Assembly (NCBI GenBank): GCA_001724265.1
Contig: MEDY01000172.1
Coordinates: 1-56,861, forward strand
Direction of reading: 5' to 3'
Source of the DNA: Rhizaria sp. SCN 62-66
Taxonomy: Eukaryota
DNA: 56,861 nucleotides
In this document: positions 1-56,861 of the stretch, one piece after another
Position numbering within the stretch: position 1 is the first letter of the stretch
How the letters are laid out: each line of letters begins with the position of its first letter
The notes under the pieces: generated by a model
The model's input: the letters and a program-made list of their open reading frames with translations, nothing else
Databases searched by the model: none
What the model was told of the DNA's origin: nothing
Position numbers and translations under genes: made by a program

Positions 1-2259
1 GAGTGGTGGGATGCTAACGCGGACGGTGTGGGTGGCAAGTGGAGCACTACGGGTTGCAAGCTTGCCTCTGTCTCGAGCACTAATACCACGACGACGTGCC
101 AGTGCACGCACCTGACTCTGTTCCGCGTCCGACTTGACTTCAATAACTTCCTACCCAGGTTTAACACGCTTTCCGCGGGTGACTTCAAGAACCTTACATG
201 GGCCAACATCCAGGCACACCCGCTTCCACTCATCACATGCGCTGTTTGGTTTGTGGCCTATCTGATCTTTGCGTTTATTGCGGCACTCATTGACCGCCGC
301 AAGGACGCGCGCGCGCTGCGCCACTACCACGGCGAGTGGAGCGACCCGCAGCGCAAGCAGTGGGACGCCGTTACGGGCGACACGTCAGCCTCGCTGCCGA
401 CGTCAGCGATGCTCAACCCCGACGCTGGCGTCGAGAGGATGGCCTTCACTGAGCGCTGGATTGATTTTTCGCGCCACTTGCTCAAGCACGACCATCTCTG
501 GCTCTCTGTCGTGTTGCGTTATGACACCAACGCGTTCTCTTCTGTTGGCCGCATCACGGCGGGCTTTGTGCTCGTGCTCACGGGCTACATGATCAACGCG
601 CTGTTCTTCGGCAGTGCTGACGGCAGCGTTGGCTTTAGCACCATCGTCACCTCAGTCATCTCTGCCGCCATTCTCATCCCTGTCGGTGTGCTCATTAGTC
701 TGCTCTTCGGTCGCTCGCAGCAGGGCCGTCTCAAGTCGGCGATCTACGGCTACGCGGAGCACGTGGCGCAGCTGCAGTACACGAACCGCATCAGCGAGCC
801 GTAGTACGCGACGCGCAACGAGCACCGCATGAAGCGCAACCCGGTTGTCAGCGACGAAGACGAGCGCGTTCTGCTGCATTCAATTGCGCAGGCCGGCGGC
901 TGGACTCATGGTCCTGGCAACTCTTTGATCCCTGAGAACGCGCGCGGTGTCCGTGACGAGCGCGAATTGCGCAACCAGTTACGGCTGCTCGTGCACATCG
1001 ACTATGATCTGTTCATGGTCTGGTTCCGCGTGTCGTGGTCTTTCCCGCTCGGTCTCCGTCTCTTTGGCTTTGTGCTGCTATGGATTTATGTTATCGTTCT
1101 TGCGCTACTGATCATTGTGTACGGTATTCAGCTTGACATGAACAACAGCGACAACACCAAGCAGTGGCTTCAGGCTTCTGCGATCTCGAACGTCATTGAG
1201 ATCTTTGCCATGAAGCCAGTCAGTATCTGCCTGAAGGCATTTGTCTTGCTGATAATATCATTCTGCTTCTGCAACGGCAAGCCTAAGGGCCTGGCATCCA
1301 AGTCCACTCCCGATGACAACTTGACTGTGTACAACGCAATCGAGACGTTCGCAGCTTCTGGTGCTGGCAAGGGCCATAAACACGTCGCGACTGATCTTGC
1401 GCTGGACATCACGCCTGAGCGCGGCACCGAAGTTGCTGTTGTTGGCGCTGGCTTTATTGCTGCCAATGGCGATTACGATGACGCTAATTATGCTGCGCTC
1501 CAGAATTCTAGCTCCACTTTTAACATTAACGGATGTGACAACGGCAGCAGTGGCAGGCGCAACGGCGCGGTGCCTAATTCGGTTGAGATGATACCTCTAG
1601 GCAGCTCCACGAAGTACGAAGCAGTGCATTCGGCCCCGTCGTCCCCTGCCCCCCAGCTGCGCTTCACCGGCTCCGCGCTGCCTGCGGCTCCGGTGGCATA
1701 CGCTGGTAACGACGACTATTACAACCACACGGGCGCTGATACGTGCGACTACACCACTGGGAACTACGACAACAACGGCTATAGCAAGACCGGCGATGAT
1801 TGGAATACGACTAAACCCCATGAGACGAAGTCTGCGTCTGCTACTGCCGCTGACATGTCTCCTGCATTTCCGGCTGCTGCCACGCACCCGCATTCTACGC
1901 CCCCGCCGCCACCGCTGCCGCCAACCCACAACGTCACTGCTGGTATCTCACCCCCTGCACGTCTTGCCGTGCCTCCACCGCCGCAGTCCGCATTGCACAC
2001 CACGCACCGCGGCGAGACGGACACGCTGCCCCCAGGCCAGGTGCCGGTCGTCCCGGCCGTGCCCGCGCCCAGCGGCGGCGTGCCCGTGATGGGGACGCGC
2101 TCCGCACTGGCGTACCAGCAGCGCGATGCCTCCGCTTCCGTGAGTAACAATGGCAACCAGGGCGCTGCGGGTAACGCTAGCGTGCAGTCGTCGCTGCGGG
2201 TGCCGATGCCGCTGCCGAGCCACATCAAGCCTGAGTATCACTCTCCGGATCAGCAGTAA
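1..2259 (+). CDS. Polycystin-1 (PKD1)-like GPS/GAIN multi-pass membrane protein, 5' partial; contains in-frame TAG at 802-804
   Basis: Frame 1 is open from base 1. GPS motif WWD...WSTTGC...CQCTHLTLF, then a TM segment, then the PKD1-like segment HLWLSVV...FSSVGRIT...INALFFG. ORFs 28..804 and 829..2259 are in the same frame and separated only by TAG followed by 8 GC-rich codons. Further TM segments and a Pro-rich tail follow; ends TAA. Confidence 0.75.
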
Positions 2260-3634
2260 CGCCACTCAGTTGCGTTCGTGTGTATCCTTTGTGTTTCTTT
2301 TTGTCTGTCGCTGTGTCACAGGATCTATTTATTTTTTTGTTGTTGCACTCTTTCATTTCATTATTTCGTTTTTGCTACGTAACACGGTTGTGTTCTCATT
2401 CCTCGGCCGCCAGCACATAAGACTTATCAACAATAAGCTCTCGGACCACATCGATCATTGGGTGGGCAATTGTCGTAGCCAATATGAAAACATCTACAAA
2501 CCACGCTTGTTGTTCATTGCTACACGTTGTATTTGTCAGTGACAGTTGGCTACTGCAATCGTCTACGGTGTTGTCGACGCAGTTGTGATATTGGTACACA
2601 TTCAATGTGTGCCATTAATGGCAAGTCTATGCTCATTTTCTTTCTTTTATTGCTTTTGCATTTGTTGGTGATGTTGTCACGAACGGCTCACTTACATCAT
2701 TGTGCGCATGCAACGCAGATTCTTTGCTGTGCGTCCTGATCGATGTTGTTAGCAAGAAATGCTGACGTTAGGTCTTCATTTTTTTATACCGTCTTCCAAA
2801 CGCTTACTCGCACGTGTACATGTGTACACATGTAGTTTTAAAAATGCTCATTCATTTTCATTGTCTTGCCTTGTAAGTGTATGGGGCCATACAACACAGA
2901 TATGTGGTGAAAGATCACTAATACATTTGTACGTACAAACAATTTACAAAAATCAACTGCCCAATGCTAGTTGCTCCTCTCCGCGTAGTAACCAATGGTA
3001 AGAATGTGGTTCACATGTACGAGACATGTACTACTTCTGAAACCGTCAGAGGAATATCAAGTGTTACTAAGGATATCAAAACTGTGAAACATGAGACACC
3101 ACGGAGGATAAAACACTCCCTAACCTTCTGTTATTTTGATTGCAGACGGCCACTTTGCGATCCAATGACGCCTTCAATAAGCTTATGAATAATGCTACTA
3201 ACATGAATTATTTCATGTCAGTAGCAAGTTGTAAAGCTTTTTAAGTTCGAGATCAACACGCCACATTTGAGTGAAAACAATCAAGGATAGCTGCATCAAG
3301 ACTGAAACGCACGTCAACGTATATGACTGTAATATGCAAGCAGCACAAACGCAATTTTAACTCCGGAACCTATTACATGGAAGATAAATCAACTTGTTAT
3401 GTATTGCCAGCATCGACGCTTTTGGTTTGTGGTGGCTTACAGACAGGCTTCTCGGACCAATTCCGCACGTCGCTACTCGCACTATTCCGTCATAATCAGT
3501 CGGCTAAATAGTGATGGCGTTTCTCGACATATGCCCATCGATATAAATTTATTGTGGTATGCTGTAAACCTAACATGAACCTGTCTATTTTCCTCTTTCC
3601 GTGCGCACTGCTTCACTCTTGACTCTCGCAGTTC

Positions 3635-6531
3635 ATGAACCAGTGTGCGCCTGCCCCCAGCGAGGCGTTACACTCTCTGGAAAGCCTTATAGCAGAGTAC
3701 ATTGCCTCTTCCAGCGCGCTCGTTGCGGCTGGATGCCGTCGCAACGAGTTTGTGTACGACTTCACCAAGTTTTGCACCGCTGTCGAGCAGTGGAAGCAGC
3801 GCCACGCCCCAGCTGCGTTCCCCGCCGTTTCCGCTGCTACAGCACCTGCAGTCGCTGCCCCTATCGTTGCTGTTCCTACGGCATCAGTGCCTCTTTCTAA
3901 CTTTGCCTGCGCCGCGTCGACCTCCCTACTCGAGGCCACTTTGGGCCTGCCCGCGTCGCCGCTGCCGCCCGCCCTCGCCGCTGCTCTCCCCGTCCCCGTC
4001 TTCGTCACCTCTGCCTCGAGCACCTGCGCAAGCAACAGCACTGGCAGTGACGCGCATGAGCTGGTCCCGTTGTTGCTCCCCGTCACGGCCACGCTTGCAG
4101 TCCCCGCGCCCGCGCTGATCTCGCTGCTGCTCGACGCTGACGCCCAATGCCCCGACACTAACTCAGCTGCTGCCGCCGCGACGACAACCGGCGCGAGCGG
4201 TGCCGTCGTCGTAGTCACCCGCGCCTCGCTGCTGGCCTCGCGCTCGTGCAACCGCAAGGACGCGCTGTGCACGCTACCCTTTGCCGCGCAGCTCTTCGGG
4301 CTCGTCCGCCGCCGCGCGCTCGCGAGCAGCAGCTCGACCGCCGCGGCCGCTGCATGTGCGGGGACAGGTGCAGGGGCCAAAGTGGGTGCGGAGGAGACCG
4401 AGGCTGCCGTAATCGCATGGCTCACGAGCACTGGCATCTGCGTCCCAGCCACTGCTGCAGCGACTGCGGCTGAGAGCGCGACTGAGCGTGCGACTGAGAG
4501 TCTCGCGGTCCAATGGGCGCGCACCGTCGCGGCCGCGGCTGCCGCCGTCGCCGCCGCCACCGCGGCTGCCGTCACCGCTGCGGCGGGCGTTGGTGAGGCT
4601 GCGGCGACCACCAGCGCCGCGATGTGCGCGGCCGCCGCGTTCGCACGCCACGCCTCGATCGTGTTCGAGGGCACCGCAGCACTGGCCGTCGTGCCCGTCG
4701 CCGGCTCCGCCCTCGCCACCGCCCCCCCCAAGGGGCGCCACCACGTCACGGCCACCGTCGCCTCCCTCACCGCTCTCGAGGACAGCACCAGCGCCGGCAG
4801 CGGCGCCGGCGCGAAGACCGGCACCGGCGCGAATGCGAGTGCGAGCGAGAGCGGCAGGGGCGCGCGGTCCCCCAGTGCGCCCGGCGTCAAGCGCGCCAAG
4901 ACCGCGACTCAAAGTACCGAGGTGGGGGCGGCCCAGGGTGACGAGGCTGGGGCGGGGGCTGGCAACAACGGCGAGATCGACGCCGAGCTCTTTTGGGCCG
5001 GGTCGTCGTGGAAGGAGGCCAAGGCTCGCACTCTCGCCAAAAGCGCTGCTGCAACAGGCGACAACGACGGGGACGACGTGGCGATGACTGCGGCCGGTGG
5101 AAATGGCCCGGTTGCGCACTCACGTCACTGTGTCGCGCCGGACACCTGGCCTCAGACCCCTCAGGTACGCAAATACCTTTTAGAACGCCAATTTTCAAAG
5201 TTGATGTCAAAGTTATCGTTTTATATGTTTTTTCTTCAAGTTCTTACTTCTCCATTTGTCATGTTTTATTGTTCCAGAAATACCTGTTCGACACGATCGG
5301 CTACATGGATTCGTGCTACAAGCTCAAGTACGGCACGCCGCGCCAGGGCACCGTTGTGCCCGCGTCGCGCGCGCACCTGGTGCTGAACGCGCCCCTTTCG
5401 GCCGAGAGCGTCGACGGGCTGGCCGAGTACTCCCACTGCTGGATCGTCTTCGTGTTCCATTCCAATACCAACAAGCGCTTCCACCCCAAGGTGCAGCCGC
5501 CGCGGCTTGGCGGCGTCAAGGTTGGCTGCCTCGCCACGCGCACCCCGCACCGTTGGAACGACATCGGGCTCTCGATGGTAAAGCTGGAGAGCATCGACAT
5601 CCCCGTGCCCACGGTCACGGCGCCCACGGTCGTCTCCACGACGCGCGCGGGCGTCACGGTGCGCCACGTCCCGGGCCCGCTGCACCTGCACTCGCCGCTG
5701 CCGGGAGTCGCCAATCCCGCGGCGCCGCTGCCCGGCTGCGTGCGCCTCACCTTCTCCGGCGTGGACCTCGTCGACGGCACGCCCGTGCTCGACGTCAAGC
5801 CGTACCACCCCTCGGACGCCGTCGCGCCCACCGCGCTGACGCTCCCGCGCTGGCTCGCCGAGGCGCCGCTGGCCGCACTCACCGTCACCGTGCGTCCCCG
5901 CGCGCTGGCGCAGCTGGAGAAGATCTTCGCCGCGCACTACCGCGCGCGGGACAGCTCCTTGCCGGCCACTGCGAGCTATGGCGACATCGTCGCGCTCTAC
6001 GCTAGCAAGAGCAAACCCGCTACCGCCGAAGGCGCGCGCGACGCTGCGGCCACCTCCGACGGCACCGCCGCCGTCGCCGCCGCGCTGGGCTCGCCGCTGA
6101 CCTTCTACCCGACCGTGGCAACCGCTGTGGAGGCCATGTCGCAGACGCTGTCGATGGACCCGCGGCCGCTGTGCACCAAGAAGCGCCACGAGCAGGGCAT
6201 CTACGGCTTCGTCTACGACCGTCTCAACGTCATTTACACCATGACGGGCGAGAAGGCCGCCGAGATCGCGATGATCGAGTTCCGCCCCGAGAGCGCCGCC
6301 GCCGCGGCCGCCGCGTTTGTCGGCGGCGCGGCGCCGCAGGGGGCCGCTGCGTCGGCCGCGGCGGGTCAGACAGACGGCAAGAGGGCGGTAGCAGCTGGTC
6401 AGAAGCAGCAGCAAGCGATGGGCGATGCTGATGACGGTGATGGTGGCGACGAGGATGCTGTCGAAAGTGCGAAGATGAACAAGGAAATGTGGCTTGAGAA
6501 GGTCCGTGCGCGGCTGCAACGTGATGATTGA
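3635..6531 (+). CDS. TRMO: tRNA (adenine37-N6)-methyltransferase TrmO/TsaA with a long Ala-rich N-terminal extension
   Basis: Exons 3635-5164 and 5278-6531, joined by a phase-0 intron GTACGC...TTCCAG (5165-5277). TsaA motifs GTPRQG, GLAEYSHCWIVFVFH, PPRLGG..VG.LATRTPHR, GVDLVDGTPVLDVKPY, DPRP. Ends TGA. N-terminal start less certain. Confidence 0.85.
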
Positions 6532-6980
6532 GCAAGCTCGCAATGCGTTCAGTCACTGGGAATGTGTATTATTCTGACAGAAGGGTCGGACGATTCTTGT
6601 TTCTGCCTAGTTATTATTTAGCTCATGAGACTGGGTCAAAAACACAAACCAATCTTGTGTACTATACACATTAACAATTCACTTAGCTTCTTCATATCAG
6701 CGCATTGCTTTACATCCTTCATATCGGATTCATAGTCACCGGTACACATGCATATCGCTCTACGAGCTATCACTCTCTGAGCACAATGTGTACGTCTTTT
6801 CATACAGATCCAATTCTCATGATCCAGATTTATAAATGATTGCTTGATGTATTTTAAAGCTTAAAACAAGCTTCACCCTTGTTCACCAGAATGTGTTCTA
6901 TATAACGCTTCATTTGGCATACCATAAGCACACACCGGCCTTCATATATTCAATCTTCCGACTTCATTTCACTGTTAGCA

Positions 6981-8122
6981 TCACTTCATCTTACTAATCT
7001 CCTCCAGCTGCTTATCCGTGAACATAATCTTCGCCGCCGCCGCCGGATCCGAGAGATACTCGACGCACCGCCCCGGCACGCGCACCAGCTGGGACAGCAC
7101 CTTGGTCACCTGTCCCGGTGGTCCGTCCGGCGACGTCTTGCGCACCCGCAGCTCGTACGCGTCCATCTCGCGGCTCAGGTCCTCGCCGGACCGCGGATCA
7201 AGCCCTGGGATGGCGAGCTCGGACCACGCCGCAGCCGCCGCGGCCCAAGCGTCGAGACAGCTCTGCAGGCCCGTGATCTCAGCTACCAGGAAGCTGTGCT
7301 GCCGCATGCACTTCTCATGGCTCGACGGGGGGTTCTCAAACCCGCTCGCAGTCACCGTCGTCGCGGACGCGTCAGCCGCAGGCGGCTTAGTCTCCGCGCG
7401 GCCAGTCGCGGTGGCAGAACCATGCTGCGAGTGCTTCGCGCCATCGTCGTCGTTGTCGCCACCAGCCGCAAACCCAAGACCGCCGCCGACATCAACGCCC
7501 GTCGCAGTTGCGGCAGCGACCGCGGCGGCCGCAGCGTCCGACGCGCTGAATAACTCGTCGTCGCTCTCCGCCGTCGCAGCGCCATCGCCATCAGTTTCGT
7601 GTGCCGCCGCCGCCGCCGCCGCGGTCCCAGCGGTCCCAGCGGCGATCGCGCGCGCCGCAAGTGCGGCCTGGTAACGCAGTGTCTTGATCGCGGCCATCGA
7701 CCCCGAGCCGGGTAGGTGGCCGTTGGTGGGCCGCGCAGGGCCGCCGCAGAGGTAGCTGAGCGACGGCAGCGCCAGCGTGGCCTGGTGGACGCACGGGCTC
7801 ACGGGGGTCAGCGGCGAGAGCGAGGTCTCTGTGAACAGGATATCGTCGTACGACACGTCGTCATCGTCGTAGCTCGCACTGCCAGCGGCGCCCTTGCGGC
7901 CCTTGCTGGGCTTAGGGTTGGCGTCCGTGCTGGGGTCGATGGCGGCGGCAATGGCGGCGGGCGACATATCGAGCGCCTGCGCGTACTCGTCGTCGGTGCG
8001 GCACGAGATGAGCAGGCGCACGGAGCGTCTGACGATCTCGCCAGAACCAACGCCAGCGCCAACACTCACGCTCGCACTGGAGCCGGCGCCCGCCGCGGCA
8101 TTGCCGCCGCCGCGAGCGTGCG

Positions 8123-8155
<33 letters not shown>

Positions 8156-8657
8156 CTTTGAGGGATTGCTGCTCCCCGAGAGGCGCCAGCGACGCGACGA
8201 GCTCCTTGACCTTAGCGTCGGCCGCGCGCGCACTGCCTGCCGCGTCGCCGTCCGCCCCCGCCGCGCCGGCGCCGGCGGAGACCGGCTGCGGCGTGTAGGT
8301 GGCGTCGCATTGCGCGCCGTCGGTGAAGAGCATCATGAGGTGTCCGTCCTCGCCAGCGTGCCATTGCTGCCATAGCCCCAGCACGGTCACGCGCTCGCGC
8401 CCGGCGTCGAACACGGTCACGTTGCGGAATAGACACACGTGCGCCGTCAGCGGGCCCGACGCCTTGGGCAGGCAGCGGCGGCTGAACAGCGCCCAGTCGC
8501 CGTGCAGCGCGCCGGGCGCCAGCGGGCCGTTGTCGACAGGCGGGTTCGCTGGCGGCGGCAACGCGCGCAGCGCCACAGGCGCCAGCGGGTCCTCCTTCAC
8601 GGCGCTGGCGCCGCCGCCGACGCTAGCGTAACTGCTACCGTGCTTGTTATTATTATT

Positions 8658-8690
<33 letters not shown>

Positions 8691-9503
8691 GCTGGCGTCA
8701 AGGTAGGTCGGGGTAGGGTGCGACGCTGGGGGCACCGGCGACGACGATGCCAGACCAGCAAACGCGCCGGGCGCCTCGCCGGGCATCAGCGGCGCGTCCC
8801 CGGTCCACGGGGCTGCGCCCTCAGCAGCCGCATTGGCGGCTGCGGCCGCAGTGGCGGCGGCGCCGTGCGACGGCGCGAGCGCGGAGGCGGGGACGCTGTT
8901 CCAGCCCGAGTAGTCGGTGTTGACCTTGATGTGGTGCGTGCGGCGCGGCGCAGCGGCGGCGCGGAACGCGGCGGCCATCGCGGCGTGGTACGCCGCCATC
9001 GCGCTCTTGGTGGCGCCGATATCGGCGCTAGAGCTTGGTGAGGCCTTCTTGGACTCGGTTGTGGGCTCAGTCAAAGATCCTGTTGCTGTTGCAATCGTTG
9101 ATGTTGCCCGAGGTGCAGAATCAGCATTCTTTGAGACAGCAGCAGTAAGCGCAGCAACAGCAGCGGGGTCGGATGCAAAGAGAGTACTGGCATCTGTGGA
9201 AACAGCATGGGGGGCAACAGCAGGCACAGGCGCAGGGGCACCAGGAACAGAAGAGGCAGTGCCAGCACTCGCATCGATGCCAGCATGATCGGCAACAGTT
9301 GTGGCGGTTGCAGTAGCGGCAGTCGTGGTAACGCTCTCCGTTACATCGTCAATTTTGTGGTTCGGGTCTTTGCTGATTTCGCTCTCGCTGGTGCTGCTGA
9401 AATGACTAGTACTGACAGAGGAAGCAAGGACGAGTGTAGGAGCGAAGGTGCAGCAGAGAGCGGCGAGAGCGAGCACCAGCAAACGCAAGGCAGAGCCCCC
9501 CAT
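6981..9503 (-). CDS. Secreted/luminal MRH (mannose-6-phosphate receptor homology) domain protein, GNPTG/PRKCSH-like, with low-complexity inserts
   Basis: N-terminal signal peptide. Motifs CLFRNVT...LGLWQQW...MLFTDGAQC...RRSVRLLISC...SPCVHQATLALP line up by eye with GNPTG CPFHNVT...LGIWHEW...MRDGDAC...RQSKVELAC...STCVYALTFETP. Poly-N and poly-Q tracts. Ends TGA. Confidence 0.65.
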
Positions 9504-10273
9504 TGTGCAGCGGGGTAGCAGTGTGGTTCAGCAGCAGCACCGTTGCAATGAAGCAAAATGTGATGCAGAGTCGTATCAAGATAGGCAGATGTGAACCTAC
9601 GAACTAATGAGAGAAAGGAGAGTGACAGAAAGAGTGAGCTTGGAGTCATAACATCGAAATGGAAGCATATAATAAAGGATAATTAGCAAACATGCGTATT
9701 TATATCTTATATCTAGCGGGTATAACCTGTGACGGATTCTTGGTAGTGGGCGCTGTTGTGCCGATTGCTGTACCCCCCTCGGCCGCCAGACAAGTAAGGC
9801 AAGGCCATAATGACTGGAAAACGGAATATCAAGCATACCCACGGGATATTAACATATATTGGAAATTTAGCCAAGTTTCCAAGATTACGGAGTTAAAAGT
9901 ACGCAAGTTGACCCCAATATTATAAACAGAAAAGCATAAAACAAACCGAAAACGTGTTTAATACCATTTGAATTCGGTTGAGGAAGATTTCATCGCCCAA
10001 ACAGTCCAAACACGAAAGCAAGAGAGCGCTGTCGGTCGATCGATGGGCACTGGCGCGCGACAGCAAGAAGGCGGAGCGAGAAGGAGGCGGTCCGGCGAGC
10101 TGCTTCGAAACAAAGCATACCACGCGATGGGCGTCGTCTTTATGATATGAATGTCACTTTGTCTGCTGCATTTACTTTGCTTTATATTTGTGTTTAGTTC
10201 CGTTTGCTTAAAATTGCTCCTACCGCGCTCATTTTCTCCGTCAATCTCACTTGCCCGCTTGCGCCTTGCCCAG

Positions 10274-13200
10274 ATGTCGGCTGTGAGCGTTTCCGCCGGC
10301 GCGCCCGGCGCCAGTGGCGACGCTGCGGCGTCACACAAGGCCAACGCTGCCTTCTCGAAGGCCGAGTCCCTCTGTCAGGAGGAGATGTATGAGGAGGCCA
10401 TTGTCGCCTACAACGAGTGTCTCAGTCTGGTACGCCGCTCGCCTTTTCGCCATCGCCCTTTGCCTGCCACCTTTCAACGCGCGCCAACATGTTTGTGTGT
10501 TGTCATAACTGCGTTGAATTGATGTATATATCTTGTTCTTGTCCCTGCTCACATTCATCACCGTTCCGCGCTTGCTCACTTTTTGTGCTACAGTCCAACA
10601 ACAAGCACTCTGACGCGCTCACCAACCTCGGTTGTCTCTATGTTGAGGGCCTCGGCGTTGAACAAGACCCCGACCGCGCTACTGAACTCTTCGACGACGC
10701 CATCGCGCTTAACAACTCGCGCGCGATGGGTTTTAAGGCTATGTTGATCGAGCAGGAAGGTGGCGACTCGTACGATGTGTATAAACTCTACGAGCGCGCC
10801 GCCGCGCTCGGCGATATTGAGGGCCTGAACCAGCAGGCGTACATGTTGCACATGGGCCAGGGCGTGCCCAAGAACTTTGTGCGCGCGCTTAAGTGCTATA
10901 CTGAGGCCGCCGAGCGCGGGTCCGCCGACGCGCAGTACAACCTGGGCGCGCTGCACCAGCAGGGCGAACCCGCGGACCCCGAAGATGAGTCTGGCGGATT
11001 CCTCGCTAAGGACGACAGCAAGGCCTTCAAGTGGTATGAGATGGCCGCCGAGCAGGGTCACGCAGGATCGCTGTTTGCGCTGGGGCAGATGTACAAGGAC
11101 GGCTCCGTCGGCGTGAACCAGGACTATACACAGGCGATGCAGTGCTTCCAGGCCGCAGCCGAGGGTGGCGACCTGGACGGTATGACTGAGCTCGGATGCA
11201 TGTATAAGGATGGTTTGGGCGTTGAGCAGGACTACCACGCTGCTGCCGAGTGGCTGCTGCAAGCCGCCGATCAGGTACGTGTCAGAATTTTGCTGTCAGC
11301 TCATCATCCATCCGCTTTTTTGTTTTAAGTCGTTTTGCACTTGGAACGATTTGTTGTATGATTACTCGTCATGATATGGAATTAAAATTGATTTACATTT
11401 TTAATATATGCGATTGCGTGTATCTTCTCTTTGTATATTGACTTTGTTTTTTAAACCGCTCACCTTGTTTGTATCAATCTTGATTGTTTTATATCTGCTC
11501 GCGATGCAGGGCCACGCCGATGCCATGATGGAGCTGGCACCGATGTACAAGAACGGTCAGGGTGTTGACGCTGACCCCCAGATGTGCATGAAGTACCTCT
11601 CCTCCGCCGCGCAGGCCGGCCACCCCGCTGCCCAGCGCTTCGTGGCGCGCCTGCAGACGGTCATGGCCGCTGCGGCCTCTGGCGGCAACATTGAGGACGC
11701 CCTCAAGGCCATCGAGGCCGGCGAGATGGAGCAGACGGAGCGCGGTGCCACGCGCCGCGGCGTCATGTCGAGCATGGCGTCGGGCAAGGCGAGCAAGTTC
11801 GGCTCCCGCATCATGTCCCGCGTCGCGTCGGGCATGCACACGCCCAGACTGCGTCCTGTGCCTGACGACGGCGCTGCGGAGGCCGAGGCCGCGCGGCTCG
11901 CCGCAGAGGAGGCTGCAGAGGAGGCCCGCCGCAAGGCCGAGGAGGAGGCGCGCCTCAAGGCTGAGGAAGAGGCCCGCCTCAAGGCGGAGGCCGAGGCGGA
12001 GGCCGCTCGCCTGGCCGCCGAAGCCGAGGCCGAGGTTGCGCGCAAGAAGGCCGAGGATGAGGCGGCGGAGGCCGCGCGCTTGGCTGCCGAGGCCGAAGCT
12101 GAGGCGGCCCGCAAGAAGGCCGAGGAGGAGGCGGAGGTTGCGCGCCAGGCCGCGGAGGCCGAGGCTGCGCGCATTCGCGCTGAGGCCGAGGCTGAGGCGG
12201 AGGCTGCGCGTCTCAAGGCTGAGGCGAAGGCCGAGGCTGCGCGCTTGGCCGCGGAGGCCGAGGCGGAGGCCGCGCGCATCAAGGCTGAGGAAGAAGCTGA
12301 GGCTGCGCGAATTAAAGCCGAGGAGGAGGCGGAGGCTGCTCGTCTTAAGGCCGAGGCTGAGGCCGCTGCTGAGGCCGCCCGGCTCCAAGCGGAGGCGGAT
12401 GCCGCTGCCGCCGCCGCCGAGGCCAAGGCCGCCGCCGAGGCTGCCGAGGCCGAGGCAGCGCGTGTAAAGGCCGAGGCCGACGCCGCCGCCGCCGCTGCTG
12501 CCGCCGCAGCTGCCGAGGCCGCCCGCAAGAAGGCCGAAGAGGAGGCTGCCGCTGCCGCCGAGGCCCTCCGTCTCAAGCTTGAGGCCGAGGACGCGGCGCG
12601 CAAGCAGAAGCTGGCTGACGAGGAGGCAGCTCGTAAGAAGCGCGCCGAGGAGGAGGCCGCCGCCCGCGAGCGCAAGGCCCAAGAGGAGGCCGAGGCGCGT
12701 CGCAAGCGCGCTGAGGAGGAGGCCGCTGCGCGCAAGAAGAAGGCCGAGGAGGAGGAGGCCGCGCGTCAACAGCGCCTGGCCGAGGCCGAGGCGGCGCGCA
12801 AGAAGAAGCTCGAGGAGGACGCTGCGGCGGCCGCCGCCGCCGCCGCGGAGCGAATCGCAGCGGCCGAGGCGGCGCGCAAGAAGGCCGAGGAGGAGGCGGC
12901 CGAGGCGGCGCGGCGGTGCGCGGAGATCGAGGCCGCCGACGCCGCGCGGCGCGAGGCCGAGGCCGCGGCGGAGGCGGCGCGCATCAAGGCCGAGGAGGAG
13001 GCCGAGGCCGCGCGTCTGAAGGCCGAAGAAGAGGCCGAGGCCGCCCGCATCGCTGCCGAGGAGGCTGCTGAGGCCGCGCGTCTTAAGGCCGAGGAAGAAG
13101 CGGAGGCTGCCCGCGTCGCTGCCGAGGAGGAGGCCGAGGCTGCCCGTATTAAGGCTGAAGAGGAAGCTGAGGCCGCGCGTCTGAAGGCAGAGGAAGAGGC

Positions 13201-14413
13201 AGAGGCTGTGCGCCTCGCTGCTGAGGAAGAGGCCGAGGCCGCTAGGATTAAGGCCGAGGAGGATGCCGAGGCTGCCCGTATCAAGGCGGAGGAAGAGGCG
13301 GAGGCCGCGCGCATCAAGGCCGAGGAGGAGGCTGAGGCTGCCCGCATCAAGGCCGAGGAGGCCGAGGAAGAGGCGGCGCGCCGGCAGGCGGAGCGTGAGG
13401 AGGCCGAGGCGAAGCGCAAGGCCGAGCGCGAGGCCGAGGCGGCCCGCAAGAAGGCTGAGAAGGAGGAGGCCGAGGCGAAGCGCAAGGCTGAGCGCGAGGC
13501 CGCCGAGGCCGCACGGCTCGCCGAGAAGGAGGCCGAAGCGGCGCGCAAGAAGGCTGAGCGCGACGAGGCCGAGGCCCGCAAGAAGGCCGAGAGGGACGCG
13601 GAAGCCGCGCGCAAACAAGCGGAGCGCGACGAGACCGAGGCCCGCCGCAAGGCCGAGAAGGAAGAGGCTGAGGCGAAGCGCAAAGCCGAGCGCGAGGCTG
13701 CCGAGGCCGCGCGGCTGGCGGAGAAGGAGGCCGCGGCGGCGCGGCGGCAGGCCGAGAAGGACGCCGCCGAGGCGCTGCGCCGCGCGCAACGCGAGGCCGA
13801 GGAGGCTGCGCGGCTGCGCGCGAAGCAGGAGGCCGCCGAGGCCGCGGCGCGTGCGCGGGCCGAGGAGAACGCGCGCCGCGCGGAGCAGGGCCTGCCGCCG
13901 ATCGTCGACATGACTGAAGAGGAGCTTGCGGCCGCTGAGGCCGAGGCTGAGGCGGAGACGGTGGTTGAAAGTGCCGCTGCCCAGGCCGAGGCTGCGCCGC
14001 TCGCCGACGCAGAGCCGGTCTCCGACGCCGAGGTTGCGGCTGAGCCTGAGGCTGTGGCCGAGGCCGAGTCCAAGACCCCTGAGGACGAGCCCCAGCCCCA
14101 GCCCGAGCCCGCGGCCGACGAGGAAGAGCCCCTGCTGCTGCTGCCGCTGGATGACGAGACGGGCGGCATGTCCGACGACGACATCGTCATCGTCGACACC
14201 AAGGATCTGGAGCGTGAGGCCGCCCTCGCCGACGCGTGTCCGCCGACCGAGGACGACGACGTCAACGCGGCCAAGAACGCCGTTTCGTTCGCGCAGAGCC
14301 CCGACTCGCCGGCCAGCGAGCGCGCTGAGGCTGGGGAGGACCCCGCGGACGAGGAGAAGAAGGATGCCGAGAATGTCGGGAGCTGCCGCGGGTGCGAATG
14401 CACGATTATGTGA
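10274..14413 (+). CDS. Sel1-like repeat protein with a long E/A/K/R-rich helical repeat region and C-terminal CaaX (CTIM)
   Basis: Exons 10274-10429, 10594-11274 and 11510-14413; both introns are phase 0 and GTACG...CAG. Multiple Sel1 repeats (e.g. AQYNLGALH, LGCMYKDGLGVEQDYHAAAEWL), AEEEAEAARIK-type repeats, terminus GSCRGCECTIM-TGA. Confidence 0.85.
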
Positions 14414-15554
14414 TTTCACGCTCGTATGACGTTGTTCTCGCTTGCTAATATCTTATAATACGTGTGTTCACGTCCTCGTGATCTTTCCCTTTTTGCCTAA
14501 GCACTCTCTAAACCTATGTTTGCCTTTCTAGTAGTAGTTGTCTTTGTCAGCCTTTATTACTCCCTCTATAGCCTTGTTTCCCCTCAATATTCTTGTTCTG
14601 CTATCTGTCTGTCATATTTAGCTTTTATTCGTTTCGTTTTCTCTCCCATCCCTTCCAGCCACGTGTCATGTCACGTCTTCATTACAACAGTCTTTTGCTC
14701 TCCACTCCAGTTTCGTCTTCGTCACAATTACACAAACATATTGCGATCGCTCTCGATCTTTTCACACGATCTCCCTCGTCTTTTTTCCTCGCGTTTCACG
14801 TTTATTGTTATCTTAAACGCATACGCTACACCAAAGACTAACACCGACATCAATGACTAATCAAACTTCGTCGCGCACGTCCTCAATGCATCTCGATGTC
14901 TCCTTTACTTCTACCATTGCTTGATGCGACTATCTCGAACGGACAGTCAAGACGATGGTGTCCGCTGTGTGACTCCCAGTGTAGCTCGCTTGTTTGGCCC
15001 CGCTCTTACACTCCGCTATAAGGAGTGTTAATGGGTAACATATAATGACGTCTTCGCTAAATAAGCACTTTTCACAGCACAACCTTAGTGGCAATAATAA
15101 TCATGTCATTTATATGATTGTTTGTTGCTTCGTTGTTGATTTGTAGCTATTTCCTCTAGCGTGCTTTGATATAACTCATATTTAGTTTCGTCCTCTTTGT
15201 TTTATTTTATCTGACTTGTTTAGTTTTGTGTTAATGCCTTTGTTCTGTGTATCTTTCTTTTTTTGTTTCTCAACCCTTTGACTCCTAATTATTCGACTGT
15301 TCACTGAAGGTGCTTCTTTGCATCATCGGAGCTTTGTTAGCTTAGACGTAGCGCTATCTGCAGATATCAGCGTACACGTCTTAGTATGTTTCACCTCTCT
15401 ACAATAACTACAGAACTAATGCTTACTGCGTACTACGTAATTTGTTTGTAGTCGTTTGCGACTGTTGTAGTTGTCTATGATTGTTTACTTTGTGTCGCTT
15501 TCAAAGCTCAGGTTGTTTTTCACTGTCACAGATGATACTTGAAACGACGTATGC

Positions 15555-15586
15555 ACGTACGTACGTACGTACGTACGTACGTACGT
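15555..15586. repeat. (ACGT)8 palindromic tetranucleotide microsatellite
   Basis: Directly visible acgtacgt... run in the spacer between the convergent Sel1 and RCC1 genes. Confidence 0.9.
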
Positions 15587-16056
15587 GTCAACGCCGACGA
15601 TGTTACATGAGTGCGACAGAGTCGTTGAAAGTGCCAAGATGTCAAGACACGCTTTTTGTTTTTAATGAATATTCGTTCTATATTAGCCAATCCAAGTCAC
15701 TCATACACATAACATTATCACATAACACTATCGTCGTACAAATGTACATGTACATACGAAATGTAAAAGTGATTGTATGTATTATTACAGGTAATACAAG
15801 ATGTGATTAATGTTCGATAATAAGTAATAATAGGTTGAATATTGTTTACACAAACCAATGACAAAACGTTTGATGTTGAACAGCACAGTCGTGAAGCTGA
15901 AGCGACTCGAGCCAAACAGATGCGTCCAATTGCACTGTTCCTGCCCACAGTCAAATCACTCACCATCAACAACAAACAGCAAGCGTTCAACCGTCAACTG
16001 ACTGAGAACAAGTTCGAACGACAAGCTACATGGTGTAAGCTGGCATGTCTTCGAGC

Positions 16057-18279
16057 TTACTCGAAGTCCTTAGCCAGGATGAGCGAGTGCTGCGCGCCAG
16101 CCGCGACGCCGACGACGCGGCGGGGCACGGTGGTGAGCTGCATCGAGCGGATCCAGTAGGGCTCAGCGCACACGGTCTCTGTAGCGGTAATAAGCAAAAT
16201 GAAGTCAACAAGAAGACGAAAAACAATTAGCCCAATGAGACATGAACATGGAAGAACACAACGTGATATACGATAACAACATGATGTGTACGTGAAATGA
16301 TATGAGAAACGTACCCTCACCATAGCCGAGCTGGCCGAGGTCGCCGGAGCCCCAGCCGAAGGCGCGGCCGGCGCTGGTGTAGGCGAGCGCGTGCGCCTCG
16401 GCGACGGCGATGGCGACAACGCGGTCCGCCGTCTTGGTGGTGACCTTGGGGTTCATCTCCGTGGTGACGTGCGGCGCGGGCTGGCTCCATGACGCGTCCG
16501 AAGACAGGTACACGGGGTTGAGCCCCGAGACCTCCTTGGGCGTGGTGATCTCGAACGCCTTGGCACCGTAGTCGAAGTCACCGTGGCCCAGGCGGCCGTC
16601 GGCGGTGCGGCCGAAGGTGAAGACGCGCGAGTCCTCGGTGAGGATAACGGAGAACTGCGCGGCCGAGGCGGCAGCCTTGACGCGGATCTTGTTCTCAGCG
16701 AAGAACGGGATGATGGTGGGGACGACGATGGACATGCCATGCTCGTCCTCGGAAGGACGCTGGATGCCGCACTGCGAGTAGTTGTTAGGGCCCCAGACCC
16801 AGACCTGTACAGCACACACACAAGAAAATCAAGAACAAACATGATGAAGTTAGCAAATATGCACTTTCAAGGGTTATGCTCTGCTCACATCCAAGAAAAT
16901 ATGCTTGTTGATTCAAAACGTACGTTGCCGGAGGCAGCGATGGCAAAGCTGGAGTAGCCGCCGGCGCAGACGGACTTGATGTCCCAGTCCTCCATGTTGG
17001 CCTCGCGCGCAGCCTTGCTGCCCTTGCGCGGCTTGGGCGGGAAGTTGACCAGACGCGGCGACAGGCGAGCGCGCTTGTGACGGTCGTTCTGGCGGCGGCC
17101 GATGAAGACGTCGCCCCAGTACCACACGCGGCCCTCCGTGTCGAGCGCGAGCGAGTGCGACTCGCCCGCCACGACCTGCGCGATCACCACGGCGCGGCCC
17201 GACACGTGCGGGAACTCGATCGCGGCGGCGGCGTTCTGGCGCATCGAGTCGGTGTTGTAGCCGACGAGGCCCGACGCGTCACGGTACGCGCCCCACGAGT
17301 AGACCGTGCCCTTGTCGTCGAGCGCGAGCGAGTGGGACGCGCCGCAAGAGATCTGGGTCACGGTGACGCCCGCGAGCCCGTCGACAAGCGCGGGGGCCAT
17401 CTCGCCGACGTCCGTCGCCGTCTCGCGGCCGATCGCGCCGTCGTCGTTGCAGCCCCAGGAGTAGACCTTGCCGGTCTTGGTCAGCACCAGGTTGTGCAGC
17501 GCGCCCGCAGCCACGGCCACAACGTCCTCTTCCTCGAGCGTCTTAATCAGTGCCGGGAACTTGCGCTCGCGCGTCTGGCGGCCCAGTCCGAGCTGCGACA
17601 TGTCGCCGGCGCCGAAGGAAAACACCAGCCCCTTCTTCTTTGCGATCGCCGCGTTGGGCTTGACCGCGGCCGCGTTGGCGGCCACGCAGGCCTTGGCGGC
17701 GGCGCCGTTGTCGTTGACCGCGGTCACGGGGGCAGCGGCGGCGCGCTTGGCGGCAGGAGCGGCGACAGCAGAGGCAGCAACAGGGGCGGCAGTCTTGCCG
17801 CGGGAAGCGCCAGTCGCAGGCGCAGCAGCGTGAGCAGGAGCAGCGGCGGCAGCAGCAGCGGCGGCAGGGGCGGCAGAAGGAGCAGCCGCAGGAGCAGCAG
17901 CAGCGGCAGCGGGGGCAGCGGTGGGGGTGAACTTAAATCCGCCGATGACGGGGGCAGCAGCGGGAGAAGCAGCGCCGTCAGCGGCGGGGGCGGCGGGCTT
18001 CGCGCCAAAGGCAAAGCCAGTGCCAGCTGCACCAGTGGTGGCGCCGCCAAAGGCAAAGCCGGTCGAGGACATGGTGAAGCCAGAGGGCTTGGCGGTGGCA
18101 GCGGCGGCGGCGGCCTCAGCCTTGCGCTTGGCCTCGGCGGCGGCCTTGGACTGCGCGATCTGCTCGGGGGTAGCCGTGGGGCTAACGGCCTCGCAAGAGC
18201 GGCAAGCAAAGGCAGTGTTAGGGTTCTTCACGCGACAAGTAGTGCAGCGCCAGGAGTTTTCGTCGAGCGCGAACTGCAT
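16057..18279 (-). CDS. RCC1: RCC1 (Ran GEF)-like beta-propeller with N-terminal RanBP2-type zinc finger and FxFG-like motifs
   Basis: Exons 18279-16924, 16804-16315 and 16178-16057; introns GTACGT...CAG, phases 0 and 1. WRCTTCRVKN...CRSC zinc finger; GFAFG twice; GDMSQLGLG...ERKFPAL...GKVYSWGCNDDGAIGR resembles the first RCC1 blades. Ends TAA. Confidence 0.85.
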
Positions 18280-18788
18280 GTGAACTAAGGAGTTGGGGAG
18301 CGCGGGGGAGAGACGTTGGAGGCGGTGAGGCTTGGCTGATAAACGTCAGAGAATTGACCGGGTTATCTTGTGTGTTATAAAGTGCAATTTAGGGAGAATA
18401 CTGCTCGACAATGTCTCAATTGGCACAAACGCATAGATGCGTATAGAATTGTAGGTGTGCGGAGAACTACTCAATCTACGCAACGCAACTTGCGTGTCCG
18501 TTGGATCTTCCCGATCGAGCCGGTCCGAGTCGCCCACTGTCACTTGGTCCCCCCCCCCCCAGTCGTCAACAATATAGTATCAACAGTGACATCAGGTTTC
18601 CGTTGCTCGCAGTGTTGAAGCACCTCGCAATAATACTTTGCATTATTTCATTAATCCTGTAATAAAATCTCACATAGTCACATTCTTGTCTCCCGATAGA
18701 GGGTCTTTCGGTGGAACCGTTTCCACTTCTCCCCTCTTCCTTCACCGCCGCCCGAGCCCTGAACCCGCGGCGGTCCCTCTTCTCCCTC

Positions 18789-21700
18789 ATGTCGACGTCG
18801 ACTTCCCTTTTGACTGACGCATCATTTGACTCCCTGCCTGGTGCCTTAGCTACTCGGGTTCGTTTCGCCTCCCCATCGCCCCCAGCAGTCTCGATCTCAG
18901 CCTCACCCGACCCAAATGCCCTCGCCGCCGGCACTGGCTCTGGCTCTGGTGCAGGCGACGACAGCGACGGCGACGAGTCTGACACGTATAGTGGTTATGT
19001 AGTTCCCGCTACTGGCTTTGCGCATGCTCCCAATCATCACAATGGCCGCGCTCTAACACCAAGTGCTTCTGGTGTCAACTCGTCGACTATCTCAGGTTCT
19101 AACACGCACAGGAGTGCCGCTGCATTGTCTAACGCACCGGGCGCGGTTGCTCTAAGCGCCGCGTCCGAGTCCCTACTTATGCGCGCCGCAGAAAAGCTTG
19201 TCACGCATCAAAACGCCGCGAAAACTGCATCCGCGCTCGCAGCCGCCGCTGCTGCTGCCGCAGCCGCCACCGCCGCGGCCGCCGCAGCCGACGCTGCCCA
19301 CGCCGCAGCGGCCTCCGACGCCGACGCGGCCACTACTGCCGCGAATGGCCCCGCTGCGGCAGCCTCGTTGCTCTCCGCGCGCGCGCCCGCGCCCCGCAGC
19401 GGGCCCGGGAGCCTGGCCGAGTGGCAGCTGCAGTGGGCGCAGAAGCGCGACGCGGCCGCTGCGGCGGCGACGACGGCCGCGGCGCAGGCCCAGGCCCAGG
19501 TCGAGGCGGAGCGCGCTGCGGAGGCCGAGGCCGATGCCACCAGCGCGAGCACGAGCGCGATGACGCAAAGCAAGCGCCTCGGCGATACGAACGGTGTGAA
19601 TAATGCAGTTGGAAACGGTAACAACAGCGAGTCTCGCTCCTCATGGAAGGGCCGCACGCACCCTGCGTTGCTGCTCGGCAGCAGTAACAGCGCGGCTATT
19701 GTCACAAACAACTCAAACGCAAACGCAAGCGCGCGAAACGACAACAACAGCAGCCGCAGCACTAGCTTAAGCGACGCGCCTGCCGCTGGCGGCCAAACCT
19801 CCAGCACGAGCCTGCTCTCCGTCAGCAAGGTCGGAGTGCCGCTCGCGCTCGGCCTGCTGGGCCCCTCTTTGCCGCCGCACTTGGCCGAGGGGGCGCGGTT
19901 TGTTGCCCCCTCGTCGTCCTCCCTCCTGAGCGCGAGTGCAAACGCTGGCGACGCTGGCTGCAACGGCAACGGCAGTCTCGGCGTGACTGTCAACGACGGC
20001 GCGGCGGCGGCGGACGCGGCGGCGGTGGCGGCCAACACCAGCGCGGCGGCAGCGGCCGCGCGAGGCGGGCAGTCGCCTGGTCAGAAACAGAGGAGTTTGC
20101 GGAGCACGCAGAAGCGCCAAACGCACACTCCTGGCACTATCCCTGAGATTGAGACTGGAGTTGTAGCTAACAACGCAGACGCCAGTGCTAGAGCTGCCCC
20201 AAGCTCTCCTAATCTAAGTGTCTCGAATGTAAGGGTCTTGTACCCGCAGTTGCGCGTGATCGTGCAAAACCAGCAGTTCCACCTCCACCTGCCTGAGGAA
20301 GATAACGGGTCTCCTTTTTTCACGCACACAGACGCGGAAAACGGCGACGCAAGTAGCAACGCGGGTAGCTCTAGCGCGCGGCAGCTGCAGACTGTGCGCT
20401 CATCAGGGCTGCTGTATCCATCTGCGCGCGCACCATCACAATCGCACTCGCGTACACATAACCTCAGCCACAGCCAGAGGCAGAGTCGTCATCACAGTGA
20501 CTCTGCGGTTGATGCCTCGGCGGGCACCGCGACGCAGGCGCTCACGTGGCTGCAGCGCCAGGCCAACCGGCCCCCGCCCGGCTACGCCCACGGCCACTCC
20601 GCCGCTGCTGTTCACGGTCACGTTGAGTTCTTGGAGCCGTCGTGTCACGACGCGTTTAGCAACACCATCAATGACAGCAACAGCAACAACAACAGCAACA
20701 ACAACAACATTATTAGCGCCGTCCCGCGCACCGCGCCCGCTGCGCCGACAGCGGTCGCCGGCGCCGTCCCTGTCCCTGCTTCTAGCGCTGTGTCCGTGCA
20801 AGTGCAGACTGTCCCCGGCCTCGCCAACGGCTCCATCGCGGCGACGCTGCTGTCTGTCGACCCGCGCGCGCTTGTGTCCGCAGTCACGGTGGTTGCGGCG
20901 CCGCCCGCCGCACAGCCCTACGTGCTGCAGCCCTCCGCTCATGGCAGCAATCGCGGCGACAACGCGAAAACTGAGGCTGACACCGCGGCGGTGGACGCTG
21001 AGGCTGGGACCGAGGCGGAGTCTGCAGCAGTGTTGACGTCGCGGCTACCGCAGCCCCCCGCGGCGGGCGCAATCGGGTCGGGACTGGGCCTAACTGTCAA
21101 AGTGGCCACGGTGACGAACCCGCACTACGTGCTGCGAGGCGTGCCTACCACCACCGCGAACAACAACAACAACAACAACACCACTAACAACAATAACAGC
21201 ATTAACAGCTTCAACACTCGCGTAGGAAGCAATGTCAGCTCGCATGTGAGCGCAAGTAGCGGTGTGCTGGGGCTCACTGACGCGCCGCCTGACGTCATCC
21301 TGATGTCATCTGCGCCGCTGCCGATGACGACGTCCGTCTCGGTCGGTCTATCTGCGCCGACACCCGTGTGCGCCACTGTGGCCGCTGCGAACGGCGGCTA
21401 CGGCAGCGGCAGCTCCAGCTCCCGCGGCTCCACCCGCCACACGCACGGCGGCGACTGCGCTGCGAGCGGCGACCGCGCTGCGAGCGGCGACATTGCGCCT
21501 ACAGTCGCTGCGCTGTCCGCCCGGCCCCGCTGCGACGCGGCGGCCGGTGGCAGCGGCGGCGCGAGCCGCGGCGCGAGCGGCTCCCCGGCCCCGTCGCTGT
21601 CGCCGTCGCGGCACGCGCTGCTGCGCACCCTGCGCCCGCCGCCCCCCGCCTCTGCCACCTCGGCCGTGGCCGTGCCAGTTGGCAGCAACAGCCCTGCGGC

Positions 21701-24700
21701 CGCGGTGACCGCACAGAGCGGCAGTCCAAGCGCAAGTGCCGGGCTGACCGTGGGCCCGGCGGCGCTTGCGGTGACGGTGGGACCCGGCCGCGGGCTGCGC
21801 GTCATCGACTACTCGAACGTCGAGAGCCGGGTTGGCGCGCTGGTGCTGGAGCCCGCGCGCCGTCGCAACGCCGAGCTGGACGCTGCGATGCAGAATGGAA
21901 GCGGCGCTACCAATGCTGGTCCGGCTAACAACAATCACACTAACTCTAGCGTCAGCCGCGGCCGCACCCCTCGTGTCCAATATACACAGTCGCGCTCACA
22001 AGCGCTTTCCGTGCTGCCGTCCGCCGCCGTCGTCGAGTACGAAGACCCCATGTTCGCGCTGGTCCCACCGCCGGATCCCTCGCAGGCCCCGCGCCCGCAC
22101 TCGCCGCGCTGCGCCTCGCTCCGCAGGCCAAAGTCCCAGCCTAACCCAAAGCCCAGCAGCGCGGCTGCCAGCGATGCGTTGCTGTATCAGTGCGACTGCT
22201 CGCAGAGCAGCCCCGAGGCCGCCGCGGTCCGGCTGCGCGCCTCAGTCGCCGCCGCCCCCGCCGCCGCCGCCGCGGCCGCCGGCGCCATTGTGAGCGACGC
22301 GCGCGTGCTGGGCCCATACAGCGCGACGGAGGCCGCGCGCGCGCTTGGCGTGGCCACGGTGGCCGTCGCGCTGTCACCGGGCCGCAGTGCGCCCGTGCGG
22401 TGGCCGCTGCAACCGGTGGCAGAGCTGCGCCAAGAGCGAGACGACATCGCCAGCGCGAGCGTCGCCTTGAAGACGGACGCCGCGAATGCAACGCCCGCTG
22501 ACGCTGCGAGTGCTGCTGCAACGGACGATGAGTCTGCGGCAGCAAACGGCGCCGCCGTCAGCTCTGTCAAGTGGACCGACCTGTTCGCCCACGACTGCCC
22601 ACCCCCGTCGCTCTCGTCCCTGTCTCCGCCGCTGCCCCCGGCGACTGCAGCGTCGGCGCACTTCGTGTCGCCTCTGTCGCTGCGCCCGGCGCCCGTCTCC
22701 CCGCCCGCACGCCCGCACCCCCCGGTGCCGCTGTCCGCGGCCGCCGCGCTCGCCCTGTCGCCGACGCGTCCCTCCGCCGCGCCTGTGGTCACCAACGGCG
22801 CGGGCGCTGGCTCCGTCGCGGCGGTGGCGGCGGCGGCGGGCACGGCGACGCGGGTGCGCACGCTGAGCACAGGCGTGATCGCAGCCACCGCGCCCGCCAC
22901 CGCGGTCGTCGCCGCAGCTGCGAACTCGCCCTCCCCGCACCACCACCACCGCGTCCACCCCGCTCCCGGCTACGGCGCCGTTGCCGGGGCCGATCTGTCC
23001 GCGGGGCCTGTGTTCGACGCCCGGCTGCGCAAGACCGCGCTGGGCGCGCACCGCGAGCTGGCCACCGCGGTGCCGCCCTCCGCGGCGGCCGCGGCGGCTA
23101 CTGCGGGTCTGCAGGCCGCCGCAGCAGTCTCGGCGGCGGCCACGGCGCCGCTGGTCACCCGGGCCGCGTTCGCTGTGGTCGAGGCCGAGGCCGCGCGGTC
23201 CGCCTTCGCCAGCAGCGCTGGCGCGGGCGGCGGGGAGCTGAGCGCCAGCAACAGCATGGCGGCACTGAGCGGCCTGCTCGGCAGCCTCGGCATCCGCACC
23301 GGGGCGGACGGCCGCGACGGTGAAGCGACCGCGGCCGACGCGGACACCGTTGACAATGCAATCGCGAACCTCGCAGCAACGACGGCGCCTGCGCTGGCCG
23401 GCAGTGGGTTCCACCACGGATACACTGCGGCCTTGGTACAGCAACGCGCGCGCGGCAGCAATGCGTGTCGCCAGTTCGCCCCCACGGCCGGCACGCGCCG
23501 CAACGCCACCGCCGCCGCCATGCGTGGCGTCGCGACCGCGGGACCAGGCAAGAATGCCAGCAGCATCCTCAGCGGTAATTACAACAGTGCGGGGACCTTG
23601 CGGAGGTTTAAGTACTTAGAGCAGTCAAAGCACCTGCGCTTGGCGGACTCGGAGGCGCAGCTGCTGTCTCAGTCGCATTCACACGCTCAGTCCCAGTCGC
23701 AGCAGTCTCAGCCGCAGGCGTCCCTGTTGGCCAGCATGGGTGCCAGCGCTCTCGCGAGCACGTACACCGCCACGGGCAACTCGTACACTTACAACATCGC
23801 CGGCCTGACCAAGTTCTACAACGCCTCGGCCCTGCAGAGTCAGCACGCCTCGACTGACAGCCTCACGGGCGGACTACCGGGCCTGCCCCAGTCCAGCAGC
23901 CCCGACAGCGGCAGCGGCGCGGGCAACGCCGCGGCCACCACGAGCCTCGCCTTCGCGGGCTCCACAAGCAGCGGGCGCACCCTCAGCCAAACCCACGACC
24001 CCGCCAGCCACGGCCAGGCCCACGGCCACGGCGGCGGCGGCGTGCCCCGCGTCGCCGCCGCGGCGTGTGGGCCGCTGCAGGCGTTCGCGCGTGCGCAGGC
24101 GCAGGCGCAGCTGAGTCTGGACCTGGCGGCCCGCCGCGCGCGCGAAATCAGCCGCGCCGCCGCGGCCGCGGGCGGCCACGCGCTGTCGCCTCGCGCGCAA
24201 GCCACGGCCGCCGCCGCCGCGGCTACTGCAGCGGCGTCAGCGGCGGCGGCGACGACGGACGCGATGACGCTAAAGCGCGGCGGCAAGAGCGGGCGGAACA
24301 GCGTCGTCTCTACCGGTGCTGCTGACGAGCAGTTCACTGGCAGCCCCATGGGTCCTGCTGGTACTGACGGCGCAGGCGTGAACACCCCGCCCCTCACTGC
24401 GCACGCCTGGGAGCGCCGCCGCGGCAGCACCGGCACCACAGGTCCCGCGGGTTCCACGGGTACCGACTACTACACCGACGGAGCTGTCGGCAGCGCGAGC
24501 GGCCGCGGCTCTGTCTCCGGCGCGTTCTCGCCCCAGTTCGCGGGCAGCCGCCCCGTGCCGTGGGTCGACGTCTCGTCGCCCACCGCTGCCTCGGCTCTGA
24601 CGCCTGCGCCTGCGGGGCTGAACAGCAGTGCCAGCGCCCATGGCGGCGCTACGAACGCCGCTCCAGGCAGCGGGCGCGCAAGCGTCTCCGGGGGCGTTGC

Positions 24701-25154
24701 GTTTAGCCGGCGCTCGTCGGTGGCGACGGCGGGCCACAACAGCCCGCGCCACGGCAGCACCGCGAACACGAATACCCACTTCGTCAGCGGCAATCCGGCC
24801 GCTGGCGGCGTCGAGGCGTCACTCATGCGGCGCGGCAGCCCGGGCCCCGGCCACGGACACGGCCCCTTGGGCGCTGGCGCGGCGGGGCTGGCTCGGTCTC
24901 AGTCCCCGGCGCACGCGCACGGGCACACGGTCGGGCACTACAGCAGCAACAGCAGCAGCAGCGCCGCCGGAGTCAATACAGACGGACCGAGCACGGGCTG
25001 GCACGACGCGCTGGGCAGCGCGGCGGGCAACACACTTGAGGCCGCGCGTGCGGCAGCGTTGCAGGCGCTTGTGACTGCGCCGGAGCCCGTTTATGACAGG
25101 TTTGTCAAGAGTCCACGTGCAAGGCACGCCACGCCTGCGCCAGTCCTAGGCTAA
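18789..25154 (+). CDS. Very large (~2120 aa) low-complexity Ala/Ser/Asn/Pro-rich protein, function unknown
   Basis: Uninterrupted 6.4-kb ORF with the same GC-rich codon style as neighbouring genes and AT-rich flanks. First ATG at 18789; ends TAA. No globular domain recognised. Confidence 0.7.
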   Translation: MSTSTSLLTDASFDSLPGALATRVRFASPSPPAVSISASPDPNALAAGTGSGSGAGDDSDGDESDTYSGYVVPATGFAHAPNHHNGRALTPSASGVNSSTISGSNTHRSAAALSNAPGAVALSAASESLLMRAAEKLVTHQNAAKTASALAAAAAAAAAATAAAAAADAAHAAAASDADAATTAANGPAAAASLLSARAPAPRSGPGSLAEWQLQWAQKRDAAAAAATTAAAQAQAQVEAERAAEAEADATSASTSAMTQSKRLGDTNGVNNAVGNGNNSESRSSWKGRTHPALLLGSSNSAAIVTNNSNANASARNDNNSSRSTSLSDAPAAGGQTSSTSLLSVSKVGVPLALGLLGPSLPPHLAEGARFVAPSSSSLLSASANAGDAGCNGNGSLGVTVNDGAAAADAAAVAANTSAAAAAARGGQSPGQKQRSLRSTQKRQTHTPGTIPEIETGVVANNADASARAAPSSPNLSVSNVRVLYPQLRVIVQNQQFHLHLPEEDNGSPFFTHTDAENGDASSNAGSSSARQLQTVRSSGLLYPSARAPSQSHSRTHNLSHSQRQSRHHSDSAVDASAGTATQALTWLQRQANRPPPGYAHGHSAAAVHGHVEFLEPSCHDAFSNTINDSNSNNNSNNNNIISAVPRTAPAAPTAVAGAVPVPASSAVSVQVQTVPGLANGSIAATLLSVDPRALVSAVTVVAAPPAAQPYVLQPSAHGSNRGDNAKTEADTAAVDAEAGTEAESAAVLTSRLPQPPAAGAIGSGLGLTVKVATVTNPHYVLRGVPTTTANNNNNNNTTNNNNSINSFNTRVGSNVSSHVSASSGVLGLTDAPPDVILMSSAPLPMTTSVSVGLSAPTPVCATVAAANGGYGSGSSSSRGSTRHTHGGDCAASGDRAASGDIAPTVAALSARPRCDAAAGGSGGASRGASGSPAPSLSPSRHALLRTLRPPPPASATSAVAVPVGSNSPAAAVTAQSGSPSASAGLTVGPAALAVTVGPGRGLRVIDYSNVESRVGALVLEPARRRNAELDAAMQNGSGATNAGPANNNHTNSSVSRGRTPRVQYTQSRSQALSVLPSAAVVEYEDPMFALVPPPDPSQAPRPHSPRCASLRRPKSQPNPKPSSAAASDALLYQCDCSQSSPEAAAVRLRASVAAAPAAAAAAAGAIVSDARVLGPYSATEAARALGVATVAVALSPGRSAPVRWPLQPVAELRQERDDIASASVALKTDAANATPADAASAAATDDESAAANGAAVSSVKWTDLFAHDCPPPSLSSLSPPLPPATAASAHFVSPLSLRPAPVSPPARPHPPVPLSAAAALALSPTRPSAAPVVTNGAGAGSVAAVAAAAGTATRVRTLSTGVIAATAPATAVVAAAANSPSPHHHHRVHPAPGYGAVAGADLSAGPVFDARLRKTALGAHRELATAVPPSAAAAAATAGLQAAAAVSAAATAPLVTRAAFAVVEAEAARSAFASSAGAGGGELSASNSMAALSGLLGSLGIRTGADGRDGEATAADADTVDNAIANLAATTAPALAGSGFHHGYTAALVQQRARGSNACRQFAPTAGTRRNATAAAMRGVATAGPGKNASSILSGNYNSAGTLRRFKYLEQSKHLRLADSEAQLLSQSHSHAQSQSQQSQPQASLLASMGASALASTYTATGNSYTYNIAGLTKFYNASALQSQHASTDSLTGGLPGLPQSSSPDSGSGAGNAAATTSLAFAGSTSSGRTLSQTHDPASHGQAHGHGGGGVPRVAAAACGPLQAFARAQAQAQLSLDLAARRAREISRAAAAAGGHALSPRAQATAAAAAATAAASAAAATTDAMTLKRGGKSGRNSVVSTGAADEQFTGSPMGPAGTDGAGVNTPPLTAHAWERRRGSTGTTGPAGSTGTDYYTDGAVGSASGRGSVSGAFSPQFAGSRPVPWVDVSSPTAASALTPAPAGLNSSASAHGGATNAAPGSGRASVSGGVAFSRRSSVATAGHNSPRHGSTANTNTHFVSGNPAAGGVEASLMRRGSPGPGHGHGPLGAGAAGLARSQSPAHAHGHTVGHYSSNSSSSAAGVNTDGPSTGWHDALGSAAGNTLEAARAAALQALVTAPEPVYDRFVKSPRARHATPAPVLG

Positions 25155-25617
25155 CTCCCTTAACCCAAAGCAGATTTTTTATTTAGTCTTCATGTTTACA
25201 TATTGCCTATACATAATATATTGGGAATCAGAATCCGCCGTCGTCTGTTAACTTGTTGTGGATGTAGGTTTGTATTGTAGCCACAAGTTACTCTTGTGGC
25301 GCGTCGTCGATGCATTTTTCTAGGACCGTTTAGACGACGGTCGCGTTCATGATAATCCCGCGTTGCAGTAACCGTCAACGGAAATCCGGGGGGTTATTTG
25401 CAATATGAGGCGACTACTCATATTTGTTTGTCTTATTTACGTAGCTACATGTGCTGTATTGACTCTGTGCTGCTTTGTTTTATTACCCACCGGCGATTCT
25501 CTCCTCTCACTATCCCACTTTCTTCCGACACACGTCCACGAATATCCACGCACAGCCAGTCGTTCCAGCAACAGTCATTTCATTACTTGCGCAACTGTTA
25601 CGTTTCTCCCTGCTGTG

Positions 25618-28600
25618 ATGCCCCTTTCCCGGCCCGCGCTGGCCCCCCGCGGCGGCCGCGGCGGCCTCCGCTCACTGGGCAATCGCCTCATCGTCCTCTG
25701 CGTCGTCGCCGTCGTCGCTCTCTCGCTCTCCGTGAGCGCCCTCACCGCTGCCTCTGACGTCCCCAGTGCGACGGGTACCGCGGAGCCCCCGCGATACAGC
25801 GACGCCGCGTTCGTGCGCGCACAGCTCCGCCGCCTCGTCGCGACCCCACACAACGACTATGGTGCCATCACTAATGCTGGCAAGAACAACAACATCGGCA
25901 GTGCTGCGACTGAGACCGCCGATGCCGCCGCGCCTGTCTCGCTTCGCCAAGCCGCCGCCGCTTCCATGGCCGAGACCCACGCCCGCCTCGAGCCGCTGCT
26001 CCGGCTATTCACCCCTTCCCTCAATGCTCCCACCGCCGCACACAGTAATCGCGGTCGCAAACGCTCCATCGACTCTGAGGCTGAGTCCGAGCCCGAGCCC
26101 GCGGCCGCGGTGGGCGAAGTGTGGTCCCGCGCCCGCGACTGGCTGCTGGGGACGATCACGGTGCCGCCCGAGGTCTCCCGCGTCGTCGCCGCGCTCGTGC
26201 CCGCGCCTTTGCTTGCCGCGCTCTCGCAACCCCGCCAGTCTAGCGTGACCGTGGGCAGCGGCACGGAGGGCGAGAGCGAGAGTGAGAGTGCGAGGGCGGT
26301 GGGCGTAGTCAGCGAATGGCTGCGGCAGCAGTGGCTCCACCTCAACGGCGCTCCTGACACTGAGCCTGACACCCAGGCGAGCACGATGAGTAGCAGCAAC
26401 AACGATGGAAATGGCGAGGCTGAGGCTGCTCGTGCTGTGCGCTTCCTGCTGCAGTCCACCGTTGATGGCACCACTGCTTCTGGCGATCTTGACAGCATTG
26501 CTCTCGCGCTCAAGTCTGTTTCTGGTGATGTAAGTGCCTCCTCTGGTCTAAGTACCTCCCGCCATATCGACCCTCTGGCGCACCTAGTCTTCCCCGACTC
26601 GGACATCGACGGAGACGTCGAAGAGTCACACCACGCGCCTGCGACTGCGGCCCGGGCCCAAGCTGCGCCAGCATTGCACCGCCGCCCCAAGCTCAGTAGC
26701 AAAGCCAGCGCTGTCGACCACTTGACCGCGAAGCGCAGTCGTAGCAGCTCCAAGGACGGCGACGCGCTCGGTGGCCAGGGCTACTTTTCGCCCAAGGGCC
26801 ACCTGCCCAAAGGGTACTTACATCACGTCGACGTCTCCCGTCTTAAGGCCGTCTCCAAGTCCGTGACCACGGCGCCCGCAGTCTTCTACTCCCGCCCCGC
26901 CCGCGCCGCCCGCGCCACTGGTGCCGCTGGTGCCGCTGGGTTCGCGGCGCTCGCGGGCGCGGACGCGGAGCCCGACAGCGAGTTCGACTTCGTCGAGTTC
27001 CCCGCGGTCGAGGCCACGGTGGTGTACCCCGGCGCGCGGGCCTGGTCCGCGGGCGAGGCCTTTCCCTGCAATCAAGGCCGTCTCACCACGGCCACCAAGC
27101 AAGAATGGCAGAACAACGGCACCGTCGTCGACCAGGCCGCCGCCGAGGCCGTGCTCGCCACGCCCGCGCGCGCAAACAACTACTTAGACGATGTAAGTAC
27201 CTCCGAAGGGTTTGCCGTGCCGGCGTGCACGCAGGTGTCGTTCTTTGCCAACGAGACGTGGCTGGGGAACTACCTGCCCACGATCCTCAGCCCAGAGCAG
27301 ATCGCCGAGCTGGAAGGTAAGCCGCGACTCGACTTTATGCAGGCCGTGTGCGCGGTGGTGGACGCGCGATCCCCGCCCGACTCGACGACGGTGACGACGA
27401 CCAACCGCGCCGCAACGCTGTCGGTCACCGACCGCGACATGTGCACGCGCTGGCGCCAGTGTTCTGCACACGCGCTTATCGCGCACTACAACTACGAGAC
27501 GAGCGTGTGTCTGTGCCCCTACGACGCGGGCGGCTTGCTGTGCGCGAACCCGCGCCGCACGCACTGCTCGGCGCCGCTTGTGGCCCCCGCGCCGGCCGCT
27601 CTGGAGTGCGACATCGCGGCGCCCGCGTCGGCGCACTGGCCCGCCAGCTTCGGCAACAACTACGACGCCGAGCTCTTCGGCCCCAAGCCTTGCCACCGCT
27701 TCTACCCCGTCTCCGCGCAGCCCGCGGACGTGCCGCTCGCGCCTGGGCTGTCCCCCGCCGACGCCGGAGCTGCGCGCGGGACGCTGCGCCTCACGAGCCG
27801 CCCGCAGTGCGCGTTCGGCGCGAGCGCCGACGACACGACCACAGTGACTCCGATCCAAGGCGTGTCGCAGTACGTGCAACGCGTGCTCGCGCTCGACGGG
27901 TACACATGGGACACGGCGTACAACTTCACCTACTACGCGTTCCGGCCCGCCGACAACAGCTCAGAGGCCTCCGAGGCGCGCAGGGACGACCCCGACGCCG
28001 TGGCGCCACTCTTCGCCATCTCGGCCCGCAGGGACCCCGTCACGGGAGTACGTCGAATCGAGAAAACAAGTAACACATTTACGGCATATTTCGTGATATT
28101 ATTTTCTATAATTAACATCTTACATGTAATATGGCAGATCTGCCATATTTCATTCTTTCAAATCGGAGTTATTCGTCTAACTCACATATTTCCTTTGTTC
28201 TATCTTGTTTTGTCCTCTTCTGCTCCCTTAGATCCAGGACCCTACACTGCCCGCGGCGGCCTACGCCTACACGGCAAAGGTGCTGGACATGAACCGCATC
28301 ACGTCACTGGCCGTCTCGGCCTCCGCGGAGCTCACGCCGGCCATGCTCTCGGCCCTCGACCCCGTCGTGGGGCCCGAGGTCGCTCTCTCCCTCACTGAGG
28401 CCCACGCACGCGGCCTGACTTCCGGCGGCGGCCTCAACGCTGGCGGGCGCATCCACGTCCAGGCCGCGGTTGCGGTCGTGATCGTCGCCGCGCCGGCCGG
28501 CGGCGGCGCCGACACCAGCGCGCGCCGTGCCGCGCGGTTTAACGCCGAGGACCGCGTGCGGCTTAGTTTCGAGGACATGGATTACAACCCCGGAGGCGCG

Positions 28601-28885
28601 CGCGGGGACAAGTTCAGTGACACAGACAAGTGGATCGTCATCTCGGTCTGTGTCGCCGTGGGCATCATCGCCATCATCGTCGTCAAGCTGCTGCTCAAGC
28701 GCAAGGAGCGGCGCTACTTCGAGCGCGCCCGCCGTGACGCCGCGCGCGCAGACGCCGAGACCGCCGCCATGCGGGCCACCGCGGGGGCCAGCGCAGTCGC
28801 GCCGGCGGCCGCGGCGCTCGAGGCGGAGGCGGGCGCCGGTGTCGCTGGACAGCAGGGCGTTAGCACACCGGCGACGGTGCAGTGA
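25618..28885 (+). CDS. Type I membrane protein with signal peptide, an EGF-like Cys cluster and a C-terminal TM
   Basis: Exons 25618-28047 and 28232-28885; phase-0 intron GTACGT...CTTAG. Hydrophobic leader LIVLCVVAVVALSLSVSA; C..C...CLCPYDAGGLLC EGF-like motif; TM WIVISVCVAVGIIAIIVVKLLL followed by KRKERR. Ends TGA. Confidence 0.7.
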
Positions 28886-29463
28886 GCTGATGCGCGTTGC
28901 TGTTGATGCTGTGCATTTGAGTGGTTCAAGCTCGGCTTTGCTGTGAAGTTTTGTTGTAGGGCCAATGTGACGTTATTTTTATGAAACACCATAATGTGAG
29001 ACTATTTTTATGTGATTCATAAAGTGATTAGATTTCATAATCAAGCTTTATCAGTCTGTCTTCGTCACGTGTGCGTGTACGAAGTTGTCGTGTCCCACTC
29101 GCGAACCGACGGTGATTCTTACTTTCAGATTATTATTGATACAATAGCTTTCTATCTGTCAACCTAGGATGAGCAATATCGCATGAAACTTCCGTCTATC
29201 GACGCCAGTAGAGCGCACCGGTCTGCTGACAAGTCGATCTGTTAAATTTGCGATTGAATTGAATAAATTGTTTATTGGGCTATCTAAATACATTCGCGAT
29301 GAGGAGCCGTGGTAGATGCGCATACAAGTAGCTTCGGTATGACCACCCGCCCGGCACTCACATCCAACCAAAGCATTGCCACGCAGAGCGACGCAACGCA
29401 AGACAGAGTAGCAGTTTTGTAGTTGTGTAAGTGTGTGTGTGTAGGTGTGTGCCGTGCGCGTCC

Positions 29464-30206
29464 TTACATCTTGGCCTCGACGTACGAGGACACGACGTAG
29501 TACATGGACACGAGCGCCGCAAGCGCAAGCACAGGCGCGTGGTGGGGCGCGTTCCAGAGCAGCAGCGCGAGGCCCCAGAAGGAGAGCGCGGAACCCAGGT
29601 ACTGCGGATGCGGGACGGAGTTGAAGGGGAAGCCGTGGTACCAAGGCACGGTCTTGCCGAGGCGCGTGCCGTAGTAGACGCCGTTGACGCCAATAGCCTT
29701 GTAGACGGCGGCGTTAAGGAACTGGCCGGCGCCGAAGAGGGCCGCGGCGACGACAAACCGCGGAAGAGTCATGGCCGAGAGCATCGTAGGACCGAGGTAA
29801 AGGTAGTAGAAGAAGAGCGAGGTGAACTGCACGGCCTTGATGGCGTAGGCCGTCTGAGAGAACACCTCGACGGGGTCGCGCTTGGGGCCGTACTGCTGCT
29901 CCACAATCTGCGAGGAAGACAGCAACGCAGCAGAGAGTGGGAGAAACAGAGCAAGGAGAAAAGAAAGACAAGAGAGAAGAAGGGAGTTTAAGTTGAAGCG
30001 AGTGAGCGCCGGCGTGACCATGGCATGACTGATGAACGCGAATCGAGATGAAGGTCAGATTACGTAATGGGAAACCACGGTTTGTTCATGTTCATTGTGG
30101 TTATGTGTACCTTCATGAACTTCTTGGACTGGGTCCAGACGAAGTAGTAATAGACGTGAGGGATCGCGAAGATAGCCGCGATGAGCAAGAAAACACCGTC
30201 GAACAT
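29464..30206 (-). CDS. Phospholipid N-methyltransferase (plant PLMT-type, PEMT family)
   Basis: Exons 30206-30111 and 29907-29464; phase-0 intron GTACAC...CGCAG. Motifs GQFLN..VYK.IG..GVYYG.RLGK.VPW...FPF...PHPQYLGS match PLMT/PEMT. 179 aa; ends TAA. Confidence 0.85.
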
Positions 30207-31060
30207 GGCGGACCTTTCTATATGGAGGCGAAGACCAGGATCATAGAACATAGTAGGTGTGAAATGCCGTAAAATCAAACACCCAACGAAATCCCATTGA
30301 TTAATGCCCTGTACAGCACTAAATGCAATGGCACGGACAAGCTTGCGCAAGTGCTGACTGACACAATCCACCAGGCAGATTCAACGTTATAAACACAACC
30401 TCATCAAAAACTCATTTTGAATATGTAAAGACGCTCGTTGTACAAAATGTGTGAATAAGCTCATATCGCTATCAACGGACGATGTGCATTACATGAGCCA
30501 TGCAAAAGATTGCTGCCTTAGCCGTCAACCACTGCCCAAACTTGCCACACTCAAATAATTATCACTACTCTCTCTCAGACTCACATATGAGCACAGATCG
30601 ATATATATCACGCATCATAGCACTCCTGTCACCATGAACCTAGTTCCACCTTTGCCACTACCCTTGCTGAGAGAATATTACAACAGAAATGTATTAAATT
30701 ACAAACACAACACGCGTGCATGCATGCAAATCTTCACCCCTGGTGTTACGCCAAGCTCGATACGTACTGCGCGCGGTGGTCTTTAGCTAGTCCACGTAAC
30801 TAATAGACACACGCACAAACAGTACGCATCTACAAAACACCCATGCATATACATACACCGATCCTCCTTCATAAGGTCGAAAAACTCAAAAGAAACAAAA
30901 CAAAACGGGGGGAAATGAAAAGAACTCAAATCTACATTAGTACAACACACCACAGCGACTCCAATCGGGACACACACCAACTTGGCTCTGCACCAACACA
31001 ACACACGGCTATTTGCACTGCCCGCGACTGCAACGGCGAACGGTACTTAGAAGAAGGCAC

Positions 31061-32315
31061 TTAGAAGAAGGCGTTCATGCCCTTGCTGCTACTGGTCGTG
31101 GTCTTGACGGGGGTGACGTTGACGTGGCCCGCGGCCGCCGCCGCCGCGCCCGCGGCCGCCGTGACGATGTTTGCGCTGGGGTGGCTGCCGCCGCCGCCCT
31201 GCATCGGGACGACGATGCGGCCGCCCGCGCCGGCGCCGACACCGGCGCCACGCGTGAACCGCGAGTAGACGCCCTGCGAGCGCCAGTAGCGGCCAGAGTC
31301 GAGCAGCTTCTGGCACATCATCTCCGTCGCCGTGAGCTTGTCGTGGAAGGCGGCGGTCTCGAGAGCGTGCGCGAGCGCGTCGTCGTGCGCGGCGCGTTGC
31401 GCGTCCTCGAGCGAGTGCTCCAGGGACGCAACGTGCTCCTTGTAGGCCAGCAGCGCCGTCTGCGAGTTGACGTACTGTTCGCACTTGCGCTGCAGCGCCG
31501 ACTTGAACGACGCGTTCTGGTCCTTGAGCTGCCGGATCATCGCCGCCGCCTCGGACGGGGACAGCTTCATGCGCTGGCCGCCCGCAACGGCGCCAGCTGC
31601 GCCGGCGGTGGCGGTGGCGGCAGCGGACGCAGAGGCCTCCTTGTTGTCGTCGGCGGTGTCGTCGTCGGAGCTCGCCCCGGCGGCCGCGGCCTCGGCCTCG
31701 ACCTCCTCGACCCACCCGGCGCCGTGGCGCGACTTAAGCCGCTTGATGAGCCGCTCGGCCTTGCTGGCGCGCGCGGCGGCGTCCTCGCGGGCGGCGTCGA
31801 GCGCCGCGCGCTCCGCCTCGGCCTCGGCCAGCGACGCCTTGAGCGCCAGCAGGCGCGCGCGCGTCTCCTCGCCGTCGCGGCGCGCGTCGTCAAGCTCGCT
31901 GCTGCGCTCCTGCTCATGCAACGCGCGCTTCTGCTCAGTTAGCTTCGCGCGCTCCTCCTCGTCGCGCACGCGCCGCTCGGCCTCGTCGCGCGCCTCGGTC
32001 GCCTCGGCCACCGCGGCCTCGAGCCGCGCGATCTTGCCCGCCGCGTCTTCGCTCGCAGCGTCGGCCGCCGCGCGCGCGGCCTCGAGCTGTGCGCGCGCGT
32101 CCTCGGCGTCGCGCCGCGCGGCCTCCAGCTCAGCCTCGAGCGCGTCGTTGACCGAGAGCAGCTCACGTGTGTTCTTGGCCATCGTCAGCGACGACGTGCG
32201 CCGGTCGATCGCGCCGGGGCCCGCGCCCGCCTTACCGCGGCGCGAGAGCCCGCTGACCGTGTCCTCGGCCTCGCCCTCGGCGCCCTCGGCGTCCATGTCG
32301 CCAGTATCATGATCG

Positions 32316-32347
<32 letters not shown>

Positions 32348-33781
32348 GGTGGCCGTGGTGGCCGTGGCGGCGCTGTCGGCGGTGCTTTCGGCGCCCGGCG
32401 AGGCCAGGCCCTCCAGCGCGGCGAAAGCGCCGCTGCCGTTGCTGCCGGGCGAGGCCAGCCCGGCCAGCGCGGCGGCCGCGGCGGCGGCGGCGGCGGCGGC
32501 CTTCTCCTCCTCCTCCTGCGAGAGCAGGTACTTCTTCCAGCCCGGGTGGCCGGCGTTGTCGCGCGCGACACGGGCCACGGCGCCCATGTAGGCCGTCGCC
32601 AGAGGGGCCGGTAGCTGCTCGGGGTCGCCCTTGCACATGCACATGCGGTACGCGGCCACCTCGGCCTCGAGCGCAGTCAGCACGGCCTCCTGTGCGGAGA
32701 TCTTGGCGGCGGCCGTGTTGAGTAGACGCTGGTATTCGGCGGCAGAGCGCTCCTGGTTCTGCTTGGGCTTGTTCTTGATGTTCTTGGCGCGGTTGCCGAA
32801 GCGGATCGTCGAGAGTGTCTCCTCGACGTTGAACTCGCTGGGGGAGCCGGTGATGATGAGCGCCGTCTTGCTATTGCCGCCGAGCGAGTCGGAGAGCAGG
32901 TACGTCAGCTTAGAGTCGCGGTACGGGATGTGCTTCGGGGCGGCCTTGCCATTGGGCCCCGGGGCGGGCGCGGTGGTCAGCGCGTTGATGACGTTGCCCA
33001 GCGCTGAGAGAGACTTGTTGATGTTCTGAGCCTCTTTGAGCCGCTCGCCCTCGGCGCCCGTCTTCGCGATTTTTTCGGAACCGGCGAGGTCGACGAGAGT
33101 GAGCTTAGCGCCGCGCTTGGAGCCCGTGGTGGTGTCCTCCTGTCCGACGGTGATGATGAAGACCGAGTGCGAGCGCGAGGACTCTGCGTTCATGAGCGTG
33201 GCAGACTTGGCGCGGTTGTCGCCACCGGTCTGCATGACCTTGTAGACCTGCTCCGTGGACGAGACGTAGGTCTGCGTAACGTCCTCGATCCACACGCCCG
33301 TGGGCGACTCGCGGATGCGGAGGTTCTGCTTGTCGTGGTCCATCAGGTCGCGGATCTTCTCATTGTAGATCTCGACGTACGAGACCTTGACGGTGAAGTT
33401 GATCGACGCGTCTGAGGCCTGGATGCCCTCGAAGACGGCCTCGACGATGCGCGGAATGATGCCCTTCTGCTCGTCGTCCTTCATGTCGCCCATCATCGAG
33501 TGCGTCTTGCCGGAGCCCGTCTGGCCGTAGGCGAAGATGGTCGCGTTGTAGCCCTGAAAGACGTCCTTGAGGATCGGGATGCCGACGAACTCAAACATCT
33601 CGACCTGGCGGCACGTAGGCGGAAACACGCGGTCGAACGTGAATCGGTGCGGCTTACCGCCGTCCATGATGGTGAAGGCCTGGTCGTTTTCGAACTCGAC
33701 GACGACGTTGTTGCCGTTGTTCTCGGTCATCTCGCGCCGGTTGAGCGGGCGGAACCGCGGAATTACCATAATGTTAGACAT
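31061..33781 (-). CDS. Kinesin-1 (conventional kinesin heavy chain)-like motor
   Basis: N-terminal motor with RFRP, GQTGSGKT P-loop, SSRSH, DLAGSE and HIPYRDSKLT; coiled-coil stalk; tail RIVVPMQGGG resembles the IAK/PLRGGG autoinhibitory motif. Ends TAA. Confidence 0.92.
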
Positions 33782-34864
33782 GGTGGCACAGCTGCACAGA
33801 GTGAAAACGACGAAGGCGTTCTGAAGAGTCCAAAATCAAGGCTGTTGTGTGTGACAAGGTGCGTGAGGAGTGAAGGCTGCTGCAGTTACTGCGTGGTTGT
33901 GGGAACGCGGTGGAGCACACAAGCAGGCAGGGGTGGGCAGAGGCCGCTTCGGTAGACCAAACTGCAACAACACACGCGTACGAGTGCTGACGGAGTGCTA
34001 GCGGGCGCGACAGAGACCTGTAGCCAGGAGAACGCGGCAGCAACTGAGAGTGGCGCGCGCGAGGGGGGGGTGAAGAGGAAAAGGCTGCTTTTGAATGTCG
34101 TTATTGAGCGCATAGAAGATAAAAGTGAGACATTTGTCAATCTAATAGTGGTAAATGCGACTAATACAGGACGCTTTTGCAGTAGCAAAAGTAGTTGTTG
34201 TGTTAAGCGTGGGGATAGTCGCCAGGGCGATAGCGGCGAATAAAGATGGCGTCGCATCAATTCACGACGGCATATAACCAGCATAAAGCTACTATTAGAA
34301 TAGTGAGACAAGAATACAGCACATCCGACAGCAATTGGCATCAGATTCAATTTTGAAGCCAATCGACGATCGAATTCATCACGAAAATTGTATCTCAAAA
34401 GTGTCGTCGTTGGGACTCGGTTGGTGTGTGCAACGGCGGTCGAATCTGTCGGTCAGTTGGTCAGCCAGTGACCGACTCCCACGGTCCTCGCGGCTTAACT
34501 TTAGCTGTGAGCCCAGAGACTTGCGCTGTGGGCTACCTTTCGGAGAGAGTGTTCGGGCTCCCAAGTCGTGCTGTATCTTTTGTTTCCGCGTGAATAGTAT
34601 TTATGTGTTCGGTTCTATTATATATTAGAGCTGCTTGTCTAGCGGACGCGATCCGGGCTCGCGCCGGACCCCCCTCGGATGACTACAGGCCCGCTCTCGA
34701 CACCATCCTCCCAACCGCGCCCGTTGAGCTCCTGCTACGCCCGCTGCTCTGACTCTGAGCCCATATCCTCTCATTCATGCCCACATCCTTTTCTCATCTT
34801 TCCCACATTTTCTCCCCGCGCTCTTCCTCGTTTACGCTCTTGTGCTGTTTGTCCTGTTCGCAGA

Positions 34865-35296
34865 ATGGCTACCGTCAAGGACATTCCCGCTCAGAAGTTC
34901 GTCGCGACCCTCGCGGCCCACCTCAAGAAGTCTGGCAAGTACGAGCTTCCTGCCATGCACGACCTCATCAAGACCGGCTGCCACAAGGAGCTCCCTCCCC
35001 AGGACGCTGACTGGTACTACCTCCGCCTCGCTGCTGTCGTCCGCAAGATCTACCTCAACGGCGGCATGGGCGTCAACTGCCTCGCGCACGCCTTCGGTGG
35101 CAAGTACTGGGCCTCCATGGCCCGCAAGCACCACGGCAAGGCTGCTTCCGGCAACATCCGCTTCGCCGTCCAGGCCCTCGAAGCCGCCAAGCTCATCGGC
35201 AAGAAGGAGGGCCGCACCGGCCGCTTCATTACCGCCGCCGGCCGCCGCGAGCTCGACGTCATCGCCACCACCATGGCCAAGGCTGCCCGCGCGTAA
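34865..35296 (+). CDS. RPS19: 40S ribosomal protein S19 (eS19)
   Basis: MATVKDI...HLKKSGK...KTG..KELPP.D.DWYY.R.A...RKIY...GR.IT..GRRELD.IA; 143 aa; strongly biased codons; ends TAA. Confidence 0.95.
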   Translation: MATVKDIPAQKFVATLAAHLKKSGKYELPAMHDLIKTGCHKELPPQDADWYYLRLAAVVRKIYLNGGMGVNCLAHAFGGKYWASMARKHHGKAASGNIRFAVQALEAAKLIGKKEGRTGRFITAAGRRELDVIATTMAKAARA

Positions 35297-35786
35297 GCAT
35301 GCAAGCAAGTTCTAAAATAGAACTAACTTTTTTTAGGACTCATGCACGCACTCTCTTCTGTGCATGACCTGTAGTGACACACTTACACACAAACAAACGA
35401 TCTCTTCTGAGACACTGCGGGGGTGCGGTCAGGTGACGCGCCCCGGCTGACTACATAATAATACACAAAATCACCAGTTGCGCCACAAACATGCTCGGAT
35501 ACAATATAAACAACATTTAATTGATTGTATTGTGATTCACGATCGCCGATTAAAATTGATTACTTTGCATCACCTGAATAAAATATCCAACGAATTACAC
35601 GTTCAGTACTGAGTAGTGGTTAAGTTCTAGATAGACAAATGCAACTACGCTCCGACACAGCTCACTCCTTCGGTCTTTCACAAGCTACGTTATTACCACA
35701 TAAAGCTCGCTAAAGCAAATCGAGTTTACTCTTGCCGTCGTCGCTGCCAAATACAGCTCATTTGATATGCTTAAATGCATGGTCGT

Positions 35787-38375
35787 TCACTCTCGGCCCG
35801 GATCCATTGGCGACACGGACACCTCCGTTGAAGCATCCCCAACAGCTGCCTCAGCGCCAGCGCCAGCGGTTGCGGTTGCAGACGCGGATGTGGGAGCGGG
35901 AAACTCCCAGCCTGCGTGCGCGAGCGGCGTCTTGTGCATCGCGCAGAACTCTCGAGCGCGCAGCAGCTGCCTGCGCGTTTTTGCGCTGACGCCGACGAGG
36001 GCGACGGCAGCGCCGGCGGCCGCGTAGCGCTGCAGCAGGCGCGTGAGCTCGGCAGCCGCAGTGTAGTCACCGACAACGCAGTCAGAGAGATCCAGCACCA
36101 CCTGGAGCGGGTCACGGACAGGGGTAAACTTGTCTAAGAGCAGGTACGACGAGCCGAAGAAGAGGCCGCCGTCGACGAAGTACAATTTCACTGTGCTCGC
36201 GCGGTCTGTTGGGTCCAGCTGGTGTGCATTCACATCGGCGTTGGAACTGTTGTTTGTGACGGAAATGGAGAGGTCGTGCACTGTGTGACTGTGCGCCTGC
36301 GCAGTGTATCCGTTACCAGCGCCAGCCCGAGAGGACGAGACAGCGTTGTAATCAAGTTGGTGTTGGCCGTCCTCCTCATCGTCATCACCGGTGTTCTTCT
36401 GGGCGTTGTTCAGCATTGCATCGCGCCTGCGCGTGCTATGCTCCGCACTGTGGCTCCCGTCGCTATCACCGTTGCCCCCACCGTTGCCGTTGTCGTTGCC
36501 GTTAAAGTCTCTCGCGAGCCCCGCGGTGAGCGAGGCGTCCCGCAGCGCACCGGGCCCCGCGCGCAGGCCCACGGTCTGCAGCGCCGACAGCGAGTCCACA
36601 CCGTCCGCGGCCGCAGTGCCAGTCTCGCCGCTCGAGTCGAGACTGGCTGAGTCAGCAAATCCGGGGGAGAGCGCACCGGTGGCCGCGGAGACGCCTCGGC
36701 GGCCAGCCCACAGCTCGGCCTGCTTGATCGAGCCGAGTGACCCGGCAGCGAGCGCGGTGCGGAGAGAGGCCCACTGCTGCGGCGCGAGGTGCGCGGGTGT
36801 GACGGTGAACTGCGCGGCCGAGTCTAGCACGAAAACGAGCGCGGAGAGCGCGAGGCCAATGCCGACGGCGATGGTGAGCGAGAGGAACACGGCGGCAAGC
36901 GAGACGGCGACGATGCAGAAGGCGTCCGAAGGGCGCACGCGGTGCAGCATCAGCAGCGACGGCCAATGGAATGTGTGGATCGCGATGCCGAAGATAACGC
37001 CCGCGATGGTGGCCATCGGTACCTCGTTCACGGCAACGTTGAGCGCGAGCACGATGAACAGGACCATCCAGCCGCACACAAACATCGACAGCCGGTTGCG
37101 CGCGCCAGAGTTATAGTTGAGGATGGACTCTCCGACCATGGCGTTGCCGCCCATCCCGCCGAAGAGCGAGGACGCAACGTTGCCCAGCGCCTGTGCGGCG
37201 ACCTCGCGGGACACGTCTTTCTCGCGCAGCGGTTCGTGCAGCAGCTCTGCCATGGCCTGCGCGGTGAGGATTGACTCGATGAGCCCCACAGCAGCGGCGA
37301 AGAAGGCGTACTGCAGCACGGGGCCCCACGATGTGCTAGTGTTGGGGATCGAAGGCCAGTGGAAGGACGGGAGCGAGCCAGCCAGCGGGGCGGACTCGCC
37401 GACGGTGCGCGTGGGGCGGTTGAAGATGACGCGCGCGAAGACGTGCTCAAAGAATGACCCCACGAGCAGCGTGACGAGCGTGGCGGGGATAATCTTGCCG
37501 GCGCGGGGCACGCGCGGGAAGAAATTGATCACTGCGACCGAGAGCAGCACGTTGATGATGCACATCCACGTCGCGCCGTCGGCGAGCGACATGTAGACCT
37601 TGTACTGTGTGGGACACTCCTCGAAGAGCGGGCCAGCTGGGTCGGTGCAGCGCTGGAATGTGGGCAGCTGCGACATGAAGATGACCACGGCCAAACCGTT
37701 GAGAAAGCCGATCATCGTGGTGCGCGGGATAAGGCGCACGAGGCGCCCGAGGCGCAAAAGTCCGATCGCGGCCTGAAAGACGCCGCAGAAAAGCATGGCC
37801 ATAAACAGATGCTCTCGGCGCTCTGATAGAGACAAGTGCGACAACGGGCCGCCTGCGGAGGTGAGCTCGGCGACGGCGATGGCGATGGCGCCGGCGGCAC
37901 CGGAGATGATGGGCGGGCGGCCCGTGAGCAGCCCGGCAATGACGCCCATGAAGAAGCACGAGTAGAGCCCCGAGATGGGGGCCATGTTGGCGAGCACTGC
38001 GAATGCGATGGCTTCCGTGGCCATAACGACTGACAGCGACACACCCGAGAGCACTTCGATGCCGAACGTCAGCGGGTGCGAGCGGTAGTACGCCCACGAG
38101 CTCTGCGCAAACGCGGGCAGTTCTTTGAGCTCGGCAACCGTCTCTTTGGTCGAGTCGAGCGTGGACTGAACGAAGGTGCGGAGACCGCGCAGAGGGTCCG
38201 GAGCGGGGTCGTCGGGGAGCGGCAGCTCCGGATGCAGTGACACGGGCGGCTAGTTCCATGCGGCGCCGTCGCAGGGGCTCGCCATACCGGAAGGAAGCTC
38301 GTGGCGCGGTCGCCGGGCAGATGGGGAGTCACCCGGGAGTGACGGCGTGCCAAGCTCGATGTCCTGCAGTGGCAT
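35787..38375 (-). CDS. SulP/SLC26 anion permease with STAS domain; contains in-frame TAG at 38252-38250
   Basis: Motifs EAIAFA...GLY...GRP.IISGAAGA, IGFLNGLA, VGLIESILTA, GGMGGNAMVGES, and a C-terminal STAS (GGLFFGS...VVLDLSD...DYTAA). ATG at 38375 is in frame through the TAG; the next ATG after the TAG lies inside TM1. Ends TGA. Confidence 0.88.
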
Positions 38376-39137
38376 GCTGGAGTGCGTGGCAAAGTTGAAG
38401 TTCGGAAGAAGAAATATAGGATGATAATAAAGTCGATTGAAGGTATAATAAAGTGATACTGTGCCGGGTGAATTTGTTAACATCATACTAACAGGAAATT
38501 CTCACTGACGGATAATTTGTAGTTATCCATTCAGTATTCATGCTATTCTTGACATCGTTGCGCAGGGAAAGCGGCTCCTCGAACAATAGGAAGTCGTAGT
38601 TGTCGACACCTCTGCGATATCTAGACATTATATCGGTATTATCGGGAAAATATTTGTTAATTAGATGTCATTTTGCATTCGTTGTACTCTAACTTTGTCG
38701 TACAATGCTAGTTACTGTTCATGTTTCCCTATCTTTGTTTCCTTTCGACACCATCTTAGAATCGACGAGCACTACATTGTGGAGTCAAACCGGCTTGTAT
38801 ATTAATACACGTTTGAACAGAATTTTAGCGTGTTTGTACAGCTGTACGGCGCAAGCACAACTCTCAGTAAGTAAATCGTCCTGTGTTATGCTTATCGCTT
38901 GTCGAGAGTGAGGCCCGTCTGCGAACCTTTTGGGACCCCGAGCACCGATTTAGCGTGTTTGGTTGTATGCAACGGTGTGGACTTTCATATCGATAATTTT
39001 TGCGGGTTTACCCAGTAATGGAATAACAGATACCTTTGATCACAGGCGATAGTCTTAATCTAGGTACATATATCTTAGTTTGTAACCCCCGTAGTTAACG
39101 GGTCGGGTAAGATTGCTTTGAGTCCCAAACAAACAAC

Positions 39138-40335
39138 ATGCGCGAGGTTATCTCTATCCACATCGGCCAGGTACGGGCTTCTATATTTCTGCAGTACGCA
39201 GGTTGCTGGTCACAATAATAGTCGCACGGCTGATGTTTTCCTTGATGCCATCAAAGAAATCGCCCGTTTCTCCTTTGAGTCACTGTGTTTCTCCATTTTT
39301 GATGCTCCAAAACACATCCACTTACCTTCGTAATTATCGTTCTTTGCTTTGATCTATCTACCATAGGCCGGTATTCAGGTCGGCAACGCCTGCTGGGAGC
39401 TCTACTGCCTGGAGCACGACATCCAGCCTGACGGCCAGATGATGCCCTCTAACAGTAACTCGATGTTTTCTGACCTGGCGCCATCTAACCAGTCCATCGG
39501 CAGCGGTGAGAACACATTCGACAACTTCTTCTCCGAGACTGGTGCTGGCAAGCACGTTTCCCGTGCTCTCTATCTCGACCTTGAGCCCACTGTGGTCGAT
39601 GAGGTTCGCACCGGCACCTACCGCCATCTCTTCCACCCTGAGCAGCTAATCTCCGGCAAGAGGACGCCGCCAACATATGCGCTCGTGGCCGCTACACCGT
39701 CGGCAAGGAAATCGTTGACCTTGCTCTCGACCGCATACGCAAACTCGCTGGCAGCTGCAGCTACCTCCATGGCTTCATCGTCTTTTACGCCACTGGTGGC
39801 GGTACCGGCTCCGGTCTCGGCTCCCTCCTCCTTGAGCGCCTCTCCGTCGACTACGGCAAGAAGTCCAAGCTCGGCTTCACCATCTTCCCTTCCCCCCAGG
39901 TTGCCACCGCCGTCGTTGAGCCCTACAACACCGTTCTGTGCTCGCATGCCCTCCTCGAGCACACCGACGCCGAGTTCCTCGTCGACAACGAGGCTATCTC
40001 CGATGTCTGCCGCCGCAACCTCGACATTGAGCGCCCCACCTACACCAACCTGAAACCTGAACCGCCTCATTGCCCAGGTCATCTCCTCGCTCACCACGTC
40101 CCTTCGCTTTGATGGCACCCTTAACGCCGATCTCACCGAGTTCCAGACTGTCCCTTACCCGCGCCTTCACTTCACCCTCGCGTCGTACGCCCCCATCATC
40201 TCCGCCGACAAGACCTACCAGCCGTTCACGGTTGCCGAGCTCACCAACGCCGTGTTCGAGCCCACCAACCTCATTACCAAGTGCGACCCCCGCCTCGGCA
40301 AGTTCATGTCCTGCTCGGTGATGTACCGCGGTGAC
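39138..40335 (+). pseudogene. TUBA: Alpha-tubulin pseudogene (intron-retaining, frameshifted, 3'-truncated)
   Basis: MREVISIHIGQ, then intron 39171-39366 (GTACGG...ATAG), then [17 protein letters not shown]. One-base loss at ~39660 in GKEDAA; GGGTGSG present; 7-nt duplication AACCTGA at 40047-40060; NL missing from EFQTNLVPYPR; homology stops after MYRGD. Confidence 0.9.
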
Positions 40336-40557
40336 TTCGTACTGACGGTGATGGCGAGTACTAATTAGTACTCTGATGAGCTGTCATTCTCTACTGCTGT
40401 CTTGGCTCCCGTGTCTGCGTCTGCAATCATGGTTGGCCATCGGTAGTGCGCGTGTCCCGCTCATGTGGCCTTCATGCGCACTCAAGATCTTGAATATACC
40501 AGTAAATGTTCATATAAAAGTCCAATAGTACATATTTATAAATTATGACGTTCGACA

Positions 40558-40598
40558 ACAAATGGCGTGAGATATCACCCTCACTGTTCGAAGCCAAG
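40558..40598 (+). repeat. Copy A of a 41-bp dispersed direct repeat (copy B at 49144-49184)
   Basis: ACAAATGGCGTGAGATA(T/A)CA(C/T)CCTCACTGTTCGAAGCCAAG; 2 mismatches between copies; both preceded by ATGACGTTC. Confidence 0.85.
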
Positions 40599-40756
40599 CA
40601 AGGAATCCACGGCCTCCAGAATCTAAATATAGAGCATACATATTGTGCATGTATTGTATTATTTTACTGGTTAAAACAAATGGCGGCACTATCTTTCGGT
40701 TCAACTAACCAAATGCACTCTTTCCCTCTCTGTCCCTCTCACAGCACGCAGTGCGC

Positions 40757-43700
40757 TTACGCCGTAGCCCTGCCCAGCGGCGCCGCGTCCTCGTCAGGCT
40801 CATCGTACTGCGGCGGCGCATCCTTGCCCGCGGCGCCTTGAGCTGCATCAACCTTGTTTGTGTCGTCGTCGTCGTGGTGGGCAGGAGCACTGTGAAACAC
40901 GACTGCGGACGCAACCACACCAGCGTCTGTGTCTGCGTCAACGTCTGCGTGCACGTCGTTGATGTCAACGGTCTTGCCGCTATCAGCAGATCCCTCGATC
41001 GCGTTGGCGCCAGCAGCAACAGCACCCATCATCACCATTGTTTGCACGAGGGCTTCGCTTACGCGGTGCCGGCCGCCGCGGCCTTGGCGGCGTGCACCTC
41101 GGCGAGACGCTTGCGCTCGCTGGCCACGCCGGGCAACAGGAGCAACAGCAACAGGAGCAACAGCAGCAGCAGCGTTGACATCAGCCTCGGCGTTAACTTC
41201 AACATCAGCGTTGGCCTCGACATCAGCTGGAGCTGCGCTATCAGCGGTTCCAGCACCAGCGTTGGCATCAGCGCCATCAACTGCGAAAACAGCCGCACCC
41301 GCACTCGCACCCACGGCAGCAGCAGCAGCAGCAGCCGCAGCCACAGCGTCAGCGCCATCACCGCTCTTCTCCTTCTGACCGCGACGGCAGCAACAGCAAT
41401 AGGCGATGATAATGATAGCAATCAGCAGAGCAGCACCGCCGGCAGCAGCGCCGATGATGATAGGCAGAGAGTCACTACCACCGCCTCCGCCTGCGACAGT
41501 ACCGTCGTCAGTGCCGTCACCGCCCACGCCGCTGTTGTCACCGGGAACGCCGTCGGTGCCGGGGTCGGGCTTCACAGGGCCAGTAGGATCAGTAGGCACT
41601 GTGGGATCTGTAGGTCCAGTAGGGTCAGTGGGTCCAGCGGGCTGATTAGTGCATGTGTTAGCGCCGGTGCGCAGCGTCTGCGCGCAGGTAGTAAGAACAC
41701 CCTGCACGCCGCACTGCTTTGTTGCGGGGCAGTAGACGCACGACACCGAGGCCTCGAGCACCTCGAGACAGGCCTCGCAAGCGTTAGACGTGGGCACGCA
41801 CAGCGCGTACGCCGTCAAAGACGGGAAGGCCGCCGCGCTTGTCGGCGGCGCCGCGTTGGCGCCAGACACGGACATCAGCGACGAGGCGAGACTGGCGGAC
41901 GACGCGGCTGCGTTGCCGCCCATTGACGACGCGGCGCTGTTGTTGGCGTCGACGGCCGCAAAGCGCACGCTCATGGTCACGGCGTGCACGTCGCCAGTGT
42001 TGGCGCGCACAAACGACTGCTGCTGCTGAGGGAGCACCGCGGCGGAGGACGAAGCGGCCGCAGCGACGCTGGCGGCGGCGCGCGCAAACGGACGAGAGCC
42101 GCTGCCGGATGCACTAACACCAGCCGGCGCCGTGGCCTGCGTCTGTTCAAGCAGCCCCGCGGCCTGCAGGCGGTACCGGTGTGAAAACGGGCTGATCACC
42201 GCGTTGGCGGCAGAATTAGCAGCAGCACGAGCAAAAGGAGAGCCAGCGGCAGCAACAGTAAATGCTGGAGCAAGCTGCTGCGCATCTGCCTTGCTTTCTT
42301 TCTTGGCATCATTTTTGTCGCTGTTTCCACTGCCAAAGATCAAATCCTTCGCCGTCTTCAAGGCGTAGTCTTTGATCTCTGCGGTAACGCGCGTCTTGAG
42401 CGTGCCAAGTGCATCAGCGAGGTGGTTCGACACCAGTGCCTCGAACGATTGCGTCTCGGTGGGGTTATCAAAGTTGGGTGTAATCTCATCCTCGTCGGCA
42501 ATCAGCATCGTAATGATTTGCTCAGTCTCCCACTCAGCAGGGCCGTCCTTAGAAAGCGTCGTCTTGAAAAAACACGCGTCTGCGACGTCGAATTTAACTT
42601 GGGTAGCATTGAAATAACTCCGTTTGCTGTGATCGAACACTTTGATGTCGATGTCGTGCGCGTACTCGGCTGCGCGAATGCCTACGTCAACATCAAAGCG
42701 CAAGCGGTGCGGCTCAGTACAGGTGCCAAACGCCACTAAAGCAACAGGCGTAAACGAGGGCATACCGTCCAAGTCGAAATCAGCAGTTGCGTTGGCGTAC
42801 AATGGCAGTAGAAAACTCGCGCTGACGAAGCTGCTTGCCTGGAGCTTGAGTTTCGGCAAGAACATAAACTCAAACTCTGCGTGTCCTTTGATGTCGACGT
42901 TGTGCGTCCAATCGTAGCGCAGATCGCTACGCACAACCGTAAAGCCGTCGGCGTCGTTGTACGCCAGCTGCATGGGGTCCTGAGTAATGTGGCCGCGTAC
43001 GTTAAGAGACCCCTGCGCTTTTAAGCTGCCAGTGATGTTGATACCAAACCCGAGGTTTACACCAAAGCTAAAATCGATGGATGCAATGGAGAAACTGGCG
43101 CCAACCAAGTCGATCGAGCCTAAGTTGTAGCTTTGGTCTGGCATCTTAGCCTCAATGGACGCCATGGCGATCGCGTCGACGTACGCCCTCAGGGTGCCTG
43201 TGGAGACGCCAGCCTTAAACGTGTCGATCGGGCTTGTGATCTCGAAGAAGATTGTGTCGAGCCGTGCACTACCAGTAGCGTAACAGTTGGAGCAGGCGAC
43301 AGAGGCGCTAGCGTGTGTGATGTACTTGCCACAGCATAGTTTTTTGGAAGCAAAGCTTGTGTCGGTAGAATCGCAGTCGACGTCAGAGCAGCTCACTTCC
43401 TTCTCGAATGTCTTTTTTGCGCGCTGGGTTACGTGGTCGAAGTTGAAGCCTTCCGCGGTGGCAAGGGTGGACGTGACTGAAATAAAAGGGGACTCCCAAG
43501 TGTCGCAAAAAACGCCAAGCGCAAAGCAGTTGTACGTAATGCGAATGTAGTATGGTAAAGGTGACGCAGCTAGAGATTTTCCAGAAAATGTCACAGTGAA
43601 AGACGCACCGTTTGCGATTGTCCTGGTGCTAACATCGTTTTGTGCAAAGTCTGGCAACCCAGGAATTGCGCGGTACAAGTCGATCTCACCAGTAATGGAC

Positions 43701-46700
43701 TTGCCTGCAAGCGAACGCAAACTGAAGGTTGTGGGCTGGCCGGCAGGAAGTGTGCGACTTAAATCAGGCGAGACAAGGACAAAGACGTCGGGGTTAACAA
43801 CTGAGAGCGTTTCAGAACCCCACTGGTCGCAATCTCCGTCGACGCAGTTGTACTTGAAGATGAAGGAGTACTTGCTCGTGAGCGAGGTGACGGCGGGGAA
43901 CGCCTGAGCAACTTCGTACTCGCCGCCCGGGACCACGCTGCCAGTGAAGGTGCGCGAAGCAACCACGCGCTACTTGAAGTCGCGCTCCACCAAGTTGATC
44001 GTAATGCCGGTATTAATGTTCAGACTTGTCGACTTGAAGCGCAGTGGAATAGGCTTGTTGTACTTGATCACAGCGGTCGGCTCAAGAAGCTCAAGAACGC
44101 TATACGTTGTAACACGAGTGGAGCTCCAATGCGAGCAGGCAATAGATCCACAGTCGTACGAAATCTTGGCGTAATGTGCGCCTACTGGTGGCGGGAACGA
44201 GCAATTGAACTGCACAATCCCGCTGCTCGGCACAATTGTCGGCTTTGTGTCCACGACCGATAGCTCAGCATCGAACCATAGCTTGACGTCGGTGTGGCAC
44301 GACACAGTGATTGGCTGGCCAATCCTAGTAGAGCGCGCTTTGATTATGAACGTGTGCTTACTTCCTGCGGGTGCCGTTAGCGCCGAAATAAGAGTAAAAT
44401 CGGTCGATAACGGCAGCGAAAACTGGTGCGACTGTGACGTGGCGCCGTTGCCGTACTCGAAGTAAAAATACATCGGATACTTCGACCCTTTAACAGCAGG
44501 AATGTTAAAGGAAAATGTGGAAAAGCTGGGGACATTTTGCGTCAATGTGTAAAAAATCTCGTCTCCAACTGCTTTGTCATCGTACAGAGTAACTTTGTTT
44601 GTTGTCGCGGAGCTATATCCTGATTGAAACACAGCAGTAAACGGCTCGTCTGCCGGAAGAATCTGTTTAGTTGTAGGTGAGATCAACTTGAAATGCGACA
44701 GATAGAAGCGTGTTGGGGCTGATTGCACAAACCCGCAGGCACTAGAATCCGTGCCCTGACAGAGCGTGCGCATCTCAACGTAAAATTCGTCGTCGTAACT
44801 GAATGAATACGTGCCAATATTAAAGTAAACTGTAAACCGTTGTTGCACGCCTGCCACGAATGAAAAAGTCCCTTCACGCCCGTCAACATCAGAGTCAGGT
44901 CCCGCAATATCTTCCTTGAGTAAGAATATTAAACGAACATTCTGCACGTTGCGGCTCATTGTAACCGTGAACACTTTGCTGACAGTTGAGCCGTTGACAA
45001 ACAGATTTTTCGACAGCTCAACATCATCCATCCCCACTGTTGGAAGTACATAGCTGCGACTTGCTGACGTCCATACAAACGAGCCACACTTAAGACGGAA
45101 ATGCACGTCTGCCGCGGCTTTAAAAGTGAGCCCGACCAAGGTCATTATATTCGGGGAGAATGAAACGACCGTAACGTATTCTGTGATTGTGTCACCCAAG
45201 AAGCTTGGAATAACGGCGCTTAGTGACGGCGTGCAAGACGCTGGAAGCGTTGCATACTGGGCGATTTGAAGAGTATAGGGAGAGCCATAGACAAGCTGCT
45301 GCGACGACGACGGAACAACAAGCTCAAAATCGGTGATCGAAAACTTGCTTGACCACCAATAGTCCGAGCTGGGAAAGCTAGAACACACAACACGAAGCGC
45401 AAACACTTGTTCTGCGCTGTTGCCGCCGCGCGCGACACGAAGACTTACAGTGTGAGAGCGCCCCGACTGTGTTGTGATCTTTACGGTAGAGTTTGACATA
45501 ACGTCGTCCGAATAGCGGGTGATGCCTTCATAAACAACTGACACGACGCATTCTTTACTCGAGCTGTAAGCTCCAGACAGAATCTGAAAATCGATCCATT
45601 CGTTGGCCTTAATAGAAAGCTTCGGGTTTAACCAGTAAAAAGTCATATCGCCGTGATCAAGCTTTTTGAAGCCTGCTGACGTGTTCGTGTTTGCAACGCC
45701 GTCAAATGCAGCACTGGCAGCTTCACCCCGCACAGCACCGGGTGAAACAGCAAGCAACGCAGGTGTTGCAGCCGCCTCAGACGCTGCAACGCCGGCGGTT
45801 GTAACTGCACGCTCCAGAGCAGGCTCGGCTTGCAAAAGCTCCGCGTGCGACGTCCGCAGCACCATGGCCTCCGGAAAGAGCTCAGACAGCTCAGCCAGCA
45901 CTGCCGCGTCCGCTGCGTACGTTGCGCCTGCGCCTGCGTTAGCGTCTGCGTCTTCCTCGCTTAAAGAGCCAGTCATAGACGCGAAGCCACTGCCAAAAGC
46001 GGTTTCGGCAGTTTGTTTCTGTTGCTGTTGCTGTTGCTGCCGCTGTAGCGCAGCGGCAGGTGCCAGCGAGTCTGGAAGCAGCGACATGGACGCAAGCGCG
46101 CCGCGCGCAGCCGCGCTCCAACTGTTGCAGTACGCCTTAACAGCAGGGTGCGCCATCACCTGCGCCCAGTCTGCGGCGCTGGGGTCCGCAAACAACATCG
46201 ACACGGCGCCAGAGCGGAACAGCGCACCGGACGCCGCGGGCGCCGTGCGCAACGCCAGCGTCTGCAGCCCTGTCGTGGGGTCGCGCGTTACAGTCACGCC
46301 GTTGCGCAGCACGCGGCGGTAAAAGCCGCCCGCGAGAGACGCGCTCACGCTGGGCTCCGACGACAAAGAAGACGATGACAACGCGGAGTCGCGCGGACGC
46401 TCGGCTGCGGCGTGCGCGCGGGCGTTAGCAGAGCCAGCGCCGGAGCCGGAGGCTGAGTGAGCGCGAGCGTAAGGGTGAGCGCGGAGCTGTGTGGATTGAT
46501 TGGCAGCAAGCGCGGCCGCAAGCACGGTGGCATCTAGACCGAAGTCAAGACTCGTCACAGAGTCAGCGTCGTGGTCGTAATCGTCTATGTAGTTGCTGTC
46601 GTTGTCAACGTCGTAGTCGTCGTCGTCACTGACAGAGCTGTCAAAGTCACTCACGTTCACAACAGCCTCTGTGATCGCACCACCGAAAGCGGCGTCACGC

Positions 46701-47620
46701 AGAATAGGCTCGGACTAAACAATGACCGAGCTATCCAGCTGCGGAGGCTGATGAGAAATCGGAGTGTCGATAACAAAAGTGACGCCAGAATCAAACGCAG
46801 ACGCAGACTCAGACGTGGATGCGGATGCAGCGCCTGCCTTGGCCTTGCGACGGCGTGTGCGTGTGCGTGTGCGCGTTTGCTTGCGAGCACTTGCGGACGC
46901 AGCCTTTGCGTCTTCGTCCGCGCTCTCAACGCCAGCGTCGGTGCAGCCCACGCTGTCTGCGCCGGGCGCGTACAGCAGCCAGCCGGGACGCAGGCCGGCA
47001 CCGTGGGCCCACGCCGCGGCGTCGGCGTCGGCGGGAATGCCGTTCACCGTTACCGTCGACGAGCTGCACGTAATCGTGGGTGCAGAAGTTAAAGCCGCGG
47101 CAGCATTGGGCGCGAAAGACAGCGCGTCGAGCCTGAGCGTGTTGGGGCGCAGGACGGCGTCGTAGTTGTAGTCCGTGCGGCGCTGCGACGCGGCGTCGAG
47201 AAATGACACGGAGTAGTTGTACACGCGCGAGCCGTCGCGCAGAAACGACGTTGGGGCGGGCACAAACGTTAGCGGGCTGCGCGCGGGCGAGCGCGAGGCG
47301 CCGGGCTTGTTGAACTGCACAGGGGCAGAGTGTTAAAGCAGTGCATGATGAGTGGAGCGCATGAGTGGACGCGAAAAGACAAAAGATGAGGGAGGCGAGA
47401 AATTTTGAGTTGTTGAAGTAATATGTAATTTTGTACGTTGGGGGATAGCGTGGGTGCGCTTTGGATACATGTCGCGCTAAAGCAAAAATATGAAGCTGTC
47501 CGAAAAGTAACTGTGACGTACAACCAGGACACCGAGAACGGTGAAGGTGACGGTGATAGCGACACCGAAGAAGATTGCGAGCGCAATCATAATCCGACGG
47601 CACGTGGGTTTAGCCCCCAT
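40757..47620 (-). CDS. Giant (~2218 aa) cell-surface protein: N-terminal hydrophobic anchor, tandem beta-rich modules, PSI-like Cys cluster, PTD stalk, C-terminal TM; in-frame TAGs at 46717-46715 and 43972-43970
   Basis: Exon 1 47620-47522 (MGAKPTCRRIMIALAIFFGVAITVTFTVLGVLV), intron GTACGT...TGCAG, exon 2 47314-40757. Three track ORFs (46715..47320, 43970..46660, 40757..43966) share one frame and are split only by TAG. TM IIIGAAAGGAALLIAIIIIAY followed by CCCCRR. Ends TAA. Confidence 0.75.
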
Positions 47621-48501
47621 TGTGCGTGGATCTACGCGCGGGGTGCGTGGAGAAACGCAGGAGAAACAACAATGGTCCAGTTGAGCCCAGAAGCAGCACG
47701 TTCAAAGAAAAAATGGACACATCGAGGTGGGGGGCGGGGGGGGGGGGGCAAAAGAAAATTTGACATTTTTAAGGGTGTGGAGAAAAAATACAGGTGTGAA
47801 CATGCGCCAAATAGCAAGAGTGGCGGTAGTATAGTTTGTTTGTGCAGTACGGCGTGCATTATACGCGTCTTCTGAGGCGAGCTCAGCGGGGCCGCACAGG
47901 ACCAATGTCCAACAAATGCAACATTGGAATCAAACAAGCATATGATTCGTATGCACAAGTCTTAAATAAATAGGGAAATATAAAGCTCAAGCTTAAAATA
48001 TGATACATTGCCTTGAAACCAAAGCATAGGCGTTTCTCATGACGTAGGTCGGCAGATTATTGACGGCTTGCACACTGCAATCCAACAATTGTCGCGAATT
48101 TACACCTACGGCAGAGATCTATAGTCCGCACGATCTTTTTCTTCTTTTTCGCGTCTTAAATCATGACATGACTCACTAATACAAATTAGTATAATATAAA
48201 ATAACATGTTTGATGCAGTAGATAGTGGATTTATTTTTCAATCTGGCTTGATCTCAGAGTTCTATGTCTACAAGTGTATTTTTGTATTTCGTGGACAATA
48301 TGGGGCTTTGCGCAAAAATGTCCCGACTATGCACTATGCTTGCCATCCGAATTTCGAAGAAACGCCTTCGAAAAAACGCCTTTTACAATCACAAGTTACA
48401 CTGCAATGTTAGAAATTTGTAACTATACACCGAAGCGATGTATATGAGGATGGAATAACATGTAACTATTGGCCACACAAGACCACTTATAAATTCGGGG
48501 A

Positions 48502-48591
48502 CCTCGCCGCCGCCCGCCTCGCCGCCGCCCGCCTCGCCGCCGCCCGCCTCGCCGCCGCCCGCCTTGCAGCTGCCCGCCTCGCCGCCGCCCG
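48502..48591. repeat. 15-bp GC-rich minisatellite (CCTCGCCGCCGCCCG), about 6 units
   Basis: Directly visible tandem array with one degenerate unit (CCTTGCAGCTGCCCG). Confidence 0.85.
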
Positions 48592-49143
48592 CATCCCCCC
48601 GCACGCCGCTGCACATTGCAAGCCGCTGCACACCACATGCCGTCTCACATCACAAGTCGCTTCACACCACATGCTGAATCGCCAGCGCGGCCAGTTGCGC
48701 AGCGATATCAATAGACGCAGCCAGCGGCGCCCCCGCAAACCGTGCCGCGTCCTCAGCCTCCAACAGCTGCGCGTTACCTGCCCCAGCCCCAGCTCCAGCC
48801 CCCATCCAGCCCCAGCTGTTCATGTTCGTATTGCTAGAGCCAGCACCCGCGCTGTTTTGCAGCTCCGATTGCGGCCCTGACCTTGGCGCGCACGGCGTCA
48901 AACTGCCTATGCTCCTCCTCACACCGCTCCAGCAGACTCAGCCTTACAGGACCAGTACCAGCGCCCGTGTTTGCGCCAGTGCCAGTGCTCGTGTTAGTGC
49001 TCGCGCGAGTGCTCCGGCTAGGCCACATCGCACCTGTGACAGAAGCGGCAACAGCACCAACCACTTTTGTCACTGTCCCATATACTGTTTATGCAAGAAG
49101 TCGTGCGTCACATTATATTAGTCCAAATGACGTTCTATCTACG

Positions 49144-49184
49144 ACAAATGGCGTGAGATAACATCCTCACTGTTCGAAGCCAAG
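49144..49184 (+). repeat. Copy B of the 41-bp dispersed direct repeat (copy A at 40558-40598)
   Basis: Same orientation as copy A, 39/41 identical. Confidence 0.85.
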
Positions 49185-49460
49185 TACACACTTACCGATC
49201 ACCGATCTTTTCTCGGAACCAGCGCAGCCTTCACCACAAGCAGAAAACCACACACACTACTCATCGACACGTTGATGTTGCATTGTATCATCCGTAATCG
49301 AACAATATTATTTTGTATTGCGAATTATTCTGGTATAGTCACATTTTTCACGTTATTAGTTTTCTTAGGCAGTTACACTTTCTGCGACTGTTTACGTTTT
49401 TTTTTCACTCTTGGTTGTCAAGGTCGTGCAACTGGCAGGTATCGGTATCTAGCTCTCAGC

Positions 49461-52400
49461 ATGAAGCCGATGTCACCCATAGAGGAGGCACGCGTACGCA
49501 AAGTCTTTTCAGGCCGCGCTTTCTTACCCCGCGCCATTGAAAGCATTGCCCTTCGCCACCAGTGCCCCTCCGCAAACCCCGCAGCAACTGCAGCTGCTGA
49601 GGATGAGGTGCTCGCACTAATCGCCTCCGCTGTTGCCGTCTTGTCCCCCTCGGCGCTTGATGGGCTGCTCGCCGACGCCCTGTTCCCCGCGGAGCTTGCT
49701 AACTTCCACCCTTCCCTTGGCGCGGGCGCCGTGCGCGGCCCCAACGCTGTCCACGCCGCCGTGCGCTTCGACCTCCCGCGCGCTCTCGCCGCGCTGCTCG
49801 CGTTGGGCGCGCCCGCCGCGGCGCCCGTGCTGGGCTTCTCTGTTGTCCACGTTGCGGCGCTGCTCGACCGCGCGGCCTGCGCGGAGGTTCTGCTCCGCGG
49901 CGTTGCGCCCGAGGCGTGGCGCGACATGTGCGAGCGCAGCGCCGCGGCGGGCGCGACGGACGCGCTCGAGGCCTGCATCGCATCGTTCGGGCGATTCGTC
50001 CCCACGCCCGTGCGCCACAACGCGCTGACGGCGCCACTCCGGTACGACGCCGCGCAGTTTGCCGGCGCCACCGCGCTCGCGACGCTGTCGCCGCCGCGTA
50101 GCCGGCCGCTGGCTCTCGCGGCCTCGCTGGGCCACGCCGCGGTCATGGCGGTCCTCGCGCGCCCCGGCGTGTGCGCGGCTGTGCACCGACACCTGGCGTT
50201 TGAGCAGGCGCGCGGGCTGCTGGTCGCGGCCGTGCAGGGTGGCAGCGCCGAGTGCGCGCGGCTCGCGCTCCGCTGGGGACTGCGTGAGACGGCCGAGCCA
50301 CACCGCGGGCCTGGTCGTGGGCTCCGCGATGACGTGGACAACGACGACGGCGACGACGAAGATGGCGGCGACGACGACGGCGACAACGGGCTAGCCGCTG
50401 AGGCGCTGATCGACCGTTTGACGGTTCAGAGCGTCACGGAGGTCGCGCGGTCAACCCCCAGCAACGCCCCGGATAGCTGTGCCGCGCTCAGCCACGCTGC
50501 ATCTAACCACGCTGCGTCCAGCAATGCTGCGCTAGACGTGCTCCGCGTCGCCGTGCCGCGGGCGTTCGCGGACTCAGACGCGGCCGCTGCGCTGGCCACG
50601 GAGCGCGCCCGTCAGCTGCGCGACGAGCAGCGCCGCGCGGCCGCGCTTGCGAAGCAGTTCTCGCATAACGCAGACGCGGAGGCGTCGCAGGGACTTGGTG
50701 CAGCGGTCGCGGCGCTCTTCTCTGCGCGCGTCTGCAGCCAGGGCTCCGGAGTGCTGCTGGCGCCCGCGGTTGCTGCGGCAGAGTCCGCGGTGCAGCGCGC
50801 GCTGACGCAGCTTGCGGCCGGGCGTCTGCAGTGCCGCTCTGTCGTCGAAGAGCACGGCGCACAGAAGCTGCGAGACGTTGTTTTGGCGCACACGGGAGAG
50901 ACATGTATGGTGATCGTGACGAAAACGACTGTGTGCGAGGACGACGACGACGAGCGCGCTGTCTTAGTTGAAACAGCAGTGAACGCAGACGGAAACGTCG
51001 CTGACTTTGTCGCTGTCACACTGACTGATGGTTTCCTTGAAATTCTCGAAGATTACGACTCAGAGCTGGACTCGAGCACTGAATCAGACTCTGACCCCGA
51101 ATCTGATTCTGATTCTGACTCTGGTTTGGAGGCCAACTCGAAAACCACCTCAAAGCACGAGCACGCGAGAGCTACAGCGCCCGACGAGTCGGACCCCGAA
51201 CAGACGCCGGCACCACAGACGCCGGCTGAACGTGTTGCTCTTTATTGTGACACCGGTGTCAGGACGTCGCCCATGCCTGCGTGGCTGTCGCAGTCTGCAC
51301 TTGCGCCGCTAGACTTTGGCGCGGTCCTGTTTCTTGTCCGGACCTTGCTGTCTGCACGCGTTTTTCCGCCGCGTTCGAACCACGCCAAAGAATTGCGCGG
51401 CCTTCGCGAGCTAGCAGAGCATTAGCTCCATCTTCTGGTGGTCGATGCCACGCCGAGCTTCGATATTCTCGCCCGCAGCAAGCTCGCCACCGCGCTTGCC
51501 GGGTCTAACTTCACCACCGTGACGGCGATGCTGCGCAAGCCGGGTTTTCTAGAGGACGTGTTCGACCGCTCGGCGCTGACTCCATAGGACACCGTTCTGT
51601 GGGGTCTCGAGGCGCGCCCCAGCGCCGCGCGCGGCAAGTGGAAGCTTGCAAGGGGTGGACTTGCCACGCACGTGCCGCACTCGCTGGCCGGCGCACGCTG
51701 CGCACGTGCGCTCCGCTGTGTGCTGATGTGGCCACTGCTGCCGCGGCACTTCAACATATACCACCCGCGCCGTGCAGCCGCGAACGTGCCTCAAATTGAC
51801 GCATTTGATGAATGGCATCCGGTCCCCGTACGGGAAGTGTTGCGCCGTGCATTTTTGCCCAAGGAGCTCGTGCAGTCCCTGGTGGAAGGCGTTGCAACGG
51901 GCGCGATTGACGAAAGCTTTGGCGCATTGCTTGATCCGTATGCTGAGACAGCCCTTCACGAGGTCTTGCGCGTTGCAATCGCGTACAACTGGATGGCGCC
52001 GGCGCGCGCGTTACTTCTGTTGGAACGTCTCGGTGCGCCTTTAACCGCGAGCGCGCCGCCCCCGGTTCACCCGGCACTGCTGATCCCGCGATTTCGCAGC
52101 TTGCTCCTGTCCGTGGCGCAACTGCTCGCCCACTGTCCAGTGCCGTCGGCGCCTTCTCCCGCCGCCGTGGCCGCCGCCGGTGAGTTTGCCGACCCCGCGG
52201 CAGACGTTGATCTCGCGTTTGAAACACCTACCAGCGGTGTGAATTTTACTACAGCGTATGCTGAGGCGCTTGCAGGCCTTCGCGAGACCGTCGCCGCGAC
52301 GCCGGGTGCCTTGGCGGCGTTTGACGGCCGTGTCGCGCGGCTTGTCACCCGATTGGCGAACGCTATCAAAGTGAAAGACGCCGCCGCGGCGGCCACCGCC

Positions 52401-53702
52401 CTGCTGGTGTCGACGCGCGTGTCTGCGCCACAACTGATGGTGCGTCCGCCTGCCCCCGCCAGTGCGCGGCAGCCATTCGCCCCGTTCCAGGGCGCGCTGG
52501 CCGCCGCGGTCCAGTGGGCGCTGCACGGCGCGCCGGAGACGGGCGCAGCGTGCTCCGCGCTGCTAAGCGAAGGCGGCGCTGGTCTCTCGATCAACGCCGC
52601 GCTCGCGCCGCTGTGGCTGTCTGCGGGGCCACTGCTGCACCGCGACGATGTTCCCATGGGCGCGGCGCTGCACCGCCGAGTGGACCGCACGCGCGGGGAC
52701 CCGCCGCTGGCGCTGTGCGCCGCGGGCCGCGATCTGCGTGCGCGCGCAGTGCAGCGAACGCTCGCCGCGCTGTGGCCTGCGCATCGCCGCGCGCTGATCG
52801 ACGTGAGCCTGGCGCCCGGGCTGTTTCAGAGCGCGTGTGCAACGGGCGACTCCGCGCTGATTGCCTCCGTGGTCGCTGCGGTACGCGCACTCGAGCCGCA
52901 ACGGCCGCTCGCAGCGCTGTCGCCCACAGCGCTGCCGTCTGCGGCGCTGCCGTCTGCGGCACTGTGTGCGCACCGGGGATACTGCGCACTGCTCGCGGGC
53001 ACGGCATCACCCTTCGCGCCTCTCACGGCCGAGGACGTCACTGCGGCGCTCGACCAGCTTCTCATGCTATTCCCGGCGAGCGAGATTGCGACGCACAGCT
53101 GTCGCGGCTGCTCCGCGCTGCAACCGCACGAGCATGTGGCGCGGACACCGCTGATTCCGCTCGAACACCTGGAACTCGTGACGACAACGCGTGGCTGCGA
53201 CGTCTACGAGCACTTGTTCCCCGGTGCGCCCACACTGATGTGCGACTGGGCCTTCGTCTTTGCGCAGTGGGCGCCCGCTGAGGGCTTTTTCCTGCGTCTC
53301 AGTGCGCCGCGGCAGCGCGCGTGGCTGGCGGTGCTGCAGCGCGGGGCGCGCGCTGGTTTGCTTTCGGCGCCGGCGCTGCGGGATGCGCTGGCGAGCAGTC
53401 GGAACGCGACTTCGGAGAACAGCATCAGGGGATTGCGCGTCAACGACGGCGCAAACGTTCTCGAATTGAGTCGTTTGAAGTGGAGTCATACTCCGGATGC
53501 GGTTGAGAGAGACAACCCGGTGGAAGGAGAAACGGTTGAAGAGTTCGTGCTCCGTGTGGCGACGAATTGGCCAGCGTGCGTCCAGAGTGATCGTGGAGAA
53601 ATGCACCCGCTTCCAGTCGATGCTGCAACACTTAGGTCAGGACTTGCGGCCGTGTGGAAATTCTTTCGAACACTGGATGAAGAGTCCCGAAAGCAAGAGT
53701 AA
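49461..53702 (+). CDS. Large (~1413 aa) divergent ankyrin-repeat protein; in-frame TAGs at 51423-51425 and 51585-51587
   Basis: Ankyrin-like units NAVHAAVRFD..ALLALGA, VVHVAALLDR..CAEVLL, PLALAASLGHAAVMAVL, LLVAAVQGGSAECARL. ORFs 49272..51425 and 51672..53702 are in frame, and the 246-nt gap is GC-rich, coding-like and interrupted only by TAG. Ends TAA. Confidence 0.72.
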
Positions 53703-54238
53703 ATATGTCACGTGTAACGATAGGTGACATCTTTTCAAGTTGACGCTTCTACTGATTTCGACATTAAATAAGCCTAAGGTTTTAAGCTGGGTTTATACAG
53801 GAATTAATACATAGATCAAATCGGATATCGCAACTTTGAACTCAATAGTAGATATTGTGTCGGTGTATCCTTGATTTTGCGATGTCACCACGAGCGAATA
53901 TTTTTCATGTTCACAACATTGTTTGGAGTTGAGAGGCGAGGTTGAATCTCGACAGAGGTATCGTCAGTGACATTAAGACATGTTAATCTTAGATTTAACA
54001 GTAGTAACCTATGCATTAAGTATTTCATATTTTCATATAACTCTATGTATGCACGCTGAGCGAGTTTTTTTAGTTTGGGTCACACAGCACCTAGCTCGAT
54101 GAGTCCGATGAATGCCAATCCGCTATTCAAAGAACGAAAAAGAGACATGTTGTCATGTGACAACACATCTTACTGGCACTAAACCTCGTCTCATTTGCTT
54201 AAAACCCGTGTCTATTTTGTCTGACATTAACGCCTAGC

Positions 54239-56605
54239 ATGAGTTGGATTGAACGCGATCCATGCCCAGAAGGGGACAATTGTTCAAACCCCATTTGCAA
54301 AAACGGACACCCAACTCGGCCGTGTTTTCACGTCCAACTGCACAAGTGCAAAACTGCGATTTTAGGTAAGCTGTGTCCATTCCGTCACATTAAGGTTCTT
54401 CCGCTGTGCCGCCACGAGACCCGCAAGCAGTGCAACGAGATACTCTCCGCCAGCATCAACCGCCAGGGTTCGAAGATCATCTGTGCATTCCGGCACACTG
54501 ATGATCCGGAGTCGGAAGCCCGCCCCAAGGTCGATGACCACAAAGGTGGTCATTTCAAGGGTGGTGATCGCAAGGGTGGTGACTACAAGGGGGGCGAACG
54601 TCGCTCTGGCCCCGCGAATGACACTCACGGCAGCGCGCGCCCGCATAAGCAACATGCGACTACATCCTCGCGCTCGCCGCCGACACATGCGCACGCATCC
54701 GCACTTGCGCCCGCCCCGGTGTCCTTGCCCCCGCCCGCGGCCGCAGCCGTGTTTACGCGCGCGCACGACCGCGCCGCGCCCGCGGAGCGCGTGGCGCGGC
54801 CCGACGAGGCGTTACCGTTCCACGCCCGCGTGCCGTGCCCACCTGCGGCGCAACGCTACGTGTTCCCCGCGCCCGGCAGCTGCGGCGCGTGGCAGACTGA
54901 GCTGCGGTGCCGCCTTGCGCCGTCGGACGCGCCGGGCGTGTTCCGCGTGCAAGCGGTGTCGGCCGAGGCACTGGCGGCCGCGGAGGAAGCACTGCAACGA
55001 CTCGTGCTTGTTGCCACGGCGGCGACGCACGACTGGCAGCACGAGGCCGTCGACGTCGCGATGGCGGACGGCTCGCGCCTTGCTATCGGCGCCGGACTGG
55101 TCCCCGTGGGGCCCGCGCAGCGCGCGACCACGGCATTTGTCACTGCGCACGACATCAGCACTGAAGTATACGCCGAGGCCAACGCCGCCGACGCACAGGA
55201 AGACGTGTCGATTACGCGCGACCTCTGCGTACGCGTGGGCTGGAATACGCCTGCGCACTCCGGCACCGCGCGGCTTGAGTTCCGTTCCGCCGCCGCCGCG
55301 AACGCGTCGATGCTGCGGCTGCGCGGGCACTGGCAGGGTTTCACTCTGGAGCCGCAGGGCTTGGGCTGCAACGACCTGGCACTCGACAACGCAGAGCTGC
55401 CCGCACTGAGCGACGACCTCATGTACTTTGCCGCGGCCCACAACAGTTTTCCTGACGACGTTTCTGATGTTCGTGGCGCTGGACACGGCGGGCCGCGGTT
55501 CCTGGTGCGCGTTACGGGGATCAGCGCGGAGCTCTCTGCTGTGTCGTTCCGCATCATGGTGGCGACGCTGCCCGGCTTGAGCTCGGCTGCGGTGCTGTAC
55601 GAACATTGCATCCCGGGCTACGGACTCGCTGACCCGGAGGAGCTGCCGCCGTGGCTCGCCGCGTTTGTCAGCGACGACGCTGCGCACGCGCCGCTGGGGT
55701 CATTCACCCCCGCGACCGGCGCGCACTCGTGGCTGCTGTGGCCTGCTCGCGGTGACTCTGCGGCGGAGCTGGCCGATCTTATTGGCCGCTCGCTCGCCGC
55801 CGCCTCGGAACAGAGCGATGGCGCTGTGAGCGCCGAGGTGATGCACGCGGCGACGGTGCAGCTGCCGCGCGCGCTGTACTTTACCTCGCTGGCGTTTATT
55901 GTCACACAGATGTCCAATGCGGCGCGAACGATTGACTGCGGCAGGCCTGCCGTGGGCTTCGCCATCCACCGCGTTAAGCAGCGTTGCCAGATTGTGCTTG
56001 CTACACGGTCCGACGCCGCCACCGCCGCCGTCGCCTCCATCACGTTCAAGCGCGTTGCGCGCACTGAGATTCAGGTGTGCAGCGCAATGGCGAATTTTCC
56101 CGCGCAGGCCGCGCTGGCTGCACTGCGCGCGGCGACTGTGCTGGTGCGGTACGACGCCGCGCGCTCAGCAGTCGTTGTGATGTCGCTGAGCGCCGATCAC
56201 GAGGCCGCTGTGACGCAGGTGCACGACCTCAACGCGCAGCTGGAGCAGGGCCCCGACGCGCGCTGCGCGGTTGTGGTTGCGGGACTTAACGGCCGCACGC
56301 GCGCGCAACTGCTGTGCATGGTGTGTGGCGCGCTCGTGCCGCGCGCGTTCTCGGGAGGCGAGCTGTCCGCGTGCGGCCACTCGGTGTGCGCGGGCGAGTG
56401 CGCGAGGAAGGCTCTCGCTGTCATGACTAACTAGCGCGTCGCGCGCTGCCAACACGCCGACTGCCTGCGCCGCGCGGCTGTAGCGGAGGCGCTGGGGACA
56501 CGTCCTCCCCAGCTTGCTGTGCGCGACCTCCGCAGTTTTGGGCTTTCTGAAGATAATGTGTCGCAGATTATAATGGCCGCCTTGTGCGCGCGCATGAACA
56601 CATGA
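54239..56605 (+). CDS. CCCH zinc-finger / RRM-like / C-terminal RING-like protein (788 aa); in-frame TAG at 56432-56434
   Basis: Three N-terminal CCCH-like fingers (e.g. CPEGDNCSNPICKNGH), KGGD repeats, RNP1-like GTARLEF. C-terminal CMVC...CGH..C...C-[TAG]-CQHADC needs readthrough to obtain its last Cys pair. Then 56 more codons to TGA at the GC-to-AT boundary. Confidence 0.7.
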
Positions 56606-56861
56606 ATGCATTCATTCATCTCACAATCGACAAATCCAGATCCTTAGTTACTTTCGATTAATTAGTCATCGCTTATTTATGTCTAAAGGTTCGTAGAACT
56701 CATAAGCTGAATAAACAAACCATGAATAAACAAACCATATTGTGTGCGAAACGTGTGCATTGATTACCATCGGTCCGTCGTAGGATGGCGCGGACCGGCC
56801 TCTGGGCCGTGGGGAGGGAGCCCAGAGGGATTTCGTTCAAGTCAAGTTGGCAACAAAATAC

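What the first reader, a model, noticed from the sequence alone, without database searches (positions are those of the whole stretch)
802..56434. Non-standard nuclear genetic code: TAG read as a sense codon while TAA and TGA remain stops
Seen: seven in-frame TAGs lie inside five genes, at 802-804 (+), 38252-38250 (-), 43972-43970 (-), 46717-46715 (-), 51423-51425 (+), 51585-51587 (+) and 56432-56434 (+). In each case the same frame continues with coding-like sequence and no AT-rich intron. No internal TAA or TGA occurs in these genes. All 14 intact genes end in TAA (8) or TGA (6), none in TAG. Random pseudogenisation or sequencing error would be expected to give all three stop types and frameshifts. 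Established: UAA and UAG almost always change meaning together in nuclear codes. UAG-only reassignment is known from few lineages: the rhizarian 'exLh' (UAG=Leu) and Iotanema spirale (UAG=Gln) in Panek et al. 2017, and some phyllopharyngean ciliates. Inference: this genome is one of those lineages or a new independent case. Standard-code annotation would fragment about a third of the genes here.
Basis: partly seen in the sequence, partly recalled or inferred. Interest (0 to 1): 0.95.

Follow-up and report, generated by a model that had tools for sequence, protein, structure and literature searches.

The report
TAG read as an amino acid
An uncultured, GC-rich microbial eukaryote from wastewater reactors appears to read the stop codon TAG as an amino acid (probably glutamine) while still stopping at TAA and TGA, a rare kind of genetic-code change.

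Summary
Observation confirmed. All seven TAGs sit at the stated coordinates, in frame, inside five long genes. My gene models give 14 intact genes ending in TAA (8) or TGA (6), none in TAG.

The interpretation (TAG is a sense codon) is well supported within this window:
- The reading frame, coding signal and GC content run on across every TAG. After true stops GC falls to 0.34-0.55.
- No intron of this genome's type covers a TAG.
- Homologues read straight through 3 of 7 TAG positions: a 63%-identical SulP orthologue, a 36%-identical homologue of the large surface protein, and a near-identical full-length allele of the GPS-membrane protein that has Gln where the window has TAG.
- Gene calls from three sources break at the same TAGs.

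One first-reader argument is weak. Given this codon usage, 63-65% of random nonsense mutations would be TAG, so 7 of 7 has P about 0.04. The lack of frameshifts counts for more.

Not shown:
- No tRNA(CUA) or eRF1 could be reached, and there is no mRNA or peptide evidence.
- The amino acid is uncertain (Gln favoured, about 50%).
- The organism's lineage is unknown, though its genome features are unlike what I recall of ciliates.

This is a new member of a known kind, the UAG-only reassignment.

The parts
802..804 (+). In-frame TAG 1, in the loop between membrane segments of the GPS-motif membrane protein.
   Evidence: codon; flank scores +25/+15 over 150 nt. P0150, a full-length 1837-aa allele, has Gln here, and P0149 stops here.
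1..2259 (+). Gene G1 (5' end cut by the window). It has a GPS motif and several membrane segments on both sides of the TAG, and ends in TAA.
   Evidence: translation; Pfam GPS, E = 4e-8; GC falls to 0.41 after the TAA.
38250..38252 (-). In-frame TAG 2, codon 42 of the SulP/STAS anion transporter. It lies between the only upstream ATGs and the conserved domain.
   Evidence: the Pfam domain starts at residue 149 of P0002; the 63%-identical orthologue P0008 runs through it, with X opposite Ala; locus L002 has the same codon.
35787..38375 (-). SulP + STAS transporter gene, ATG at 38375, ends in TGA.
43970..43972 (-). In-frame TAG 3, in the middle of a repeated extracellular domain of the large surface protein.
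   Evidence: +22/+26. P0131, 36% identical, pairwise E = 3e-63, aligns about 180 residues before it to about 200 after it, with X opposite Ser; the next internal repeat has Gln opposite it (E = 0.005 against the protein itself).
46715..46717 (-). In-frame TAG 4, in a low-complexity insert of the same surface protein.
   Evidence: +6/+35 over 150 nt; +18/+53 over 300 nt. No homologue spans it (the similarity upstream of it is not significant).
40757..47620 (-). Surface-protein gene (P0003). Exon 1 is 47620-47522 and encodes a hydrophobic signal anchor. The intron is 47521-47315 (GTACGT...CAG). Exon 2 is 47314-40757, carries a membrane anchor near the C-terminus, and ends in TAA.
51423..51425 (+). 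In-frame TAG 5, in an Ala-rich orphan protein.
   Evidence: upstream -2.5, downstream +24, frame 0 best; fragments P0128, P0138 and P0140 from ENA and Logan end exactly here.
51585..51587 (+). In-frame TAG 6, 53 codons after TAG 5.
   Evidence: +24/-4, frame 0 best; the 49-aa fragments P0129 (ENA) and P0142 (JGI) end exactly here.
49461..53702 (+). Orphan gene (P0004), 1413 codons, no Pfam family, ends in TAA. In another assembly the GAG codon at 50781-50783 is replaced by a stop.
56432..56434 (+). In-frame TAG 7, 56 codons before the TGA end of a Cys/His-rich orphan protein. This is the weakest of the seven.
   Evidence: +7/-3. GC is 0.65 after the TAG and 0.34 after the TGA; the database fragment P0006 ends here.
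54239..56605 (+). Orphan gene (P0005) with CCCH-like and RING-like Cys/His patterns, ends in TGA.
   Evidence: RING families match only below threshold.

Best explanation
The window is nuclear DNA of an uncultured, GC-rich, intron-poor microbial eukaryote found in bioreactor and wastewater metagenomes. Its ribosomes read UAG as an amino acid, while UAA and UGA remain the terminators.

The inferred mechanism follows the known UAG-only codes. A tRNA with anticodon CUA pairs with UAG but not with UAA. This is probably combined with weaker recognition of UAG by eRF1.

UAG is rare here: 7 of 14,279 sense codons. It occurs only in fast-evolving, lineage-specific genes or gene regions, as expected for a recently captured or poorly decoded codon. 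The encoded amino acid is most likely glutamine (about 50%). Leu, Glu and others are not excluded.

Shown: the in-frame TAGs, coding continuity across them, uninterrupted homologues at 3 of 7 sites, and TAA/TGA-only gene ends. Inferred: translation itself, the tRNA, the eRF1 change and genome-wide validity.
For: 1. All 7 TAGs are present and in frame.
2. Frame 0 has the best codon-usage score on both flanks at 7 of 7 sites. The six-frame map shows one unbroken coding frame through each gene.
3. GC stays at 0.54-0.71 after the TAGs but drops to 0.34-0.55 after the 14 TAA/TGA ends (P = 2e-4).
4. The 7 introns I could define all start GTACG, are AT-rich and are 113-235 nt long. None covers a TAG.
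5. Homologues are continuous across the TAG positions at 3 sites:
   - P0008 (63% identity) at 38252.
   - P0131 (36% identity, E = 3e-63) at 43972.
   - P0150 (1837 aa) at 802. It is identical to P0149 over 1352 of 1352 residues, then has Gln where P0149 stops and the window has TAG.
6. Gene architecture needs read-through.
   - In SulP, both ATGs lie upstream of the TAG. The next ATG is inside the first membrane helix of the Pfam domain.
   - The surface protein has its signal anchor before both TAGs and its membrane anchor after both.
   - G1 has hydrophobic stretches, which I read as membrane segments, on both sides of its TAG.
7. Terminators are TAA 8, TGA 6, TAG 0 of 14.
8. There are no frameshifts in the five genes (about 6,000 codons). 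By contrast the alpha-tubulin pseudogene in the same window has two frameshifts in about 1.2 kb.
9. The same breaks at TAG appear in gene calls from ENA, Logan and JGI assemblies, and the TAG at 38252 is in JGI locus L002.
Against: - No tRNA gene is in the window or in the two related loci. No eRF1 was found.
- Only 14 gene ends were seen. Low UAG terminator use also occurs in a standard-code organism (7 of 170; PMC9161772).
- 7 of 7 TAG is only P = 0.04 under random nonsense mutation.
- At 3 sites one flank has a slightly negative coding score: 51423, 51585 and 56432. An unbiased six-frame scan recovered only 4 of the 7 sites. It also flagged a few TAA/TGA codons at gene or intron edges.
- 4 of 7 sites have no homologue spanning them.
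- Residues opposite TAG are inconsistent: Gln (allele), Ala (orthologue), Ser (homologue) and Gln (internal repeat). In addition, a Glu codon is replaced by a stop in another assembly.
- The Gln in P0150 would add nothing if that contig had been translated with a TAG=Gln table. Its DNA could not be fetched.
- TAG/Gln and Glu/stop variants segregating among near-identical assemblies are also what nonsense polymorphisms would look like.
Confidence: 0.8

Rival explanations
1. Ambiguous or leaky UAG. UAG is still a terminator for some genes elsewhere in the genome, and is read through only in weak contexts, by a low-level suppressor or a near-cognate tRNA. The proteins here would then be made partly as truncated and partly as full-length forms.
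For: - UAG is very rare in frame (7 of 14,279 codons) and 6.4 times rarer than in the off frames (89 of 28,602).
- It is absent from the conserved genes or domains in the window: kinesin, RCC1, RPS19, TrmO and the Sel1 protein have none, and in SulP it lies upstream of the domain.
- The base after TAG is a pyrimidine at 6 of 7 sites, against 37% expected at codon position 1 (P = 0.013). After true stops it is a purine at 11 of 15. I recall that a pyrimidine at +4 is the leaky context in eukaryotes.
Against: - No gene in the window ends in TAG (0 of 14).
- Two genes carry two TAGs each, which would compound any inefficiency.
- The sample of 7 sites is too small to establish a context rule.
Confidence: 0.1
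2. Standard code. The TAGs are real premature stops: segregating nonsense alleles or young pseudogenes in dispensable, fast-evolving genes.
For: - With this codon usage 63-65% of nonsense substitutions give TAG.
- All five genes, or the regions around their TAGs, are poorly conserved.
- Variants exist among near-identical assemblies: Gln versus stop at 802, and Glu versus stop at 50781.
- A true pseudogene (alpha-tubulin) is present in the window.
Against: - It would make 5 of 14 genes null in one haplotype.
- Nonsense changes are only 2.1-2.6% of random substitutions. Seven of them therefore imply roughly 270-330 substitutions in about 18 kb, with many indels expected, yet no frameshift is seen.
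- Coding frame, GC and codon bias persist for 484-1070 codons after four of the TAGs.
- The TAG at 802 is shared by two haplotypes that differ at 4 amino acids.
- No TAA or TGA interrupts any gene.
Confidence: 0.05
3. Correction at the RNA level. The A of UAG would be edited (UAG to UGG, Trp), as in the sexual-stage 'restorative' A-to-I editing of filamentous ascomycetes, or changed by another kind of editing. The genome would then use the standard code.
For: - Fungal A-to-I editing prefers U at -1 and hairpin loops, and often hits UAG. 71 such pseudogenes are reported in Fusarium graminearum (abstracts of PMC11156358 and PMC10776026 in the listing).
- The intron signals here (GTACG..., CTAAC) resemble, from my recollection, those of fungi.
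- In 2 of 7 local folds the A of UAG lies in a hairpin loop, at 38252 and 46717.
Against: - In 5 of 7 folds the TAG is not in a hairpin loop: in four it is base-paired in a stem (43972, 51423, 51585, 56432) and at 802 only its U is paired.
- 5 of 14 genes is a far higher share than 71 genes in a whole fungal genome.
- The sister allele has Gln, not Trp, at 802.
- No homologue has Trp opposite a TAG.
Confidence: 0.04
4. Artefact. The TAGs are assembly or sequencing errors, or lie in unrecognised introns.
For: The contig is metagenomic and I could not inspect reads.
Against: - The same breaks recur in gene calls from ENA, Logan and JGI assemblies on up to 7 contigs.
- JGI locus L002 has the identical codon at 38252.
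- No AT-rich GTACG...AG intron covers any site. The two loose pattern matches are GC-rich (0.67 and 0.54) and would delete sequence that aligns to homologues.
Confidence: 0.01

Closest known systems
Iotanema spirale (Fornicata) nuclear code: UAG = Gln, UAA and UGA stops (Panek et al. 2017, PMC5304391; section 7 read)
   Same: Only UAG is reassigned. Both UAA and UGA are used as terminators and UAG never is. If Gln is right, the amino acid is the same too.
   Different: - Iotanema has 204 in-frame UAG in 126 scrutinised genes, including conserved ones. Here there are 7 in 14 genes, and none in conserved domains.
- UAA dominates its stops (104 to 15 UGA). Here the ratio is 8 to 6.
- Iotanema is a gut flagellate known from a transcriptome.
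Rhizarian 'exLh' (Sainouroidea): UAG = Leu (PMC5304391; passages read)
   Same: UAG-only reassignment in a non-ciliate. UAG is scarce in highly expressed genes.
   Different: - exLh has 384 in-frame UAG in 71 genes. UAG is much rarer here.
- None of the 5 residues seen opposite a TAG or variant stop here is Leu, though all those positions are variable.
Phyllopharyngean ciliates and Protocruzia (UAG = Leu or Gln; McGowan et al. 2024, PMC11687900; passages read)
   Same: UAG alone is reassigned and UAA is kept as a stop. The expected mechanism is a tRNA(CUA) that cannot read UAA.
   Different: - This contig is 61% GC, with AT-rich spacers, genes of up to 6.6 kb, 113-235 nt GTACG introns and source contigs of up to 89 kb. 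From my recollection this is unlike ciliate macronuclear DNA.
- UAG is in 'widespread usage' in those ciliates and is rare here.
Restorative A-to-I editing of premature UAG in Sordariomycetes (abstracts)
   Same: In-frame TAG, and essentially only TAG, in otherwise intact genes.
   Different: That is a stage-specific RNA correction to Trp in well under 1% of genes. Here 5 of 14 genes are affected, the hairpin-loop rule is not met at 5 of 7 sites, and the allele at 802 has Gln.

Membership tests
UAG-only stop-to-sense nuclear code (UAG sense; UAA and UGA stops) | In-frame UAG inside coding sequence, with homologues continuous across the position | tested here: met
   Met at 3 of 7 sites: 802 (P0150), 38252 (P0008), 43972 (P0131). 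The other 4 sites have only coding-signal, GC and open-frame support.
UAG-only stop-to-sense nuclear code (UAG sense; UAA and UGA stops) | UAG is not used as a terminator; UAA and UGA are | tested here: met
   TAA 8, TGA 6, TAG 0 of 14 gene ends, each followed by a fall in GC. The sample is small, and genome-wide use was not testable because no genome is held.
UAG-only stop-to-sense nuclear code (UAG sense; UAA and UGA stops) | One consistent amino acid at aligned UAG positions | tested here: inconclusive
   Residues opposite TAG: Gln (sister allele, 802), Ala (orthologue, 38252), Ser (homologue, 43972) and Gln (internal repeat, 43972). In addition a GAG (Glu) codon is replaced by a stop in another assembly. 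All positions are variable.
UAG-only stop-to-sense nuclear code (UAG sense; UAA and UGA stops) | Cognate tRNA with anticodon CUA | not testable with these tools
   There are 0 tRNA genes in the window, L001 and L002.
UAG-only stop-to-sense nuclear code (UAG sense; UAA and UGA stops) | eRF1 N-domain change that weakens UAG recognition | not testable with these tools
   No eRF1 gene is in the window, and I had no permitted query with which to find it.
UAG-only stop-to-sense nuclear code (UAG sense; UAA and UGA stops) | UAG present in mature mRNA and spanned by peptides | not testable with these tools
   A polyA metatranscriptome run holds 0.18 of the sampled words of 46900-56800.
exLh-type code (UAG = Leu) | UAG falls at conserved Leu positions | tested here: inconclusive
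   0 of 5 aligned or variant residues is Leu, but none of these positions is conserved.
Fungal restorative A-to-I editing of UAG | The edited A lies in a hairpin loop with U at -1 | tested here: not met
   U at -1 is trivially true for UAG. The A lies in a predicted hairpin loop at only 2 of 7 sites.

The most novel reading that the evidence does not exclude
This is an independent, early-stage UAG-to-Gln capture in a eukaryotic lineage not so far known to deviate from the standard code.
- UAG is already abandoned as a terminator.
- It is still rare as a sense codon (0.05% of codons) and confined to weakly constrained genes.
- It is still biased towards weak-termination contexts (pyrimidine at +4 at 6 of 7 sites).
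- TAG and Gln-codon alleles are still interchanging within the population, as seen at position 802.
That would be a natural snapshot of the 'codon capture' path in progress, in an organism abundant enough in reactors to be followed over years.
Probability: 0.35. Interest if true: 0.85.

Novelty: new member of a known kind. Interest (0 to 1): 0.7.

Why it matters
Codes in which UAG and UAA have different meanings are known from only a handful of nuclear lineages (PMC5304391, PMC11687900). Each new case tests how the two codons can be uncoupled.

A GC-rich, non-ciliate-looking case with very low UAG usage would sit near the start of the reassignment path. It could show what comes first: loss of UAG as a terminator, the tRNA(CUA), or the eRF1 change.

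There is also a practical consequence. Standard gene callers cut these genes at every TAG. Public protein collections already hold the five proteins as 2-3 fragments each. Eukaryotic bins of this organism from wastewater will therefore be mis-annotated and look incomplete.

Tried and rejected
- **Whole genome:** none is held for this window.
- **Rfam at gathering thresholds:** 0 matches.
- **Metagenome scan with the surface protein:** 593 pattern matches, 0 relatives.
- **Metagenome scan with RPS19:** 2 loci.
  - L002 is the same locus, 99.86% identical over 4,881 nt.
  - L001 is another RPS19 copy with unrelated flanks.
  - Neither adds in-frame TAGs.
- **Prokaryote genome contigs with RPS19:** 0 relatives.
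- **Protein searches for P0005 and P0004:** only the organism's own fragments were found.
- **Similarity of P0135 to the part upstream of TAG 46717:** not significant (E = 1.1), so that site has no comparative support.
- **RING finger argument for TAG 56432:** only sub-threshold Pfam matches (best E = 0.011, 16 bits against a cut-off of 31). The single-sequence AlphaFold model was poor (mean pLDDT 47), so no inference was drawn and no fold search was run.
- **Unbiased six-frame scan for stops embedded in coding signal:**
  - The three-frame version is noisy, because antisense frames of GC-rich genes score positive.
  - The six-frame version recovers 4 of 7 sites.
  - It also flags 3 other TAG and 1 TAA with 150-nt flanks, and 3 TAA and 1 TGA with 240-nt flanks.
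  - Those I placed lie at gene or intron edges. I did not place 34144 and 35701.
- **ESM Atlas:** For the orphan G3 it returned nothing usable (TM 0.19 or less).
- **Taxonomic placement:** not achieved. The window has no rRNA, and the close relatives in the databases are unnamed metagenomic proteins.
- **Literature:** three of my five searches were aimed at reports of UAG reassignment. They listed no paper reporting a UAG reassignment in a wastewater or GC-rich non-ciliate eukaryote. Supplements were not opened.

Full report
**What the window is**

The window is 56,861 nt and 61% GC. GC-rich coding blocks (0.6-0.8) are separated by AT-rich spacers (0.3-0.45). It carries eukaryotic genes:
- a kinesin;
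- an RCC1-repeat protein;
- ribosomal protein S19e;
- a TrmO-domain protein;
- a Sel1-repeat/coiled-coil protein;
- a PEMT-like protein;
- a SulP/STAS transporter;
- an alpha-tubulin pseudogene.

I could define seven spliceosomal introns. All seven start GTACG and end AG. They are AT-rich and 113-235 nt long. The window has no tRNA gene and no Rfam match at gathering thresholds.

DNA runs labelled bioreactor or wastewater metagenome hold 0.95-0.99 of the sampled words of 46900-56800. No whole genome is held.

**Checking the observation**

TAG is present at all seven coordinates. With TAG read through, the five frames are 752, 904, 2191, 1523 and 800 codons long.

Careful gene models give 14 intact genes and 14,279 sense codons. 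There are seven in-frame TAGs. Terminators are TAA 8, TGA 6, TAG 0. No further in-frame TAG was missed. The other TAGs in long frames lie in 5' leaders or at 3' splice sites.

**Is it more than chance?**

- After the TAGs the same frame stays open for 484, 820, 1070, 914, 53, 704 and 56 codons. After 12 true terminators the next in-frame stop came within 2-43 codons in 11 cases, and not within 50 codons in one.
- GC in the 150 nt downstream is 0.54-0.71 at the TAGs and 0.34-0.55 at the 14 terminators (P = 2e-4).
- A codon-usage log-odds score, trained on TAG-free genes, is highest in frame 0 on both flanks at 7 of 7 sites. It is positive on both 150-nt flanks at only 4 of 7. At 51423, 51585 and 56432 one flank is slightly negative.
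- An unbiased six-frame scan recovered four of the seven sites. It also flagged a few TAA/TGA at gene or intron edges, so codon usage alone is not a clean test.
- No intron of this genome's type covers a TAG. Two loose pattern matches are GC-rich (0.67 and 0.54) and would delete sequence that aligns to homologues.

**Comparative evidence**

*SulP, TAG at 38252.*
- The public gene call for this organism (P0007) starts at a GTG just after the TAG.
- A 63%-identical relative (P0008, 883 aa) has an N-terminus that aligns on both sides of the TAG without interruption, with Ala opposite it.
- In the window both candidate ATGs lie upstream of the TAG.
- The next ATG lies inside the first membrane helix of the Pfam domain.

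*Surface protein, TAG at 43972.*
- A full HMMER scan of 1.84 billion representatives found 6 proteins at E of 0.001 or less. Two are the organism's own fragments (P0130 and P0132), each ending at a TAG.
- P0131 (451 aa) aligns at 36% identity (pairwise E = 3e-63) from about 180 residues before the TAG to about 200 after it, with Ser opposite the TAG.
- The gene has a signal-anchor exon upstream of both its TAGs and a membrane anchor downstream of both.

*GPS-membrane protein, TAG at 802.*
- The 90% cluster of the downstream fragment holds P0149 (1352 aa), which ends exactly at the TAG, and P0150 (1837 aa).
- P0150 is identical to P0149 over all 1352 residues, then reads Gln and continues to the TAA.
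- The window differs from both at four residues and shares the TAG.
- The description of the closed contig look-up tool names only table 11 and TGA=W as readings of the collection's genes. This suggests the Gln is a real codon, but without the DNA I cannot exclude a TAG=Gln translation.

*Orphan P0004.*
- Fragments from ENA, Logan and JGI end at both TAGs.
- In one assembly the protein is additionally split exactly at the codon that is GAG (Glu) in the window. TAG is the only stop one substitution away from GAG.

*No comparative support.* Four sites (46717, 51423, 51585, 56432) have no spanning homologue.

**Testing the null models**

Given the codon usage, 63-65% of single-base nonsense changes would be TAG, so 7 of 7 TAG has P of only about 0.04.

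The stronger argument is as follows. Nonsense changes are only 2.1-2.6% of random substitutions. Seven of them imply roughly 270-330 substitutions in about 18 kb. Many indels would accompany that number, yet there is no frameshift. The one real pseudogene in the window (alpha-tubulin, 39139 to about 40350) has two frameshifts and a truncation within about 1.2 kb.

The 0 of 14 TAG terminators is suggestive only. It has P = 0.02-0.10 if TAG were 15-25% of stops. It is unremarkable if usage were as low as in Euthynema, at 7 of 170 (PMC9161772).

**Assembly error and RNA editing**

Assembly error is unlikely. The same breaks recur on up to seven contigs from three sources. A JGI contig that is 99.86% identical keeps the TAG at 38252. 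How independent the underlying samples are is unknown.

RNA editing of the fungal kind is not favoured. The A of UAG lies in a predicted hairpin loop at only 2 of 7 sites. No Trp is seen opposite any TAG. The share of affected genes (5 of 14) is far above the 71 genes reported for a whole Fusarium genome (abstract of PMC10776026).

**Most likely mechanism**

UAG is decoded by a tRNA with anticodon CUA, which cannot read UAA. UAA and UGA still terminate. This is the mechanism argued for the known UAG-only codes (PMC5304391; PMC11687900). It is inferred here, not shown: no tRNA or eRF1 gene was reachable.

The amino acid is undetermined.
- Gln is favoured by the sister allele at 802, by a weak internal-repeat alignment at 43972 and by precedent.
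- The Glu/stop variant, and Ala and Ser in the homologues, sit at variable positions and do not discriminate.
- My rough weighting is Gln about 0.5, Leu 0.15, Glu 0.12, other 0.2.

UAG is rare. It makes up 0.05% of in-frame codons and is 6.4 times depleted relative to the off frames. It is absent from the conserved genes and domains. It is followed by a pyrimidine at 6 of 7 sites (P = 0.013). These features fit a recent or inefficient reassignment, or some residual competition with termination.

**Comparison with known cases, and novelty**

The code type (UAG sense; UAA and UGA stops) is known from:
- Iotanema spirale (Gln);
- the rhizarian exLh (Leu);
- Protocruzia and several phyllopharyngean ciliates.

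This contig's high GC, long genes, intron type and large source contigs do not look like what I recall of ciliate macronuclear DNA. UAG usage is far lower than in exLh (384 in 71 genes) or Iotanema (204 in 126 genes).

The lineage could not be placed, so I file it as a new member of a known kind. Whether it is a new independent origin remains open. Three of my five literature searches bore on this, and they listed no report of such a code in a wastewater or GC-rich non-ciliate eukaryote.

**Verdict**

- Observation: confirmed.
- Interpretation: supported at the level of this window.
- Confidence that UAG is translated: 0.8.
- Interest: 0.7.

Noticed in passing
window 39139-40350 (+): An alpha-tubulin pseudogene. 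It has an intact first exon and a GTACG intron (39171-39366), then two frameshifts (near 39660 and 40050), divergent insertions, and truncation before the C-terminal third. It shows what real gene decay looks like in this genome.
   Followed up: partly
window 10393-14413 (+): The Sel1-repeat frame and the following 1000-codon frame are one gene, joined by an intron at 11275-11509. The second exon starts with another Sel1 repeat. It then runs into about 2 kb of 33-nt tandem repeats (11910-13848) encoding an Ala/Glu/Lys/Arg-rich repeat, presumably coiled-coil.
   Followed up: partly
the seven TAG sites and 15 stops examined (the 14 terminators plus the Sel1 TAA, later found to be intronic): The base after an in-frame TAG is a pyrimidine at 6 of 7 sites (expected 37%; P = 0.013). 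After TAA/TGA stops it is a purine at 11 of 15. This may reflect selection for weak termination context at sense TAGs, but the sample is very small.
   Followed up: partly
window 50781-50783 (+): In one public assembly the orphan protein is split exactly at this GAG (Glu) codon, while the other 650 residues are identical. This implies a stop allele, with TAG the only stop one substitution away. Another assembly has a single Ala-to-Ser change.
   Followed up: partly
L001 505-933; L002 1-1670: There are at least two further RPS19 copies or haplotypes. L001 differs from the window at 14 of 429 nt, all at third codon positions and with no amino-acid change, and has unrelated flanks. L002 matches the window from RPS19 onward. 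However, it has 7 third-position differences in the first 171 nt and a different upstream region with a Rab-like GTPase. It may be a recombinant or a chimeric assembly.
   Followed up: partly
window 35787-38375 (-): Apart from two eukaryote-like relatives (63% and 41% identity), the best matches of the SulP transporter are bacterial proteins at 33-40% identity. Those that carry a name are mostly from Bacteroidota. A bacterial origin of this gene is possible.
   Followed up: no
window 48300-49050: A GC-rich island (0.57-0.68) between two genes, with no clear coding frame. It holds a 15-nt tandem repeat of 7 copies at 48502-48607. A run of about 19 C (with one G) lies at about 47735 in the upstream region of the surface-protein gene.
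   Followed up: no
window 15358-15584 (-): A short run of GTAC repeats (GTACGTACGTAC...) lies in the AT-rich spacer downstream of the RCC1 gene. It produced many overlapping false intron candidates.
   Followed up: no

Follow-up and report, generated by a model that had tools for sequence, protein, structure and literature searches.

It is rare for a nuclear genetic code to give UAG and UAA different meanings; PMC5304391 counts two lineages in print outside the ciliates. One is the rhizarian exLh (Sainouroidea), which reads UAG as leucine and still terminates at UAA and UGA (Panek et al. 2017; PMC5304391). As reported in that paper, 384 UAGs occur in 71 genes or transcripts, UAG is the commonest leucine codon in proteasome genes, 82 of 86 UAGs stand at hyperconserved leucine columns, and the stops comprise 56 UAA and 15 UGA. 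The other is the fornicate Iotanema spirale, where UAG is glutamine, UAA and UGA are stops, UAG makes up about 8% of the glutamine codons, and a change in the GTS motif of eRF1 was reported (PMC5304391; PMC9161772). [quoted passage not shown]

The window, i.e. the whole stretch of DNA analysed here (56,861 nucleotides), is a 57-kb contig of about 60% GC, with 13 genes and spliceosomal introns. In contig size, GC content, gene number and introns it is presumably unlike a ciliate macronuclear genome. Its DNA occurs in sequencing runs of several studies, from wastewater or bioreactor samples, and one RNA run, a poly-A metatranscriptome, contains 21% of its words. A literature search found no paper describing UAG reassignment in a eukaryote of wastewater. 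As in exLh, the source appears to be a non-ciliate protist in which UAG alone is reassigned and never terminates, UAA and UGA being kept. The likeness to exLh had been proposed in an earlier note on this DNA; it stands for the UAG-only reassignment and fails for codon frequency, as TAG accounts for 7 of 12,186 codons here against 384 UAGs in 71 genes there. Moreover, exLh lives in an insect, no TAG of the window lies at a conserved column, and its stops are divided 6:6 between TAA and TGA. The locus shares with I. spirale a UAG-only reassignment and low use of the new codon, but a weak test of neighbouring residues, described below, speaks here against glutamine. The phyllopharyngean codes are similar in that UAG alone is reassigned and that they were found by metagenome data mining, and differ in their preference for UAA, TAA and TGA being equally used in the window.

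In-frame TAG codons in the window

Twelve gene models with a total of 12,186 codons contain seven in-frame TAGs (0.06% of codons), distributed over five genes, and no in-frame TAA or TGA (Table 1). The terminators of the 12 genes are six TAA and six TGA, with no TAG in this small sample. Over the 50 codons that follow each TAG, the GC content is 0.54-0.71 and GC3 is 0.66-0.84, and frame 0 is the top-scoring frame at all seven sites. Past the true TAA and TGA stops, GC drops to 0.31-0.50 (11 of 11 scored) and AT-rich DNA follows; a twelfth TAA/TGA position, an out-of-frame TGA behind an intron, was left out of this count. The frame remains open for 56-1,985 codons after the seven TAGs, versus 1-82 codons after the 12 TAA/TGA positions tested. 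For the TAG under study (codons ACT CCA TAG GAC ACC), the values for the next 50 codons are 0.71 for GC and 0.76 for GC3, and 704 further open codons lie downstream. The in-frame coding score downstream of the second TAG of the same gene, g13, is +0.64 per codon.

Table 1. Features of the window; asterisks in peptides stand for TAG
Feature	Position	Strand	Remarks
g1	1-2259	+	GPS motif and multi-pass membrane protein
In-frame TAG, EP*YA	802-804	+	g1; loop between hydrophobic segments
g9 intron	28048-28231	+	Non-coding control; 184 nt, AT-rich, GTACGT...TAG
g11	35787-38501	-	Sulfate permease and STAS
In-frame TAG, WN*PP	38250-38252	-	g11; 65 codons ahead of Pfam domain
g12	40757-47620	-	Large surface protein; exon 1 47620-47522, intron 47521-47315, exon 2 47314-40757 (TAA)
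In-frame TAG, DFK*RVV	43970-43972	-	g12; homologue P0007 collinear across site
In-frame TAG, VIV*SEP	46715-46717	-	g12 exon 2
g13	49461-53702	+	1,413 codons from first ATG to TAA; two in-frame TAGs
Weakly ankyrin-like N-terminal stretch of g13	49647-49904	+	Sole region with any Ank signal; sub-threshold
Second g13 TAG, LAEH*LHLLVV	51423-51425	+	Codon 655; 54 codons upstream of the TAG under study
Segment with putative ankyrin motif	51495-51605	+	Helix-rich; loose L..A...G....V..ML..PG pattern, then TP-TAG
In-frame TAG under study, ALTP*DTVLWG	51585-51587	+	Codon 709 of the Met-start g13 protein
g14	54239-56605	+	RING-like C-x2-C...C-x-H...C...C-x4-C
In-frame TAG, TN*RV	56432-56434	+	g14; within RING-like Cys/His pattern

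Read-through of the frame 49131-53702 reproduces exactly the peptide quoted in the earlier note, ...ALAGSNFTTVTAMLRKPGFLEDVFDRSALTP*DTVLWG. The five further contexts that it had listed (EP*YA, WN*PP, VIV*SEP, AEH*LHLL and TN*RV) are all present in the sequence, and the TAG of DFK*RVV was missing from its list. Two other TAGs were rejected as coding. The TAG at 28229-28231 is the 3' splice site of the g9 intron, the true stop of g9 being the TGA at 28883-28885, and the in-frame TAG associated with the gene at 18678-25154 precedes its first Met.

Three of the genes provide evidence on what lies beyond a TAG. In g11 the TAG is residue 84 and the Pfam domain starts at residue 149, and the next Met downstream is already inside the first membrane segment of the domain. 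The final Cys pair of the RING-like pattern of g14 sits beyond its TAG. The best PDB alignment of g14, to the TRIM32 RING, crosses the TAG with a non-significant E of 0.37, and all RING matches of this protein are sub-threshold. In g12, exon 1 encodes a Met and a hydrophobic signal or anchor, and the intron is AT-rich with the form GTACGT...CAG. Searched exhaustively with HMMER, 1,200 residues of g12 gave six matches; two are its own pieces, and one, P0007 (36% identity, E 8e-31), runs unbroken over the TAG at 43970-43972. The residue of P0007 opposite this TAG, the one site of the seven that can be aligned to a homologue, is a Ser that adjoins a gap in a variable turn.

No informative relatives were found for four of the five genes that bear a TAG, and all seven TAG sites fall in poorly conserved regions. 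A metagenome scan with g12 returned 600 pattern matches, none of them confirmed, and the search for relatives of g14 found only its own 731-aa TAG-cut product. The product of g13 is, by its sequence, an orphan protein: a protein similarity search gave no relative of near length, and at shorter lengths only its own three TAG-cut pieces were recovered. No Pfam domain covers any of the other five TAGs in segments of 137-201 residues around them. TAG-truncated products recur identically on 7, 4 and 1 independent contigs (P0002 on seven and P0004 on four). A metagenome scan with the kinesin yielded one related 4.4-kb contig (L001), at 71% protein identity. Both of its stops are TAA, no TAG stands in frame in it, and the gene downstream on it is absent from the window. 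ARAGORN and Rfam identified no tRNA gene in the window, nor was one found in L001; a Pfam scan of all long ORFs of the window revealed no eRF1 gene, and no stray contig of the source organism turned up when prokaryote genomes were scanned.

Could TAG be an ordinary stop, the seven sites being due to split genes, young pseudogenes, intronic TAGs or assembly errors? Gene callers do split the TAG-bearing genes, and the organism has introns with TAG or CAG ends. In addition, nonsense mutation in a GC3-rich genome would mostly yield TAG; most codons here have G or C in third place, and by an estimate from the codon counts one-step changes to a stop would mostly produce this triplet, so the restriction of in-frame stops to TAG is weaker evidence than it appears. 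However, on the ordinary-stop reading nonsense changes alone, free of any frameshift, must have broken 5 of 12 genes, and both the frame and the coding composition would have survived every TAG. The two known introns begin with GTACGT and are rich in AT, in contrast to the GC-rich DNA around the TAGs, and identical sequence on up to seven contigs argues against assembly errors. Nor does TAG end any gene among the 12 of the window and the two of L001, and the collinearity of P0007 across one TAG is likewise at odds with termination there. An ordinary stop is therefore improbable, and TAG is very probably a sense codon, since coding-type sequence follows all seven TAGs, no gene terminates with TAG, P0007 is collinear across one of them, and the sulfate-permease domain and the RING-like cysteine pattern require read-through. 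From these sequence features we put at roughly 85% the probability that the nuclear genome of an uncultured, GC-rich, intron-poor eukaryote uses TAG as a rare sense codon, with TAA and TGA as the only terminators. A dedicated tRNA(CUA) would carry out the decoding, and the release factor would no longer be efficient on UAG.

The putative ankyrin motif of g13

The earlier note had taken TAG to be translated, and had favoured leucine on the grounds that an ankyrin repeat carries Leu after TP. Its premise is borne out by the downstream composition, the open frames, the stop usage and the collinearity of P0007; its reading of the motif as a sign of leucine is unsupported. The ankyrin repeat (Pfam Ank/Ank_2) is a 33-residue helix-turn-helix unit with a TPLH motif. 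Resemblance to it consists of weak signals in the N-terminal third of g13 and, ahead of the TAG, of a loose L..A...G....V..LL..G spacing, with the TAG placed after TP. In contrast, no match of g13 reaches the Pfam threshold and none covers the TAG segment. The Pfam test that the note had proposed for L and Q was run on 100 residues, with E as a third choice in place of TAG, and gave no family at E<=10, a setting under which the HMMER filters still discard most matches above about 0.1. The comparison of L and Q in the whole protein was equally uninformative for leucine, Ank_2 scoring 14.3 bits with L, 14.2 with Q and 14.2 with X. This only Ank_2 match of g13, at 14.3 bits (E 0.06) short of the cut-off of 27.3, covers ORF residues 202-257, about 450 residues upstream of the TAG.

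The N-terminal part of g13 matches the SHANK3 ANK region in PDB with an E of 0.005 and a DARPin with an E of 0.31. In Atlas, the N-terminal piece obtained a score of 0.92 and its ten best named matches are all Ank, but only 69-86 of 256 features are shared; the C-terminal piece after the TAG gave no lead (best score 0.78). AlphaFold2 run on the single sequence of the TAG region produced an all-helical model at unusable confidence (mean pLDDT 41.0, pTM 0.30), and the N-terminal region was modelled at similarly unusable confidence (mean pLDDT 42.8). By Smith-Waterman comparison, the similarity of the segment to the N-terminal repeats of g13 is not above that of shuffled sequences, 33 of 200 of which reach its score. 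The expectation that Leu follows TP is not upheld either: this is so in 3 of 48 cases among the proteins of the window and in one of nine in g13. None of the tools applied identified an ankyrin repeat in the segment at 51495-51605. As it is not detectably an ankyrin repeat, the TPL argument is almost weightless, and one ankyrin-like motif is insufficient on its own to annotate the code as UAG = Leu.

Candidate residues for UAG

The odds for the residue derive from published precedents, taken as priors, and from a single weak test of neighbour composition. Leucine heads the list of single residues and is itself doubtful; the residues other than leucine, glutamine and glutamate come, pooled, next, followed by glutamine, then by glutamate, and a TAG that is not sense comes well behind. 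The test is a naive Bayes classification on the three residues on either side, and in leave-out trials it ranks the true residue first in 26-139 of 300 sets. Given this low rate, it was used only as weak evidence against glutamine; it is also post hoc.

Leucine would be inserted by a tRNA-Leu(CUA) derived from tRNA-Leu(CAA), a tentative reading. LeuRS ignores the anticodon, which makes reassignment to leucine mechanistically easy, and exLh and the uncultivated phyllopharyngean clade are precedents for it. Judged by eye and with low confidence, the site in LRELAEH*LHLLVV may lie on an i/i+3/i+4 helix stripe suited to a hydrophobic residue, and the loose TP* position may suit one too. The neighbour test places Leu over Gln by 2.3 nats; 50% of true-Leu sets attain this margin, and so do 20% of true-Gln sets. 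On the other hand, Leu is only fourth in that test, behind Glu, Val and Phe; the test separates Gln from the rest and does not single out Leu. The contexts EP*YATRNEH, WN*PPVS and RDFK*R resemble polar loops or disorder, and the Ser in the turn of P0007, together with the Ank and TP results above, also counts against leucine. Usage is unlike that of exLh, as TAG would form 0.7% of the leucine codons.

Glutamine, read by a tRNA-Gln(CUA), is somewhat less likely still. Reassignment of UAG/UAR leads to glutamine more often than to any other residue, and UAG-only precedents exist in I. spirale, H. sinica and T. petrani. With CAG making up 302 of 369 glutamine codons, a change from CAG to TAG is easy, and several TAG contexts are polar or loop-like. 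Against this, Gln occurs within three residues of none of the seven TAGs, compared with 126 of 376 Gln residues (P about 0.06), a result that becomes P 0.10 on the TAG-bearing genes alone and is weak and post hoc. In the neighbour test, with the same reservation, Gln ranks 12th of 20.

Another residue (Glu, Tyr, Lys, Trp or Ser, among others), or a context-dependent near-cognate reading that competes with termination, is as a class a serious possibility, at somewhat less than even odds. Glutamate has the top neighbour score, from a method that ranks true Glu first in just 65 of 300 trials, and a precedent for it is reported in one ciliate (PMC10553269). The base after the codon is a pyrimidine at six of seven TAGs versus 38% expected (P 0.015), with a purine after 9 of 12 TAA/TGA positions; this would fit selection for weak-termination contexts. 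The sample is tiny, however, the tests were picked after inspection of the data, and no positive evidence favours any one residue of this class.

Implications for stop-codon capture

With TAG taken as a sense codon, the window may come from an undescribed non-ciliate lineage, common in wastewater reactors, that reassigned UAG alone and independently. This tentative interpretation falls a little short of an even chance. Joining exLh and Iotanema, the lineage would be the third such case outside the ciliates. Its reassignment would be early or still constrained: the codon is very rare, is kept from conserved positions and is nearly always followed by a pyrimidine, as if decoding still competed with termination. 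As every gene caller that met the organism split its genes at TAG, its proteins would be wrong in public sets. A further UAG-only case, in a GC-rich genome and with very low usage, would bear on how stop codons are captured: on whether a codon must first vanish, and on whether context shields early sense UAGs from residual termination.

Gene content and origin of the contig

The window spans 56.9 kb with an average G+C content of around 60%, which falls sharply to 31-50% between genes, and it carries long ORFs for eukaryotic proteins on both strands. Twelve gene models, with a total of 12,186 codons, were built. At least two spliceosomal introns are present, both AT-rich and both starting with GTACGT, and the one in g12 links a 33-codon signal/anchor exon to the rest of the gene. 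The window sequence occurs in public runs of several studies, all of them metagenomes of bioreactors, wastewater or activated sludge; a partial match was found in 13 metagenome rows and a match to at least half of the window in four. From the gene content, introns, composition and metagenome runs, we conclude that the source organism is an uncultured, intron-poor, GC-rich eukaryote.

Several other features were recorded (see the table). The first gene, g1, has a layout that may resemble that of polycystin-1-type proteins. The g12 protein belongs to a family of large surface proteins whose homologues were found only in metagenome assemblies (P0007, P0010 and P0011), and a Pfam scan detected no domain in it. 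A contig from a related species in a JGI metagenome, L001, encodes a kinesin 71% identical overall, with a nearly identical motor. The gene that follows this kinesin on L001 has no equivalent in the window, and thus gene order differs between the two.

Features of the window and of the related contig L001
Feature	Position	Strand	Remarks
kinesin, RCC1-repeat protein, Sel1-repeat protein, TrmO, sulfate permease with STAS, GPS-motif membrane protein	window		Pfam
g1	1-2259	+	GPS (GPCR proteolysis site) motif at start, then several hydrophobic segments
Repeat array	11405-14413		33-nt (11-codon) tandem repeats, GC 0.75, about 1,000 codons open on both strands; + strand product Ala/Glu/Arg/Lys-rich, probably coiled-coil
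g9 intron	28048-28231	+	184 nt, AT-rich, GTACGT...TAG
g9 exon 2	28232-28885	+	corrected model; stop is TGA at 28883-28885
g12	40757-47620	-	Cys-motif repeats ending Y-x-C...C..W.S
g12 intron	47521-47315	-	207 nt, AT-rich, GTACGT...CAG
15-nt tandem repeat	48502-48607		7 copies of CCTCGCCGCCGCCCG; divergent intergenic region g12/g13
g14	54239-56605	+	N-terminal Cys/His-rich motifs (CCCH-like by eye), C-terminal RING-like pattern
Bases after the seven TAGs	803+2, 38249, 46714, 43969, 51426, 51588, 56435
Related contig L001	1-4417		JGI metagenome

Evidence on TAG as a sense codon

In-frame TAG occurs seven times, in five of the 12 gene models, and in-frame TAA or TGA in none; six models terminate with TAA and six with TGA. 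The TAG that the earlier note had placed in an ankyrin motif is present at 51585-51587, where read-through yields the peptide quoted, and the five other contexts that it named are all in the window, to which we add a seventh TAG at 43970-43972. The gene at the site, g13, has a frame of 764 codons, TAG, 53 codons, TAG and 704 codons before a TAA, or 1,413 codons from its first ATG (49461). Protein database searches returned no relatives of g13 besides its own pieces, and g14 has none among 5.8 billion proteins except its own truncated product.

The 50 codons 3' of each TAG have a G+C content of 0.54-0.71 and a GC3 of 0.66-0.84, and a codon-usage score trained on six TAG-free genes places frame 0 on top at all seven sites (clearly positive at five, near zero at two). 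Downstream of true stops, G+C drops to 0.31-0.50 in all 11 cases scored; an apparent exception, g9, is explained by its intron and its true TGA stop. The open frame continues for 56-1,985 codons beyond the TAGs and for 1-82 codons beyond the 12 TAA/TGA positions tested. In the sulfate permease, TAG is residue 84 and the Pfam domain begins at residue 149, with the next Met falling within the first membrane segment. The last Cys pair of the RING-like Cys/His pattern of g14 is 3' of the TAG, although every RING match is sub-threshold, and an alignment with TRIM32 runs over this codon at E 0.37. The g12 homologue P0007, from another assembly, aligns continuously over a TAG (E 8e-31). Since TAG-cut products are recorded from 7, 4 and 1 contigs, the TAGs are not errors of one assembly. 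On L001, both genes end in TAA.

Taken as ordinary stops, these codons would mean that five of twelve genes were broken by nonsense alone. In a genome rich in GC3, TAG would be the main product of nonsense mutation; however, coding character is intact 3' of the TAGs in all five affected genes, which makes this explanation very unlikely. We therefore read TAG as a sense codon, with a probability of about 0.92.

The proposed ankyrin motif and candidate residues

The earlier note had argued that the TAG at 51585-51587 occupies the conserved Leu of an ankyrin 'TPL' motif, favouring UAG = Leu over Gln. The Pfam scoring proposed there returned no Ank-family match at E<=10 for the 100-residue segment, whether the TAG was read as L, Q or E. 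The whole g13 protein has a single Ank_2 match (E 0.06, 14.3 bits against a cut-off of 27.3, ORF residues 202-257), whose score is essentially unchanged with L, Q or X at the TAG. Among PDB sequences, only the N-terminal region of g13 gave weak ankyrin matches (SHANK3, E 0.005; DARPin, 0.31; GABP-beta, 1.2). Atlas gave the N-terminal piece an ankyrin-like score of 0.92; only 69-86 of 256 features were shared, which is a lead by the tool's own standard, and the piece 3' of the TAGs yielded nothing. In AlphaFold2 models made without an alignment, the TAG region had a mean pLDDT of 41.0 and the N-terminal region one of 42.8, too low to judge a fold. When the segment was compared with g13's own ankyrin-like stretch, its score was reached by 33 of 200 shuffles and is thus no better than shuffled. 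'TP' is a common dipeptide in the window proteins, and the next residue is Leu in 3 of 48 cases overall and 1 of 9 in g13, approximately the background Leu frequency of 7.9%. By eye, the 24 residues before the TAG show ankyrin-like spacing, with the TAG one residue off the 33-residue register, and the sequence after it (DTVLWGLEARPSAARGKW) makes a poor second helix. Because of the missing Pfam match, the shuffle-level alignment, the background rate of Leu after TP and the poor second helix, the motif adds almost nothing to the case for leucine and is a low-weight hint rather than evidence.

No Pfam domain or other conserved column covers any of the seven TAGs, and no tRNA genes were found in the window or L001. 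P0007, the one g12 homologue over a TAG, has Ser opposite it, beside a gap in a variable turn. Residue odds were set from published UAG-only codes as priors and a weak neighbour-composition test, which had low power in leave-out trials and ranked E, V, F, L ... Q. Published work reports UAG = Leu in exLh (PMC5304391) and one ciliate clade (PMC11687900), UAG = Gln in Iotanema (PMC5304391, PMC9161772) and two ciliates (PMC11687900), and UAG = Glu in one ciliate (PMC10553269). Gln lies within three residues of none of the seven TAG sites, compared with 126 of the 376 Gln residues in the window (P 0.06), a post hoc observation that counts mildly against UAG = Gln. Leucine, neither supported nor refuted by these data, is a tentative candidate and a residue outside the three a doubtful one; glutamine is unlikely, and glutamate more unlikely still.

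Codon context and known codes

As in exLh and Iotanema, UAG alone would be reassigned, with UAA and UGA both terminators in the window. In exLh, 71 transcripts contain 384 UAGs, and some gene sets use UAG more than any other Leu codon (PMC5304391); unlike this, the window has seven UAGs in 12,186 codons, which would amount to 0.7% of Leu or 1.9% of Gln codons. Full-text literature searches turned up no publication describing a code of this kind in a eukaryote from wastewater.

A pyrimidine follows TAG in six of seven cases, compared with the 38% that codon position 1 predicts (P 0.015, post hoc and in a small sample). A purine follows nine of the 12 TAA/TGA positions tested, and also the true stop of g9. 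The pyrimidine excess may reflect context-dependent decoding. TAG as a sense codon is worth pursuing on the full genome of this organism; should the pyrimidine bias persist among more sites, it would point to sense UAGs being retained where termination is weak.
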